This document shows positions 1 through 45,253 of a DNA stretch of 45,253 nucleotides, in pieces. The notes beneath the pieces were generated by a model. The model did not search any database. It was not told where the DNA came from and worked only from the letters and a program-made list of their open reading frames with translations. The first letter of the stretch is position 1; each line of letters starts with the position of its first letter. The position numbers were made by a program, and so were the translations under genes. The stretch comes from Candidatus Portnoybacteria bacterium RBG_13_40_8 (GTDB lineage Bacteria; Patescibacteriota; Minisyncoccia; RBG-13-40-8-A): positions 1-45,253 of the forward strand of contig MHMT01000012.1 in the NCBI GenBank assembly GCA_001819435.1, given 5' to 3'.

Positions 1-2
1 TT

Positions 3-3000
3 GAAGTGGGAACCGGTCTGTTCTATGTTAATACCGGTTCTTCATCTGTGCAGTTCGGAGGAACAAGCACTACTTCTTTTGTTGGACCGGTATCTATTTC
101 TGAAGATTTGGATGTTGGTTCTGGCCAATTATTTGTTGATAATAGTTCGGGATTTGTGGGAATCGGCTCAGTCAGCTTAGCTGCTGACGCGATATTAACC
201 GTGAGGCAGCAAGCTGATAGTCAAGGAATAAAAATATTTGGGTATGATGATGGAGACACAAGGTATGGACACATGTATATGGATTCAAATAACGATTTTT
301 ACATTAGAACAGATACTACTAGCACCCATATAATATTTAGCGCAGGAGGTTCTAATACGCTTATGATGGACGGTGATGGCGATTTTCAAGTAGGACAAAG
401 CTCTTATATGGCCAGGTTGATTAATAGCCAATCAGGCGGCACCCCTGTATTTAGTTTTAGTTCCGATGAAGATACCGGGATAGGCCAGATGGGTCCTGCT
501 GTTGCTGACTTTGATGCGGATACTCTCTCTCTAAGGGGTGGCGGCATTGCATTAATGCAACTTGGTGAATACGGTAATCTTCCTTTTGTCGGCATCGGCA
601 CAGCCGCAACAACTTCTTACACTTTCGCAGTGGATGGCACTGCCTCAATCTCTGATGACTTTTATGTGGGAGACAATCTATTAACATTAGACGTCTCAGA
701 AGCATCAGTATCATCAACCGGTAAATGGAAACTGACCACAACCGAAACAACCGGAGAAGGATTTTATATTGACGCTTCGAGTGTAACTACGGGAAATGGA
801 TTGTTGATTGAGGTTGATGGGACGGCGATGACTTCGGGTAAGGCACTGCAAATTACAAGAGATGGTGCGTCTATGTTTAATATCGGTGAGTGGGGCGACA
901 TATATGCAGCTGGGCAATTCTCTGGAAGCTACCTAACGATGACAAGCACTACCGCTAGTTATTTTACGGGTCCTCTTGGCATCGGGACAACTACTCCTTC
1001 CACCGAACTATCAATTGTCGGTACCGCCTCAATCTCCGAAGATCTCTGGGCATCGGGGGCATTCCAGTTCGGGGGAGGAGAATTAGAGGCAACACAATCT
1101 TATTCACGATTAGGTGGTAATGATACAGGTCATGGATTAGATAATGCCTATGACCTTTTAATTTCCGGAATGTTGGAAGTAGATGGGATGACCTATTTTG
1201 ATGGCGGAACTACCTTCGGCTCGACTGCCTCTGTAACTTCTGACTTCTCGGTTGGTGATTCCTTATTCTACGTCAATGTAGGTACTCAATCATATCAGTT
1301 TGGTGGTACGGGAACAGCGAGTTTTGCCGGAGATATAGATATGGAGGGTGATTTGAATGTTGGAAATAACGATTTATACATAGACAGTAGCACTGGTTAT
1401 GTTGGTATCGGCACCGGAGCCAGTATGTCGGCCAAATTCAATGTTGCCGGAACATCAACCGATAATGCCTACTTCTTCTACAATAATGCTGATGTGGGAG
1501 ATACGACTAATGGGCAATCTTTGTATGTATATAGAAGGGCGGCAGAGGGGGATGAGTATTTAAGGATGTATGTGGATGATTCTGCAGAGGCGATAATTGA
1601 AACTTCAATGGCCAATCTTAAATTTAATACTGGTGGTGCTACGATCGAAAATTGGGGGCCTGTAAATATAGGAACAAATTGGTATGGTTCGGGTGTCAAT
1701 TATTTCATTACTCAATACGGTTATATTACCGCAGCTTCTACTCAAAAATATATCCAATGGCAAGTATCGGATACAACCGACACATTCAATTTAACCAGAC
1801 AAGATGACTATATAGTTGGTTTTAATATCGGAATGCCTACATCAATATCCGATAATTTGGATGTTGATGGTATTGTTTCTATTTCCGATGGGCTTTATGT
1901 GGATACATTTACTTCTATTTCTGATGATTTATCTGTAGCTTCTTCCGGCTACACGATTGGTGATGATTATGGCCCGACTCTGTATATTGATACCGTGAAT
2001 GATTATGTGGGAATCGGGACGACAGCACCAACAACTAAGCTTTATATTCGGGGAACAGATCCGGAAATTACTTTATATGAATCTGCAACCGGGGCAATAA
2101 TGTCAATACAACAGGGTCAAGCTTTTGGGATTGTCGGTCCTGAAAGTGCCAGCGACTTATCTTTGCAAACAGGGGGAGGAAGTAAGATTTATATTCAACA
2201 TTCTGGTAGTTATGTTGGCATCGGCACATATTATCCCTCTGTCGAACTTTCAATCCTTGGTACAGCCAGTATCTCTCAAGACCTCTGGGCATCAGGTGCA
2301 TTCCAATTCGGAGGAGGAGAAATAACAGCAACAGCATCATATAGTAGGTTAGGTTTAAATAATACAGGTCATGGCCTAGATAATGCCTATGACTTACTAA
2401 TATCGGGAATGTTAGAAGTTGATGGAATGACCTATTTTGATGGCGGAACTACTTTTGGTTCAACTGCTTCAATAACCGGAGATTTCTCGGTTGGTGATTC
2501 CTTATTCTACGTCAATGTCGGTACTCAATCATACCAATTCGGTGGAACGGGAACAGCGAGTTTTGTCGGCCCAGTGAATATCTCCCAAGACCTGAATGTG
2601 TCAGAAGGCGATTTGTTTGTTGATGATTCAACCGGCTACGTAGGAATCGGTACGACAAATCCACTTAAAAAATTAAGCGTATCGGGAAATATATCGGGTA
2701 CCCAATTCGACGATTACGAAGATTCCAGCTATTACATCAATCCAAGTGCTGGCGATGTATCAATACTAGTTGCCGGTAACGTAGGCATCGGAACAAAGTC
2801 ACCCGATTCTCTGCTTGATGTTGCCGGTCAGATTATTGCTAGTAGCTCATATTTTACTGGCTTGACTCAATTAACTCATGCTTCTGTGTCTGATGATTTA
2901 GAATTAATGGGGGTAGCAAGCATTAGCGCTTCATCTGTCTTATTTAGACCAGAAACAAATTCAACAACTTTCCTCCAGATGGCTTCCGCGGCCTTTGTTG

Positions 3001-6000
3001 CTGGGGATGATTATCCGATATTTAATGTTGATACTCAAAATGGGAGAGTGGGAATTGGGACGGCGGCACCTGACAGTAAATTAACAATAAGTGGAAGTGG
3101 TACCCAAAATCTAAGAATTATATCAACCGATTATAATGATGCGGGTGTAATTTTACAAAGAGGAACCTACGGCACCGATGCATATTCTGATTGGTTTATT
3201 TATGATAGCGGAGGAACTTTGAAACTCGATTCTTATCAGTCTAGTAGTCAGAATACCAGAATGACTATTTTGACTACCGGAGAAGTTGGTATTGGTGATA
3301 CTGCTCCTGGCTATACCCTCTCTGTTGACGGCACTGCCTCAATCTCCGACAACTTCTACTTCGGCAACGATATGTTATGGAGCAACAGAACCGGAGATTT
3401 GATGATGTCATCAAGCAGTTGGATATTCGGAGGAGATGAAACTACCAATTCATTTACATTTGAAGGTATAGCATCTTTATCCGGTTATCTGGATTTCGGC
3501 GCTCTTGCTACCCCGTCAACTGGATTAGCAGCAGGCAGAGTATTCCGTTATGAAGACGACAATTCCTTATGGTATTACAATGGTAGCGACTGGCTTGATT
3601 TAACTGAAACCGGAGCCGGAGCAACAGGCATACCCGGAGGATCAGGCAATGAATTTCAATATAGAATAAATGGCACTACCTTTGGCGGGGCAGCAAGTTT
3701 AGTCTACGGAGGGGCAACCAGCATTCTTTCTTCCGCGTCATGGGACATTTCCGGAACTAATTGGAATTTGGATGCCATCGCCTCAATCAGTGGGGGTTTA
3801 TATCTTAGTGATGCATATAATAATGTATTGATTGGCCCGAGTACTGTCGGCACTACTTCCACTGGTTCTTACAATATATTTATGGGTGATGCGGCTGGTA
3901 CATATGCGGATGAGGTTAGTTATGGCACTTTTATAGGACAAAATGCTGGTCAATCTGCTATTAATGCTGATTATTCTTTTTTTGCAGGATGGAATGCTGG
4001 GCAATATGCGTCAAATTCCTCTGATAGTTTTATGGTGGGGCGAACCGCTGGTCAATATGCTGAAGATTCCTATAATAGTATTTTCATTGGAAACTGGGCA
4101 GGTAGATATGCTTCACAATCTACTTATAGCGTTATGATTGGAGAACAGGTAGGTGATTATGCTGATGATGTTGATTATAGTGTTTTTCTGGGAACAAATA
4201 CCGGTCAATATGCTGGAAATTCTGATAATAGTATTTTCATTGGAAATTCCGCTGGCCAATATGCTTCGGAATCTGGGTACTCTGTTTTTACAGGAGTTTA
4301 CGCAGGCCAATATGCGGAAAATTCATATAACAGTATTTTTGCGGGAAACTGGGCAGGTAGATATGCTTCACAATCTATTTATAGCATTATGATTGGAGAA
4401 CAAGTGGGCGATTATGCTGATGATGTTGATAATGTTGTTTTTCTGGGAAGATTGGCCGGTCAATATGCTGCAGATGCTGATAATAGTATTTTTATGGGAC
4501 AAGAAGCAGGTCAACATGCTTCGGAATCTCAGTATTCTGTTTTTATGGGACGCGATGCTGGCCAATATGCCAAAGATTCTCAGTATAGTGTTTTTATTGG
4601 CGACTGGTCAGGTCAATACGCTTCAGGTTCTTCTTTTACCTTTATGAGTGGGCAATCCGCGGGTGCGGACGCTGCAGACGCTGACAATAGTATTTTTATG
4701 GGGCAAGACAGCGGTGCATATGCTGGATATTTAGATGAAAGTATTTTTATGGGACATCTGGCAGGAACATATGCATCAGAGTCCAGTTATAGTTATTTTA
4801 TTGGTGGTGCTGCAGGTCAATATGCTTCTATATCCAACAACAGCGTTATGGTTGGATATGGTGCTGGTCAATATTTTGGCACTGACAATTCAGCAGATGG
4901 TAGGGTTACTTTTATTGGTGATAATGCTGGTAATTCGGCCATAGATTCTGATTATAGCGTGATGATTGGACCCGGGGCAGGTCAATACGCGTCAGAATCA
5001 GGAGGTAGCGTTTTTATAGGATCGCAGACAGGCGATTATGCTCAAAATTCTGATGATAGTGTTTTCATCGGAGACTGGACAGGGAGATATGCTTCACTAT
5101 CCACTGAAACCGTGCTGGTAGGGCCCTATGCAGGTGATTATGCCGGAGATGTTGATTATGGTGTTTTTATGGGAACCGGCGCAGGCGGATATGCTATAAA
5201 TTCTGATAATAGTACTTTTGTGGGACCCTGGGCAGGTCAATCTGCCTCAGAATCCGTCAGTAGCGTTTTTATAGGAATAGGCGCTGGTCAATATGCTGAA
5301 GATTCTGATAATAGTGTTTTTATGGGGAACGGGACAGGGAGCTATGCCTCGCTATCCACCGGAACTACTATGATTGGGGGCGCCGCAGGTTATTATACCG
5401 GTGATGCTGATTATAATACCTATCTCGGCGGATATGCCGGTCAATACGCTGGCGAAGGCGATAATAACACATACATCGGCTATCAAGCAGGGGAAAATGC
5501 TTCCGGTTCTTCCAATGTATTTATAGGCTTTGATGCTGGTTCTGATGAAACCGGTTCCAACCTTTTGTATATCGAAAACTCTGCTGGCACAACCCCTCTA
5601 ATCTACGGCGACTTTACCAATAATTATGTTTCCATATCCAATGATTTATATACTGCCGGCAATTTATATACGAATGGTACCGCGAGTATTTCTGGGGCCT
5701 TGACCGTTGATGGTACAGCCACTTCTTCTTTTGCCGGCACCATTCATATATTTAAAGCGGAGTCAGGGATAGAGGCCAATGAATATTCAGATGATTTTAT
5801 CATAGAAGCTAATGGTGATGCCGGAATGTCTATTCTCACGCCTGATTCAAGTGCGGGTTTCATTAATTTCGGCAGTCCGGGTGGAGATGTTGGTGCATTT
5901 CTAGAGTACAGTTACAACAGCGATAATTTTGGCATAGGAACAAATGAGACGGGTGGAAGACTTATATTCTATACCGATTATTATATAGAGGCTATGCGCA

Positions 6001-9000
6001 TTGATGCTAATGGTGATGTGGGTATCGGCGACACTGACCCAACCTACAAACTCTCTGTCGACGGCACTGCCTCAATCTCCGACAACTTCTACTTTGGCAA
6101 TGACATGTTGTGGAGCAACAGAACAGGAGATTTGATGATGTCATCAAGTTCCTGGATATTCGGCGGAGATGCAACCACCAATTCATTTACATTTGAAGGT
6201 ATAGCATCTTTATCCGGTTATCTGGATTGGGGAGCAATAGCTACTCCATCAGCTTATGCAGGCAGAATGTTCTATTCAGAAGAAAACAACTCAATGTGGG
6301 TCTATAGCGGCGGCTGGCTTGAATGGGGAGGAGGTGGAGGTGGAGGCGCTGATTCTGACTGGACAATCAATGTAAACGATATGTATTCAGCTGTATCCGG
6401 TAATGTGGGAATAGGCGACAGTGTGCCGGATTACAAACTATCCGTTGACGGCACAGCCTCAATCAGCGGAGGTTTATATCTCAGCGATGCTTACTTTAAT
6501 ACACTCATCGGTCCCGCTGTTGGCACTACCTCTACCAATTCTTTCAATATATTTATGGGCGATTCACCTGGTCAGTATGCGGATAGCGTTGAGTATGCTA
6601 ATTTTATTGGATTTTATGCTGGTCAATACGGAATAAATTCCGATTACAGTGTTTTTATGGGATACTGGGCGGGGAGATATGCTTCGGATTCTTATTCTAG
6701 TGTTTTTATCGGTGACGCCCCTGGCGCCTATGCCGAGGATTCGGATTACAGTGTTTTTATCGGAACAGTAGCTGGTTTGTATGCTTCTTTATCTAGAGAA
6801 AGTATTTTCATCGGACCTGAAGCGGGCCGATACGCTGGCAACGCCGATTACAATGTCTATCTTGGGAGTGAGGCAGGCACGTATGCCGGAGAAGGAGATC
6901 AGAACGTATACCTTGGATACCAAGCAGGTCGGAATGCTTCGGGTAGTTATAATGTATTTCTTGGTAATCAAGCCGGCTTCAATGAAACCGGAAACGACAA
7001 GTTATATATCGAAAACTCTAGCGGTGCCACTCCTCTCATCTACGGCGACTTCTCGTCTAATTATGTTTCTATCTCAACTAATTTATTCACCGACAATTTC
7101 TATACATCATACGCCTCAATCAGCAGTTATGCTGAATTCGGCCAGGCAGCTACTCCTTCAGCACCAGCAACCGGTCAGTTATTCCATGATACCGACAACC
7201 TCTTATACTACTACGATGGTACTGCCTGGTTAAACTTAACCAGCACATCAGCAGGAGGAACAATAGATGGCATAGGAACAGAAAACTACATTACTCTCTG
7301 GGATGATAGTGATTCTTTGACTAATTCCATTCTTTTCCAAAGCGGAACTTCGGAAATATTGGTATCAGGCAGTGCCACGTTTGATGGCACGGCTTCATTT
7401 TCCGGTGACACTACCATCGGCAACAACCTTTTCTTCGCCGACATCAGTGAAGCCTCAATATCAGTAGCCGGAGCAATAGAGGCAACGGGAATGATTCTTG
7501 GCAATAATATTAAGACGGACACAGATCTCGCCAATCTTTATCTCGGCACAGGTATCGGTTCTACTACAACTTCTTCCTACAATATCTTTATTGGAGATTT
7601 TACCGGAGCAGAGGCGGACGGGGCCAGTGGTTCTACTTTTATAGGAAGGCAAGCTGGCCGATATGCGGTAAATACTGATACTGCTGTTTTTATCGGCGGC
7701 TATGCGGGTCAGTATGCTTCAGAATCTAATTATTCAACTTTTCTGGGTTATCAGGCAGGTCGATACGCCGAATTTTCTAATGGTTCTACTTTTGTGGGTC
7801 AGTATGCCGGTTATATTGCTTCGCAATCTCCAAACAGCAATCTTTTGGGAAATTATGCTGGCGCCGATGCTGACAATATTGATGAAGTAGTATTTAACGG
7901 GTATATGGCGGGTCGTTTTGCAGGAGACTCTGGCTATTCTACTTTTATAGGGTCTCATGCTGGCGAATATGCTTCGGATTCTATTGATGCTACTTTTATT
8001 GGCTATGCTGCGGGTCAATACGCCGAAGATTCGGATTGGGCTACCTTTGTTGGTTATAATGCTGGTCAATATGCCTCGTTGACTTTGGGAAGCGTAATGC
8101 TGGGTCCGGGCGCTGGCCAGTATGTTGGGAATGCTGATTATGATGTTTATCTCGGCGATTCAGCGGGTCGATATGCTGGCGAAGGAGTTAATAATGTATA
8201 TATTGGATATCGAGCAGGTGAATATGCTTCTGGCAGTGGCAATGTTTTCATCGGCTTTGATGCTGGTTCCGATGAAACCGGTTCCAACCTTTTATATATC
8301 GACAACAGCAATATAACAACTCCTCTCATCTATGGCGACTTCTCTTCCAATTACGTATCAATATCCAATGATTTATATACCGCCGGTAATTTATATATCA
8401 ATGGCACTGCCTCAATCTCTGACGACTTCTATGTCGGCAATGATTCTTTATTCTTTGATTTATCCGCCGATACTTTCTATTCCTCAAGTAGTTGGGGAAT
8501 TGGCGGTACCGGTCTGGCTTTTAATCTTGATGCCACAGCCTCAATTTCCGGCGACCTCACGGTAACTGGCGATGATGTACTATTCCAACCATATACCAAT
8601 GGAACCGATAGCTTTATTATCGCTTCTTCCGGCTGGGCGAGCGGTGATGATTACGGACCATTATTTAATGTAAATACAACCGCTGCCTCAATTTCCATGA
8701 ATGGAGATTTGGCGGTATTTAAAGATTTTAATGTTGCCTCTGGCGCTATTCAGCACGATTATTCAAGCGGCATAACCTATATTGATTCTTTAAATATGGG
8801 CGCCTTATCCTTTGATACTGATGCGGGAGTTGTCAGTTGGGTAGATATGCCAGTAGCCACCACCGCAGCCAGTATTATAGAAAGCTACACTGCCCAGTTG
8901 GACGGCAACCCGATGATTACGGTTTATGGTTTAACCGATGGTTCGGGTGGAGTGACAAGTTTGGGAGTCGGAATTGGCGATACTGCTCCTTCTTATATGT

Positions 9001-12000
9001 TATCTGTTGACGGCACTGCCTCAATCTCCGACAACTTCTATTTCGGTAATGATATGTTGTGGAGCAACAAAACAGGAGATTTGATGATGTCATCAAGTTC
9101 CTGGATATTCGGAGGAGATGCAACCACCAATTCATTTACATTTGAAGGCATAGCATCTTTATCCGGTTATCTGGATTTCGGCGCTCTCGCCACTCCCACA
9201 ACAGGATTAGCAGCAGGAAGAGTATTCCATTATGAAGATGATAATAGTTTATGGTATTACAATGGTAGCGACTGGCTTGATTTAACTGAAACCGGAGCCG
9301 GAGCAACAGGCATACCCGGAGGATCAGGCAATGAATTTCAATACCGGGTAGATGCTACCACCTTTGGCGGAGCAGCAAGTTTGGTCTACGGAAGCGCAAC
9401 CAGTATTCTTTCTTCCGCATCATGGGACATTTCCGGAACTAATTGGAATTTGGATGCTATCGCCTCAATCAGTGGGGGTCTATATCTTAGCGATGCTTAC
9501 TATAATACGCTGATCGGACCTGCTGATGTCGGCACTACCTCCACTGGTTCTTATAATATATTTATGGGTTATCGCGCTGGCCAGTATGCGGATGAAGTTG
9601 GCTCCGCAAATTTTATAGGGTATCAAGCTGGTCGATATGCTATCAATGCTGACAGTAGTGTTTTTATAGGCATTAACGCAGGTATGTATGCCTCTGACTC
9701 TGAGGATGGTGTTATTCTCGGGCAACAGGCAGGTATGTATGCAGAAGATTCTGATAAGTCTGTTTTTATTGGAAGTAATGCGGGTCAATATGCTTCATTG
9801 TCGCTTGACAGTGTCATGATAGGTGAAGAAGCAGGGCGTTATACTGGAAATGCCGATAATAATACTTATCTTGGAAGTTTTGCTGGCTTATACGCCGGCG
9901 AAGGAGATAATAATGTGTATGTTGGTTATGATGCGGGGATGAATGCTTCTGGTAGTGCCAATGTATTTTTAGGTTATCTAGCTGGTCGAGATGAAACCGG
10001 TTCCAATCTTTTATATATCGAAAACTACTACGATGGTACTGCCTGGTTAAACTTAACCAGCACATCAGCAGGAGGAACAATAGATGGCATAGGAACAGAA
10101 AACTACATTACTCTCTGGGATGATACTGATAGTTTGACTAATTCAATAATTTACCAAAGCGGAACTTCGGAAATACTTGTTTCCGGCAGTGCCACGTTTG
10201 ATGGTTATGCCTCTATTTCCGGAGACCTTACAGTCACTGGCGATGATGTATTATTCAGGCCGCTTGTCGATGGAGCTGATACGTTTACAATTTCGTCATC
10301 CGGATTTGTGGCTGGCGACGATTACGCAATATTCAGTGTTGACACGCAAAATATAGCAGTAGGAATCGGCACAACAGCGCCAAATGCTTTATTGCATTTA
10401 AAGTCCATAGCACCACAGATAATGTTCACTGATTCTGACGATGGGGGCGATGAGTTTACACAGTATCTTAATGGCGGCATACTTCTAGTTGGTTATAATA
10501 ATACCGATAGTGTATATAATATAGCAATAGGTTCCGATAATCTTGTTGGTATCAGAGATGTTACCCCTGATTATGGTTTGGAAGTCGTTGCCTCATCAGC
10601 TGATGGCTATTTGGCAGTTTCTTCTGACGATGACGAGGCAAAAAACGCCAACATATTCTTAATCGATGAAAACGGTTATGTGGGTATCGGCGACACCGAC
10701 CCCATCTATAAACTTTCCGTCGACGGCACTGCCTCGATCTCCGGAGGATTATATTTGAGCGATGCTTACTATAATACGCTTATCGGCCCTACTACGGTTG
10801 GCACTACTTCCACTGGTTCTTACGATATATTTATGGGTGATGCGGCTGGTCAGTATGCAGATAGCGTTGAGTATGCTAATTTTATCGGAGTCGAAGCTGG
10901 TCAATATGGAATAAATTCCGATTACAGTATTTTCATAGGAGGACTTGCTGGCAAATTTGCCTCAGATTCAAGACAGTCCATTTTTATCGGCGGGCAAGCC
11001 GTTGGTCTTTATGCTGAAAATTCCGATGACAGTATTATGATTGGTGGATACGGGGCTGGTATGTACGCTTCATTGTCTTCATATAGCCTAATGATTGGAA
11101 CTGATGCGGGCCAGTATGCCGGTAATGCTGACTACAATACTTATCTCGGAGCCCATTCTGGCCAATACGCCGGTGAAGGAGATAACAATGTATATCTAGG
11201 ATTTCAGGCAGGTCAAAATGCTTCCGGTTCTTCCAATGTATTCATAGGTTATGACGTAGGTTCAGATGAAACCGGTTCCAACCTTTTGTATATCGAAAAT
11301 TCTGCTGGCACCACCCCTCTCATCTACGGCGATTTCTCATCAAATTATGTTTCCATATCTTCAAGTTTATTCACCGACAATTTCTATACATCATACGCCT
11401 CAATCAGCAGTTATGCTGAATTCGGCCAGGCAGCTACTCCTTCAGCACCAGCAACCGGTCAGTTATTCCATGATACCGACAACCTCTTATACTACTACGA
11501 CGGTTCTGCCTGGCTAAACTTAGCCAGCACATCAGCAGGAGGAACAATCGATGGTACGGGAACAGAAAACTACATTACTCTCTGGGATGATAGTGATTCT
11601 TTGACTAATTCAATTCTTTACCAGAGCGGAACTTCGGAAATATTGGTATCAGGTAGTGCTACTTTTGATGGATTGGTATCCTTATCAGATGAATTTACCG
11701 TAGCTTCTGGTATGGATATCGGCGGAGGGGATTTGTATGTAGATGCGTATGATGGAAAAGTTGGAATTGGGACAATTGGTCCAATATCCAAATTAGAAGT
11801 TGAGAATGCTAACACGGGAGATAACCTGTATGGTCTTTATGTTGACCAGAATGAACCTGATGCATATGCAATTCACACTTATGCGGACGGAGGATGGGGT
11901 TTAAGAGTACAGAGTGCCCTTAATACTGGTACCTCGTATCTTTTAGATATAGAAAACAGCGATGGTTCAATACTCGCAGTTACGGCCGAAGGCAATGTTG

Positions 12001-14990
12001 GTATAGGAGATACGGTTCCTGGATACAAACTCTCTGTCGACGGCACTGCCTCAATCTCCGGAGGATTATATTTGAGCGACGCATATAATAATGTACTTCT
12101 CGGACCCGCTAATATTGGCACTACCTCCACTGGTTCTTATAATATATTGATAGGAAATTCTGTTGGCTCAAATGCGGATGATTTAGATTATTCTACTTTT
12201 ATCGGGTCATCCTGGACTGGTCAATATGCGGGAAATTCTGATCAAAGTGTTTTTATGGGATATTTTACGGGCACCTATGCTTCAGATTCTGGTGGTAGTG
12301 TTTTTATGGGAACCAGCGCAGGCGCGTATGCTGAAGATTCTGATTGGAGTATCTTTATTGGTAATAATGCAGGCCTTTTTGCTTCAATGTCGACATACAG
12401 CACAATATTGGGTGCTGGCGCAGGTGTATGGATTGGTGATGCTGATTACAATACTTATCTCGGCGGTTATGCGGGTCAATACGCTGGCGAAGGCGATAAT
12501 AATGTGTATGTGGGATACGGAGCAGGCCAAAATGCTTCCGGCAGCGCCAATGTATTTTTAGGTTATCTGGCTGGTCGCGATGAAACCGGTTCCAACCTTT
12601 TGTATATCGAAAACTCTGCTGGCACCACACCTCTAATCTACGGCGATTTCTCATCAAATTATGTTTCCATTTCCGATAATCTATATATCTCCAACAATCT
12701 CTTTGTTGACGGCACAGCTTCCATATCCATAGCTTCAATATCTCAATATGCAATTTTTGGTGATATTGCTACTCCATCATCACCAGGTCTGGGCATGGTC
12801 TTCCATGATACCGGAGATAATGAATTATTATATTATGACGGCACTGGATGGCAGAATCTGGCAAGTCCCAGCGCCAGCGGATTATCCGGCGGTTTACAAA
12901 ATTATATCGGTATCTGGAATGGCACGGACAGCATGACTTACGATACTGAATTCTACTGGGATACTACCAACAACTGGCTGGGTATCGGCGATATTACTCC
13001 TGATGCAATGTTGGACGTCAATGGCGGCGCTTCAATATCAGAGGATTTCTCGGTTGGCGATTCCTTATTCTATGTCAATGTTGGCTCTTCTTCCGTGGAT
13101 ATAGGTGCTGCCGGTTCAGATGTATATATCGGTACAGAAGGAGATACCTCCACAATCAATTTGATTATTGAAGGCACTGGTAATCTTGGTATCGGCGATA
13201 CTACTCCCGACTGGAGATTATCGGTTGACGGCACGGCTTCTGTTTCCGGCAATGCATATTTCCCGAATACGCCCAACGTTACTGATTTAAGAACCGATGG
13301 CAGCGGTATGTTATATGACGCTTCTGACATGCGCTTAAAGAAAAATATTACTGATATCGATAATGCTTTAAGTAAATTGATGTCTTTGCGCGGCGTGACC
13401 TACAATTGGAAAACCCTGGAAGAAGGCAATGACTACATTACTATGGACGGTACGATAATGCATATGGGCTTTATTGCTCAGGAAGTAGCGAGCAGTTCTG
13501 TCTCCGAATTAGCCTATAGCCATACAAGATCTGGCCAGGAAATCTGGGCAGTGAGAGAAGGTGAAATGACGGCTTTACTAGTTGAAGCAATCAAAGAAAT
13601 GAACAGTATTATTGATTTATCCGATGCCCCGATTGATTCTGCTTCTTTAACCATCAGTCAATTGGGTAATGTCGGCATCGGCGGTACTGCCTCTATCTCC
13701 GGAGATTTGTATGTTGGTGGTTTAGCCACCGAATCAGCCGCGTTTGTCTATGTTGATACCGAGGGCAAATTACACGCCGGCGATGCTTATCAGGATTTGG
13801 CCGAATTTATGCCTTTGGCTTCTCAAAGTTTTGAAGCCGGTGATGTAATCACTTCCCGACTGGCCACTGACGAGGAAAAAGCCAATGGATTGACTACTGA
13901 ACCGTTTATCGGAGTAAAATCATCTACTTCTTATGACCAGAATTTATTGGGAGTAGTTTCTTATTCCGATATTCCGGCTTTGGGAACCAAACTGAACAAT
14001 AACTACTTGCCGATTTCTTTGGCTGGTCGTGTGCCGGTTAAAGTTTCCACTCAAAATGGAGCAATTAAGGAAGGCGATTATCTTACATCTTCTACTATTC
14101 CGGGTGTAGCCATGAAAGCCACTAATGCCGGTCCTGTTATCGGCAAAGCGCTTGAACCATATGCAAATCCTGACCCAGCAGTTGTGGGCAGAATTTTAAT
14201 GTTCGTGAATTCAACCTGGTACGGTGGCAAATCATCAGAAATTGTGATTAATCCTGACGGAACGGTTGATGACAAAGTGACAGTTGAATCCGGAGATTTC
14301 TTTGGGAACCTGACTGCGAGCTTAAGACAATTGGGCGTGGATATTGCCGATGGTGTGATTAAAGCCACTAAACTGGTAGTTAATGAAGTTAAAACCAAAG
14401 TATTAAGAATCTCGGTTGAAAAAGATAAAGATGCTACTGTTGGCACAGCCATAATCCCAGCCCAGCAGATTGAATTCAGGGTAGAAAATAGTTTGGTGGA
14501 GGCCAATTCCAAGATATTTATAACCTTTACCGCTGATACAGGTGGCAGAACCTGGCACATTTCGGAAAAAGTTGCCGGAAACGGGTTTACAATTCGCTTA
14601 AGCGATGTCACGCCCGAAGAATTGAGTTTTGATTATTGGATAGTTCTTGTCGAAGGACAAGATCGCGGATCTACGCAGATTGACCCTGCTTCGCAGGATA
14701 CGCAGACAGACGCAGAGCCCTACTGTGGGGATGGGATACTTTATGCGGGTGAGGAATGTGATGACGGAAATTTGATTGATGGAGATGGATGCGATGCAAC
14801 TTGCATGACAGAAGTTGTGAGTGAAGAGCCATCTTCACCTTCTGGCGAAAATGAAGAGCAAGCGCCGGTTGAGGAAACTACGCCACCAATTGAAGAAATC
14901 ACACCGCCAGTGGAGGAAATTGTCGCACCGACAGAAGAAACAACTCCGTCATCTGAACAAGGCACATCGACAGAAGAAACAGTAATTTAA
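3..14990 (+). CDS. Giant repetitive surface/adhesin-like protein, 5'-truncated; six arrays of 17-aa G-x-x-A-G-x-Y-A repeats, VGIG(T/D)xxP repeats, Peptidase_S74-like chaperone motif, Cys-rich repeat, acidic Pro/Glu tail
   Basis: Frame is open from nt 3, so the true start is probably upstream of the window; SDMRLKKNITDI at 13323 matches the S74 'SDxRLK' motif; GRVPVKVS...GDYLTSS..PGVAMKA block; CGDG...EECDDGN...GDGCDATC at ~14724-14805 resembles the Myxococcus Cys-rich repeat. Confidence 0.85.
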   Translation, partial: EVGTGLFYVNTGSSSVQFGGTSTTSFVGPVSISEDLDVGSGQLFVDNSSGFVGIGSVSLAADAILTVRQQADSQGIKIFGYDDGDTRYGHMYMDSNNDFYIRTDTTSTHIIFSAGGSNTLMMDGDGDFQVGQSSYMARLINSQSGGTPVFSFSSDEDTGIGQMGPAVADFDADTLSLRGGGIALMQLGEYGNLPFVGIGTAATTSYTFAVDGTASISDDFYVGDNLLTLDVSEASVSSTGKWKLTTTETTGEGFYIDASSVTTGNGLLIEVDGTAMTSGKALQITRDGASMFNIGEWGDIYAAGQFSGSYLTMTSTTASYFTGPLGIGTTTPSTELSIVGTASISEDLWASGAFQFGGGELEATQSYSRLGGNDTGHGLDNAYDLLISGMLEVDGMTYFDGGTTFGSTASVTSDFSVGDSLFYVNVGTQSYQFGGTGTASFAGDIDMEGDLNVGNNDLYIDSSTGYVGIGTGASMSAKFNVAGTSTDNAYFFYNNADVGDTTNGQSLYVYRRAAEGDEYLRMYVDDSAEAIIETSMANLKFNTGGATIENWGPVNIGTNWYGSGVNYFITQYGYITAASTQKYIQWQVSDTTDTFNLTRQDDYIVGFNIGMPTSISDNLDVDGIVSISDGLYVDTFTSISDDLSVASSGYTIGDDYGPTLYIDTVNDYVGIGTTAPTTKLYIRGTDPEITLYESATGAIMSIQQGQAFGIVGPESASDLSLQTGGGSKIYIQHSGSYVGIGTYYPSVELSILGTASISQDLWASGAFQFGGGEITATASYSRLGLNNTGHGLDNAYDLLISGMLEVDGMTYFDGGTTFGSTASITGDFSVGDSLFYVNVGTQSYQFGGTGTASFVGPVNISQDLNVSEGDLFVDDSTGYVGIGTTNPLKKLSVSGNISGTQFDDYEDSSYYINPSAGDVSILVAGNVGIGTKSPDSLLDVAGQIIASSSYFTGLTQLTHASVSDDLELMGVASISASSVLFRPETNSTTFLQMASAAFVAGDDYPIFNVDTQNGRVGIGTAAPDSKLTISGSGTQNLRIISTDYNDAGVILQRGTYGTDAYSDWFIYDSGGTLKLDSYQSSSQNTRMTILTTGEVGIGDTAPGYTLSVDGTASISDNFYFGNDMLWSNRTGDLMMSSSSWIFGGDETTNSFTFEGIASLSGYLDFGALATPSTGLAAGRVFRYEDDNSLWYYNGSDWLDLTETGAGATGIPGGSGNEFQYRINGTTFGGAASLVYGGATSILSSASWDISGTNWNLDAIASISGGLYLSDAYNNVLIGPSTVGTTSTGSYNIFMGDAAGTYADEVSYGTFIGQNAGQSAINADYSFFAGWNAGQYASNSSDSFMVGRTAGQYAEDSYNSIFIGNWAGRYASQSTYSVMIGEQVGDYADDVDYSVFLGTNTGQYAGNSDNSIFIGNSAGQYASESGYSVFTGVYAGQYAENSYNSIFAGNWAGRYASQSIYSIMIGEQVGDYADDVDNVVFLGRLAGQYAADADNSIFMGQEAGQHASESQYSVFMGRDAGQYAKDSQYSVFIGDWSGQYASGSSFTFMSGQSAGADAADADNSIFMGQDSGAYAGYLDESIFMGHLAGTYASESSYSYFIGGAAGQYASISNNSVMVGYGAGQYFGTDNSADGRVTFIGDNAGNSAIDSDYSVMIGPGAGQYASESGGSVFIGSQTGDYAQNSDDSVFIGDWTGRYASLSTETVLVGPYAGDYAGDVDYGVFMGTGAGGYAINSDNSTFVGPWAGQSASESVSSVFIGIGAGQYAEDSDNSVFMGNGTGSYASLSTGTTMIGGAAGYYTGDADYNTYLGGYAGQYAGEGDNNTYIGYQAGENASGSSNVFIGFDAGSDETGSNLLYIENSAGTTPLIYGDFTNNYVSISNDLYTAGNLYTNGTASISGALTVDGTATSSFAGTIHIFKAESGIEANEYSDDFIIEANGDAGMSILTPDSSAGFINFGSPGGDVGAFLEYSYNSDNFGIGTNETGGRLIFYTDYYIEAMRIDANGDVGIGDTDPTYKLSVDGTASISDNFYFGNDMLWSNRTGDLMMSSSSWIFGGDATTNSFTFEGIASLSGYLDWGAIATPSAYAGRMFYSEENNSMWVYSGGWLEWGGGGGGGADSDWTINVNDMYSAVSGNVGIGDSVPDYKLSVDGTASISGGLYLSDAYFNTLIGPAVGTTSTNSFNIFMGDSPGQYADSVEYANFIGFYAGQYGINSDYSVFMGYWAGRYASDSYSSVFIGDAPGAYAEDSDYSVFIGTVAGLYASLSRESIFIGPEAGRYAGNADYNVYLGSEAGTYAGEGDQNVYLGYQAGRNASGSYNVFLGNQAGFNETGNDKLYIENSSGATPLIYGDFSSNYVSISTNLFTDNFYTSYASISSYAEFGQAATPSAPATGQLFHDTDNLLYYYDGTAWLNLTSTSAGGTIDGIGTENYITLWDDSDSLTNSILFQSGTSEILVSGSATFDGTASFSGDTTIGNNLFFADISEASISVAGAIEATGMILGNNIKTDTDLANLYLGTGIGSTTTSSYNIFIGDFTGAEADGASGSTFIGRQAGRYAVNTDTAVFIGGYAGQYASESNYSTFLGYQAGRYAEFSNGSTFVGQYAGYIASQSPNSNLLGNYAGADADNIDEVVFNGYMAGRFAGDSGYSTFIGSHAGEYASDSIDATFIGYAAGQYAEDSDWATFVGYNAGQYASLTLGSVMLGPGAGQYVGNADYDVYLGDSAGRYAGEGVNNVYIGYRAGEYASGSGNVFIGFDAGSDETGSNLLYIDNSNITTPLIYGDFSSNYVSISNDLYTAGNLYINGTASISDDFYVGNDSLFFDLSADTFYSSSSWGIGGTGLAFNLDATASISGDLTVTGDDVLFQPYTNGTDSFIIASSGWASGDDYGPLFNVNTTAASISMNGDLAVFKDFNVASGAIQHDYSSGITYIDSLNMGALSFDTDAGVVSWVDMPVATTAASIIESYTAQLDGNPMITVYGLTDGSGGVTSLGVGIGDTAPSYMLSVDGTASISDNFYFGNDMLWSNKTGDLMMSSSSWIFGGDATTNSFTFEGIASLSGYLDFGALATPTTGLAAGRVFHYEDDNSLWYYNGSDWLDLTETGAGATGIPGGSGNEFQYRVDATTFGGAASLVYGSATSILSSASWDISGTNWNLDAIASISGGLYLSDAYYNTLIGPADVGTTSTGSYNIFMGYRAGQYADEVGSANFIGYQAGRYAINADSSVFIGINAGMYASDSEDGVILGQQAGMYAEDSDKSVFIGSNAGQYASLSLDSVMIGEEAGRYTGNADNNTYLGSFAGLYAGEGDNNVYVGYDAGMNASGSANVFLGYLAGRDETGSNLLYIENYYDGTAWLNLTSTSAGGTIDGIGTENYITLWDDTDSLTNSIIYQSGTSEILVSGSATFDGYASISGDLTVTGDDVLFRPLVDGADTFTISSSGFVAGDDYAIFSVDTQNIAVGIGTTAPNALLHLKSIAPQIMFTDSDDGGDEFTQYLNGGILLVGYNNTDSVYNIAIGSDNLVGIRDVTPDYGLEVVASSADGYLAVSSDDDEAKNANIFLIDENGYVGIGDTDPIYKLSVDGTASISGGLYLSDAYYNTLIGPTTVGTTSTGSYDIFMGDAAGQYADSVEYANFIGVEAGQYGINSDYSIFIGGLAGKFASDSRQSIFIGGQAVGLYAENSDDSIMIGGYGAGMYASLSSYSLMIGTDAGQYAGNADYNTYLGAHSGQYAGEGDNNVYLGFQAGQNASGSSNVFIGYDVGSDETGSNLLYIENSAGTTPLIYGDFSSNYVSISSSLFTDNFYTSYASISSYAEFGQAATPSAPATGQLFHDTDNLLYYYDGSAWLNLASTSAGGTIDGTGTENYITLWDDSDSLTNSILYQSGTSEILVSGSATFDGLVSLSDEFTVASGMDIGGGDLYVDAYDGKVGIGTIGPISKLEVENANTGDNLYGLYVDQNEPDAYAIHTYADGGWGLRVQSALNTGTSYLLDIENSDGSILAVTAEGNVGIGDTVPGYKLSVDGTASISGGLYLSDAYNNVLLGPANIGTTSTGSYNILIGNSVGSNADDLDYSTFIGSSWTGQYAGNSDQSVFMGYFTGTYASDSGGSVFMGTSAGAYAEDSDWSIFIGNNAGLFASMSTYSTILGAGAGVWIGDADYNTYLGGYAGQYAGEGDNNVYVGYGAGQNASGSANVFLGYLAGRDETGSNLLYIENSAGTTPLIYGDFSSNYVSISDNLYISNNLFVDGTASISIASISQYAIFGDIATPSSPGLGMVFHDTGDNELLYYDGTGWQNLASPSASGLSGGLQNYIGIWNGTDSMTYDTEFYWDTTNNWLGIGDITPDAMLDVNGGASISEDFSVGDSLFYVNVGSSSVDIGAAGSDVYIGTEGDTSTINLIIEGTGNLGIGDTTPDWRLSVDGTASVSGNAYFPNTPNVTDLRTDGSGMLYDASDMRLKKNITDIDNALSKLMSLRGVTYNWKTLEEGNDYITMDGTIMHMGFIAQEVASSSVSELAYSHTRSGQEIWAVREGEMTALLVEAIKEMNSIIDLSDAPIDSASLTISQLGNVGIGGTASISGDLYVGGLATESAAFVYVDTEGKLHAGDAYQDLAEFMPLASQSFEAGDVITSRLATDEEKANGLTTEPFIGVKSSTSYDQNLLGVVSYSDIPALGTKLNNNYLPISLAGRVPVKVSTQNGAIKEGDYLTSSTIPGVAMKATNAGPVIGKALEPYANPDPAVVGRILMFVNSTWYGGKSSEIVINPDGTVDDKVTVESGDFFGNLTASLRQLGVDIADGVIKATKLVVNEVKTKVLRISVEKDKDATVGTAIIPAQQIEFRVENSLVEANSKIFITFTADTGGRTWHISEKVAGNGFTIRLSDVTPEELSFDYWIVLVEGQDRGSTQIDPASQDTQTDAEPYCGDGILYAGEECDDGNLIDGDGCDATCMTEVVSEEPSSPSGENEEQAPVEETTPPIEEITPPVEEIVAPTEETTPSSEQGTSTEETVI
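14664..14716 (+). repeat. ACGCAGAT-decamer element with central GC hairpin, in frame in the giant gene (copy 1)
   Basis: CGCGGAT-CTACGCAGATTGA-C-CCTGC TTC GCAGG-ATACGCAGAC-AGACGCAGA; matches copies at 19746 and 25562. Confidence 0.8.
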
Positions 14991-15142
14991 TTCTCAATTT
15001 CGAATTCTGAATTTCGAATCAATTTTAAATGACTTAAATTCGAAACCCCAAGCAGTACAGCAGAGCTGACTACGGGGCAGGCAGTTTCAAAATTCAGAAA
15101 TTCTGTAATTCAATCAAAATTCAAAATTAAAAATTCAAAATT
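14989..15142. repeat. Heptamer palindromic element E1 with a GC-rich hairpin as central cargo
   Basis: Left arm AATTCTC AATTTCG AATTCTG AATTTCG AATC AATTTTA AATGACTT AAATTCG; centre 15046-15084; right arm ends CAAAATT CAAAATT AAAAATT CAAAATT. Confidence 0.85.
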
Positions 15143-15148
15143 ATAACC

Positions 15149-15763
15149 GTGTCTAAAAAACTAATCCTCATTATTATCATAATCATTGTGCTTTCTGGCG
15201 CGATATATTTCGTTTTCTTAAATAAAAATTCCCTTCAAAGCGGGCAAGTATCCAATGGTATCAATGAATATCAACAAGTATCCGGCAACGAACAAACTTT
15301 CAAGATTACTCCAAGCGATAATAAAGAAAACAGTATTTATACCGACTCGCAATATAGATTTTCCTTTGAATATCCCAAAGATTTTACAGTAACAAAATTT
15401 CAGGAAGGGGAGGACGGTGATACAATATTGGTTCAGTATCGTGAGCAAAGCGAGCAAGTATCAACAAGTATCAATAAGTATCCGGATGGTAGTAGTTTCC
15501 AGATTTTTATTTCCCCTTTTGACGAGCCGGGACCATTGACCAAAGAAAGAATATTACAGGATTTGCCTGATTTAATCATAAAAAATCCCGAGCAAAGAGT
15601 TTTGAAAAACGGCGCCGTGGCTCTTGTCTTTTTCAGCGAAGAGCAGTCACTCGGCGAAACCAGAGAAATATGGTTTATTCATAATAATCACCTTTACCAG
15701 ATTACAACGAATAAGGAATTGGATGGATTGGTGGCAAAAATTCTTGAAACCTGGCGGTTTTAG
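15149..15763 (+). CDS. Membrane-anchored PsbP-like protein
   Basis: N-terminal hydrophobic anchor; YTDSQYRFSFEYPKDF start and 'ILETWRF' end resemble PsbP-related proteins. Confidence 0.6.
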   Translation: MSKKLILIIIIIIVLSGAIYFVFLNKNSLQSGQVSNGINEYQQVSGNEQTFKITPSDNKENSIYTDSQYRFSFEYPKDFTVTKFQEGEDGDTILVQYREQSEQVSTSINKYPDGSSFQIFISPFDEPGPLTKERILQDLPDLIIKNPEQRVLKNGAVALVFFSEEQSLGETREIWFIHNNHLYQITTNKELDGLVAKILETWRF

Positions 15764-15765
15764 TG

Positions 15766-16243
15766 AAATTCGAATTTAGAATTTTGAATTTCGAATCAAT
15801 TTAAAATGATTTAATTATTCAAACTTTATGACCATGAATAAAAATAATTACGATTTAGAAGAAAGAACCGCGAAATTCGGAGAAGATATTATTGAATTTT
15901 GTAAATCTATAAATCAAGACGCTATTACTAAACCGATTATTAGCCAATTGATTCGTTCGGGAACGAGCGTAGGAGCTAATTATATGGAAGCTAACGCCGC
16001 TGCTTCTAAAAAGGATTTCAAAAACAAAATATTTATTTGCAAGAAAGAATCTCAAGAGACCAAGCACTGGTTAAGAATGATGGCGAAATCTAATCCGGAA
16101 AAAACAGAAGAAATACGTAAGTTATGGAAAGAATGCCAGGAATTAACTCTAATTTTCGGAAAAATCGTTTCGTCATTAAGAAAGTAATTTGAAATTAGGT
16201 TATTCGAATTTGAATCAAAATTCAAAATTAAAAATTCAAAATT
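15766..16243. mobile_element. Putative gene-carrying element E2: heptamer left arm (15766-15824), 4HB gene, right arm (16188-16243)
   Basis: Arms are imperfect inverted repeats of each other and closely match the arms of E1, E3 and E4; mobility is inferred, not shown. Confidence 0.55.
15828..16187 (+). CDS. Four helix bundle protein (23S rRNA IVP / Avd-like family)
   Basis: DLEERT..F, QLIRSGTSVGANYMEA, SKKDF..K..I..KE..ET.HWL motifs. Confidence 0.9.
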   Translation: MTMNKNNYDLEERTAKFGEDIIEFCKSINQDAITKPIISQLIRSGTSVGANYMEANAAASKKDFKNKIFICKKESQETKHWLRMMAKSNPEKTEEIRKLWKECQELTLIFGKIVSSLRK

Positions 16244-16266
16244 AAGCCCAGCATTTATTAAGCCGA

Positions 16267-16389
16267 AAATTCGAATTTCGAATTTCGAATCAATTTTAAA
16301 TGAATTAATTTCAAATTAAAAATTAGTCGTGTTTCAAAATTAAAAAATTAGATAATTCAATCAAAATTCAAAATTAAAAATTAGAAATT
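16267..16389. repeat. Heptamer palindromic element E3 (empty)
   Basis: AAATTCG AATTTCG AATTTCG AATC AATTTTA AATGAATT AATTTCA, short TAAAAATTAGTCGT centre, right arm as in E1. Confidence 0.85.
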
Positions 16390-16399
16390 AAAGCCAAGT

Positions 16400-18499
16400 A
16401 TGAAAAAGTTTTTATATTTCATCATATTCACGTTTGGACTGCTAATAGCCCAGAATGCTTTTGCTAGCATAATTTTACGTCCCGTTTTTCATACTGGTCT
16501 TGTTGGCTATTGGTCTTTTCAGGAAGGCGCGGGAAATAATGTTTATGACAAAAGCGGAAAAGGAAATACCGGCACCTGGAACGGAACAGGAACCTCTCAC
16601 TGGGCAGACGGAAAAATCGGCAAAGGGGGAAGCTTTAACGGGACAGATGATTATGTTGCACTTTCTAATTCTTCGGATTATAAACCCACAAGCAGAGTAA
16701 CTATTTCAGCTTGGTTTAAAGCAGATGACTGGGATTCGAGTTTTGTAATTACAGGCATTAGTGTTGCCAACATGCATTTTTATATTGCTGAGGGCGGTGG
16801 TTATGAACATCCCACCATATATCTTACCTTTGCTGGCGCAGGCGCTCAGATGGCGCAATGGGCAAACCAAAGCTTAAATGTCGGACAGTGGTATCATATT
16901 GCCGGAGTATATGATGGTAATGATTTAATCCTTTATTTTGACGGTGTAGCCAGGAAAGTAACCAATATTGGCGTTGATACGATTAGCCAGCCAGCATCAA
17001 CTATGCTTATAGGTAGATTAGGAGCTGATTATTCCAATGGATTGATCGACGAAGTACGGATTTATAACCGCGCCTTGGATGAAAGCGAAATTTCCCGGCT
17101 TTATAAATTATCCCAGCCGAAAATATCAACTGTCGCCATGAATAATGGCTTGGTCGGCTACTGGGATTTTCAGGAAGGCGCGGGAAATAATGTTTATGAC
17201 AAAAGCGGTTATGACAATGACGGCATCTGGAACGGCACTGGTTCTCACTGGGCAGACGGCAAAATCGGCAAAGGGGGAAGTTTTAATGGGACCGATGATT
17301 ATGTTTATGTCACTGAACCTACAGGAGAATTAAACCTTGTAAATAACTTTACTTTAAGCGCCTGGATTAAGCCGGAAGATTCTTCGGGCACCAGGGCTAT
17401 TGTGGGCAGGTATTACCAATACGTCTTGTGGATTGAAAATGATAACACGCTTTCCGCCATAATTCGTAACTCGTCCGGCGATTATGAATATCCTACCAGC
17501 GGAACCGCCGTAACCGAAGGTGTATGGAGCCACGTTGCTATAACTTTCTCCGATAGCGTGGTCACTTTTTATATTAATGGAGTAAAAATCATAACAGACT
17601 CTATTGCTACTTCACAGATATTTTCAGACACGAATTATTATATGCATTTCGGAATTTATAGCAGTCTAGTCAGTCTGCGTTTTCCCGGAATCATCGATGA
17701 AATTAGGGCTTATAACCGTGTCTTAAGCGAAGGTGAGATGAGCCGGCTTTATAAATTATCCCAGCCGAAAATCAATGCTTCGCAAAACAACCAACTCACC
17801 AATGGCTTGGTCGGTCTTTGGTCATTTAATGGTTCTGATATTGATGGTAATGAGGCCTATGACCGCAGTGGTCAAGGAAATACCGGCACCATTGTGGGTG
17901 CAACAAAAACTATCGGCAAAGTGGGGCAAGCCATGGAATTCAACGGCACCAGCGATTATATCGCAATTACCGACGATTCGATTTTCGATTTAAACGCCAG
18001 CAACAGCTATTCCTGGTCATTCTGGATAAAACCGCAAAATTTAACCAATCCTAATACTATATGGTCTCAGGACCTCGGAATTGACGATGACACATATGTT
18101 CTTATCTATGCGGGCAGTTTTGATGTTGAGCGGTGGGGACCCGTAACCAATGGCATAGGAGCAGGATGGGTAAATCAAGGCAGTTCGGGCGGTGAACAAT
18201 TAATAGTTGAGACCAATAATAATGTTCTTACCTTAAATACTTGGCATCATGTTGTGATTACCTATACTTATTCGACAAACGCCCTAACCAGATTTAAGAT
18301 TTATGTTGATGGCGCTGATAAGACAACGGGGGCAGAGCAGGGAGGAACATCTATTGAAAATATTAGTCCTGCATATACTAGAATTGGTTCGAATCAACAA
18401 TACGGCGAATATTTCGACGGTATGATTGATGAAGCACGTTTCTACAACCGCGCACTGACAGCGCAAGAGGTGTTGAGATTATACAATATGGGACACTAA
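16400..18499 (+). CDS. Secreted protein with three LamG/concanavalin A-like domains
   Basis: Signal peptide ending AFA; three GLVG(Y/L)W.F ... W.H ... IDE.R.YNR.L units; the starts of domains 1 and 2 are near-identical in DNA (~16496-16655 vs ~17146-17302). Confidence 0.9.
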   Translation: MKKFLYFIIFTFGLLIAQNAFASIILRPVFHTGLVGYWSFQEGAGNNVYDKSGKGNTGTWNGTGTSHWADGKIGKGGSFNGTDDYVALSNSSDYKPTSRVTISAWFKADDWDSSFVITGISVANMHFYIAEGGGYEHPTIYLTFAGAGAQMAQWANQSLNVGQWYHIAGVYDGNDLILYFDGVARKVTNIGVDTISQPASTMLIGRLGADYSNGLIDEVRIYNRALDESEISRLYKLSQPKISTVAMNNGLVGYWDFQEGAGNNVYDKSGYDNDGIWNGTGSHWADGKIGKGGSFNGTDDYVYVTEPTGELNLVNNFTLSAWIKPEDSSGTRAIVGRYYQYVLWIENDNTLSAIIRNSSGDYEYPTSGTAVTEGVWSHVAITFSDSVVTFYINGVKIITDSIATSQIFSDTNYYMHFGIYSSLVSLRFPGIIDEIRAYNRVLSEGEMSRLYKLSQPKINASQNNQLTNGLVGLWSFNGSDIDGNEAYDRSGQGNTGTIVGATKTIGKVGQAMEFNGTSDYIAITDDSIFDLNASNSYSWSFWIKPQNLTNPNTIWSQDLGIDDDTYVLIYAGSFDVERWGPVTNGIGAGWVNQGSSGGEQLIVETNNNVLTLNTWHHVVITYTYSTNALTRFKIYVDGADKTTGAEQGGTSIENISPAYTRIGSNQQYGEYFDGMIDEARFYNRALTAQEVLRLYNMGH

Positions 18500-18629
18500 A
18501 ATTTCGAATTCTGAATTTCGAATTTCGAACCAAATTCGAATGAATTAATTTCAAATTAAAAAATAGTCGTGTTTCAAAATTAAGTAATTCTGTAATTCAT
18601 TCAAAATTAAAAATTTAAAATTCAAAATT
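18500..18629. repeat. Heptamer palindromic element E4 (empty)
   Basis: Nearly the same arms and TAAAAAATAGTCGT centre as E3. Confidence 0.85.
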
Positions 18630-18634
18630 AAACT

Positions 18635-21600
18635 GTGCCTGAAAACTTTAAAAAACTCATCAAAACAAAAAAGACCCCGATAATCATCGGAACTATTTTA
18701 GCTATTTTTGTTGCCGTATTTTTGATTGGTCTAATCAGTACTTCTCTATCCGGTGGGTCGGCAATTAAAGTCGTTTCCGCGCAAAATGTTTTTCAGTCCG
18801 ATGAAACTCCGCAATTTATTTTTATCTACAAAAAACAGGCAAATATCTTTAATAGGATTCTTGTCAGTATTAAGAATCTATTCAGTAGCGAGAATAAAGA
18901 ACTTGAGACCACGGTGAGAATTTTCAATAATTATGGTCAGCAGATTGATGATCTTAATCCTCAAGTTAAACAAGAACCCAACGGAAAATTTACTGTTGAT
19001 TTGGACCATTCAAGATTTCAGCAGGAACTAAGACCCGGAAAATACAAAATGAAATTTGAAATCAAAGACCCCTCGAATTCCTCGGGGCAAGTGGCGACAT
19101 TTGAACAGGATTTTCGCTGGGGAGTTTTGGCAATTAACACCAATAAATCAATCTACATGCCGAACGAAGAAGTTTATTTGCAATTCGCGGCATTGAAAGA
19201 TAATGGTAAAACCGTATGTAACGCAAATTTACGTTTGCAAATCCAAACCCCAAACTCAAAAACTCAAATACTCTCTACTAATGATGGAACAATTAAATAC
19301 AGCGGAGAGTGTAAAGGCGATAATGTCACCAATGTTCCCGACTATTTTGCATATTATAATGTAAGCAAAAAGGGTAAATACGAAATGAAACTGATTAATT
19401 TGGACAATGGTTTTGAAATTACAGATTATTTTGAAGTCCGGGATTCAGTAGAGTTTGACGTGGAAAGAAGCGGTCCGACCAGAGTCTGGCCTTATGCCAA
19501 ATACGAAATTAAAATAAAAATCAAAGCAAATTCTGATTTTCAAGGAGAAATTGTTGAAACCGTGCCCATGACTTTTGCAATAGAGGAAAAATTGGGCGCA
19601 AAACAAGAACCGAATATGGATAACTATACCAAAACCATTACCTGGCAAACCGAAATCAAAAAAGGCGAGACAAAGGAATTCATTTATACTTTTGACGCGC
19701 CCAATGTCAGCCCGTATTTTTACCTTATTGGTCCGTTAAAAATGTATCAGCGTGAATCTGCGTATCCCGAAGGGGAAAATCAGCGTTTATCTGCGGTTTT
19801 TGCGGAGCAAAGACAATGGCAGATTGCCGCGGATGCCGAGACAGAGGTATATATCACTTATGACGAAACTCCCAACGGTTATTCTTGCGGAAGTAATTGC
19901 TTTCTGGTGCCGGAAGATTGGAATAGCGCCTCCAATAGCGTTGAAGTTATCGGCGGCGGCGGCGGAGGAGGAGACGGATCTAATAAATACGGCGGCGGCG
20001 GAGGTGGCGGAGGCGCTTATGCAAGGGGCGTTAACCTATCTTTTACCGCAGCAGCGCAGGTAGACTTCGGCGTGGGAGCGTCCGGCTCAGGAGGGAGTGG
20101 CGATGGCAATGGCACAGCTGGCGGTGATACATACTTTAATGCCTTAACTTTTGCGGCTTGCGAAACCTTGGGTTCTGCTAGCGGTGGCGGTGTTGGCTGC
20201 GTTGGCGCTAATGGTGGCGGTTTTGGCTATGGCGGAAATACCATGACTGGCGGAACTGGTGGGTTTAGCGTTGTTGGCAATGACATAGTAGCAAGCGGTG
20301 GCAATGGTGGTCTTGGGTGCGGGGCTACCGCTGCTGGTGGCGGAGGAGGAGGTGGTGGAGGCGCAGGCGGACCAAAAGGAGATATGCTTGGCAATAACGG
20401 TGGTATAGGTGCAGGAGACGGAAGCCCATCTTTAGGTGGTGGTGGTGGCGGTGGTGGTGGTGGTACGAATGGAGCCGCGCCAACACAGAGTGGAAATCCT
20501 ATGACATGCGGCTCTTATGCTGTCGGTACTGATGTGGGTGGCGTAGGAGGTGCTAATTGGGCCGGAAACGGTGCTGGTGCCGGGGGAGACCCTAATGGTA
20601 CAGAAGGTACGGTCGGAGGTGGTGGTGGAGGAGGCGATGATGGAGGTACGGGTAATGTAGGTGGCGCTGGTACAGAATGGACTGCTTCTTATGGTTCTGG
20701 CGGTGGTGGTGGAGGAGGAGGAGATGGCATGACGGGTGGCTATGGCGGCAAATATGGCGGCGGAGGAGGAGGCGGAGAAGCATGTACTGCCGCTACTTGT
20801 TACGGAGCAGGCGGCCTGATTCACATTGCCTATACTCCTGCGGTCAAAACTATTTCCGGTAATTGCAAAAAAGTAAACCAGTCAGACAATTGCGCTGTCT
20901 GCACCGGTTGCGTAAAAGCGGCAATAGAAGGAGTTGTGGATGGTGCAAGTGGGAATATTGATGCTTCCGGCGTTTGGACAATTACGCCGGCAACTACCCT
21001 GGCTGTTGATGATGTGATTGCGGTTTTCATCAATGATCAGGCAGTTGCCAGCAGAGCAGTGGCAGTCACCCGATACAACGGCTCCAGTAATGTTAGCGGC
21101 ATGCAGCTCTACGCACAGCATCTGGTTATTGGAAGCAATGATAACCGAACTGCCTCAAACAGTGATTTGGCTCTTTATGATTATTCTTCTTCCGGTGGCG
21201 ATGCCGACCTTTTCTTTGATGTTAATGCCAGCAATCAACTTACCGGTTGTATTGTTGATGGTTGCGAGAGCATGGAGCTTTATATTATGGCAAGCAATAA
21301 ATACACGCCAAGCTCAACCAGCGCAACATTTGTGGAGATTCACGATATTGAAATTGACGGCACTTTTGATATGACCCTTGGAACCGGCGCAAATTATGCA
21401 TCAATTTCCGGTTCTTGGAATAATGATAGTGTTTTTACTGCTGGAGATTCTACTATCTTTTTTATTGCTTCCGACAGTGATATTACGGGAATTCCGGAGG
21501 TCGTTTCCGCTTCAGCCGGTTCCACGAATTCATTTTATAACCTTACTTTTGGTGACAGCGCCACTTCGTCACTTACTGGTCACTGGGATTCGGCAGGAGA

Positions 21601-23101
21601 CATTGGTACTTTGACGGTGACAATGCAAATTGACCTTGCTGCTGGCACTTTACATATGAATGGTGCCGATAATGTAAGTCTTGCCGGAAATTTTTACACT
21701 GGTTCCAATGGCATCTATACTAAAAGCACAGGTACATTTACTTTTAATAAAAACGGCACCGCACTGTGGGGAGACTACAGAGGGACAAAATCCGATATGG
21801 GCGCAGTGGTAATTGACGGCGGTGGTTCGGCTACAACCGTTAATCTTCTTCAGAGCGTCAAGGCAACAAGCATAAACATTACTGGCAGCGACACGTTTGC
21901 TCCCAATGGTGCGTATACCTTGACTTTAACCGGCGCTGGCGCGGCTTTTACGAACTCTGGCACTTTTACTTGTTCTACTAGCACAATTGTTTATGAAGGA
22001 ACATCAGCTACTACTGTGGCCGCGTTAAACGGCACAAACCATTATTATAATCTCACTGTTGGTTTATCTACGGATACTGGCACGTTTTCTTATACTGCTG
22101 ACGGAGAAATTGAAGCATCGGGTTCAATGACTTTAATTGCCGGTTCTTCGGGCGTACATACTTTTGATATGAGCACCTATAATTTATCCGTAGGCGGCGG
22201 CGCAGCCAGTACCGGCGGAATAGCGGTTCCTGCTGGAACTGTATTTACTCAAACTTCGGGAACTACCAAAGTATATTCTTCCAGCGGCTCGGCAACAATC
22301 GGTGGCACAGGCACAACCAAATTTTATATTTTTCAAATCGGCAATGCTTCAGATGGCGCTACTTACACATTTAATTTAGGTGGAGACATAGGGGCATCGA
22401 GCAGTTTTACTCTTGCGGCCGGAGCTAGTCATGTTTTAGGCTTATCTTCTTATGAATTCGGGGTTTGGGGAAATTTTACCCTTGGCACAAGCGCCAGTTT
22501 AAGCGCCCAGACCGGGACTTTGAACTTTGGTAATAACACTTCCATGACCCTGACTTGTTCTACTGGTTGTGAGCCGTATAACCTGACTATTAATAAAACT
22601 GCAGCCGGAGATTCGGATGACAATGTTACTTTGGGGGCCGACCTTGTTGTTAGAAATATTTTGACCATTACTGATGGGGAGTTAGTTCAAGGGAATAATA
22701 ATGTTACAGTTGAGGGCACAAGCGCGGTTTCGGTCGCTGCGGCCGGAAAATGGAACAATATCGGCACTGGTGATTTGACTTTAGGCGGCACTTTTGCCAA
22801 TTCCGGCACAGTTGTTTTCAATACCAGTAATAATGGCTGTACCGGTGGCGGCATAGCTGATGATATCGCAATTACTTCTACTGCCGGCGGCACGCAAAGA
22901 AACTGGACTTCAACCTCACCGATTCAAATGTTTAATGTTTCAGTTACCGATATGACCAGCACTGCGGACATTATTGCTTATTCCAGCACCTTCAGTAATG
23001 TCGGTCCCAACTGGGCCCTTGTCAAATGCAGTGATTATTCTACGCCCTATAACAGGATTAAAGGCAGTACCAGAATAAAAGGAGGAACGAGGATAAAATA
23101 A
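18635..23101 (+). CDS. Large membrane-anchored/secreted protein with Gly-rich region and beta-strand-rich C-terminal half
   Basis: N-terminal TM segment; poly-Gly tracts ~19950-20815; T/S/G-rich passenger-like C-terminus with paired Cys; ends RIKGSTRIKGGTRIK. Confidence 0.8.
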   Translation: MPENFKKLIKTKKTPIIIGTILAIFVAVFLIGLISTSLSGGSAIKVVSAQNVFQSDETPQFIFIYKKQANIFNRILVSIKNLFSSENKELETTVRIFNNYGQQIDDLNPQVKQEPNGKFTVDLDHSRFQQELRPGKYKMKFEIKDPSNSSGQVATFEQDFRWGVLAINTNKSIYMPNEEVYLQFAALKDNGKTVCNANLRLQIQTPNSKTQILSTNDGTIKYSGECKGDNVTNVPDYFAYYNVSKKGKYEMKLINLDNGFEITDYFEVRDSVEFDVERSGPTRVWPYAKYEIKIKIKANSDFQGEIVETVPMTFAIEEKLGAKQEPNMDNYTKTITWQTEIKKGETKEFIYTFDAPNVSPYFYLIGPLKMYQRESAYPEGENQRLSAVFAEQRQWQIAADAETEVYITYDETPNGYSCGSNCFLVPEDWNSASNSVEVIGGGGGGGDGSNKYGGGGGGGGAYARGVNLSFTAAAQVDFGVGASGSGGSGDGNGTAGGDTYFNALTFAACETLGSASGGGVGCVGANGGGFGYGGNTMTGGTGGFSVVGNDIVASGGNGGLGCGATAAGGGGGGGGGAGGPKGDMLGNNGGIGAGDGSPSLGGGGGGGGGGTNGAAPTQSGNPMTCGSYAVGTDVGGVGGANWAGNGAGAGGDPNGTEGTVGGGGGGGDDGGTGNVGGAGTEWTASYGSGGGGGGGGDGMTGGYGGKYGGGGGGGEACTAATCYGAGGLIHIAYTPAVKTISGNCKKVNQSDNCAVCTGCVKAAIEGVVDGASGNIDASGVWTITPATTLAVDDVIAVFINDQAVASRAVAVTRYNGSSNVSGMQLYAQHLVIGSNDNRTASNSDLALYDYSSSGGDADLFFDVNASNQLTGCIVDGCESMELYIMASNKYTPSSTSATFVEIHDIEIDGTFDMTLGTGANYASISGSWNNDSVFTAGDSTIFFIASDSDITGIPEVVSASAGSTNSFYNLTFGDSATSSLTGHWDSAGDIGTLTVTMQIDLAAGTLHMNGADNVSLAGNFYTGSNGIYTKSTGTFTFNKNGTALWGDYRGTKSDMGAVVIDGGGSATTVNLLQSVKATSINITGSDTFAPNGAYTLTLTGAGAAFTNSGTFTCSTSTIVYEGTSATTVAALNGTNHYYNLTVGLSTDTGTFSYTADGEIEASGSMTLIAGSSGVHTFDMSTYNLSVGGGAASTGGIAVPAGTVFTQTSGTTKVYSSSGSATIGGTGTTKFYIFQIGNASDGATYTFNLGGDIGASSSFTLAAGASHVLGLSSYEFGVWGNFTLGTSASLSAQTGTLNFGNNTSMTLTCSTGCEPYNLTINKTAAGDSDDNVTLGADLVVRNILTITDGELVQGNNNVTVEGTSAVSVAAAGKWNNIGTGDLTLGGTFANSGTVVFNTSNNGCTGGGIADDIAITSTAGGTQRNWTSTSPIQMFNVSVTDMTSTADIIAYSSTFSNVGPNWALVKCSDYSTPYNRIKGSTRIKGGTRIK
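19746..19795 (-). repeat. ACGCAGAT-decamer element (copy 2, reverse orientation), in frame
   Basis: Reverse complement reads CGCAGATAAACGCTGATTTT-CCCCTTCGGG-ATACGCAGATTCACGCTGAT. Confidence 0.75.
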
Positions 23102-23277
23102 ATTGACCTAATTGCTCTAATTGACCCAATCTAGAGAATTAACCTAATTATTCTAATTGACCTAATTAACCTAATCAAATCCCAAATCCCAATAACTAAA
23201 TCCCAAATTTAGACATTAGGCATTTAGGCATTGGGCATTGATTAGAATAATTAGAAATTAGGTTAATTAGAAATTTT
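23101..23277. repeat. Palindromic element E5 with 9-nt outer and 7-nt inner units
   Basis: Eight AATTGACCT-like 9-mers, AATC, AAATCCC-like 7-mers; right arm has AGGCATT-like units, GATT, AGAATAATT/AGGTTAATT. Confidence 0.85.
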
Positions 23278-23325
23278 AAAACAAGTAGTTTTTGCTGTTT
23301 GTTTTTTTATTTTGACTTTTTGTTA

Positions 23326-23334
23326 TGGTAGAAT
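23326..23334 (+). promoter_or_regulatory. Putative extended -10 promoter
   Basis: TG-G-TAGAAT, 6 nt before ATG 23341. Confidence 0.5.
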
Positions 23335-23340
23335 GTGTTT

Positions 23341-24737
23341 ATGCTAGCAAAACTGGAAAAATATTTATTCTACGCCTTTCTTTTTTTAATTCCCCTGCAA
23401 TTGCGAGCGACGATTTCTTGGCAGGGGAGCGAGTGGGATTCTGTTTTTTTATATTTAACCGATTTATTATTAATCGGCTTTTTATTTTTCGCGATTATCA
23501 ATAAAAGAATATCGTTCAGAAAAAGCGGTATTCTTTTATATTTATTTTTGGGACTTGCTTTAATCTCCATATTTGTTAGTTCGGATAAAGGGGTTAGTGT
23601 TTATCGCTTTATAAAATTACTGGAATTCGTAGCTCTATACATATATATGTGTAGTCAATTCAAAATTCAAAATTCAAAATTCAGACAATTTTATCTGTTA
23701 TTTTGTATTCGGCTGTTTTCCAGGCAATTTTAGCCATTGTCCAGTTTTTTAAACAATCGAGTTTGGGTTTGAAATTTATTGAAGCCGGTCAATATCTACC
23801 TGGCGCGCCGGGAGTGGCTACTTTTATTTCCGGCAACGAGAAAATTATGCGTGCCTACGGCTCTTTTTCTCATCCCAATGTCTTGGCCGTATTTTTGTTG
23901 TTGGCTATTTTTTGTTTTTATTATTTATGGATTAAAGGATTCAATGGTCCCCGGTCCCCGGTTACTAGTTACTTGTTACCGGTTACTAGTTACTTATTAC
24001 TGGTCTTTGGATTATTTTTGACTTTTTCCCGCGGAGCAATTCTGGTTTTTCTGTTTATTAGTTTTACATTTCTCTTAACCAGATTTTTTCAGTTGCGGCA
24101 ATTATATCATACCGAAGAAAGATTGCTCGCCGGGAAAAAATTGATGATTTTAGCTTCATTTTTCGTGTTTTTTTCTTTAATCAGTGGTTTGATTGTCCTG
24201 CCCTACTTTAAAACCCGCTTTACGAAAATTTCTCTTGAAGAAGAAGCGATTGACCTCCGATTTTTTTACAATAAAATGGCTCTGTCTATGATAAAAGACA
24301 AGCCGTTTTTGGGAATCGGTATCGGTAATTTCGTTAATTTTTCCCGTAATTATCCGGCATTTTTAAGAGCAGCCGCCAAACTTGCCGCTTCCGGCGGTTT
24401 GACCGGTGGACAGGTTCCCGAATGGATTTATCAGCCAACCCACAATCTTTATTTATTGATTGCTTCGGAAATCGGAATTTTGGGCGCGTTAATCTTTTTA
24501 ATATTTTTATTTAAGAAATTTACTTACGGGGTTGGCCAGATTTTTAAAAATCTCAACGAAATCAATCCTTTGTTTTTTCTTTTTATCGGATTTTTGATTC
24601 TTGCCTTAAGCGACCATCTTTTCTGGACCCTACAGTCGGGAGGAATAATATTTTGGCTATCTTTAGCGTTATTAGAAAATCCAAACTATTTCAAAATCCA
24701 AACTATTTCAAAACAAATCCAAAATCCAAATGTTTAA
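23341..24737 (+). pseudogene. O-antigen ligase (Wzy_C) family membrane protein split by a frameshift at a (CAAAATT)3 tract; possibly phase-variable or an assembly artefact
   Basis: ORFs 23335-23733 and 23703-24737 form one multi-TM protein with RAYGSFSHPN, TFSRGA, PFLGIGIGNF and HNLYL..ASEIG motifs. Confidence 0.75.
23947..24002 (+). repeat. In-frame heptamer tract (GTCCCCG)2 plus (GTTACTA-like)6
   Basis: Encodes GPRSPVTSYLLPVTSYLL. Confidence 0.85.
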
Positions 24738-24799
24738 AAATTCAATCATTTGAAATTGATTTGGAATAATTTGAGCTTTGAGATAATTTGAAATAATTT
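24677..24799. repeat. Palindromic element E6 overlapping the ligase 3' end
   Basis: (AAATCCA AACTATTTCA)x2 AAAC AAATCCA AAATCCA, with a complementary-type right arm TTTGGAATAATTTG...GAGATAATTTGAAATAATTTT. Confidence 0.75.
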
Positions 24800-26155
24800 A
24801 TGCAATATATTTGCGATTTTCACATTCACTCCAAATACTCCCGCGCTACTTCTAAAGAAACAAATATTGAGAATCTGAACAAATGGGCGCGCATCAAGGG
24901 CGTTGATGTTTTGGGAAGCGGAGATTTTACCCATCCACTTTGGCTGAAAGAATTGAAAGAAAAGCTGATTCCAGCCGAAAAAGGGCTTTTCCGTTATAAA
25001 GATAAAAAAATAAAAAATAATCATAATGGATTTTTGATTAACGGAAACAATCATCAGCCGGAGACGAGATTTATTCTGACTACCGAGATTTCCAGTATTT
25101 ATTCCAAGGGAGGGAAAACCAGAAAAATTCACAATATAATTTTTGCTCCTAATTTTGAGGCAGTGGAAAAAATTAACACCCATCTGGGATGGATTGGTAA
25201 TTTAAAATCCGATGGTCGGCCGATTCTGGGATTGGATGCCAAAGAATTGGCAAAAATTGTTCTGAATATTTCCGAAGATTGCTTGATTATTCCTGCCCAT
25301 GCTTGGACGCCCTGGTTTTCTATTTTCGGTTCATTTTCCGGATTTGACTCGATTGAAGAGTGCTTCGAAGAATATACAAAATATATTTATGCTATTGAAA
25401 CCGGATTATCAAGCGATCCGGAAATGAATTGGCAGTTAAGTAAATTGGATAATATTACCTTAATTTCTAATTCCGATGCTCACAGTCCCGCTAAAATTGG
25501 CCGCGAGGCCAATATTTTTGAAGGCGAGAAAATAGATTATAATTTAATTGCTAACGCAATTAAACGCAGATCCACGCAGATTGAACCCCGACAAGTCGGG
25601 GATACGCAGATAAACGCAGAAAAAGAGTTACGATTGGTTAAAACCCTTGAGTTTTTTCCCGAAGAGGGAAAATATCATTGGGATGGCCATCGGAATTGCG
25701 GAATTGTTTTCAGCCCCGATGAATCGTTTAAATACAATAATGTTTGCCCGCGCTGCGGAAAACCATTAACCATCGGAGTAATGAACCGAGTCCGCCAGCT
25801 GGCTGACCGGCAAATAGGCGAAAAACCAATAAATGCCATTCCTTTTCAAAGACTGATTCCTCTGGAAGAGATAATTGCCGATGTAATTGGCATTGGTGTA
25901 GGCACTAAAGGAGTTAATGAACATTATAAAAACTTGATTAAGGTTTTTGGCAACGAATTCAAGATTTTATTGGAAGTCAGAAAAGAACAAATTGCCTCTG
26001 TCAGTTTGCCGGAGATTGCCGAAGGCATAGACAAGGTAAGACAGGGCAAAATTTCAGTATCCCCCGGTTATGATGGAGAATATGGGAAAATCAGTATTTT
26101 TGGCGATAACGAAGAAAGACCAAAAACCATCGGCAGCCAAGAAACCCTTTTTTGA
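24800..26155 (+). CDS. Endonuclease Q family / PHP-domain protein (related to the N-terminal domain of some UvrD proteins)
   Basis: DFHIHSKYSRATS, AHAWTPWFS, ETGLSSD, SNSDAHS, GKYHWDGHR.C, CPRCG, PGYDGEYG. Confidence 0.85.
   Translation: MQYICDFHIHSKYSRATSKETNIENLNKWARIKGVDVLGSGDFTHPLWLKELKEKLIPAEKGLFRYKDKKIKNNHNGFLINGNNHQPETRFILTTEISSIYSKGGKTRKIHNIIFAPNFEAVEKINTHLGWIGNLKSDGRPILGLDAKELAKIVLNISEDCLIIPAHAWTPWFSIFGSFSGFDSIEECFEEYTKYIYAIETGLSSDPEMNWQLSKLDNITLISNSDAHSPAKIGREANIFEGEKIDYNLIANAIKRRSTQIEPRQVGDTQINAEKELRLVKTLEFFPEEGKYHWDGHRNCGIVFSPDESFKYNNVCPRCGKPLTIGVMNRVRQLADRQIGEKPINAIPFQRLIPLEEIIADVIGIGVGTKGVNEHYKNLIKVFGNEFKILLEVRKEQIASVSLPEIAEGIDKVRQGKISVSPGYDGEYGKISIFGDNEERPKTIGSQETLF
25562..25620 (+). 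repeat. ACGCAGAT-decamer element (copy 3), in frame
   Basis: AAACGCAGAT CCACGCAGATTGA-A-CCCCGAC AA GTCGGGG-ATACGCAGAT AAACGCAGA. Confidence 0.85.
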
Positions 26156-26158
26156 ATT

Positions 26159-26248
26159 AATCTCTAATCTCAAAATCCTAATTTCTAAACAATCTCAAAT
26201 ATCAAAATTCAAAAATTTTAGAGATTAGAGATTAGAAATTAGAGATTT
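26159..26248. repeat. Heptamer palindromic element E7 (AATCTCT type)
   Basis: AATCTCT AATCTCA AAATCCT AATTTCT AAAC AATCTCA...; right arm (AGAGATT)n. Confidence 0.8.
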
Positions 26249-26258
26249 AAATTATTTT

Positions 26259-26939
26259 ATGGAAATTGTTAGCACGAATTCCGTTTTAAATCTTCTATAT
26301 ACTCACCGTTATATTTTTTCTTTTTTGGGCGCTTTTTTTGAGGGCACTTTTATTATGATTTTGACCGGCGTTCTTTACAAGCTCGGATATTTTAAATTTT
26401 GGGCATTATTCTCTGTGTTGTTGGGTGGGTATTTTCTTAATGGAGTAATATGGTATTTGATCGGAAGATATGGAGGTAATCATGTTTTAGAAAAATGGGG
26501 CAAGCGCCTTAATTTTACCAAAAATTTAGTGGAGAAATTGGAAGAATATTTTAAAAACCACAGCCTAAGAACGCTTTTTATAACTCGAATTACCTGGGGT
26601 TTTAGCATGCTTAGTTTTATGATTGCCGGCAGTTTTAAAATGAAATTTAAAAAATTTGCAGCCGTTAATTTGGCGGCTAGCGTTGTTTGGGTTTTGGGTT
26701 TAGTCGGTATTGGTTATGTTTTCGGGGCAAGCCTTAAGGGCCTTTCAATCGTCACCAAGAGCATCAGAATTGGGCTGACTATTGCCCTTTTTGCGATTAT
26801 AGTTTTTGTTTCTTTCCTGATTGTTTATTGGCTAAGATGGTTTGCCAGAACAAAATTTATCCAAGATTTAAGCGAGCACAAGGAATCACAATTTTTACGC
26901 TGGGTAGGAGAAAAAATCAGTAATTTCGGCAAAAAATGA
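26259..26939 (+). CDS. DedA (VTT domain) family membrane protein
   Basis: TM pattern with Y.IGRYGG, LFITR and AG...M.FKKF...N motifs. Confidence 0.8.
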   Translation: MEIVSTNSVLNLLYTHRYIFSFLGAFFEGTFIMILTGVLYKLGYFKFWALFSVLLGGYFLNGVIWYLIGRYGGNHVLEKWGKRLNFTKNLVEKLEEYFKNHSLRTLFITRITWGFSMLSFMIAGSFKMKFKKFAAVNLAASVVWVLGLVGIGYVFGASLKGLSIVTKSIRIGLTIALFAIIVFVSFLIVYWLRWFARTKFIQDLSEHKESQFLRWVGEKISNFGKK

Positions 26940-26945
26940 TATAAT
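26937..26945 (+). promoter_or_regulatory. Putative extended -10 promoter
   Basis: TG-A-TATAAT, 6 nt before ATG 26952. Confidence 0.6.
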
Positions 26946-26951
26946 AAAAAA

Positions 26952-27575
26952 ATGGGCAGATTCTCTATCAATAAAATAATTCGAATTCTCATCGGTGCGG
27001 ATTTTATCTTTCTTTCCGCTCTGGGTTTGATTACCCCGATTTTCGCTGTTTTTATCACCGGACAAATTAAAGGCGGAACAGTGGAGGTAGTTGGATTTGC
27101 CGCAGGTATTTATTGGATACTCAAATCTTTTCTGCAGTTGCCCATCGGTAAATTTTTGGACAAAAGAAAAGGAGAGAGAGACGATTTATGTTTTCTGGTA
27201 ATTGGTTATCTTATAGTGGCTTGCGTTCAGTTCGGTTATATTTTAAGTTCCTTGCCTTGGCATGTTTATCTTTTAGAAGGTATTTATGCCTTTGGTATGG
27301 CAATGGCTATTCCTGCTTGGCCTGCTATATTTACTCGTCATATCGACAAAGGCAAGGAAGCTTTTGAGTGGAGTCTAGAGAGCACTGCTTTAAGCTTTGG
27401 CAGCGGAGTTACCGGAGCGCTGGGCGGAATTTTGGTTGCCAAATTTGGTTTTAATTTAGTGTTTCTAGTCGCTGGTTTTATAGCCATGTTTGGAGGATTT
27501 CTTCCCTTGTTTATTGTTAAAGATGTTGAAAAGAAGGGAGATCATCATTTGAGGTTTTGGAGAAAAAGATTATGA
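26952..27575 (+). CDS. Half-size (about 6 TM) MFS transporter
   Basis: P.GKFLDKRKG motif-A-like loop; six hydrophobic segments. Confidence 0.75.
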   Translation: MGRFSINKIIRILIGADFIFLSALGLITPIFAVFITGQIKGGTVEVVGFAAGIYWILKSFLQLPIGKFLDKRKGERDDLCFLVIGYLIVACVQFGYILSSLPWHVYLLEGIYAFGMAMAIPAWPAIFTRHIDKGKEAFEWSLESTALSFGSGVTGALGGILVAKFGFNLVFLVAGFIAMFGGFLPLFIVKDVEKKGDHHLRFWRKRL

Positions 27576-27778
27576 TAAATGATAAAATAACCAAAAATAT
27601 GACCATTGATGAGGTTTTGAAAAAATATCCGCAAACAGCGGAGATTTTTCTAAAATACGGATTTCATTGTTTGGGATGCGCCGCAGCAACCTTTGAGACG
27701 CTTGAACAAGGAGCAACGGCCCATGGGATTACCGCAGAAGAGTTGTTGGAAGATTTGAACAAGACAATAGGGGCTTGA
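27572..27778 (+). CDS. DUF1858 / hybrid-cluster-associated redox disulfide domain protein
   Basis: ITKNMTI.EV..KYP...G.HCLGC..A.FETLEQGA..HG; ATG 27572 overlaps the upstream TGA. Confidence 0.85.
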   Translation: MINDKITKNMTIDEVLKKYPQTAEIFLKYGFHCLGCAAATFETLEQGATAHGITAEELLEDLNKTIGA

Positions 27779-27783
27779 TCTTT

Positions 27784-27952
27784 GGCAAACCAACGAATCA
27801 TTTCTCCAGCACGAAGTCGCCGAATATTTGTTATTTAATGTATTTGCACAGGCGTTTCTGTTTCTCGCTAAGTCAATACGATTTAGCGATTTTTATTTTT
27901 ATCTAAGTCGGACTTAGCTGCGAAACGCTTCCGAAATGATTATTGGTTTGCC
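27784..27952. other. Multi-branched inverted-repeat structure (candidate ncRNA or MITE-like element)
   Basis: GGCAAACCAA..AATCATTTC pairs with GAAATGATT.TTGGTTTGCC; inner GCGTTTC/GAAACGC stem and two CTAAGTC hairpins. Confidence 0.6.
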
Positions 27953-27982
27953 CGAATGATAAATATGGTAAAATAGAAATAT

Positions 27983-29719
27983 ATGGATAATAAAGAGATA
28001 GCGAAAATTTTATATGAAATTTCGGAATATTTGTCTATGGAAGATGTGCCGTTTAAGCCAAGGGCTTATGAAAGAGCAGCCATGGCTATTGAAGAATTGG
28101 AGAATAGAGTAGAAGATATTTATAAAAAAGAAGGACTGGAGGGATTAATAAATATACCGACTGTCGGCAAGGGCATTGCCGAGAGGATTAAAGAACTGAT
28201 AAGGACCGGTAAAATCAGATATTACGAACAATTAAAGAAGAAAACCCCGGTTAAAGTTGATGAACTTACGGCTGTGGAAGGGGTCGGTCCAAAGATAATC
28301 AAGAGATTATACAAAGAAATTGGCGTAAAGAATTTAATCGATTTGGAAAAAGCGGCTATGGCCGGAAAAATCAGAAAACTGGAAGGCTTTGGTCAAAAAA
28401 GCGAGGAGAATATTTTAAGAGGAATAAATTTTCTCAAGAGTAGCGGTGGTCGTTTTGTTTTGGGGTTTATAATGCCGGAAGTAAGAGAGATTGAAAAAAG
28501 AATTGGTGATTTTCCTGGCGTTAAAAAAGCAATTATTGCCGGTTCAATCAGAAGAATGAAAGAAACAATCGGTGATGGCGATTTATTGGTTACCGTTTCT
28601 TCTCCGCGGGCAGGACAAAAGATAATGGAGATTTTCGTGAATATGCCTGAAGTAATGCACGTTTATAGTCAAGGACCGACAAAATCTTCGGTAAGACTGA
28701 AAAATGGTATGGATTTTGACCTTCGGGTTGTGCCGGAAGAAAGTTTTGGCGCAGCTTTGCAGTATTTTACCGGCAGCAAAGACCATAATATTGAATTAAG
28801 AAAAATTGCCATTAAAAAAGGATTAAAACTTAATGAATATGGAGTGTTTCGGGGTAAAAAAATGATTGTCGGCAAAAACGAAGAGGAGGTTTATAAAATT
28901 TTGGGCTTAAAATGGATGGAGCCGGAATTGAGAGAGAATGCAGGAGAAATCGAAGCTGCGCAAAATAATAGATTGCCGAAAATAATCGGCTATAACGACC
29001 TCCAAGGGGACTTGCAAATTCAGACAAATTGGACCGATGGCTCAAATTCCATTGAGGATTATGTTGAAGAAGCAATAAAATTGGGCTTGGAATATATTCT
29101 GATTACCGACCACACCAAAAGCCTGGCAATGACTCATGGATTGGATGAAAGAGGGTTGGCGAGACAGGGAAGGGAAATAGATAAAATAAATTCAAAGCTC
29201 AAAGCTCAAAACTCAAAACTTAGGGTGTTGAAGGGAGCCGAGGTTAATATTTTAAAGGATGGTCGACTGGATATCAAAGACGATACTTTACATAAATTAG
29301 ACGTAGTGGCTATTGCTGTTCATTCGGGATTTAAAATGTCCAAACGCGATATTACCGAAAGAATTATTAAAGCGATGAAAAATCCTCATACTGATATTTT
29401 GTTTCATCCCACGGGCAGGTTAATCAATCAAAGACCACCATATGAAGTGGATGTGGAAAAAATAATCAGAGTAGCCAAAGAAACTAAAACAGTCTTGGAA
29501 GTTAACGCTTATCCGAATAGGTTGGATTTAAAAGACGAATACGCGCGCATGGCTAAGAATATGGGTGTGAAATTATCCATTGACTCGGACGCTCACCACG
29601 TTTCGCATCTTCATTTTTTGGAATTCGGCATTGCTCAGGCTCGTAGAGGATGGGTGGAGAAAAAGGATGTGATAAATGCCTGGCCAGTAGAAAAAATGTT
29701 AAAAATGCTGAAACATTAA
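27983..29719 (+). CDS. polX: DNA polymerase/3'-5' exonuclease PolX with PHP domain
   Basis: AGSIRR.KETIGD.D, ALQYFTGSK.HN, ITDH, HPTGR, SDAH motifs. Confidence 0.93.
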   Translation: MDNKEIAKILYEISEYLSMEDVPFKPRAYERAAMAIEELENRVEDIYKKEGLEGLINIPTVGKGIAERIKELIRTGKIRYYEQLKKKTPVKVDELTAVEGVGPKIIKRLYKEIGVKNLIDLEKAAMAGKIRKLEGFGQKSEENILRGINFLKSSGGRFVLGFIMPEVREIEKRIGDFPGVKKAIIAGSIRRMKETIGDGDLLVTVSSPRAGQKIMEIFVNMPEVMHVYSQGPTKSSVRLKNGMDFDLRVVPEESFGAALQYFTGSKDHNIELRKIAIKKGLKLNEYGVFRGKKMIVGKNEEEVYKILGLKWMEPELRENAGEIEAAQNNRLPKIIGYNDLQGDLQIQTNWTDGSNSIEDYVEEAIKLGLEYILITDHTKSLAMTHGLDERGLARQGREIDKINSKLKAQNSKLRVLKGAEVNILKDGRLDIKDDTLHKLDVVAIAVHSGFKMSKRDITERIIKAMKNPHTDILFHPTGRLINQRPPYEVDVEKIIRVAKETKTVLEVNAYPNRLDLKDEYARMAKNMGVKLSIDSDAHHVSHLHFLEFGIAQARRGWVEKKDVINAWPVEKMLKMLKH

Positions 29720-29842
29720 AATCTCTAATCTCGAAATTCCAATCTCTAAACAATCTCAAATACCAAAAAACCAAAACACTTTTGAATTTTGAAATTTGAG
29801 ATTTGAACTTATTTAGAAATTAGAGATTAGGATTTAGAAATT
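29720..29842. repeat. Heptamer palindromic element E8 (AATCTCT type)
   Basis: Left arm nearly identical to E7; complete complementary right arm ending TTAGAAATTAGAGATTAGGATTTAGAAATT. Confidence 0.85.
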
Positions 29843-30254
29843 GAAAAATTTTTTGAATAAAAAATTTTATATATTTTGGCTGCCAGTTATATTATGGGCG
29901 GGAATTATATTCTGGCTTTCTTCAATTCCTGATTTGGAAAGCGGATTAAAGCAGGATTTTATTTTGCGAAAAATTGCCCATATTTTGGAATTTGCCATTC
30001 TGACATTTTTACTAATCCGAGCAATAAATCAAGAAAATTTATCTATCAAGAAAACAATAATTTTCTCTTTGATTATTGCTCTTTTTTATGCTCTGTCTGA
30101 TGAATATCATCAGACTTTTATCGGAGGTCGCCAAGGGGCATTGAGAGACGCCGGGATTGATAGTATCGGTATTTTATTGACTGGTTTAGTGTGGTATATT
30201 AAAAAGAGGAACCCTGTACCGCAAGAGGTGCAGGGCGGGGGTCGACAAAATTAA
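29841..30254 (+). CDS. VanZ family membrane protein
   Basis: RKIAH..EF..L, YA.SDEYHQ.F..GR.....D...D. Confidence 0.85.
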   Translation: MKNFLNKKFYIFWLPVILWAGIIFWLSSIPDLESGLKQDFILRKIAHILEFAILTFLLIRAINQENLSIKKTIIFSLIIALFYALSDEYHQTFIGGRQGALRDAGIDSIGILLTGLVWYIKKRNPVPQEVQGGGRQN

Positions 30255-30279
30255 TAACTAAATTTAATTTAATTTGATT

Positions 30280-30633
30280 ATGTTTTATAATTGTTGTCAT
30301 TTTGGTTTTTTGGCAGTTGTTTTGATTGTTTTAGGCGCCTTGGCTCTTTTGACCAACATGGGTTGGATAAATTCGAGTATTTGGCAATGGTGGCCGATTT
30401 TAATTGTTGGCGCGGGAATTTATCTTTTGATTATTCAGAAAAGAAGGAAAAAAATGACCATTCCCCGCGTTTTGGAAAGAATAGCCAGCGACGAAAAAGT
30501 TCAGGAAAAGCTTTCGAAAATCATCAATACCGTTGATGAAGTTGTGGATAAAAAACTGGATGAATGGCATAAGGAGGTAAGCCACAAAAAACCAACGAAA
30601 GATGAAGATATTGGCGGAGAACAAGAGAGCTAA
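30280..30633 (+). CDS. Small membrane protein, DUF5668/LiaF-like N-terminus
   Basis: LIVLG...LL.N.G......W.WWP.LIV..G pattern; start codon uncertain (30274 or 30280). Confidence 0.6.
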   Translation: MFYNCCHFGFLAVVLIVLGALALLTNMGWINSSIWQWWPILIVGAGIYLLIIQKRRKKMTIPRVLERIASDEKVQEKLSKIINTVDEVVDKKLDEWHKEVSHKKPTKDEDIGGEQES

Positions 30634-31045
30634 ATTCGATTACGAATTACTGGAAACCTACGAAGCCGGTTTGGTTCTTCGGGGATTTGAGGTGAAAGCA
30701 ATAAAAACCGGCCATGTTAATTTATTGGGCTCTTATGTCGTAGGTAGGGAGAGCGAATTTTATTTAATAAATGCTTTTATTCCGTCTTATCAGCCGTCAA
30801 ATACTCCGGAAGATTACGACCCCTATAGAAGCAGAAAACTGTTATTAAAAAAAAACGAGATTAATTCTTTAATCGGGAAAGGCAAGACAAAAGGATTGAC
30901 ATTAATTCCAATAAAGATATATACTAAAAAATCCAGGATAAAACTGGAATTTGCCGTCGGAAAAGGCAAGAGAAAGATTGATAAGAGGGAGATAATAAAA
31001 AAGCGCGACATGGAACGAGAGGCTGGACGTCGTTTTAAAAATTAG
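30602..31045 (+). CDS. smpB: SsrA-binding protein SmpB
   Basis: N.RA.FDY...ETYEAGLVL.G.EVKAI, R.RKLLL.K.EI, GKGK...DKRE. Confidence 0.96.
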   Translation: MKILAENKRAKFDYELLETYEAGLVLRGFEVKAIKTGHVNLLGSYVVGRESEFYLINAFIPSYQPSNTPEDYDPYRSRKLLLKKNEINSLIGKGKTKGLTLIPIKIYTKKSRIKLEFAVGKGKRKIDKREIIKKRDMEREAGRRFKN

Positions 31046-31097
31046 AATTTTGAATTTAGAATTTGTTTAGAAATTAGAAATTAGAAATTAGAAATTT
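31039..31097. repeat. Solo right arm of the heptamer element (E9)
   Basis: GAATTTT GAATTTA GAATTT GTTT (AGAAATT)4, similar to the E8 right arm. Confidence 0.75.
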
Positions 31098-31116
31098 CAT
31101 TGTGAAGCAATGGTAA

Positions 31117-31475
31117 GGGGGTGAAGGGTTTCGACAGAAAGTACTTTTAAAATAAGCAAGTCGAGGATGTCAGTTAGCTCGTAAAAATCTGGCAAAATAT
31201 AAGTGCAGTAAATTTTGCACCCGCTGTAGCTTAATACCTATAGCAATCTTAATCACCAACTCTCAATAGGTGATTAAGGTTTCATAGTTCCTCATTTGAG
31301 GTATTGAGATAAGTGTTTTAGTCTGTCCAAGCTAAAAGACTGATAAAAATTGGACTAGATTATTTGGATTTTTGTCTGTTTTATATTCATATAATCGAAT
31401 TCAATAAACAGAATATGCTTGTAGATTTATTTTAAAAAAACTTTTTGGATAGGAGTTCAACTCTCCTCACCTCCA
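31117..31475 (+). ncRNA. ssrA: tmRNA; predicted tag peptide (A)AVNFAPAVA
   Basis: 5' GGGGGTG...GGTTTCGAC; 3' AGGAG-TTCAACT-CTCCT T-arm and CACCTCC-A acceptor strand with G3.U; tag frame 31205-31234; adjacent to smpB. Confidence 0.93.
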
Positions 31476-31476
31476 C

Positions 31477-31604
31477 ATAAATTTTTCGCTTCGCTCAAAA
31501 TTTGAGTATTTAGTATTTTGTAGTTTGTATTTTGGGCGAGTGAACTATTTTTAAAAAAGCGAAAAATTTATCCCTAATTACAAATTACACACACTAATTA
31601 CAAA
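31477..31604. repeat. Nested inverted repeats between ssrA and the 4HB gene
   Basis: 15-bp perfect IR 31477-31491/31557-31571; 31501-31536 is imperfectly complementary to the AATTACA units at 31572-31604. Confidence 0.75.
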
Positions 31605-31952
31605 ATGTTTGATTTCGAAAATCTTGACGTTTATCAAAAATCAAAAGAACTGAACAAAGAAATTCTTAAATTCCTTAAAGAAAATAAATATATCGATTCC
31701 TATTTGAAAGACCAGCTTCGTCGGGCATCAATAAGTATAGTTATTAATATTGCCGAAGGAAGTGGTAAATATTCTAAAGCGGACAAAAAGAATTTTTATA
31801 CAACTGCGCGAGGGTCAGTATACGAATGTGTTTCATTATTTGAGATAATTTTAGAAGAGAATCAAATTACCAAAGAAAATTTTGATAGTTTTTACCAAAA
31901 ATACGAAATTATTTCCAAAATGTTATTGGGATTGATAAATAGTCAAAGATAG
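31605..31952 (+). CDS. Four helix bundle protein (23S rRNA IVP / Avd-like family), second subfamily
   Basis: FENLDVYQKS, DQLRRASISI..NIAEG.G, F...ARGS..EC. Confidence 0.92.
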   Translation: MFDFENLDVYQKSKELNKEILKFLKENKYIDSYLKDQLRRASISIVINIAEGSGKYSKADKKNFYTTARGSVYECVSLFEIILEENQITKENFDSFYQKYEIISKMLLGLINSQR

Positions 31953-31986
31953 TAAACACTTCTTCAAAAAAACGATTTCTAAATCA

Positions 31987-32547
31987 ATGTTTATAAGAAA
32001 ACCATTTTTCTTCAAAAAATTTCATAAAGGACCGAGAATCGTGGCCAATGAACAAATTAGAGCCCTCCAAGTTCAGGTGATTGATGAAACCGGAAAAAAT
32101 TTGGGGATTTTTGATACAAATAAAGCTATCGAGCTTGCCAAAGAAAGAGAGCTGGATTTGGTAGAGATTTCATCAAAGATTCAGCCGCCTATTTGCAAAA
32201 TAATCAATTACGGAAAATATCAATATATCCAAGAGAAAAAAATTAAAAAACAAAAAGCCCAGCAGAAAAAATTCGAAGTAAAGGAAATAAGAATAGGCTT
32301 CACGACCTCTCCACACGATTTAGAAATAAAAGCCAGGAAAGTGGAAGATTTCTTAAAAGATGGTCACAAGGTAAAAGTCGATATGAAGTTAAGAGGCAGA
32401 GAAAAAGCCCACGGAGATCTTGCCAGAGAGAAATTAAATACTTTTTTAACTATGATTACCATCGATTTTAAGATGGAGGAAGAGATAAAAAGAACCCCCA
32501 TGGGATTTACTTTACTAATATGCCCGGGAAAACCAAAAAATCAATAA
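31987..32547 (+). CDS. infC: Translation initiation factor IF-3
   Basis: NEQIRA..V.VIDE.G, LDLVEI, KI..YGKY.Y, FL..G.KVKV....RGRE. Confidence 0.95.
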   Translation: MFIRKPFFFKKFHKGPRIVANEQIRALQVQVIDETGKNLGIFDTNKAIELAKERELDLVEISSKIQPPICKIINYGKYQYIQEKKIKKQKAQQKKFEVKEIRIGFTTSPHDLEIKARKVEDFLKDGHKVKVDMKLRGREKAHGDLAREKLNTFLTMITIDFKMEEEIKRTPMGFTLLICPGKPKNQ

Positions 32548-32708
32548 GTAAAAGGTTTAGAATAACTAAGAACAAAAAACTGATGCGTCGACCGCAGCAC
32601 CAGGATCATTTGAGTGCCGGAGATTCAGGCAAAGAGAGAAGAAGGAAAAAAGGATTTAAAATGGTCAAAGACAACACGGCCAAACAGTTAATAAATACAC
32701 AATGCTAA
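32520..32708 (+). CDS. rpmI: 50S ribosomal protein L35
   Basis: KT.KS..KRFRIT...K; position between infC and rplT. Confidence 0.88.
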   Translation: MPGKTKKSISKRFRITKNKKLMRRPQHQDHLSAGDSGKERRRKKGFKMVKDNTAKQLINTQC

Positions 32709-32709
32709 T

Positions 32710-33057
32710 ATGACAAGAGTTAAAAGAGGAGTTCAAAAAAGAAAAAGACGAAAGAAGGTTATAAAACAAGCCAAGGGATTCAAATGGGGGAGAAAAGCTA
32801 AATACAGGTTAGCCAAGGATGCTTTGCGTCACGCTTGGACTTACGCTTATCGTGACAGAAGAGCAAAAAAGCGGGAATTTCGTCAGCTTTGGAATATAAA
32901 AATCAATGCTATCTGCAGGGAAAATGGAATTTCCTATAGTCGATTTATAAATGCCATAAAAAAGGAAGGAATTATTATTGATAGAAAAATTTTGGCAGAA
33001 CTTGCCGAATTCAACCCCGATATATTTAAAAAAATTATTGAGAATGTAAAAAAATAA
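32710..33057 (+). CDS. rplT: 50S ribosomal protein L20
   Basis: MTRVKRG, AYRDRR.KKREFRQLW, SYSRFI, DRKILAELA. Confidence 0.97.
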   Translation: MTRVKRGVQKRKRRKKVIKQAKGFKWGRKAKYRLAKDALRHAWTYAYRDRRAKKREFRQLWNIKINAICRENGISYSRFINAIKKEGIIIDRKILAELAEFNPDIFKKIIENVKK

Positions 33058-33075
33058 TAGCGAGACGACAGTGTT

Positions 33076-33098
33076 AAAGGGGCTGAAAAGCCCCTTTT
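33076..33098 (+). terminator. Intrinsic terminator after rplT
   Basis: AAAGGGGCT-GAAA-AGCCCCTTTT. Confidence 0.8.
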
Positions 33099-33130
33099 AA
33101 TAATCTAAAAATTGAGTTAAAATTAAATCA

Positions 33131-34837
33131 ATGACAGTTAAAGACGAGATAAAAAGCTTAATCTCTAAAACAACAAGAGAGAAAGTTGAATTTATAGTTG
33201 AGACACCCGAAATTAGAAATTATGGCGATTATGCCACTAATATTGCTTTGGTTTTGGCCAAAAAACTCAAAAAAGACCCGATTCAGATTGCCGAAGAGAT
33301 TAAATTTAAGCTCATTTCGTTTTTGAAAAAGGGAGATATAATCGAAAAAATAGAAATAGTTAAACCTGGATTTATAAACTTATTTTTGAAACCGGATTTT
33401 TTACAGAAAGAGTTGAAAAGTATTTTAAAGCAAGACAATAAATTTGGCAGCCAGGATATCGGGGGAAATAAAAATGTGATAATCGATTATTCTTCGCCTA
33501 ATGTGGCCAAACCGATGCATGTTGGCCATTTACGCTCAACTATTATTGGTCAGGCAATTTATAATTTGTATAAATTTTTAGGTTATAAAACCATTGGCGA
33601 CAATCATCTTGGCGACTGGGGCACTCAGTTCGGAATCATGATTGCCGGATGCAAGAAATATAAACCGAATATTTCGAATCTTGAAAAGATTACCACAGAT
33701 GAGATGTTGAATATTTATGTTAAATTTAATCGAGAGATTGGAGAAAATCCCGATTTACAGGAAGTAGCCAAGCAGGAATTTAAAAAACTGGAAGACGGAG
33801 ACAGGGAGAATCGAGAAATTTGGAGAATTCTAAGAAGAAAGTCGTTGGAAGATTTTAATAAAATCTACGAAATCCTAAAAATTAAATTTGATTTTATTCT
33901 CGGGGAAAGTTTTTATGAGGAACATCTGAAAGAAGAAGTTCAACATGCTCTGAAAAAGAAAGTAGCCGTTACAAATTCCGACGGTTCGATAATCATTCCC
34001 CTGGATGAATTTAACCTGATTCCATTTTTAATTCAGAAATCCGACGGAGCAACGCTTTATGGGACAAGAGACTTAGCCACCATAAGAGAGAGAGTTAAAA
34101 AATTCAAACCAGAAAAAATAGTTTATGTAATCGGCAATGAACAAGCCTTTTATTTGCAGCAGTTTTTTCGCGCAGCTGAACTTTTGGGGTATATTTCTTA
34201 CAATAAATTATTTCATATAAAATTTGGTTTAGTTTTGGACGAAAACCACAAGAAATTAGCCACTCGCGAAGGACGGGTAGTTAGCGCTGAAGAATTGATA
34301 AATAAGGTTATCGAATTGGCAGAAAAAATAATCAAAGAAAAAAACCCCAAATTACCGGACAAAGAAAGAGAGAGAGCAGCCAAAATCATCGGTATTGGCG
34401 CATTAAAATATAATGATTTATCACAAAATCGCCAAACAGATATTGTTTTTGATTGGGCCAAAATGCTGAGTTTTGAAGGTAATTCCGGGCCCTATCTGCA
34501 ATACACCTATGTTCGATTGGCGAGCATTATAAGAAAAACAAAATTAACTGATTTTAATCCCAAATTTCTGAAAGAAGAAAAAGAAATAGGAATTTTAAAA
34601 GAACTGATAAGATTCCCCGAAATTGTCCGAGAGACAGCCGAGAATTTTCAGATAAATAATTTAGCCAATTATTTATTTAAACTTGCAAATTCCATGAACA
34701 GTTTTTATGAGTCATTACCGGTTTTAAAAGCCGAGGAAAATATTAAATCAGCTCGATTAGCCCTAATTAAGGCAGCTTCAATTGTTTTGAGAAACGGCCT
34801 GAATTTATTGGGGATTGAAACATTAGACAAAATGTAA
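33131..34837 (+). CDS. argS: Arginine--tRNA ligase
   Basis: DYSSPNVAKPMHVGHLRSTIIG, GDWGTQFG, GPYLQY. Confidence 0.97.
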   Translation: MTVKDEIKSLISKTTREKVEFIVETPEIRNYGDYATNIALVLAKKLKKDPIQIAEEIKFKLISFLKKGDIIEKIEIVKPGFINLFLKPDFLQKELKSILKQDNKFGSQDIGGNKNVIIDYSSPNVAKPMHVGHLRSTIIGQAIYNLYKFLGYKTIGDNHLGDWGTQFGIMIAGCKKYKPNISNLEKITTDEMLNIYVKFNREIGENPDLQEVAKQEFKKLEDGDRENREIWRILRRKSLEDFNKIYEILKIKFDFILGESFYEEHLKEEVQHALKKKVAVTNSDGSIIIPLDEFNLIPFLIQKSDGATLYGTRDLATIRERVKKFKPEKIVYVIGNEQAFYLQQFFRAAELLGYISYNKLFHIKFGLVLDENHKKLATREGRVVSAEELINKVIELAEKIIKEKNPKLPDKERERAAKIIGIGALKYNDLSQNRQTDIVFDWAKMLSFEGNSGPYLQYTYVRLASIIRKTKLTDFNPKFLKEEKEIGILKELIRFPEIVRETAENFQINNLANYLFKLANSMNSFYESLPVLKAEENIKSARLALIKAASIVLRNGLNLLGIETLDKM

Positions 34838-34838
34838 A

Positions 34839-35405
34839 ATGAACTTGAGAAATACTTATTTCATAATGCGTCACGGTGGGTCAAAATGTAATGTAGAAGA
34901 ATTTATGTGTTCTTGGCCGGAAAAGCAGGAGTCACCTCTTACTAAAGATGGTAGGGCGCAAATTAAAATGATAATTCCTAAGGCAAAAAAAGCAAGGATA
35001 GATTTGATATTCTCTTCTGATCTTTTAAGAGCAAGACAGACGGCTCAAATTGTAGCTGAGGCGCTTGGGCTGAAAGTAAAATTTGACAAAAGATTAAGAG
35101 AATATAATTTTGGAATATACAACGGTAGACCGGCAGAAGAATGGGTTAGGTTTTTAAATGGTCAAAGGGATATGTTTAAAAAAAGACCGCCGAAAGGAGA
35201 AACAAGAAGAGAAATAAGAAAAAGAATGCTTGATTTTATAAAAGATATTGATAAAAAATATAAAAATAAAAGAATTCTTATTGTCAGTCATCGCGAACCA
35301 TTATTGGAATTACAAGCGGGCCTGATGGGTTTAAGTGATGAGGAAATATATAATAACAGCGTAAAATTAAGACTTGATACAGGAGAATTTAGAAAATTAT
35401 GCTAA
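34839..35405 (+). CDS. Histidine phosphatase family protein
   Basis: MRHG, SSDL.RA.QTA, RLRE..FG, LIVSH. Confidence 0.88.
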   Translation: MNLRNTYFIMRHGGSKCNVEEFMCSWPEKQESPLTKDGRAQIKMIIPKAKKARIDLIFSSDLLRARQTAQIVAEALGLKVKFDKRLREYNFGIYNGRPAEEWVRFLNGQRDMFKKRPPKGETRREIRKRMLDFIKDIDKKYKNKRILIVSHREPLLELQAGLMGLSDEEIYNNSVKLRLDTGEFRKLC

Positions 35406-38287
35406 ACATTTCTGAAGTAGAGAAAAAAATATTGGAATTTTGGCAAAAGAACAAAGTATTCAAAAAATCCTTAGAAAAAAAATCACCCAAGGGTGATTTT
35501 GTATTTTATGAAGGGCCACCAACTGCGAATGGTAAGCCAGGTATTCATCATGTCTTGGCTCGGATCTTTAAAGATTTAATTCCTCGATACAAAACAATGC
35601 AAGGTTTTTATGTTGAACGAAAGGCAGGCTGGGATACTCACGGATTGCCCGTGGAGCTAGAAGTCGAAAAAGAACTGGGCCTTAAAAGCAAAAAAGAAAT
35701 TGAAGATTACGGCATTGATAAATTTAATAAAAAATGCAAAGAAAGTGTTTGGAAATATAAAGAAGAATGGGAAAAAATGACTGAAAGAATTGGTTTTTGG
35801 ATTGATATGGAACACCCTTATATTACATATGAAAATAGTTATATAGAGTCTTTGTGGTGGATTATAAAACAAGCGCATGAAAGAGGATTATTGTATAAGG
35901 GACACAAGGTGGTTCCGCAGTGTCCTCGTTGCGGGACGGGATTATCTTCGCATGAAGTTGCTCAAGGATATAAAAATATCGAGGAAGATTCGGTTTATGT
36001 GAAGCTTAAATTGAAAACGAAGCAAAAGATAAAGAATTTAGATATTGATGATAATACATATATTTTAGCTTGGACCACGACCCCTTGGACTCTACCTGGA
36101 AATATAGCATTAGCCGTTGGTGAAAATATTGATTATGTGGTTTTATCATATACGGAGTCCGTTAAAGATCGAACTTATGATATCGATGAAGGGGTTACTC
36201 GGGAAGTAAAATACATTATTTCAGAGGATTATTTACGCAATAATGAAGACTTACTTAAGACCGTTGTTGATAATGAAGAATTGCAAAAAATTAAAACAAT
36301 GTATTCCTTGAGATCCAACATATCCTCAGATAAGCTATATAGAATTAAAGGTAAAGATTTAATCGGCTTAAAGTATGAACCACTTTTCAAAGATATTATT
36401 AAAAAAAGCGACTTAAACTTTGACAACGCTTTTAAGATTTATGCTGCAGACTTTATTTCAACCGAAGACGGGACTGGAGTTGTGCATACTGCCGTAATGT
36501 ACGGCGTAGAAGATTATGATCTGGGAGAAAAAATAGGACTACCAAAGGTTCATACCGTAGATTTATATGGCAATTTTAATGATTTGGTTCCGCAGTGGAA
36601 AGGTAGATTTGTAAAAGATGTTGAAAAAGAAATTATTGATTATTTAAATGCAGAGGGTTATTTATATAAAACAGAAAAATATGCGCATGATTACCCTTTT
36701 TGCTGGCGTTGTGATTCGCCATTATTATATTACGCCAAGGATTCATGGTATTTCAAAGTTAGCGAACTAAAAAATGATTTAATAAAAAATAATTCAAAAA
36801 TTAATTGGATTCCCGAACATATAAAAGAAGGAAGATTTGGAGAATGGTTAAGAGAAATTAAAGATTGGGCAATTTCTCGAGAACGTTATTGGGGGACGCC
36901 AATTCCTGTTTGGGTATGCAATAAATGTAAAGGAATGAAAGTTATTGGTTCACGACAAGAATTGGGTGTTGATGAAAAATTTGATTTGCATCGTCCTTAT
37001 ATTGATGAAATTAAATTGAAATGCAAATGTGGCGGAGAAATGAAAAGAATTCCCGAGGTAATGGATTGTTGGTTTGATTCGGGGGCAATGCCATTTGCCC
37101 AATTTCATTACCCGTTTGAAAATAAAGAGTTAATTGATAAAGACAAACAATATCCGGCTGATTTTATTTCCGAAGCCATTGACCAAACACGAGGATGGTT
37201 TTATACATTATTGGCCGTTTCTACTTTATTAGACAAAGGAACATCTTATAAAAACGTGATTTGTCTTGGCCATATTTTAGATAAAAATGGTCAAAAAATG
37301 TCCAAACATATTGGAAATATTATTGACCCATGGGAAATGATCGAAAAATACGGCGCAGATGTTGTACGATGGCATCTATATACCATGAATCAGCCAGGAG
37401 AGACAAAAAGATTTGACGAGCAGGCATTAAAAGAATCGGGGAAGATGTTTATTACCCTATTGAATGTATTAACTTTTTACAAAATGTTCGCCAAAGAAAA
37501 GGTTGAAGACTTAAAAGAAAAAGACCTAGTTAATGTTTTAGATAAGTGGGTGAATTCGAAATTAAACTTATTAATTAAAAACACTACCGAAAAATTGGAT
37601 AAATATGATATTACTGGTGCCGCAAGAGAATTAGAAGAATTTATTAATGATCTATCTGTGTGGTATGTGAGGAGGTCTAGAGAACGATTTAAAACTGGCG
37701 ATGAAAAAGCTGTTAAAAGTTTAAGGCGAGTGATTTTTAATTTAATTAGACTACTTGCTCCTTTTATTCCATTTATTACAGAACACATTTATCAAGAACT
37801 TGGTGGTCGTTTAGAATCCATCCATCTGGAAGACTGGCCAGATGCAAAGGGTAAGTTTGTTGATAAAAAATTGGAAGAAAAAATGAAGCAAGTAAGAAAT
37901 ATTTGCAGTTTAGCTTTGCAGAAAAGAATGGAAGCCGGGATTCCGATAAGGCAACCGATATCGAGAACAGCCATGAGTTATGATTTAGAAGATGAATTTG
38001 AACAACTATACAAAGATGAATTAAATGTTAAAGAAGTAGTTAAAGGAGAAGGTTTAAGTCATGATACGATTATCACCGACGAGTTGAGAGAAGAAGGGAT
38101 TGTTAGGAACTTTGTAAGAAATATTCAGGCGAATAGAAAAAAAATGGGATTAACACCAAAAGATAAAATTCGGGTTTATTATTCCGAAAACAAAGAAGTT
38201 ATTGAAAAACATTCAGACCAAATCAAAAAACAAGTCATTGCCGAAGATATTTTGTTTGGCAATGAATTTAAGATTGAAAAAATTTAA
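35399..38287 (+). CDS. ileS: Isoleucine--tRNA ligase, IleRS2 type
   Basis: EGPPTANG.PGIHH, GWDTHGLPVE, WTTTPWTL, YPFCWRC, SRERYWGTP, DQTRGWFY, KMSK. Confidence 0.96.
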   Translation: MLNISEVEKKILEFWQKNKVFKKSLEKKSPKGDFVFYEGPPTANGKPGIHHVLARIFKDLIPRYKTMQGFYVERKAGWDTHGLPVELEVEKELGLKSKKEIEDYGIDKFNKKCKESVWKYKEEWEKMTERIGFWIDMEHPYITYENSYIESLWWIIKQAHERGLLYKGHKVVPQCPRCGTGLSSHEVAQGYKNIEEDSVYVKLKLKTKQKIKNLDIDDNTYILAWTTTPWTLPGNIALAVGENIDYVVLSYTESVKDRTYDIDEGVTREVKYIISEDYLRNNEDLLKTVVDNEELQKIKTMYSLRSNISSDKLYRIKGKDLIGLKYEPLFKDIIKKSDLNFDNAFKIYAADFISTEDGTGVVHTAVMYGVEDYDLGEKIGLPKVHTVDLYGNFNDLVPQWKGRFVKDVEKEIIDYLNAEGYLYKTEKYAHDYPFCWRCDSPLLYYAKDSWYFKVSELKNDLIKNNSKINWIPEHIKEGRFGEWLREIKDWAISRERYWGTPIPVWVCNKCKGMKVIGSRQELGVDEKFDLHRPYIDEIKLKCKCGGEMKRIPEVMDCWFDSGAMPFAQFHYPFENKELIDKDKQYPADFISEAIDQTRGWFYTLLAVSTLLDKGTSYKNVICLGHILDKNGQKMSKHIGNIIDPWEMIEKYGADVVRWHLYTMNQPGETKRFDEQALKESGKMFITLLNVLTFYKMFAKEKVEDLKEKDLVNVLDKWVNSKLNLLIKNTTEKLDKYDITGAARELEEFINDLSVWYVRRSRERFKTGDEKAVKSLRRVIFNLIRLLAPFIPFITEHIYQELGGRLESIHLEDWPDAKGKFVDKKLEEKMKQVRNICSLALQKRMEAGIPIRQPISRTAMSYDLEDEFEQLYKDELNVKEVVKGEGLSHDTIITDELREEGIVRNFVRNIQANRKKMGLTPKDKIRVYYSENKEVIEKHSDQIKKQVIAEDILFGNEFKIEKI

Positions 38288-38291
38288 AATT

Positions 38292-38322
38292 GTCAGTCCA
38301 AGACTGATCCGCCTCGGGCGGA
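38292..38322. repeat. GC-rich double hairpin (REP-like or terminator)
   Basis: TCAGTC-CAA-GACTGA followed by TCCGCC-TCG-GGCGGA. Confidence 0.65.
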
Positions 38323-38329
38323 AAAAATC

Positions 38330-38803
38330 ATGATTAAAACCGAAGCGATTATTTTAAAATCAGCCGACTCCAACGAGGTGGACCGGCTTTTGACCATTTA
38401 TAGCGAAAAAATGGGGAAAATTAATATTTTTGCCAAAGGGGTAAAGAAACCAGAAAGCAAGTTACGTTACTCAATTGAACCGATTTCTTGGGTGCAGATG
38501 ATTTTGGTTGAGGGCAAGAATAGTCTAATTTTAAAAGACACAGTTATAAAGGATCAACTTTTAAACATTAAAAAAGATTTGGGGAAAATAAAAATTGCTA
38601 AAAAAATAACAGATTTGATTGATGAAGCAATCGCTGGGCAGGAAAAAGATGATGATGTTTGGCGCTTGATTTTAATGACACTTAAGGCTCTTAATGAAGA
38701 TAAAATTTCTTTTAAATCAGCAGTAGTTGATTTTCAGAATAATTTAATAAAAATCCTTGGCTATGACCCTGAAGCAGTAAGGGAATTAAAAGATATCTAT
38801 TAA
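38330..38803 (+). CDS. recO: DNA repair protein RecO (short form)
   Basis: TEAIILK....E.DR..TIYS...GK....AKGV.K..SKL. Confidence 0.85.
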   Translation: MIKTEAIILKSADSNEVDRLLTIYSEKMGKINIFAKGVKKPESKLRYSIEPISWVQMILVEGKNSLILKDTVIKDQLLNIKKDLGKIKIAKKITDLIDEAIAGQEKDDDVWRLILMTLKALNEDKISFKSAVVDFQNNLIKILGYDPEAVRELKDIY

Positions 38804-38805
38804 AA

Positions 38806-38814
38806 TGATATAAT
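38806..38814 (+). promoter_or_regulatory. Putative extended -10 promoter
   Basis: TG-A-TATAAT, 7 nt before ATG 38822. Confidence 0.6.
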
Positions 38815-38821
38815 ATAAATT

Positions 38822-40663
38822 ATGGAAGGAGATTTTCAGATTAAACAAATAGAACCGCAACAAATTCCCGAGCAAGAGCCTGAACTTAAGAAAAAAAGAG
38901 GAGGGTTAGTTTCTTTATTTCATCGTAAAAATCTTCCCAGGACAGTATTTTCTATAATTTTTATTCTCCTTTTAATAGCTATAGGGGCAATTATTTGGGG
39001 TCAAATCAAGTTTAGTAAAAATAATATTCAAATTAATGTTAAAACTCCTCAAGACATCGCTTCAGGGAAAGAGTTTACCTTAACGGTTGAATATATAAAC
39101 GATAATCGAGTCAATTTGAATGATGCTTTTTTAATTATCGATTATCCGTCGGGAGTTTTTTCTATCGAGGGAGAGGAATTACCCCGAGAGCAAAGGAATT
39201 TGCAGATAATTCGTAAAAAATCAAGTGGCCGAGAAGATTTTAAAGTAAGATTCGTGGGAGATAAAGGCGAATTTAAAAACGTAAATGTCAGATTGGAATA
39301 CAGGCCACAAAATATTAGTTCTCGTTTTGAGAATTCTGTATCTGCTCGAATAGAAATCAACTCGGTTTTAATTGCTATAAAAATTGACGGTCCCGATAAC
39401 GTGATGTCGGGACAAGAAGCCGGATATTTAATTGAATATGAGAATAAGACAAACCGGGAAATTTCTGATTTAAGAATAGAGATAGACTATAATGAAGATT
39501 TTAAGATTAAAGAAACTAATCCAGAACCGGTAAAGGGAAGTAAAAATATTTGGCAAGTCAGTACTTTGAAAGCCGGAGAGAAGAGGGCAATTAATTTGAC
39601 TGGAATCTTAGAGGGCAACGAAGGTGAGGACAAGATTGTAAGAGCAACCATAGGCTGGGTTGAGAACGAACAGTTTCTTCTATATAGTCGTTCGGAGTAC
39701 AATACAAAGATTGCGGCATCACCTCTGCTGCTTTTTGCAGAATTGGAGGGCATTGACGAAGAAGGATGCAATATTAATTCTGGTGATCATTTGACTTATA
39801 AAATTAGCTTTAAAAATAATACCGATGTAGCCTTTAAAGAATTAATTTTAAAAACATTTCTAGAAGATAGTGTTTTTGATTTCAGAAAAGTTAATTTAGG
39901 GGGAGTAGGATTTTTTGACAGTCGGCAAAGTACCATTACTTGGGCCGGTGGCGAGGTTCCTATGTTGGATTTATTGGAACCGGGAAATTCAGGTGAAGTA
40001 AAATTCACGGTAGACCTAAAAAAGCCGATTCCAATGAGTGGTTACAATGCCAAGAATTTCCAAGCTAAAATAATAAGCGAGATAGGAACATTAACTGTTC
40101 CGGCTAAATTTGCTATTTCGGAATTAAAAATCGCCAAAGAGTTAAGCTGCAAAATCAATACTGACCTTAATGTAAAATCCAAAGCTTTTTATTATGACCC
40201 GTTACCGAGTATTCTGAACAAAGGACCACTGCCGCCAAAAGTTGATGAAGAGACCACCTACGCTATTCATTGGGAAATTACCAACAGTACCAATGATGTT
40301 GAAAGCGTAAGGGTATCCTCGGTATTGCCCCAGGGTATAACCTGGCTTAATTATTACATTAACAAAGTTTCCAATAGTCAAATTTATTATAATGAAAGAA
40401 CCAAAGAAGTAACTCTGGAGATTCCAAAAATTCCGGCAGGCGTTGGTTATACCTTGCCCGTTTACGAGTTTATTTTCCAGATAAGCCTTACTCCATCAAT
40501 AAATCAGATTGGACAAGCACCGCTTTTAATTAATGATACTATTATTGAAGGAAGAGATACCTTTACTAATATTAATTTGAGAGAGGAAAGCTCAGATATT
40601 AGTACCACCATTCCAGACGATCCAAAAGCAGCCTATATTTATGGTCGGGTAGTCGCTAAATAA
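38822..40663 (+). CDS. Single-pass membrane protein with tandem Ig-like (DUF11-like) domains
   Basis: One TM near the N-terminus; repeated SG....Y.I.Y.N beta-sandwich-like units. Confidence 0.65.
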   Translation: MEGDFQIKQIEPQQIPEQEPELKKKRGGLVSLFHRKNLPRTVFSIIFILLLIAIGAIIWGQIKFSKNNIQINVKTPQDIASGKEFTLTVEYINDNRVNLNDAFLIIDYPSGVFSIEGEELPREQRNLQIIRKKSSGREDFKVRFVGDKGEFKNVNVRLEYRPQNISSRFENSVSARIEINSVLIAIKIDGPDNVMSGQEAGYLIEYENKTNREISDLRIEIDYNEDFKIKETNPEPVKGSKNIWQVSTLKAGEKRAINLTGILEGNEGEDKIVRATIGWVENEQFLLYSRSEYNTKIAASPLLLFAELEGIDEEGCNINSGDHLTYKISFKNNTDVAFKELILKTFLEDSVFDFRKVNLGGVGFFDSRQSTITWAGGEVPMLDLLEPGNSGEVKFTVDLKKPIPMSGYNAKNFQAKIISEIGTLTVPAKFAISELKIAKELSCKINTDLNVKSKAFYYDPLPSILNKGPLPPKVDEETTYAIHWEITNSTNDVESVRVSSVLPQGITWLNYYINKVSNSQIYYNERTKEVTLEIPKIPAGVGYTLPVYEFIFQISLTPSINQIGQAPLLINDTIIEGRDTFTNINLREESSDISTTIPDDPKAAYIYGRVVAK

Positions 40664-40682
40664 AAATTTTATTAAGAATACC

Positions 40683-41987
40683 ATGGAAAATTTAATAGAA
40701 AAGATTGTATCGCTTTGCAAAAGACGGGGGTTCATTTATCCCGGTTCAGATATTTATGGCGGATTAGCCAATACTTTCGATTTTGGTCCATTGGGAGTGG
40801 AATTAGCTAACAATATCAAAAAAAGCTGGTGGAAGAAATTTGTTCAGGACAGAGACGATATGTATGGCTTAGATGGTGGTATTTTAATGAATCCCAAAAT
40901 CTGGGAAGCATCCGGCCATACCGCAGGCTTTATCGATGTCTTGGTAGAATGTAAAAAATGCCATAAAAGATTCAGGGCCGATCAAATAGATTCTAAAAAA
41001 TGTCCCGAATGCGGAGGAGAGCTTACCGAGCCGAAAAAGTTTGTCCCGATGTTTAAAACATTTATCGGGCCAGTGGAAGATTCTTCTTCGGTGGCGTATT
41101 TAAGACCGGAAACCGCTCAAGCAATTTTTGTAAATTTTAAAAACATAATCGACAGTTTTCATCCGGAAATTCCTTTCGGTATTGCCCAAATGGGAAAAGC
41201 CTTTAGAAACGAGATTACTTTAGGTAATTTTATATTTAGAAAATTGGAATTTGAACAAATGGAAATAGAGTATTTTATTCAAGGAAAAGATTGGGAAAAA
41301 TATTTTGAACTATGGAAAAAAGAAATGGAGGGATGGTTTTTGGGTTTGGGCATAAAAAAGAAAAGTGTCCGTTGGCGCGAACATAAAAAAGACGAACTCT
41401 CTCATTATTCCAAGCATACCGAAGATTTGGAATATAATTTCCCATTCGGCGGTTTTAAGGAGCTTTATGGTTTGGCTTATCGGACCGATTATGACCTGAA
41501 AAATCATTCCGATAAAAGTGGTAAAGATTTAAGATATATTGATTTAAAAACCAATGAGAGATTCTTCCCTTATGTAATTGAGCCATCCTTTGGTTTAGAA
41601 AGAACAATGTTGGCGGTTTTATCTGAGGCTTATGATGAAGAAGAAATAAAGGGAATAAAAAGAGTAGTCTTGAAATTTAAGCCCAGTTTAGCACCGATTA
41701 AAGTGGCAGTATTCCCGCTTTTAGCCAACAAACCAGATTTAATTAAAAAGGCCAGACAGGTTTACGAAATTATAAGACCGTATTTCTTGGCGATATGGGA
41801 CGACAGAGGGAATATCGGAAAAAGATATTATGCGCAAGACGAAGCCGGAACGCCATTTTGCGTAACAATTGATTTCGATACATTGGAAAAAGACGATGTT
41901 ACGGTGAGATATAGAGATTCAATGAAACAGGAAAGAGTGAAAATCGATGAATTGACGGATTATTTGAAGGAAAAATTAAATGAATAA
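40683..41987 (+). CDS. glyQS: Glycine--tRNA ligase (alpha2 type)
   Basis: CKRRGF, YLRPETAQ, FRNEIT, EFEQME, IEPSFG.ER, IGKRY..QDE.GTP. Confidence 0.96.
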   Translation: MENLIEKIVSLCKRRGFIYPGSDIYGGLANTFDFGPLGVELANNIKKSWWKKFVQDRDDMYGLDGGILMNPKIWEASGHTAGFIDVLVECKKCHKRFRADQIDSKKCPECGGELTEPKKFVPMFKTFIGPVEDSSSVAYLRPETAQAIFVNFKNIIDSFHPEIPFGIAQMGKAFRNEITLGNFIFRKLEFEQMEIEYFIQGKDWEKYFELWKKEMEGWFLGLGIKKKSVRWREHKKDELSHYSKHTEDLEYNFPFGGFKELYGLAYRTDYDLKNHSDKSGKDLRYIDLKTNERFFPYVIEPSFGLERTMLAVLSEAYDEEEIKGIKRVVLKFKPSLAPIKVAVFPLLANKPDLIKKARQVYEIIRPYFLAIWDDRGNIGKRYYAQDEAGTPFCVTIDFDTLEKDDVTVRYRDSMKQERVKIDELTDYLKEKLNE

Positions 41988-43257
41988 ACCGTATCAAAAA
42001 TTTATTTTTAAAAACGGACTAAGATTAGTCACTGTTCCGATGAAAAACACCAAGGCAGTGACTGTTTTAGTTTTGGTCGGCACCGGCTCAAAATACGAAA
42101 CCAAGGAAATCAACGGCATTTCTCATTTCTTGGAGCATATGTTTTTTAAGGGAACCAAAAAGAGATCCAATACCTTGGCTATTGCCGAAGCCTTGGACGG
42201 AGTTGGAGGAGAGTATAATGCTTTTACCGATAAAGAAGTGACTGGTTATTGGGCAAAAGTAGACAGTAAACATTTGGATTTGGCCCTTGATTGGGTTTCA
42301 GACATATTTTTAAATTCAAAATTAGAAGAACAAGAAATAGAAAGAGAAAGAGGAGTAATTATTGAAGAGATAAATATGTATTTGGACGATCCCAGAAGAT
42401 ACATCTGGGATTTATGGGAAAAATTGCTCTATGGGAACCAGCCAGCTGGCTGGTTAATTTCCGGAGAAAAGAAGACAATAAGAAAATTAAAGAGACAACA
42501 TTTTATAAATTATTTAAAAACTCATTATTCTTCTCGAAATACCATAATTGTAATTGCGGGTGGTATTAATAGAATTCAAAATTTGAAATTAAAAATTCAA
42601 AATTCTTTTCAATGGATAAACTTAGTTGAGCCCGGCTCAAAAAAGAGAGTTATTGAGAAACAAAATGAGCCCGGTCTTTTAATCCATTACAAAAAAACCG
42701 ACCAGACCCATCTTCGTTTAGGGTCCAGGGGATACAATATTTTCAATCAAGATAGGTATGTATTAAGTATTTTGGGTGTTATTCTGGGGGGCAGCATGAG
42801 TTCGCGACTTTGGATTGAGATAAGAGAAAGACACGGCTTGGCTTATTATGTAAGAACCGGCATCGAAAGTCATACCGATAGTGGGTGGCTGTGCAGCGGA
42901 GCAGGAGTTAATAATGACAAAGTAGATAAAGTTATTGAAATTATTCTTAGAAATTATAGATTAACCAAAGAACAAAAAATTGGTAAAGAAGAACTAAGAA
43001 AAGCAAAAGATTTTATTAAGGGTCGAACCATTTTGGCTATGGAGGAATCGGATGAACAGGCAGCATTTTATGCTTCTCAAGAACTTTTAGAAAACAAGAT
43101 TTTGACGTTGGAGGAAAAATTTGCTAAGATAGAAGCAGTGACAGCGAATGATATTCAAAGAGTGGCGAGAGATATATTTAAACCAGAAAAACTGAATTTA
43201 GCGCTTATCGGACCATTTAAGGATAAACAAAAGTTTCAGCGCTTGTTGAAACTATAG
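41980..43257 (+). CDS. M16 family zinc peptidase
   Basis: GISHFLEHMFFKGT (HxxEH), NAFT, ERGVI.EE, SSRL..EIRE..GLAY. Confidence 0.93.
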   Translation: MNKPYQKFIFKNGLRLVTVPMKNTKAVTVLVLVGTGSKYETKEINGISHFLEHMFFKGTKKRSNTLAIAEALDGVGGEYNAFTDKEVTGYWAKVDSKHLDLALDWVSDIFLNSKLEEQEIERERGVIIEEINMYLDDPRRYIWDLWEKLLYGNQPAGWLISGEKKTIRKLKRQHFINYLKTHYSSRNTIIVIAGGINRIQNLKLKIQNSFQWINLVEPGSKKRVIEKQNEPGLLIHYKKTDQTHLRLGSRGYNIFNQDRYVLSILGVILGGSMSSRLWIEIRERHGLAYYVRTGIESHTDSGWLCSGAGVNNDKVDKVIEIILRNYRLTKEQKIGKEELRKAKDFIKGRTILAMEESDEQAAFYASQELLENKILTLEEKFAKIEAVTANDIQRVARDIFKPEKLNLALIGPFKDKQKFQRLLKL

Positions 43258-43262
43258 GACTT

Positions 43263-44288
43263 ATGGACAAATCAAAATCAATTAATATTTCCTGGAAATC
43301 AATTTTAAAAGTTGTTGCTGTTATTTTGTTTCTGATTTTTCTTTATTTAATCAGGGACGTTATTATAATTTTCATTTTTGCCTTAATTGTTGCTTCGGCT
43401 ATTGCTCCAGCCGTTGATTTGTTGGAGAAGATAAAAATACCCCGAGTTCTCGGAGCAGTGATTTCCTATATAATAATAATCGGGCTTCTGGCATTTTTAA
43501 TTTCTTTAGTTGTGGCGCCGGTTATTAGGGATATAAAAAATTTATCCTCTAATTTGCCGGAATATATTGAGAGCCTGACATTGAAGTTTAAATCTTTTGA
43601 AAAAACTTTTTCGAAATACGAAGGCGCCATAGAACAAATTCAGAAATTTTTTATCCAACTTGGTGAGCGCTTACAATCTTCGGAAAAGGGAATATTTTCT
43701 GGGGTTGTAAATATTTTTGGCGGGATATTTTCTTTCTTTTTGGCCCTGGTCATCTCTTTTTATCTTTCTGTTCAGAAAAAAGGCGTTCAACGAATCCTGG
43801 GTTCAATTAGTCCATTTAATCATCGAGATTACATTCTGGACCTTTGGGAAAGAGCCCAAAAAAAACTTGGTCGTTGGCTTCAGGGACAACTATTTCTGGG
43901 AATAATCGTTGGCGCGTTGGTTTATATTGGATTATATTTTCTTGATATAAAATACGCCCTTTTGTTGGCTATTTTAGCGGGCGTATTAGAAATATTTCCC
44001 TATATCGGTCCGGTGCTTGCCGCAATTCCGGCTGTAATTATAGGATTTTTACAGGCGCCTATTTTAGGTTTTTGGGTTTTAATTTTATATGTAGTGGTTC
44101 AACAGATGGAGAATTATTTAATCGTTCCTCTGGTTATCGGCAGAGTAGTTGGCTTAAATCCTATAATTGTAATAATGGCATTGTTGATTGGTGCTAAATT
44201 GGGTGGGATTTTAGGAATGATTTTAGCCGTTCCTCTGACGGCTGTATTCGCGGAATTTGTAAAAGATCTTGTTAAGAAAAAAGTATAA
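43263..44288 (+). CDS. AI-2E family transporter
   Basis: PYIGP, QQ.EN....P...G..VGL.P, G.LG..LAVP. Confidence 0.9.
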   Translation: MDKSKSINISWKSILKVVAVILFLIFLYLIRDVIIIFIFALIVASAIAPAVDLLEKIKIPRVLGAVISYIIIIGLLAFLISLVVAPVIRDIKNLSSNLPEYIESLTLKFKSFEKTFSKYEGAIEQIQKFFIQLGERLQSSEKGIFSGVVNIFGGIFSFFLALVISFYLSVQKKGVQRILGSISPFNHRDYILDLWERAQKKLGRWLQGQLFLGIIVGALVYIGLYFLDIKYALLLAILAGVLEIFPYIGPVLAAIPAVIIGFLQAPILGFWVLILYVVVQQMENYLIVPLVIGRVVGLNPIIVIMALLIGAKLGGILGMILAVPLTAVFAEFVKDLVKKKV

Positions 44289-44769
44289 TTATACTTATTA
44301 TAATTACTAAAATTTGTGTTATTAGGCCAAAGAAGGTAATTTTACCTTCTTTTTCTTTATTTTTGTAAGTATGGAAAAATTGATGATGTAAATTTATATA
44401 TTTCTCCGAAAAGTTGCCTCCGATAATAACAAAAGAAAAAAGAAAAATATCTGGTAAAATAGCAAAAAAGATTCCCAATAATATAAAAATCAAATCCTTT
44501 AACATAAAAACATTAGATGAGAACCAGAGAGTTAAAAGAACAATTAAAAAACCAATTAAACCGTCGATTAAGATTTTAAATAAATCACAGAAAAGAGCTT
44601 TAAAATCTTTGGTTTTCGAAAAATTTCTTATTCCGTGATTAATATAATCCCAGTGAGGGAGTTTATCAAGAATAAGATGAGTAATTAGTCCCAAGATTAT
44701 AATAAGGCCAAGATTGTGGGTCTTGGCTCCAATGACCGCACCAGCTAAAATGTGAGGGATGAGAACCAT
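44272..44769 (-). CDS. Membrane protein, metal-dependent hydrolase-like
   Basis: H...GA, H..LD.LPH.D, LPD and HH motifs among TM helices. Confidence 0.65.
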   Translation of the reverse strand: MVLIPHILAGAVIGAKTHNLGLIIILGLITHLILDKLPHWDYINHGIRNFSKTKDFKALFCDLFKILIDGLIGFLIVLLTLWFSSNVFMLKDLIFILLGIFFAILPDIFLFSFVIIGGNFSEKYINLHHQFFHTYKNKEKEGKITFFGLITQILVIIISIIILFS

Positions 44770-44839
44770 ATTATATAAATATTATAATCAAAAATAACTT
44801 AACAATAAAGGTTTTTTTTGTTAAGCTGGAATTGAGATG

Positions 44840-44910
44840 CCCGGTAGTAGATTTTTGACTGCTACCGCGGTAGCAAATAAATTTTAATTAGTCAAAAATT
44901 CACTACTGGG
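44840..44910. mobile_element. 71-bp palindromic MITE-like insertion flanked by an ATG duplication
   Basis: CCCGGTAGT-AG-ATTTTTGACT pairs with AGTCAAAAAT-TC-ACTACTGGG; internal 16-bp palindrome TGCTACCGCGGTAGCA; ATG at 44837 and 44911. Confidence 0.5.
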
Positions 44911-45253
44911 ATGGCTAAATTATATATTATCGCAACACCAATCGGTAATTTAAAGGATATTTCTATTCGGGCTTTGCACGTTCTGGAAGAAGTTGATTTA
45001 ATTTTATGCGAAGATACGCGGGTAAGCAAAAAATTGCTCGATTATTATAACATTAAAACTTTAGTTGAAAGCTATCATCAGCATAGCAATATTAAAAAAT
45101 TAGAATATATTAAAAATTTATTAAAACAAGGTAAAAACCTGGCCTTGGTTTCCGATTCTGGTACGCCCGGAATTTCCGACCCGGGGAATAAGTTAATAAG
45201 TATATTAGTAGGTGAGTCGGTGAGTAATTTAGAGATTATTCCGATTCCGGGTC
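44911..45253 (+). CDS. rsmI: 16S rRNA C1402 2'-O-methyltransferase, 3'-truncated by the window (absent from the ORF track)
   Basis: Manual translation: MAKLYIIATPIGNLKDISIRAL...LCEDTR...ALVSDSGTPGISDPG. Confidence 0.93.
   Translation, partial: MAKLYIIATPIGNLKDISIRALHVLEEVDLILCEDTRVSKKLLDYYNIKTLVESYHQHSNIKKLEYIKNLLKQGKNLALVSDSGTPGISDPGNKLISILVGESVSNLEIIPIPG

Follow-up and report, generated by a model that had tools for sequence, protein, structure and literature searches.

Four-helix-bundle genes framed by inverted heptamer arrays at gene junctions of a Portnoybacteria genome: probable intervening-sequence-type cassettes outside rRNA

The rRNA intervening sequence described in PMC4990558 carries an open reading frame of the PF05635 (S23p) family within a stem formed by 28-bp terminal inverted repeats; the same account places three tandem heptamers ahead of the ATG and has the element excised by RNase III. 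Heptameric repeats near stop codons, occurring singly or as inverted pairs, are described for Xanthomonas and Nostoc in PMC4692102. By the account in PMC10053308, PF05635 is also the family found most often beside the reverse transcriptases of diversity-generating retroelements (DGRs), and it resembles the DGR protein Avd. We have analysed a 45,253-nt stretch of the genome of Candidatus Portnoybacteria bacterium RBG_13_40_8 (the window), for which the original prediction had proposed a four-helix-bundle (4HB) gene bracketed by inverted heptamer arms and three gene-less copies of the same element. Repeat search and alignments confirmed all four elements, which are listed with related features in Table 1.

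Table 1. Heptamer-array elements and associated genes of the window
Position	Strand	Feature	Remarks
14989-15146	+	Gene-less copy e1; a 37-nt GC-rich hairpin (15047-15083) separates left and right arms	Alignments, repeat search
15764-15827	+	5' arm of full cassette	Four ~7-nt units AAATTCG AATTTAG AATTTTG AATTTCG, then AATCAATTTAAAATGA..., reaching ATG
15828-16187	+	PF05635/TIGR02436 four-helix-bundle protein, 119 aa, pI 9.3; loop of the element	Profile matches, PDB 2rld
16186-16243	+	3' arm of full cassette, beginning within stop codon	AATTTGAAATTAGGTTATTCGAATTTGAATC AAAATTC AAAATTA AAAATTC AAAATT
16267-16389	+	Gene-less copy e2, centre TTAAAAATTAGTCGTG	D3 pair: 88% identical to e3
18500-18629	+	Gene-less copy e3	Begins directly past LamG stop codon
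23102-23290	+	Gene-less palindrome, different unit family (TAATTGACC / TAATTAACC ...)	
23656-23685	+	Single (AAAATTC)n array within coding sequence	Frame changes here; G005 has one 434-aa ORF
about 24715-24799	+	Palindrome (CAAATCCAAAATCCAAATG ... CATTTGAAATTGATTTGGA...)	Left arm is end of upstream ORF; G005 genes overlap here
26153-26254	+	Gene-less palindrome, AATCTCT / AGAGATT units	
29188-29222	+	In-frame array, AAAGCTC/AAAACTC units, in gene 27983-29719	G005 ortholog just 3 aa shorter
29720-29842	+	Gene-less palindrome, AATCTCT / AGAGATT units	
31039-31101	+	Inverted array pair (..AGAATTT.. / AATTAGA x4) in the gap separating a gene from the tmRNA gene	
31477-31952	+	Second 4HB gene (31605-31952) with upstream palindrome and upstream outer inverted repeat	PF05635, 97.8 bits
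42572-42604	+	Single in-frame heptamer array in ORF 41980-43257 (peptide RIQNLKLKIQNS)	

The arms of the full cassette are about 60 nt each, inverted, and built of units of about 7 nt. The repeat search recovered them as an inverted pair (I4, 15766-15816 / 16193-16243; 51 nt, 76% complementary) that brackets the open reading frame closely: the 5' arm stops 2 nt short of the start codon, the 4HB ATG is part of the last 5' unit, and the 3' arm begins in the stop codon. The product scored 60.2 bits against a cut-off of 33.8 on PF05635 and 79.9 bits against a cut-off of 24 on TIGR02436, and it matched PDB 2rld, an entry with 5 chains, at E 1.4e-12. The motif RxxxSxxxNxxE is conserved in 4HB proteins. 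Median dN/dS for the ORF was 0.11 (12 pairs), and a ratio of about 0.1 indicates that purifying selection acts on it.

We observed that the left arm (58 nt) and the right arm (77 nt) each occur in 4 copies, 72-100% and 64-100% identical to the respective reference copy. When at most 3 mismatches were allowed, a 23-mer from the right arm gave 9 matches against 0.01 expected, and a left-arm 24-mer gave 3 against 0.00. Alignments A3 and A4 showed that homology spans the arms completely, ending at the start codon on one side and resuming at the stop codon on the other, as had been claimed for full and empty copies; the centres alone differ among the four copies, being the 37-nt GC-rich hairpin, a 360-nt ORF, or TTAAAAA(T/A)TAGTCGTG. 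Since about 55-60 nt of non-periodic detail (AATCAATTTTAAATGA..., inner flanks) is shared by all four, they are homologous copies rather than independent expansions. Copy e1 occupies the gap from the stop of a 4994-aa gene to the GTG of a 204-aa gene, e2 ends 10 nt ahead of the ATG of the LamG gene, and e3 ends 5 nt ahead of the GTG of a 1488-aa gene. Elsewhere in the window the unit sequences vary from one junction to the next, and the second 4HB element directly follows the tmRNA gene (31117-31476). The two halves of the palindrome at 23102-23290 can be aligned with the two arms (5' and 3') of a 4HB cassette from another lineage (L088), and also with L028.

A relative, G005, is syntenic with the window across 8 genes, and it provided the element-less state at orthologous sites. 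Its junctions measure 3, 14, 5, -17, -1 and -4 nt (the e1 site being the gap of 3 nt), as compared with elements of 62-636 nt in the window. Because G005 has 3-14-nt or overlapping junctions at all these sites, the comparison shows that the window elements were inserted where the stop of one gene meets the start of the next co-directional one. Proteins sharing 75-80% identity with the window's 4HB protein are encoded elsewhere, at the junctions tig|clpP, T2SS-F|pilin and cupredoxin|unknown. The 4HB gene and its arms are inherited jointly and are found at unrelated junctions across lineages. The expected covariation of arm unit with protein was also detected, arm similarity tracking protein similarity with a Mantel r of 0.28 that was reached by 0 of 500 permutations. 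Among 60 loci with co-directional neighbours, 58 are in sense and 2 in antisense, with median gaps of 54 and 70 nt; the elements lie in sense and are too tightly placed for a promoter of their own. In two cyanobacterial plasmids cas1 and cas2 flank a 4HB gene that is antisense to them, a placement that counts against the explanation we favour below. Contig joints that span elements have sides of only 21-36 nt, and further copies of the arms explain them more simply than excision does.

The association of arms with 4HB genes extends well beyond the window. When 670 genes of the same genome were scored for upstream-versus-downstream inverted repeats (47 of 717 were left out for short flanks or N), the window 4HB gene ranked 1st with a score of 57 (99th percentile, 37.6), and another 4HB gene from its subfamily, on contig C10, ranked 2nd with 51. 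The proposal that 4HB genes carry arms more often than other genes held in both larger comparisons. Scores above 30 were found for 14 of 24 4HB genes in relatives versus 0 of 60 neighbour genes; for the 4HB subfamily across GTDB, which covers many phyla, scores of at least 30 were found for 66 of 76 versus 31 of 267 neighbours (medians 50 and 19). Arms were present on 18 of 26 PF05635 genes of all subfamilies in five unrelated genomes. Heptamer arrays surround all three 4HB genes read on Nostoc and Anabaena plasmids, two (L145, L147) being bracketed by inverted arms and the other (L146) having arrays in both orientations. Lag-7 identity reached 0.49 in the 60 nt upstream and 0.53 in the 60 nt downstream; a control stretch gave 0.25. 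Three 4HB genes (L001, L002, L017) have both arms upstream, and this arrangement, too, counts against the explanation we favour.

Arrays of the same kind are also dispersed genome-wide. With patterns derived from the very genomes in which they were counted, TAACNNA arrays gave 32 matches in G042 only, and TCGGGNN, GCCNTTA and AAAAGCAG gave 179, 106 and 23 in G041 only, among five genomes compared; the four patterns gave 0-1 matches in the four other genomes, and reversed-pattern controls gave 0. Each of these units builds the arms of a different 4HB gene in the same genome. Within this set of five, array families of the four types were confined to whichever genome has the corresponding 4HB gene. 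Among relatives, which as kin are not independent, (AAATTNN)x4 arrays had a median of 17 in 25 genomes with PF05635 versus 1 in 16 without (MWU p = 4e-5); against such a link, arrays also occur in relatives where PF05635 was not found (28 in G011, 15 in G027, 13 in G004).

Could the palindromes instead serve the host, as processing or stability hairpins of operon mRNA, with the 4HB gene an unrelated passenger that tends toward hairpin loops? RNase III sites are known in phage T7 early mRNA, and REP-like elements are known as 3' stabilisers. The elements do fill stop-to-start gaps of co-directional genes, the genome encodes RNase III (C33:3803-4195), and folding gave z-scores between -2 and -6 on at least one strand. 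However, neither a terminator-like site nor an Rfam match was found. Moreover, the elements are missing at all six orthologous G005 junctions, where genes abut or overlap, and are therefore dispensable; neighbouring junctions carry different unit sequences; identical units also stand in frame within genes; and a chance passenger would not give exact start-to-stop framing in 66 of 76 cases or an arm type that tracks protein type. We consider this account unlikely. The basic charge of the protein, a start codon within the last repeat unit and a stem closing on it would suit an operator through which 4HB controls translation of its own or a neighbouring gene, which would make the arms part of a regulatory module and not of a selfish element, as would the finding that every array family tested has a matching 4HB gene. 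Yet dozens to about 180 matches per family, scattered over the genome and within coding sequences, exceed the need of one autoregulated gene, and orthologous sites lack the elements, which makes such a role very unlikely.

Slippage deserves similar consideration, with heptamer arrays arising in place, arms homogenised by gene conversion, elements immobile and 4HB genes one neighbour among many. PMC4692102 cites both the over-representation of heptameric simple-sequence repeats in bacteria and a slippage hypothesis, and heptamer copy number differs between strains in the Coxiella intervening sequence as described in PMC4990558. One frameshift in the window lies within a heptamer run. In gene 27983-29719 the array takes the place of a comparable K/N-rich run in the ortholog and adds only 3 aa, so local slippage or conversion fits that array better than insertion. 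As a general account it is nevertheless quite unlikely: it is at odds with the non-periodic detail common to the four window copies, with a palindrome (23102-23290) that matches both cassette arms from another lineage, and with whole cassettes at unrelated junctions, and it leaves the inverted pairing and exact framing of one protein family unexplained. A DGR remnant, in which 4HB would be an Avd partnering a reverse transcriptase and the repeats template or target sequences, draws on the association of PF05635 with DGRs in PMC10053308. It is highly improbable, since the arms are inverted rather than direct, a template/variable repeat pair is lacking, and RVT_1 is unmatched in a genome that is 100% complete by marker genes. 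The original observation that no transposase, reverse transcriptase or integrase is recognisable in the window holds for that whole genome, in which profile searches found none of RVT_1, Y1_Tnp, DDE_Tnp_1 and Phage_integrase; this lack of a DNA-mobility enzyme counts against the explanation we favour.

We think it probable, then, that these are selfish cassettes of the intervening-sequence type outside rRNA, the unit being a PF05635 ORF framed start-to-stop by inverted arrays of units of about 7 nt, and the ORF-less copies and single arrays its derivatives. Such a cassette would be co-transcribed with the host operon, and its arms may pair as an imperfect 50-60-bp duplex that restores the adjacency of the upstream stop codon and the downstream start codon. 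By analogy with 23S rRNA intervening sequences, RNase III could cleave the duplex, and the insertion would then cost the host little. Against this, G.T and C.A mismatches in the arms were equal (140 versus 143, 66 loci), so that nothing points to selection for pairing in sense RNA, and in the window the antisense strand is the better folder; among the sequencing runs that contain the stretch, none is recorded as RNA. The basic 4HB protein possibly binds cognate heptamer arrays and so helps its array family to be maintained or to spread, acting in trans on copies that lack the gene.

Of the original interpretation, related full and empty elements are supported; a wholly undescribed system is not, given the precedents in PMC4990558 and PMC4692102. 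The closest known system, as far as those descriptions extend, is the 23S-rRNA intervening sequence, which combines an S23p ORF and heptameric repeats with a terminal stem and removal by RNase III. The window elements sit between protein genes, whereas 23S-rRNA intervening sequences sit in rRNA genes. The intervening-sequence design of rRNA genes is here seen outside rRNA, in many bacterial groups.

We observed four related elements interspersed among plus-strand genes of the window, which is contig C12 of a 690-kb genome in 33 contigs with about 37% G+C. Flanking these elements are ORFs of 4994 and 204 aa, a protein of 699 aa that contains three Laminin_G_3 stretches, and an ORF of 1488 aa. 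The left arm of the elements consists of AATTTCG-type units followed by AATCAATTTTAAATGA, and the right arm reads ...GAATC AAAATTC AAAATTA AAAATTC AAAATT; the former is present four times in the window as 58-nt copies (72-100% identical) and the latter four times as 77-nt copies (64-100% identical), where at most 0.01 arm matches are expected by chance. One element carries a four-helix-bundle (4HB) ORF of the PF05635/TIGR02436 family, enclosed by an inverted pair that is 76% complementary. Its terminal inverted repeats are able to form a stem around the ORF, and tandem heptamers precede the start codon, as in the ORF-bearing intervening sequences (IVS) of rRNA genes. When aligned with the three gene-less copies, this full copy was homologous on both sides of the ORF, as far as the start codon on one side and again beginning at the stop codon on the other, and the centre alone differed. 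The four-copy layout of the original prediction, with the 4HB gene bracketed by arms, is thereby borne out by the repeat counts and the enclosing inverted pair, and the alignments agree with its proposal that full and empty copies are the same element. Coordinates of these and other features are collected in the table.

Coordinates of the window elements, related genes and repeat families of the same genome (C followed by a number, contig of this genome)
Feature	Location	Remarks
4HB gene of the full copy	window 15828-16187 (+)	inverted pair 15766-15816 / 16193-16243
Gene-less copy	window 14989-15146	
Gene-less copy	window 16267-16389	
Gene-less copy	window 18500-18629	
1488-aa ORF	window 18635-23101	glycine-rich
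Palindrome	window 23102-23290 (23137-23268 in the scan of intergenic regions)	quite different units
Gene with frame change	window 23335-24737	(AAAATTC)n run 23656-23685
Palindrome	window ~24715-24799	quite different units
Palindrome	window 26153-26254	quite different units
Palindrome	window 29720-29842	quite different units
PF05635 gene	C10:10003-10404	bracketed by AAATCCT-type arms
PF05635 gene	window 31605-31952	after tmRNA gene; both arms upstream
PF05635 gene	C17:135-446	after tmRNA or tRNA gene; both arms upstream
ORF with three separate in-frame heptamer arrays	C6:17348-18511 (-)	arrays at 17491, 17820, 18030
First MITE-like family, examples	C10:11937-12080; C13:18411-18556; C19:4978-5121; C15:2568-2710; C4:15134-15275	
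Second MITE-like family, examples	C11:4048-4189; C30:14216-14354; C19:17067-17207	

The periodicity of the arms was evident from lag-7 identities of 0.49 in the upstream 60 nt and 0.53 in the downstream 60 nt, compared with 0.25 in a control stretch, and the heptamer units fell into register across loci once these were anchored on the start codon. A typical 5' arm has four units, a break AAT(C/A/G)AAT, and one or two further units. The last 5'-arm unit (...CAATG) takes in the ATG and the 3' arm begins with the stop codon, so that loop and ORF coincide exactly.

Comparison with a syntenic relative bears on the origin of these elements. Contig C19 of G005, a genome from another genus of the same family, is syntenic with window 1-30254 through eight genes with 35-63% protein identity. 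The original prediction proposed comparing syntenic loci for full, empty and absent states, and the absent state was present at the orthologous G005 junctions: palindromes of 158, 636, 62, 103 and 121 nt in the window correspond to junctions of 3, 14, -17, -1 and -4 nt, and the arrangement of palindrome, 1488-aa gene and palindrome corresponds to 5 nt. The elements start directly after a stop codon and end 0-10 nt ahead of the next start. No (AAATTNN)x4 array at all was found in G005, and its two PF05635-like matches are both sub-threshold. Judged from this alignment of sequences, the palindromes are insertions and not ancestral spacers, and no clear target-site duplication was seen where the element junctions were compared with those of G005. 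The 1488-aa ORF lies between palindromes that belong to two different unit families, and the syntenic contig lacks a counterpart of it. We also observed that the gene with the frame change is a single 434-aa ORF in G005. Its alignment with the window is in frame +1 as far as 23665 and in frame +3 from about 23600, and the change falls inside the (AAAATTC)n run; a phase-variable gene, a broken gene or an assembly slip are possible.

We considered several other roles for the elements. Intrinsic terminators, with a GC-rich stem and a T run, were rejected, as the region had 3 terminator-like sites (3.7 expected), all outside the four elements; promoters were in no excess (15 found, 12.0 expected), and no Rfam model matched the elements at E up to 1. 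A structured antisense RNA appeared attractive from the window itself, where C.A exceeded G.T mismatches on the plus strand (8:1, 5:1, 6:1, 5:3 and 4:2) and the minus strand folded better. However, the 3213 arm pairs from 66 independent loci comprised 2619 Watson-Crick, 140 G.T, 143 C.A and 311 other pairs, without G.U excess, and because G.T and C.A are about equal we have abandoned this as a general signal.

A diversity-generating retroelement would account for a 4HB protein, the accessory protein Avd of such elements having a homologous four-helix-bundle fold and family in the available portion of PMC10053308; yet Avd acts next to a reverse transcriptase that comes with a template repeat and a variable repeat, and this reading was rejected on the absence of RVT_1 from the genome. 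Profile searches of the whole genome for RVT_1, Y1_Tnp (PF01797), DDE_Tnp_1 and Phage_integrase detected none of the four families; the original prediction had recognised no transposase, reverse transcriptase or integrase in the window, and for these four families the same is true of the whole genome. It may be mentioned separately that a Phage_integrase (Xer-type) match is absent though the genome is rated 100% complete. A defence system was likewise rejected: PADLOC gave no match for the 4HB protein of the full copy and, for the second 4HB protein of the window (31605-31952), only a weak typeIV_Cas11 match (E 0.0045). Two phage matches were found, both weak (31-40% identity).

The window ORF scored 60.2 bits against PF05635 (cut-off 33.8) and 79.9 bits against TIGR02436 (cut-off 24), and it contains the motif RxxxSxxxNxxE defined in PMC3936711, as R43-S47-N51-E54 (QLIRSGTSVGANYMEAN); Q40, N51, E54 and E77 were invariant in 26 4HB sequences. 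The ORF is under purifying selection, with dN/dS of 0.05-0.19 in the 12 pairs with unsaturated dS among the 57 pairs that had at least 70% identity. Stops were found in 3 of 77 ORFs; L016 and L026 contain in-frame stops. By sequence search, the closest solved relative is PDB 2rld (E 1.4e-12), an entry with five chains; Xcc0516 is a pentamer, as cited in the accessible text of PMC4990558. The PF05635/TIGR02436 family is very large and includes solved structures; the genome has four PF05635 genes. To our knowledge, a function has been assigned to it nowhere outside diversity-generating retroelements, and we know of no catalytic fold for a helical bundle of 119 aa.

We examined how general the bracketing is with a score for the best inverted pairing of the roughly 110-120 nt on one side of each gene with those on its other side, using crude longest-ORF gene calls. 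Among 670 scored genes of the window's genome, the two bracketed 4HB genes ranked 1 and 2. PF05635 was present in 26 of 41 genomes of the same class, and 14 of the 24 4HB genes with enough flank (4 of 28 being left out) scored above 30, compared with none of 60 neighbour genes. With the window's subfamily as query against GTDB representative genomes, we used the best 80 of 582 relatives; these best 80 came from many candidate-phyla-radiation groups and from MAGs labelled Saccharibacteria, Gammaproteobacteria, Bdellovibrionales, Nitrospirae, Desulfobacteraceae, Dehalococcoidia, Phycisphaeraceae, Cloacimonadota and Zixibacteria. Scores of at least 30 were reached by 66 of the 76 scorable 4HB genes in this set and by 31 of 267 neighbours (medians 50 and 19), some of which touch cassette arms themselves; arms are thus far commoner at 4HB genes than at neighbour genes, as the original prediction would have it. 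In five of those genomes every PF05635 gene was considered, and 18 of 26 reached 30 (two fragment rows were left out, and five loci overlap with the subfamily set), with units such as GCCATTA, TCGGGTA, TAACTGA and AAAAGCAG. Heptamer arrays also surrounded all three 4HB genes examined on cyanobacterial plasmids: inverted (GTCGGAG)n arrays bracket the gene on Nostoc punctiforme pNPUN01, inverted arrays bracket that on a Nostoc sp. plasmid, and AAAAGTA arrays in both orientations lie on both sides of that at an Anabaena locus. The plasmid gene NPUN_RS34315 of Nostoc punctiforme PCC 73102 is an example of such a cassette in a cultured host. In two of the three, those of Anabaena cylindrica (L146) and Nostoc sp. 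(L147), the 4HB gene is placed antisense amid heptamer arrays, with cas1 and cas2 as its neighbours. Insertions of this sort, together with CRISPR-repeat-like arrays, may be the reason for the 'CRISPR association' published for 23S_rRNA_IVP. About three tandem 3'-arm copies lie downstream of the 4HB gene of L023 (G039:C15), and in L018 (G003) the arms consist of small GC hairpins spaced by GAAAT(A/T)A and not of simple heptamers.

Arrays were also found apart from the genes. The pattern (AAATTNN)x4 gave 27 arrays in the window's genome, among them eight that are intergenic and paired, all in the window, three intergenic singles, and ten singles within long ORFs; in each of these ten the A-rich strand, which is free of stops, is the sense strand, and peptides like IQNSKFKIQNS are encoded. 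One in-CDS array appears to have been converted in place, not inserted. In the 41 relatives the pattern was found 542 times, compared with 41 for the reversed control, and its median was 17 in 25 genomes with PF05635 and 1 in 16 without (MWU p = 4e-5, Spearman 0.65, the related genomes not being independent); G005 was counted among the latter because its matches fall below the cut-off. Arrays were present in three genomes in which no PF05635 was found (28 in G011, 15 in G027 and 13 in G004). In the set of five genomes, TAACNNA had 32 matches in G042, and TCGGGNN, GCCNTTA and AAAAGCAG had 179, 106 and 23 in G041, with 0-1 in the other four genomes in each case and 0 for the reversed controls. 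All four unit types, taken from four 4HB genes, therefore form a large family only in the genome that holds the gene, the patterns having been derived from the genomes in which they were then counted. Many of these arrays are inverted pairs 30-70 nt apart, that is, gene-less palindromes.

In a dynamic-programming scan of 329 of the 340 intergenic regions of the window's genome (11 were longer than 700 nt or contained N), 71 palindromes scored at least 30 and 16 at least 40, compared with 8.4 and 0.4 expected from shuffles; those with periodic units among the top scores were mostly within the window. Two families that resemble MITEs are present in the genome as well. Their members are about 143 nt long, end in 23-nt terminal inverted repeats (ATGCCCGGTGCTACAACTTTGAT... 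in one family and ATGCCCCGTACTGAATTTTCGAC... in the other) and contain a small GC hairpin, with at least 8 and at least 5 copies, respectively, at gene boundaries. A 4HB subfamily is placed immediately 3' of a tRNA or tmRNA gene (window 31477-31604, L002 459-583, L017). Here an outer inverted repeat (ATAAATTTTTCGCTT...AAGCGAAAAATTTAT) is interleaved with the heptamer arms in a pseudoknot-like order, and shows paired changes between copies (TTTTTCGC/GCGAAAAA and TTTCCGC/GCGGAAA).

Proteins 75-80% identical to that of the window were encoded at unrelated junctions, namely trigger factor|ClpP, T2SS protein F|pilin-like and cupredoxin-like|unknown. Protein identity was correlated with 5'-arm similarity (Mantel r = 0.28, reached by 0 of 500 permutations), in line with the covariation of unit sequence and protein clade that the original prediction had proposed to test. 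L088 is a cassette from a MAG labelled Saccharibacteria, and its two arms can both be aligned with the gene-less palindrome 23102-23290, as far as the points where the L088 ORF begins and ends. At 60 loci with co-directional neighbours the 4HB gene was in sense in 58 (p = 3e-15), with median gaps around it of 54 and 70 nt that are filled by arms. Logan contigs of DNA runs contained joints such as 15799>16355 (X4), 15102>18599 (X4, X5) and 23122>23256 (X4), with sides of 21-29 nt and other letters between; such contigs cannot show excision, and the joints are most likely other arm copies or other organisms.

As the window elements share the anatomy of IVS and sit at mRNA junctions, they are most likely cassettes of the intervening-sequence type outside rRNA. 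Such a cassette would be transcribed together with the host operon, its paired arms would bring the upstream stop and downstream start codons back together, and the stem could serve as a site for RNase III, for which the genome encodes a gene. The pattern of one family per paralog, and the basic and presumably oligomeric nature of the protein, suggest that 4HB binds its own arrays. Points against the reading as cassettes are the lack of a G.U excess, the in-CDS array that seems to have been converted in place and the two antisense cyanobacterial copies. We put forward only tentatively, and consider rather doubtful, the wider proposal that PF05635 proteins are sequence-specific binders of heptamer arrays that drive copying of the cognate family, as a RAYT-REPIN-like mobile system without transposase or reverse transcriptase, and that one class, spread over bacterial phyla, unites rRNA IVS, 4HB paralogs wedged into cas and other operons, in-frame CDS arrays and the unexplained heptamer excess in bacteria; the excess would, if this is true, include Xanthomonas GGGNATC and the cyanobacterial heptamers.

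Parts of this picture are in print. The available text of PMC4990558 covers rRNA IVS with S23p and heptamers, and that of PMC4692102 heptameric repeats near stop codons, so that the 'undescribed system' of the original prediction is in part already known. In a search that fell short of most subscription journals and supplements, we found no work linking PF05635 genes outside rRNA to flanking inverted heptamer arrays; within the literature searched, the synthesis, that PF05635 genes generally are loop cargo of inverted heptamer arrays, inserted in sense at operon junctions and each with its own genome-wide array family, appears to be new. 23S_rRNA_IVP genes sit wedged within cas operons, and 4HB genes have repeatedly been reported as 'associated' with the surrounding operon, cas operons being an example (PMC3936711). 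If 4HB genes are hairpin-cassette cargo, such associations would be insertions rather than functional links. The 30-year-old question of the nature of rRNA IVS would then be answered in general, heptameric repeat over-representation in bacterial genomes would have a candidate cause, and the cassette would offer a low-cost route for gene insertion into a host operon. The protein-repeat pairing would be directly testable, one 5.5-Mb Phycisphaeraceae genome having three paralogs and three array families (arms TCGGGNN, GCCNTTA and AAAAGCAG).

The elements resemble several known systems in part. RAYT is a Y1 (HUH) transposase, and REP sequences are single palindromic units dispersed between genes. 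As in REP/REPIN-RAYT, inverted copies of the genome's own intergenic repeat lie on both sides of a protein gene, and paralogs have different repeat families; for all four unit types the flanking repeat was scattered through the genome concerned, with one family to each paralog. In contrast, the flanked gene here is 4HB, the genome has no Y1_Tnp (PF01797) match, and the repeats are tandem heptamer arrays. Rickettsia palindromic elements and MITEs are short palindromes without their own transposase, located between genes, by stable RNA genes and in frame in coding sequences. The present elements are similar in all these respects, but their arms are periodic arrays, full copies have a conserved protein gene in the loop, and a target-site duplication is not definable at the window junctions. 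Cyanobacterial heptamers are known as STRR, and the Nostoc punctiforme plasmid gene between inverted (GTCGGAG)n arrays is a point of likeness to heptameric repeats. Those of Xanthomonas and Nostoc (GGGNATC), singular or in inverted pairs near stop codons, are interpreted as G-quadruplex formers in PMC4692102, the main text of which contains neither 'four-helix' nor 'Xcc0516'.

The likeness is closest in kind to ORF-bearing 23S rRNA IVS. According to the accessible part of PMC4990558, these are regarded as selfish and possibly once mobile; an S23p (PF05635) ORF lies in the loop of an inverted-repeat stem that RNase III cuts, heptamers in tandem and of varying number stand directly ahead of the start codon, the ORF has the same sense as the host transcript, versions that lack it are known, and hosts include Leptospira, Coxiella, Brucella and Xanthomonas. 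In CPR bacteria, 23S_rRNA_IVP ORFs are present also within insertions in 16S and 23S rRNA (PMC11270868, in the part available). The window elements have in common with IVS the PF05635 ORF in a stem loop, heptamers before the start, the sense ORF and ORF-less versions. They differ in lying between protein-coding genes, whereas IVS lie in 23S rRNA helix 25 or 45, and the 23S gene of this genome is uninterrupted by any large insertion (2958 nt, for a 2925-position model). Also, their arms are longer (about 55-60 nt, 4-6 units), the full copy is accompanied by several gene-less copies and in-frame single arrays, and, whereas the Coxiella ORF is reported to be decaying and probably untranslated, the 4HB ORF here is under purifying selection.

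Follow-up and report, generated by a model that had tools for sequence, protein, structure and literature searches.

The window, which is the whole 45,253-nt stretch analysed here from Candidatus Portnoybacteria bacterium RBG_13_40_8 (genome G000), contains a series of palindromic elements built of 7-nt words. A preliminary description attributed to these elements, despite their divergent sequences, one layout of outer units, a 4-nt break, inner units and a mirrored arm, and took it to suggest selection on a structure or on a protein binding pattern, not simple microsatellite slippage. Probably the elements all belong to a single class of small inserts that resemble the intervening sequences (IVS) of rRNA in construction. 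On the sequences compared, the best account of their shared layout is inheritance, namely common descent from gene-bearing PF05635 cassettes. In this way a widespread class of unexplained repeats would be tied to the PF05635 gene family.

Elements of the window

Elements E1-E8 were all recovered at the positions previously reported, with some changes in their delimitation. The features are as follows (positions of the window, strand).

14989-15147, +: E1, AATTTCG family, without a gene
15766-15827, +: E2, the left arm of the complete cassette, with four heptamers, AATC and a leader to the ATG
15828-16187, +: cassette gene, 119-aa four-helix-bundle protein, PF05635
16188-16247, +: right-hand cassette arm, corresponding to the first portion of E3, with AATC then (AAAATTM)x4
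16266-16394, +: E3b, AATTTCG-family copy without a gene, both ends aligning to the cassette ends
18499-18634, +: E4, AATTTCG-family copy without a gene, with AACC as the break
23101-23275, +: E5, AATT[NN]YCT family, with outer units, AATC, inner AAATCCC units and a mirrored right arm
24676-24799, +: E6, hairpin built of 17-, 10- and 7-nt words
26156-26250, +: E7, AATCTCT family, short form without the right inner arm
29720-29842, +: E8, full AATCTCT-family element, with four outer units, AAAC, inner units, centre and mirror
31034-31097, -: half element of the AATCTCT family, directly upstream of the tmRNA gene (31117-31478)
31477-31952, +: a different heptamer palindrome (31477-31604, adjoining the tmRNA 3' end), then a second PF05635 gene (31605-31952)

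As numbered here, E3 spans 16188-16394 in full and comprises the right arm of the cassette together with E3b. E2, formerly taken as a separate palindrome, has no mirror arm of its own, its partner being located beyond the gene at 16188-16247. The AAATCCC inner units described for E5 are present, but its outer "9-mers" prove to be heptamers that contain two inserted nucleotides (AATT[NN]YCT). Of the AATCTCT elements, E8 is full, whereas E7 lacks the inner units on the right. The upstream ORF at 23703-24737 now terminates within E6.

Period, break and mirror arms

Period 7 is far beyond chance in this genome. Strict arrays number 34 at this period (19 intergenic and 15 in ORFs), with none at periods 6 and 8-15 genome-wide and none in locally shuffled sequence, while the pattern (AAWTNNN)x3+AAWT forms 57 clusters at period 7 vs 1-6 at periods 5, 6 and 8-11. 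The 16.6-kb part of the window that holds these elements accounts for 11 of the 29 intergenic relaxed arrays of the genome. Heptamer arrays are also found alone and in frame within genes, and cassette decay offers no obvious account of those.

The 4-nt break (AATC, AACC or AAAC) proved real. An offset of 4 makes up 6 of 9 phase shifts between adjacent arrays in this genome and 4 of 9 in the loci of relatives, although these cases are partly homologous and hence not independent, and the relatives' loci had been fetched for other reasons. The mirrored arm holds for part of the elements. RNA fold z-scores against dinucleotide shuffles (plus/minus strand) point to a strong mirror in E5 (-6.2/-7.3), E7 (-5.2/-5.0) and E8 (-4.6/-5.8) and a moderate one in E6 (-2.8/-3.6). 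It is weak or absent in the AATTTCG family, as seen in E1 (-2.4/-5.8), E4 (-1.35/-3.3) and E3b, which shows no improvement over shuffles (+0.27/-1.2). The preliminary observation thus stands for the elements, the period and the break, and only in part for the mirror.

The complete cassette and its gene-less relatives

The complete cassette (15766-16247) consists of a PF05635 gene between inverted arrays of four heptamers. The gene matches PF05635 (23S_rRNA_IVP) at E 2.6e-16 and 60.2 bits (cut-off 33.8) and is flanked by (AATTTNG)x4-AATC and AATC-(AAAATTM)x4; among 667 G000 genes, this one ranks first for inverted repeats in its flanks. E1, E3b and E4 can be aligned to the cassette at both their ends, over a region that takes in ~25 nt of non-repeat sequence, and mean column identity is 78% on the left and 84% on the right. 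E1 keeps the order of left array, AATC, inner segment, nested GC-rich hairpin (~15046-15082), AATC and right array (AAAATTM)x4.

Similar relationships were found for the AATCTCT and E5 families. Another PF05635 gene of G000 (C10) has an AAATCC(T) array on one side and a right end on the other, the latter aligning with E7, E8 and the half element at 31034-31097. In a relative, G007, a PF05635 gene at C9 is located between E5-type arms with its ATG within the inner word AATGACC, and this word is kept in gene-less E5-family copies from four genera. No gene-bearing counterpart of E6 was found. Among the nine elements between 14989 and 31097 only one carries a gene, and two of the four G000 PF05635 genes come after a heptamer palindrome, not inside one. 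In other genomes of the class, up- and downstream flanks are inverted at least 4 SD above shuffles at 14 of 28 scored PF05635 loci, with words differing from locus to locus, vs a G000 background in which 13 of 667 genes reach this score; the other 14 loci show no significant inverted flanks.

The full form of the proposed cassette would thus be a ~120-aa four-helix-bundle gene (PF05635) bracketed by a pair of inverted 28-nt arrays, each made of four 7-nt words, and the other elements would be gene-less or half copies, like miniature elements beside autonomous ones. The layout in the preliminary description can be explained in these terms: the outer four words would correspond to the terminal arms, the 4-nt AAWC to a fixed boundary at which the 28-nt outer array meets the gene leader, the inner words to a remnant of the leader and 5' end of the gene, and the mirror to the opposite cassette end. 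A similar design is reported for the 23S IVS of Coxiella, which in an excerpt of PMC4990558 has a 28-bp terminal stem, an S23p ORF of the PF05635 family, tandem heptamers ahead of this ORF and cleavage of the stem by RNase III. We found no paper describing the cassette design itself. As to function and mobility, we infer that a copy transcribed within a long co-directional gene array would form a long imperfect stem, which by analogy with the rRNA IVS may be a substrate of the host RNase III (encoded in G000), and that spread would require the cassette protein or host recombination.

Copies and arm covariation in the AATCTCT family

The 24-nt core of E7 and E8 has exact matches in 24 stretches from CPR genomes other than G000. 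Family members have a canonical length of 116 nt, and the short form recurs. When 16 copies of different CPR genomes are aligned, each outer arm measures four units (28 nt) throughout, no unit being gained or lost, and the non-repetitive core is exactly conserved, in agreement with the earlier view that the elements are not simple microsatellite slippage.

No covariation between the arms was detected in these 16 copies (score 0.094 vs 0.111 with partners shuffled). Paired cells amount to 77.7%, whereas exchanging partners between copies at random gives 78.9%, with 498 of 500 such shuffles equal to or above the observed value; several base-pair positions are mismatched in 13-16 of the 16 copies, and C.A mismatches (68) are about as frequent as U.G pairs (61). 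For the compensatory-change test, this is the result named beforehand as refuting the preliminary interpretation. Selection on a base-paired structure is therefore unsupported; the exclusion of simple slippage stands. It appears that complementarity of the arms dates from the formation of a family and is not maintained by compensatory change afterwards.

Insertion sites and genome survey

Comparison of the genome sequences shows that the copies were inserted at gene junctions where relatives have none. At the sites of E6, E7 and E8, the genes of five relatives (G001, G003, G006, G007 and G010) are 0-6 nt apart or overlap. E6 is missing at the same junction in G003 and G010, and in the same-genus G001 the junction of E7 is 5 nt and the matching site of E8 is an ATGA gene overlap. 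No target-site duplication was readable at the insertion sites. Element families are also common to several CPR lineages.

Genomes of the class with more PF05635 genes tend to have a higher array load (Spearman rho 0.53 over 61 genomes), a value overstated by the kinship of these genomes. A PF05635 gene is present in 25 of 30 array-rich vs 12 of 31 array-poor genomes and absent from all seven genomes without any array. Five genomes have at least 40 array hits and no PF05635 match, some of them being fragmented assemblies.

Alternative explanations

If the elements were binding platforms for a multimeric protein, one heptamer being one site on DNA or RNA, the protein would set the layout of four words, junction and three to four words, mirrored. 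We regard this as unlikely, though it accounts for several observations: what is conserved is each arm's own sequence, not the pairing; arm length is fixed at four words; and the 7- and 9-nt words of the E5 family are unmirrored between arms (at locus L085, by our own reading, 9,9,7,9 on the left vs 9,9,9,7 on the right). Moreover, structures solved for relatives of the cassette protein contain five chains in each entry, the Xanthomonas relative being a homopentameric toroid (PMC4990558, in excerpt), and PF05635 resembles the DGR protein Avd (PMC10053308, in excerpt). However, the words vary so widely between cassettes that a separate specificity would be required of each protein, arrays without a gene are kept in the five array-bearing genomes that gave no PF05635 match, and no cold-shock-domain protein, the heptamer binder suggested in an excerpt of PMC4679880, was found in G000. 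Slightly less probable still are host-selected RNA hairpins, acting as intercistronic processing sites, 3'-end stabilisers or terminators of a long operon, with the layout set by the RNA role. The elements do fall precisely where one gene of a co-directional array stops and the next starts, their stems are of sufficient length for RNase III, and 22 of 26 E7/E8-family copies have a co-oriented upstream gene (tandem contexts 12 forward vs 3 reverse, besides 7 convergent and 1 divergent). Yet the elements are missing from the same junctions in the same-genus genome and four other genera of the family, their arms do not covary and conserve some mismatches, and neither strand of the E7/E8 family folds better than the other. 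In addition, the elements do not resemble terminators, none having a GC-rich stem with a U-run, while ordinary terminators are present elsewhere in the genome, and copies also occur in frame within genes.

Slippage favouring 7-nt units, as hypothesised by Mrazek et al. 2007 for bacteria according to excerpts of PMC4692102 and PMC4679880, would make the elements ordinary long simple-sequence repeats with palindromes arising by chance or template switching. Period 7 is indeed the sole enriched period, arrays occur singly and within genes, and MutS was not found in 60 of the 61 genomes of the class, a permissive background. For the palindromic elements this reading is nevertheless largely refuted, and we give it very little weight: besides the fixed four-unit arms of the 16 copies, non-repeat cores and junctions are conserved across loci and lineages, elements are present or absent as wholes at a site, and array load ranges from 0 to 156 among genomes all without MutS. 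Mobilisation by a RAYT or IS transposase, as REP/BIME-type elements or transposase-derived MITEs, appears equally improbable. Such elements would fit small intergenic palindromes at gene ends with many copies, a mosaic layout and presence/absence differences between relatives. However, G000, which is 100% complete by markers in 33 contigs, has no match to Y1_Tnp (RAYT/IS200), RVT_1, TnpB-type, rve or DDE_Tnp_1, target duplications are not readable, and the E7/E8 core has no matches on viral contigs. The element ends match the PF05635 cassette, not an IS.

Period-7 elements in the window

The genome of Candidatus Portnoybacteria bacterium RBG_13_40_8 is assembled as 690 kb in 33 contigs, and the window is one entire 45-kb contig. 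Strict tandem arrays occur in this genome at period 7 (34 arrays), with none at periods 6 and 8-15 and none in shuffled sequence, and an AAWT-phased pattern forms 57 clusters at period 7 versus 1-6 at other periods. A 16.6-kb stretch of the window holds 11 of the 29 intergenic arrays of the genome. All long ORFs of the window lie on the plus strand, from 3 to 44288, and AT-rich elements built of 7-nt words fill nine gene junctions between 14989 and 31604. Elements of the same kinds are present in metagenome-assembled genomes (MAGs) named Jorgensenbacteria, Yanofskybacteria and others of the CPR/Patescibacteria. A promoter scan gave 49 sites versus 46.5 expected, that is, no signal. As to the gene content, an ORF occupies 3-14990 that reaches the contig start still open and measures at least 4995 aa, with 255-nt and 51-nt tandem repeats around 4046-4597; among the products of the genes that follow it are a protein with a triple Laminin_G_3 and one of 1488 aa without a Pfam match.

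Heptamer elements of the window (forward-strand coordinates)
14989-15147, E1, AATTTCG family, gene-less
15766-16247, complete cassette with a PF05635 gene, AATTTCG family
16266-16394, E3b, AATTTCG family, gene-less
18499-18634, E4, AATTTCG family, gene-less
23101-23275, E5, AATT[NN]YCT family, gene-less
24676-24799, E6, gene-less
26156-26250, E7, AATCTCT family, gene-less
29720-29842, E8, AATCTCT family, gene-less
31034-31097, half element, AATCTCT family

The preliminary description had assigned E1-E8 one layout of tandem units, a 4-nt break, further units and a mirror arm. This description was largely borne out; the mirror arm proved uneven between the elements. Compared with dinucleotide shuffles, E5, E7 and E8 fold strongly on both strands (z from -4.6 to -7.3) and E6 moderately (-2.8 and -3.6). 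The AATTTCG family is weak, with z of -1.35 and -3.3 for E4 and folding no better than the shuffles for E3b. Among the elements of the window, E1, E3, E4 and E6-E8 form the more stable fold on the minus strand, owing to C.A versus G.U. As a family property this asymmetry was rejected, since 16 copies of E7/E8 type average -35.5 versus -35.8 kcal/mol on the two strands and the plus strand is the more stable in 7 of the 16. None of the 27 sites in 14900-31700 that resemble intrinsic terminators overlaps a heptamer element.

Short GC-rich hairpin modules are nested at the centres of some elements, namely in E1 (about 15046-15082), in the TsaD loops of relatives and at loci L011, L072, L053, L054 and L058 of other genomes. 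Some of them are in frame within genes, and L054 and L058 carry the same module in opposite orientations. These modules have the look of a further type of small insert, with heptamer elements as its targets.

A PF05635 cassette and its probable gene-less relatives

The ORF at 15828-16187 belongs to Pfam family PF05635, annotated as '23S rRNA intervening sequence protein'. E2 is the left arm of this gene and the first part of E3 its right arm. Both ends of the resulting cassette can be aligned with those of E1, E3b and E4, all gene-less, and the alignment extends past the repeats. Four PF05635 genes are encoded in the genome. The one on contig C10 has an AAATCC(T) array on one side and, on the other, a right end that can be aligned with E7 and E8 as well as with the half element at 31034-31097. 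The remaining two lie directly after a different heptamer palindrome, itself located 3' of a tmRNA or tRNA gene. In this palindrome a 15-bp outer stem encloses one array while the complementary array lies outside the stem, so that two alternative pairings are allowed.

Distinct palindrome 3' of tmRNA or tRNA genes
window, 31477-31604
C17, about 450-600, and the contig start
C5, about 5120-5200
C30, about 15960-16040

E5 is linked to the family in a similar way through G007, a genome of another genus of the same family, where a PF05635 gene lies between E5-type arms and its start codon falls inside an inner word; this word has been kept in gene-less copies of E5 type from four genera. Gene-bearing and gene-less forms have their ends in common. 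Elsewhere in the class, significant inverted-repeat flanks were found at 14 of 28 scored PF05635 loci, with short tandem words that differ from locus to locus; as background, 13 of the 667 genes of the present genome reach that score, and the cassette gene of the window ranks first among them. Across 61 genomes of the class, array load correlates with PF05635 count (Spearman 0.53), although the p-values of this association are overstated because the genomes are kin. PF05635 is present in 25 of 30 array-rich versus 12 of 31 array-poor genomes and in none of seven array-free ones; five array-rich genomes among the 61 gave no PF05635 match. In our view, a shared cassette anatomy is the better explanation of the layout common to elements of such different sequence.

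Insertion at gene junctions

The syntenic region was compared in five genomes of the same family, one of the same genus (G001) and four of other genera (G003, G006, G007 and G010). E6, E7 and E8 are insertions of whole elements. At the E7 site the genes are 5 nt apart in G001 and overlap in G003 and G010. At the E8 site stop and start codons overlap in G001 (ATGA), G006 and G010 and the genes abut in G007; with E8 in place, the downstream gene now has TTG as its start codon, where the right arm ends. The E6 site measures 1-3 nt in G003 and G010, and in the present genome the upstream ORF now terminates within E6. Upstream of the 1488-aa gene lies E4 in the present genome and E7/E8-like sequence in G001 (contig C82). 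No target-site duplication could be read by eye when filled and empty sites of E6-E8 were compared.

A second sample yielded contigs in which E7 and E8 match those of the window without a difference. Among RNA runs, none was found to contain 23000-32000. Other runs show one 7-nt and one 3-nt difference at E5 and E6, possibly from other copies or relatives; at the arrays, contigs of the four DNA runs mostly represent other copies or other organisms, and contigs terminate there.

Two further inserts were noted in this region. The 204-nt spacer at 27779-27982, with inverted ends and, at 27865-27889, an ordinary hairpin of terminator type, is another insertion, its junction being 6 nt in G001 and at most 1 nt in G006 and G010. 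An unrelated 146-nt insert occupies the junction in G007. On contig C42 of G007 (about 4410-4770, locus L020), a small ORF lies between inverted CCCCCACCAAT-type ends and is followed by a heptamer array, while the junction in the present genome is 20 nt (30254/30274). Judged by eye, this ORF may encode a GIY-YIG-type nuclease. Inverted ends like those of L020 occur in the present genome at C14 5143, C20 12451, C19 1690 and C32 23696.

The E7/E8 family across CPR genomes

Exact matches to the 24-nt core of E7 and E8 were found at 24 stretches in other CPR MAGs, one Jorgensenbacteria MAG contributing six, and there was none on viral contigs. The core also occurs twice (L068, L072) in a MAG labelled Nanoarchaeota, where either mis-binning or CPR-DPANN transfer is possible. 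Where the neighbouring genes are in tandem, elements of this type are co-oriented with them in 12 versus 3 cases; seven lie in convergent spacers and one in a divergent spacer. The canonical element is 116 nt long and consists of four heptamers on the outside, then AAAC, inner words over about 26 nt and the mirror image of these. Because GTTT stands opposite AAAC, the 4-nt break is a phase shift within the stem and not a loop. A short form without the right inner arm is represented by E7 and two near-identical copies in another genome, and this recurrence points to the copying of a variant.

For the comparison of arms, seven of the 28 core matches were set aside (incomplete, without a right arm or missed by the arm finder), and 16 of the remaining 21 were aligned; the other five have centre inserts (L053+, L054, L058, L072) or are of the short form (L055). 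The outer arms measure 4 x 7 = 28 nt in all 16, with no unit indels in either arm. Arm pairing amounts to 77.7% of cells versus 78.9% after partners were shuffled among copies, the covariation score is 0.094 versus 0.111 in the shuffled set, and pairs changed on both sides number 7 versus 10.9 expected. C.A mismatches (68) are about as frequent as U.G pairs (61), and at some positions almost every copy has a mismatch. In the absence of covariation, the arms are alike through the family consensus and not through maintained pairing. The AATTTCG-family core has only three exact matches across genomes, and the covariation test covers the E7/E8 family.

Alternative explanations

The claim that these are not products of simple slippage stands: a slippage-driven simple-sequence repeat is at odds with a unit number that is invariant in 16 copies and with the identity of E7 and E8 in a second sample. 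Selection on a base-paired structure, which the preliminary description had put forward together with a test set beforehand to refute it, fails that test in the E7/E8 type, as the arms of the 16 aligned copies show no covariation. Its companion proposal, binding of the arrays by a multimeric protein, is an attractive possibility. By reading of the alignments, the 7- and 9-nt words of E5-type copies are not mirrored between arms; together with the conservation of the arm words, this is more in keeping with arrays of words that a protein binds than with a stem under selection. Cold-shock proteins were rejected as the binders, since the genome has no CSD gene. Loss of mismatch repair may be permissive and was rejected as the cause, as MutS is missing in 60 of the 61 genomes, array-rich and array-poor alike. 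In the one genome where the MutS domain V family was found, heptamer arrays are nearly absent (3 hits), a single case of anecdotal value.

Other known repeats resemble the elements in part. Terminal inverted repeats of several tandem short words are found in eukaryotic foldback transposons and in multi-site transposon ends such as those of Tn7; this is an analogy of design only, the window elements being far smaller and without a transposase. The Rickettsia palindromic elements of Ogata et al. (2000) are said to lie also in frame in conserved housekeeping genes; they belong to another lineage, whereas the window elements are built of heptamers and tied to a cassette gene. REP/BIME sequences of enterobacteria and pseudomonads (PMC3733652) are likewise short extragenic palindromes at gene 3' ends, with many copies and a mosaic grammar. 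In contrast to these, the heptamer elements have no GTAG/CGTC head, tandem heptamers make up their arms, and the gene that goes with them encodes a four-helix bundle and not a tyrosine transposase; RAYT (Y1_Tnp, PF01797) had no match in the genome, while control genomes were matched. An origin as MITEs of insertion sequences was rejected because the genome has no rve, DDE_Tnp_1, TnpB-type or Y1 transposase; the search for transposases and reverse transcriptase in it found none.

Cyanobacterial STRR sequences are heptanucleotide repeats as well. Further examples are GGGAATC of Xanthomonas and GGGGAYT of Nostoc (PMC4692102) and TAACTGA of Beggiatoaceae (PMC4679880). They share with our elements the 7-nt unit and a mostly intergenic location, either close to where the upstream ORF ends or immediately ahead of start codons; inverted pairs occur among them, and their patchy distribution across phyla has raised suspicion of horizontal spread (PMC4692102, PMC4679880). 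The cited passages treat the heptamers as simple-sequence repeats or regulator sites, report a polymerase-slippage hypothesis and draw no link to PF05635. The present arrays differ in their fixed copy number per arm and in being parts of defined elements.

Comparison with rRNA intervening sequences

The closest parallel is the intervening sequence (IVS) in helix 45 of the Coxiella burnetii 23S rRNA, which PMC4990558 describes as a selfish element of 428-444 nt with a 28-bp terminal stem, an S23p ORF of the PF05635 family and tandem heptamers ahead of the ORF. RNase III cleaves within its stem, the Xanthomonas homologue is a homopentameric toroid, and the same text cites ORF-bearing IVSs in Leptospira and others and an older idea that the IVS was once mobile, with the ORF serving mobility (PMC4990558). 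PF05635 resembles Avd, the accessory protein of diversity-generating retroelements (DGR), according to PMC10053308. The closest solved relatives of the second PF05635 protein of the window have five chains per entry. As in the Coxiella IVS, the PF05635 ORF of the cassette lies in the loop of a hairpin element with 28-bp terminal inverted repeats (here 4 x 7 nt), and tandem heptamers stand beside it. An S23p/PF05635 ORF is carried by 15766-16247, to which the gene-less E1, E3b and E4-E8 are tied by shared ends only.

Unlike IVSs, the window elements occupy spacers of protein-coding genes, a site following a tmRNA gene and even in-frame positions within genes; no insertion in helix 25 or 45 of 23S rRNA is seen in the window, where the sole Rfam match is tmRNA. 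Moreover, the ORF has been lost from most copies, and each arm is in its entirety an array of heptamer words, with different words in different families. Since they lie outside rRNA, we regard the elements as a variant of the IVS kind and not as members of it. In the literature outside subscription journals, no paper was found on such a cassette outside rRNA or tying it to orphan heptamer hairpins.

Transcripts of the gene array would fold at each element into long imperfect stems, which host RNase III may cut by analogy with rRNA IVSs. An RNase III gene is present in the genome; excision by this enzyme has been demonstrated for IVSs and is only inferred here. A bolder reading, possible but rather improbable in our judgement, is that IVS-type cassettes are distinct, still active mobile elements. 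Their pentameric, Avd-like four-helix-bundle protein would recognise the heptamer words of its own ends (four per arm) and help the hairpin, in the form of RNA or single-stranded DNA, to be copied or inserted; the sites would be gene junctions, stable-RNA genes and permissive protein loops, and gene-less hairpins would be moved in trans. If this is true, the surplus of heptanucleotide repeats long noted across many bacterial phyla would be largely debris of this cassette class and not a result of polymerase slippage. Should orphan heptamer hairpins be decayed or gene-less PF05635 cassettes, three puzzles so far treated apart would merge into one question: why 7-nt tandem repeats are in excess in bacterial genomes, how rRNA IVSs arose and moved, and what the large PF05635/four-helix-bundle family, kin of Avd, does. 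Such inserts also have practical consequences for ultra-small CPR genomes: overlapping genes come apart, stop and start codons give way to new ones, essential enzymes gain peptides, and assemblies from short reads are broken up.

In-frame arrays and an additional repeat

Heptamer arrays also occur in frame in conserved genes, where they encode peptides such as IQNSKFKIQNS.

In-frame heptamer arrays in conserved genes
window, 23657-23683
window, 29188-29220
window, 42573-42605
C4, 713-744
C4, 1480-1511
C4, 2734-2766
C4, 4087-4120
C6, 17348-18511
C20, 1307-1343
C24, 5864-5895
C26, 10860-10892
C26, 26871-26901
C30, 12578-12612
C32, 19083-19130

In an M16-peptidase-like gene, the array takes the place of a native loop of equal length. 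A TsaD-like gene has three loops with different arrays in different genomes; it also contains, in frame, a whole gene-less element of AATTTCG type common to the present genome and G001, with about 93% identity versus about 67% in the flanks (by eye). At C26 26871, a unit is altered where an in-frame TAA would arise.

In addition, at least 12 intergenic copies of a repeat of about 140 nt occur in the genome, bounded by terminal inverted repeats of 20 nt.

Copies of the repeat of about 140 nt
C4, 15137-15272
C10, 11940-12077
C13, 18416-18550
C15, 2571-2707
C15, 11126-11263
C19, 4981-5118
C20, 17732-17865
C20, 29999-30132
C32, 21674-21801
C11, 4051-4186, variant ends
C19, 17070-17205, variant ends
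C30, 14216-14354, variant ends

Follow-up and report, generated by a model that had tools for sequence, protein, structure and literature searches.

The window, by which we mean the whole 45,253-nucleotide stretch of contig MHMT01000012.1 from the ultra-small Candidatus Portnoybacteria bacterium RBG_13_40_8, contains three copies of a short repeat, each enclosed by a long open reading frame: 3..14990 (a giant protein of at least 4,995 aa), 18635..23101 (a 1,488-aa protein) and 24800..26155 (an EndoQ-family protein, assigned by its match to PDB 5zb8, E = 2.4e-52). All three copies have the same layout, with two ACGC(A/T)GAT decamers, a GC mini-hairpin and two further decamers, and their alignment yields 35 invariant columns made up of the four decamer cores and the central GC stem-loop. 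A first-pass annotation had described this decamer-hairpin-decamer build at these positions, with a different hairpin in each copy and all copies in frame in unrelated genes, and we found this description, including the translated peptides, to be correct. The features are as follows.

14664..14716, + strand: putative solo arm, sense; G or A at the variable core letter; in frame in the giant ORF 3..14990; peptide RGSTQIDPASQDTQTDAE
14685..14697, + strand: mini-hairpin CCTGC-TTC-GCAGG at the centre of the 14664 arm; opposite strand of the GCGAAGC type
19746..19795, - strand: putative solo arm, antisense to the host gene; mixed A/T cores; in frame in ORF 18635..23101; peptide YQRESAYPEGENQRLSA
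19765..19776, - strand: mini-hairpin of the 19746 arm; + strand (T)CCC-GAA(G)-GGG(A), arm strand CCCC-TTC-GGG
25562..25620, + strand: putative solo arm, sense; four cores, all ACGCAGA; in frame in the EndoQ-family ORF 24800..26155; peptide RRSTQIEPRQVGDTQINAE
25586..25601, + strand: mini-hairpin CCCCGAC-AA-GTCGGGG within the 25562 arm; hairpin type also present in arms of G010

The repeat words are enriched in the window, with eight occurrences of ACGCWGAT compared to 1.73 expected (eight reached in 0 of 100 shuffles) and nine of ACGCAGA compared to 2.63 (equalled in 0 of 100). Two hairpins have their TTC loop on the strand of the ACGCWGAT words and hence C-GAA-G on the complementary one, as had been noted. 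Sense arms encode linker peptides of the RRxTQI-hairpin-DTQINAE type and antisense arms those of the xQRxSAY-hairpin-NQRVSA type. A PF05635 ORF between heptamer arrays also sits within the window.

Alignment with homologues indicated that the EndoQ peptide is an insertion rather than conserved ancestral sequence, since it is missing from the closest homologues: the net gain of 16 codons (T259-E274) is absent from the EndoQ orthologues of G003, G008 and G002 and from the closest homologue (P0001, 88% identity). Orthologues of the 1,488-aa protein in G001 (same genus) and G007 (same family) likewise lack 16 codons at the 19746 copy. Judging from these alignments, the copies at 19746 and 25562 each represent a genuine 16-codon insertion. 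The net difference between a filled and an empty site is 48 nt; its exact borders are ambiguous, as the first decamer coincides in part with codons that look native. The claim covers two of the three window copies, as the host linker around the 14664 copy is hypervariable in comparison with G005 and G002.

Related metagenome sequences carry orthologous copies of all three arms. Loci L160 and L202 have identical copies of the 25562 arm, L168 and L174 have filled copies of the 19746 arm, and the 14664 copy recurs with the same hairpin in L169 and with a different stem between the same flanks in L182, in agreement with the proposal that the hairpin is interchangeable. Such conservation, together with a uniform reading phase (one phase in 18 of 20 antisense arms), might suggest that the repeats, instead of being selfish relics, are retained for a host function as a linker peptide or as a structural signal in DNA or RNA. 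We consider this very improbable: close orthologues function without the arms, the hosts are unrelated enzymes (EndoQ, GT4, UvrD, LeuRS, FolD, a release factor and an aldolase), both orientations occur, and the solo arms of the window fold no better than shuffled sequences (z = -0.23, +0.80 and -1.24).

Scanning the whole genome for the motif, we identified only six arms, half of them in the window and half on contig C4. All three C4 arms lie in one glycosyltransferase gene, where a 565-aa GT4 frame reads through them, and two of them, in inverted orientation, bracket a complete in-frame PF13366 domain (profile positions 2-116 of 117, E = 6.1e-31; 104 bits against TIGR04256, cut-off 35). This GxxExxY nuclease domain of the PD-(D/E)XK type is the sole PF13366 match in the genome, and the insert of ~160 codons in GT4 is missing from nine relatives. 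Because the inverted C4 arms bracket the only GxxExxY domain of the genome, the best reading of the window copies is that they are solo arms from a nuclease cassette; traces of a partner arm were absent at all three. The first-pass annotation had regarded the unit as a mini-element with arms around a variable cargo. This picture has to be scaled up: the decamers with their hairpin make up a single arm, which is one side of a larger inverted structure, and what the full element carries as cargo is the nuclease gene.

The nuclease retains the invariant residues E23, D62, E72 and K74, and its structure model (pLDDT 93.9) is most similar to restriction-endonuclease-like folds (Z = 8.9 to 1y88). 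In all GT4-resident nucleases, Ile replaces the family's signature Tyr, so the genome's single nuclease copy may be inactive.

The C-GAA-G type of DNA mini-hairpin is very stable, and the annotation had linked the hairpins to HUH enzymes. Under a REP/IS200-type system, a Y1 transposase would recognize the single-stranded GAA-triloop hairpin and move the mini-element, and 15 of 26 hairpin spacers in the family do have the TTC loop on the arm strand and thus C-GAA-G opposite. Nonetheless, the Y1 transposase family PF01797 gave no match in this genome, whose completeness is 100%, while 6 of the 14 control genomes searched in the same way do score; 57 of 97 family arms have no hairpin at all; and the gene bracketed by arms is PF13366, both here and in other phyla. 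This explanation, already weakened by these results, is therefore highly unlikely.

Empty, arm-pair and full states were found at the same sites. GT4 site 1 is empty in nine relatives, an arm pair occupies it in L166, and the full state is present in G000, L165, L184, L191, L192 and L201. At site 3, six relatives are empty, G007 and G010 have a pair, and in G000, L165 and L184 the pair is partly deleted; L157 has the full state, with the same right-arm peptide as site 1 of G000.

Hairpins also vary within sites: the pair at GT4 site 3 lacks them in G007 and has them in G010, and at one EndoQ site they are absent from P0020 (RRPTQIKTQINAE) and P0007 (RRSTQIGAE) but present in the window and P0003. 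One possible reading is that the GC hairpin is itself mobile, a tiny palindromic element that nests in pre-existing decamer arrays as a landing pad. Small dispersed repeats of Nostoc, which Elhai and colleagues reportedly described in 2008 as nested in heptamer arrays, are similar in being very small hairpin repeats within tandem arrays of short words; we know of no nuclease linked to them. The different stems of L169 and L182 between equal flanks fit this reading, as do GC hairpins with GAA or TTC loops in the genome's second repeat family. Outside that family, however, the genome showed no arm hairpins standing on their own, and the stems resemble one another in shape but not in sequence, which leaves no element sequence that could transpose. 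The exchange needs no separate element if arms undergo gene conversion or if templates are switched at quasi-palindromes, both established mutational mechanisms. Mobility of the hairpin itself is thus unlikely, though less so than a HUH system or a host function.

Beyond this genome, the arm pattern was found in 4 of 60 relatives (0 control matches), in 65 metagenome stretches and in 20 genome_contigs stretches from several phyla compared to ~0.2 expected by our own arithmetic. Both other CPR bacteria and other phyla have PF13366 genes with the arm words on their flanks. Within the same class, 13 of 30 PF13366 loci are in frame in large proteins, 12 of these 13 with inverted CGCNGA arrays, and all 13 form one group in the tree (support 92/87). 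An Ardenticatenaceae PF13366 gene with ACGCWGAT arms is placed elsewhere (three label changes), and the link between arm word and nuclease protein is not one-to-one. Among 71 unique arms, fewer than two T cores were found in all 24 sense arms and at least two in 18 of 21 antisense arms, although the avoidance of T in sense arms is partly circular because ACGCTGAT in sense gives TGA in one frame and breaks the ORF used to call orientation. Arm pairs outside ORFs were A/T asymmetric in five of seven cases.

We conclude that the window copies are probably gene-less solo arms of a selfish nuclease cassette family. The full cassette comprises a GxxExxY (PF13366/TIGR04256, PD-(D/E)XK fold) nuclease frame between two inverted ACGC(A/T/G)GAT decamer arrays, the upstream arm read in sense with A or G at the variable letter and the downstream arm antisense with mostly T; in this bacterial order, a GC mini-hairpin separates decamers 2 and 3 of each arm. 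The cassette lineage resides in frame in protein-coding genes, with arms and nuclease translated within the host protein at loops that tolerate extra residues. As to how the cassette moves, we infer that the nuclease drives its spread, the most likely route being a cut at or between arms, after which repair would copy the filled element with the arms as homology. Solo arms would be remnants of a decay in which the nuclease and the partner arm were lost, a process for which GT4 site 3 supplies the single intermediate, and hairpins may be swapped between arms via gene conversion.

Several known systems share parts of this organization. Rickettsia palindromic elements, ~150 bp long, occupy in-frame positions in numerous unrelated genes of a reduced genome and become part of the host protein at sites that apparently tolerate them, and the part of the review considered here names no cognate enzyme (PMC10969869). 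The comparison drawn in the annotation, of dispersed, once-mobile repeats in frame in unrelated genes, is supported: the present arms are likewise short, in frame and translated. They differ in being 48-59-nt half-elements of phased decamer words plus a mini-hairpin, in belonging to a nuclease-bearing cassette and in sharing words across phyla. REP/REPIN-RAYT systems combine many gene-less hairpin repeats, commonly as doublets, with a rare enzyme gene flanked by inverted repeats (PMC3116915), and the present family also has gene-less hairpin-bearing repeats, pairs and a rare enzyme gene between inverted repeats. Here, in contrast, a GxxExxY protein of the PD-(D/E)XK fold takes the place of the HUH Y1 transposase, and the elements lie inside reading frames and not between genes.

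The ShiLan domain of phage methylases, a homing-endonuclease insertion that does not splice, is a selfish nuclease in a conserved gene that leaves the frame unbroken and recurs at the same site across genomes; it lacks repeat arms, and its HNH enzyme is not read in the host frame (PMC11855218). The present cassette, like ShiLan and endonuclease-bearing inteins, is an in-frame nuclease insert at the same site in different genomes. Inteins splice out of the host protein, whereas the only Pfam domains in the C4 host protein are GT and PDDEXK_3. Intervening sequences of 23S rRNA (PF05635, 23S_rRNA_IVP) also have a small ORF between inverted short-word arrays, and arm pairs of the present family occur inside 23S rRNA genes as well (L179 and L200), but cargo protein and repeat words differ. 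Classical intervening sequences are cut out of rRNA, while nothing suggests removal of the present arms or cassette from mRNA. We found no published description of such a nuclease cassette in the literature; the new findings are half-arms bearing hairpins, the polarity of the arms and the apparent exchange of hairpins.

All three copies placed in the window by the first-pass annotation were recovered, each within a long open frame that it leaves intact and in which it gives the peptides predicted for it.

14664-14716 (+): copy 1, in a giant open frame
19746-19795 (-): copy 2, in an ORF of 1488 aa
25562-25620 (+): copy 3, in an EndoQ-family ORF

When aligned, the copies have 35 invariant columns in common, and these make up four decamer cores of the form (N)CGC(A/T/G)GA(T), two on either side of a GC stem-loop. 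The underlying words are over-represented in the window, with 8 occurrences of ACGCWGAT compared to 1.73 expected (8 reached in 0 of 100 shuffles) and 9 of ACGCAGA compared to 2.63 expected. The EndoQ-family assignment of the copy 3 host was borne out by a match to PDB entry 5zb8 (E = 2.4e-52); in the host protein, the insert separates the PHP domain from the zinc-finger region. The frame that holds copy 1 (window 3-14990, +) is still open at the 5' end of the contig, encodes at least 4995 aa and contains internal 255-nt tandem repeats at window 4046-4570.

Two of the window copies, those in EndoQ and in the 1488-aa protein, are insertions. Among 120 EndoQ homologues, the closest of which carry the source names Paceibacterota and Patescibacteria, the peptide was missing from the closest non-self sequence (P0001, 88% identity) and from many others; it was present in P0003, with hairpin-less or shorter versions in P0020 and P0007. 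The EndoQ loop has 46 residues in this genome (G000) compared to 30 in the same-family genomes G003, G008 and G002, a net difference of 16 codons or 48 nt. Likewise, the 1488-aa protein has 39 residues at the site of copy 2 compared to 23 in the same-genus genome G001 and the same-family genome G007, again 16 codons. The claim is limited to copies 2 and 3; copy 1 lies in a low-complexity linker of 36 aa, with unrelated linkers of 34 and 40 aa in the related genomes G005 and G002. The first-pass annotation was to be abandoned if the EndoQ peptide proved ancestral or if the genome held no further copies. Because same-family orthologues also lack the peptide and three more arms lie on another contig (C4), both points were answered in its favor. 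Target-site duplications and exact borders could not be read in three comparisons of empty and filled sites, where the borders are ambiguous.

Several further observations concern EndoQ and its assemblies. Among the assembled contigs of four runs that we aligned, none skipped an arm, and the only signal, at 25591-25595, was cross-mapping of the C4 arm, its loose end reading glycosyltransferase flank; this comparison carries no information on polymorphism. A G001 contig (G001:C30, L075) starts exactly at EndoQ residue 276, directly after the arm position in G000, and this assembly probably broke at the same repeat. In G002 (C23 20725-23238, L074/L076), the EndoQ orthologue is one open frame of 850 aa whose matching halves (residues 1-171 and 164-451) are ~1.2 kb apart, a large in-frame insertion at another site. 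The loop occupied by copy 3 holds other repeat-derived peptides (DTNYEL.., HTNDTN.. and NQREIKENQREI) in other lineages (P0019, P0021, P0040 and P0035). Their sequences resemble arms composed of different words, which would make the loop a recurrent landing place.

The window repeat is the arm of a nuclease cassette. The G000 assembly (690 kb, 33 contigs, with the window as contig C12) is reported to be 100% complete, and a clustered-core scan identified exactly six arms in it, three in the window and three on C4; block-shuffle controls gave 0-5 loose clusters. A single 565-aa GT4 glycosyltransferase frame reads through all three C4 arms.

C4 30101-30607: PF13366 reading frame between inverted word arrays, in the same genome as the window
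Third C4 copy: (-) arm, with one and a half (+)-arm decamers ahead of it

It had been proposed to look for genes flanked by arrays of the motif, and the C4 frame is one: between the first arm (+) and the inverted second arm (-) lies a complete PDDEXK_3 domain. This domain covers positions 2-116 of the 117 in the PF13366 profile (E = 6.1e-31), scores 104 bits against a cut-off of 35 for the NCBIfam model GxxExxY (TIGR04256) and is the sole PF13366 match in G000. The arms around it and the window copies agree in word, 2+2 layout, central hairpin and reading phase, and both encode the peptides RRxTQI..DTQINAE and xQRxSAY..NQRVSA. An intein was considered and rejected: the only domains that Pfam reports for the 565-aa frame are glycosyltransferase and PDDEXK_3, with no Hint/splicing domain.

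We assign the cargo to the PD-(D/E)XK superfamily on the basis of a catalytic D...(D/E)xK motif placed on a predicted restriction-endonuclease-like fold. E23, D62, E72, K74, Q86 and Y90 are kept across 30 aligned domains, with D62, E72 and K74 invariant, and every copy resident in GT4 has Ile in place of the signature Tyr. The AF2 model of the domain (pLDDT 93.9) aligned best with 1y88 (VIA-align, Z 8.9), followed by restriction-endonuclease-like folds, Hjc and Cas4. Foldseek matches in the PDB were weak (best E = 0.019) and were all PD-(D/E)XK nucleases, while a sequence search of the PDB returned nothing significant (best E = 0.43). In a superfamily survey from 2012, the function of PF13366 was given as 'Unknown', with multiple transfers (PMC3424549).

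Across lineages, an arm consists of two decamers, a center and two more decamers, the center being 1-2 extra bases in many lineages and a GC mini-hairpin in this order and many metagenome sequences. Hairpin arms were found in 6 of the 16 genomes of the order, a small count in an order with 16 genomes here. From 65 metagenome stretches we obtained 97 arms (71 unique), of which 64 lie inside frames of at least 150 aa. Two loci with long word arrays in another layout (L147 and L197) were left out of the arm, phase and polarity counts. Metagenome loci include near-duplicates, and L140 is probably the same sequence as C4.

Table. Arms by arrangement, without and with a hairpin
Solo arms: 36 without, 17 with
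Arms in pairs: 17 without, 11 with
Arms bracketing a gene of ~400 nt: 4 without, 12 with

Hairpin stems are alike in shape and not in sequence. A TTC loop is on the arm strand in 15 of the 26 true hairpin spacers; six of 32 spacer rows were not hairpin spacers and went uncounted (two from L147, L179:5415 and three from L197). Between two copy 1 orthologues with the same flanks (L169 and L182), the stem differs at three pairs, with both sides changed. Folded as single-stranded DNA, one hairpin-bearing pair (L189) formed a four-way junction (z = -6.2) and another (L154) a long stem (z = -11.9), while the solo window arms folded no better than shuffles (z near zero), with the mini-hairpin alone forming.

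Arms are also polarized with respect to their host genes. Among unique arms, T cores number at most one in all 24 sense arms and at least two in 18 of 21 antisense arms. Part of this polarity is imposed by the reading frame, since ACGCTGAT read in sense creates TGA in one frame and the four decamers cross all three; the A/T asymmetry is also present in five of seven arm pairs outside ORFs. Reading phase is similarly restricted (one phase in 18 of 20 antisense arms, two phases in 22 of 24 sense arms), and this uniformity results in the recurring peptides TQINAD/TQINAE and NQRxSA.

G000 contains a second repeat family, in which inverted CACCCCGTTAAA / TTTAACGGGGTG words enclose one or two GC hairpins, many of them with GAA/TTC loops.

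C3: 64795-64822
C11: 302-316
C13: 20398-20410 and 39463-39477
C19: 5531-5543
C20: 30634-30650
C32: 6532-6548

The copy 1 stem matched one of these hairpins (C13 20398), which we dropped as evidence since, by a rough estimate, the match is not beyond chance.

Full, gene-less and trimmed forms of the cassette occupy common sites, as seen at two positions in the glycosyltransferase gene.

Table. States of two GT4 insertion sites
Empty: site 1, nine relatives, which lack the insert of ~160 codons; site 3, six relatives
Gene-less pair: site 1, L166; site 3, G007 (no hairpins) and G010 (with hairpins)
Partly deleted pair: site 1, none seen; site 3, G000, L165 and L184
Full cassette: site 1, G000, L165, L184, L191, L192 and L201; site 3, L157

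The L157 nuclease is of the same subfamily as the site 1 copies, and its right-arm peptide is that of G000 site 1, which indicates one cassette lineage at two sites of one gene in different genomes. RecG holds the full cassette in L044, L046, L056, L155 and L179 and arms alone in L016.

The cassette family is widespread. The arm pattern was found in 4 of 60 relatives (0 matches for the reversed control), always as two abutted inverted arms of ~125 nt. A stricter pattern, applied to one-genome-per-species contigs, identified 20 stretches compared to ~0.2 expected when equal base frequencies are assumed, with record names including Jorgensen-, Wolfe- and Saccharibacteria, Paceibacterota, Acidobacteriota, Bacteroidota, an Ardenticatenaceae bacterium and a Methanobacteriota MAG. 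Within the class, 71 of 301 genomes have PF13366 itself, and 23 of the 122 matches listed are in open frames of at least 500 aa. For 30 loci fetched from the class, inverted short-word arrays flank most PF13366 frames, the word varying by group (CGCNGA, ACGAAT, CACTGA, GCTGAT or ATCCTG). Thirteen of these loci are in frame in LepA, RecG, an AsnB-like protein or GT4; 12 of the 13 have CGCNGA arms, and a tree of 42 sequences places all 13 nucleases in one group (support 92/87). Word type clusters on the tree, with 3 label changes where shuffles average 11.4 and none of 500 goes that low. In other phyla, ACGCWGAT words flank the PF13366 gene of an Ardenticatenaceae bacterium (L107) and a truncated counterpart in an archaeal MAG (L111), and because L107 is elsewhere in the tree, word and protein clade are correlated and not one-to-one. 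In-frame arms were also identified in UvrD, LeuRS, starch synthase, FolD, a release factor, class II aldolase and an M23/YkuD protein.

Arm pairs of this family also lie inside 23S rRNA genes of metagenome contigs (L179 5560-7931 and L200 7422-12190); the L200 LSU gene spans 4769 nt compared to a 2925-position model, indicating ~1.8 kb of insertions, and L179 has a group I intron at 4752-4999. In L187 (3-2624, -), an 874-aa stop-to-stop frame combines leucyl-tRNA synthetase domains with Ser_hydrolase (285-448) and NUDIX (605-675) domains, representing either further domain insertions or neighboring genes read in one frame.

In the literature searched, we found no published description of GxxExxY word-array cassettes. 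The closest known systems are Rickettsia palindromic elements, REPIN/RAYT, the ShiLan in-frame HNH insertion and ORF-bearing 23S IVSs. SDRs (Elhai et al. 2008) are reportedly also among them. The first-pass annotation had pointed to hairpin recognition by HUH (REP/IS200-type) enzymes, and REP/REPIN-RAYT systems have a repeat-flanked Y1 (HUH) transposase gene, but G000, at 100% completeness, has no match to Y1 transposase PF01797 in a search whose control scored in 6 of 14 known genomes, which disfavors this model. The suggested likeness to Rickettsia palindromic elements holds for in-frame repeat insertion into unrelated genes. Those elements are ~150 bp (PMC10969869), whereas the units here are 48-59 nt (solo) or ~110-130 nt (pair) and lie in a non-rickettsial genome, so length and host set them apart. 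MITEs have terminal inverted repeats and a target-site duplication and derive from an IS with a transposase. Here, pairs have inverted arms, the window copies are single, the empty and filled sites gave no readable duplication, and the parent element encodes a nuclease and no known transposase.

A 23S_rRNA_IVP family ORF (PF05635, E = 2.6e-16; 119 aa) also lies in the window at 15828-16187 (+), between tandem heptamer arrays.

Heptamer arrays around the PF05635 ORF: window 15086-15142, 16215-16245, 16270-16290 and 16363-16392

Together they look like the 'heptamer family' of the first-pass annotation and a parallel to the decamer/GxxExxY cassette. In G010, a PF05635 ORF (L005 1729-2109, E = 8.7e-40) is flanked by CCCTAAT arrays and adjoined by a decamer arm pair.

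How the cassette moves can be suggested only tentatively, and we rate the following somewhat below even. The nuclease, which is associated with the phased words, may recognize them and cut at or between the arms, after which repair would use the arms as homology to copy a filled element, leaving solo arms as relics. Gene conversion between arms and template switching at quasi-palindromes are possible routes of hairpin exchange, and either might apply here.

A broader reading, which we think possible but again rather doubtful as a whole, is that an undescribed class of mobile DNA, spanning phyla, is driven by GxxExxY proteins. A PD-(D/E)XK nuclease would recognize phased 10-nt words in its own inverted arms and spread into arm pairs by break-and-copy; on pairing, the arms would offer it either a long stem or, for this order, a four-way junction carrying two mini-hairpins. 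In one lineage, the arms would have adapted to translation in a single frame, allowing cassette and relics to colonize loops of housekeeping proteins where intergenic space is nearly absent. 

The finding as such provides the large orphan family PF13366/TIGR04256 with a genomic role, and it accounts for odd extra peptides in CPR EndoQ, RecG, LepA, UvrD, LeuRS, FolD, release factor and glycosyltransferases as selfish insertions that annotators and structure modelers should recognize. For selfish DNA in genomes of ~0.7 Mb, living in frame is a notable solution. If the nuclease does read its own word arrays, it would amount to a compact DNA-cutting module programmed by sequence and, beside REPIN/RAYT, a second enzyme with a dependent population of mini-repeats.
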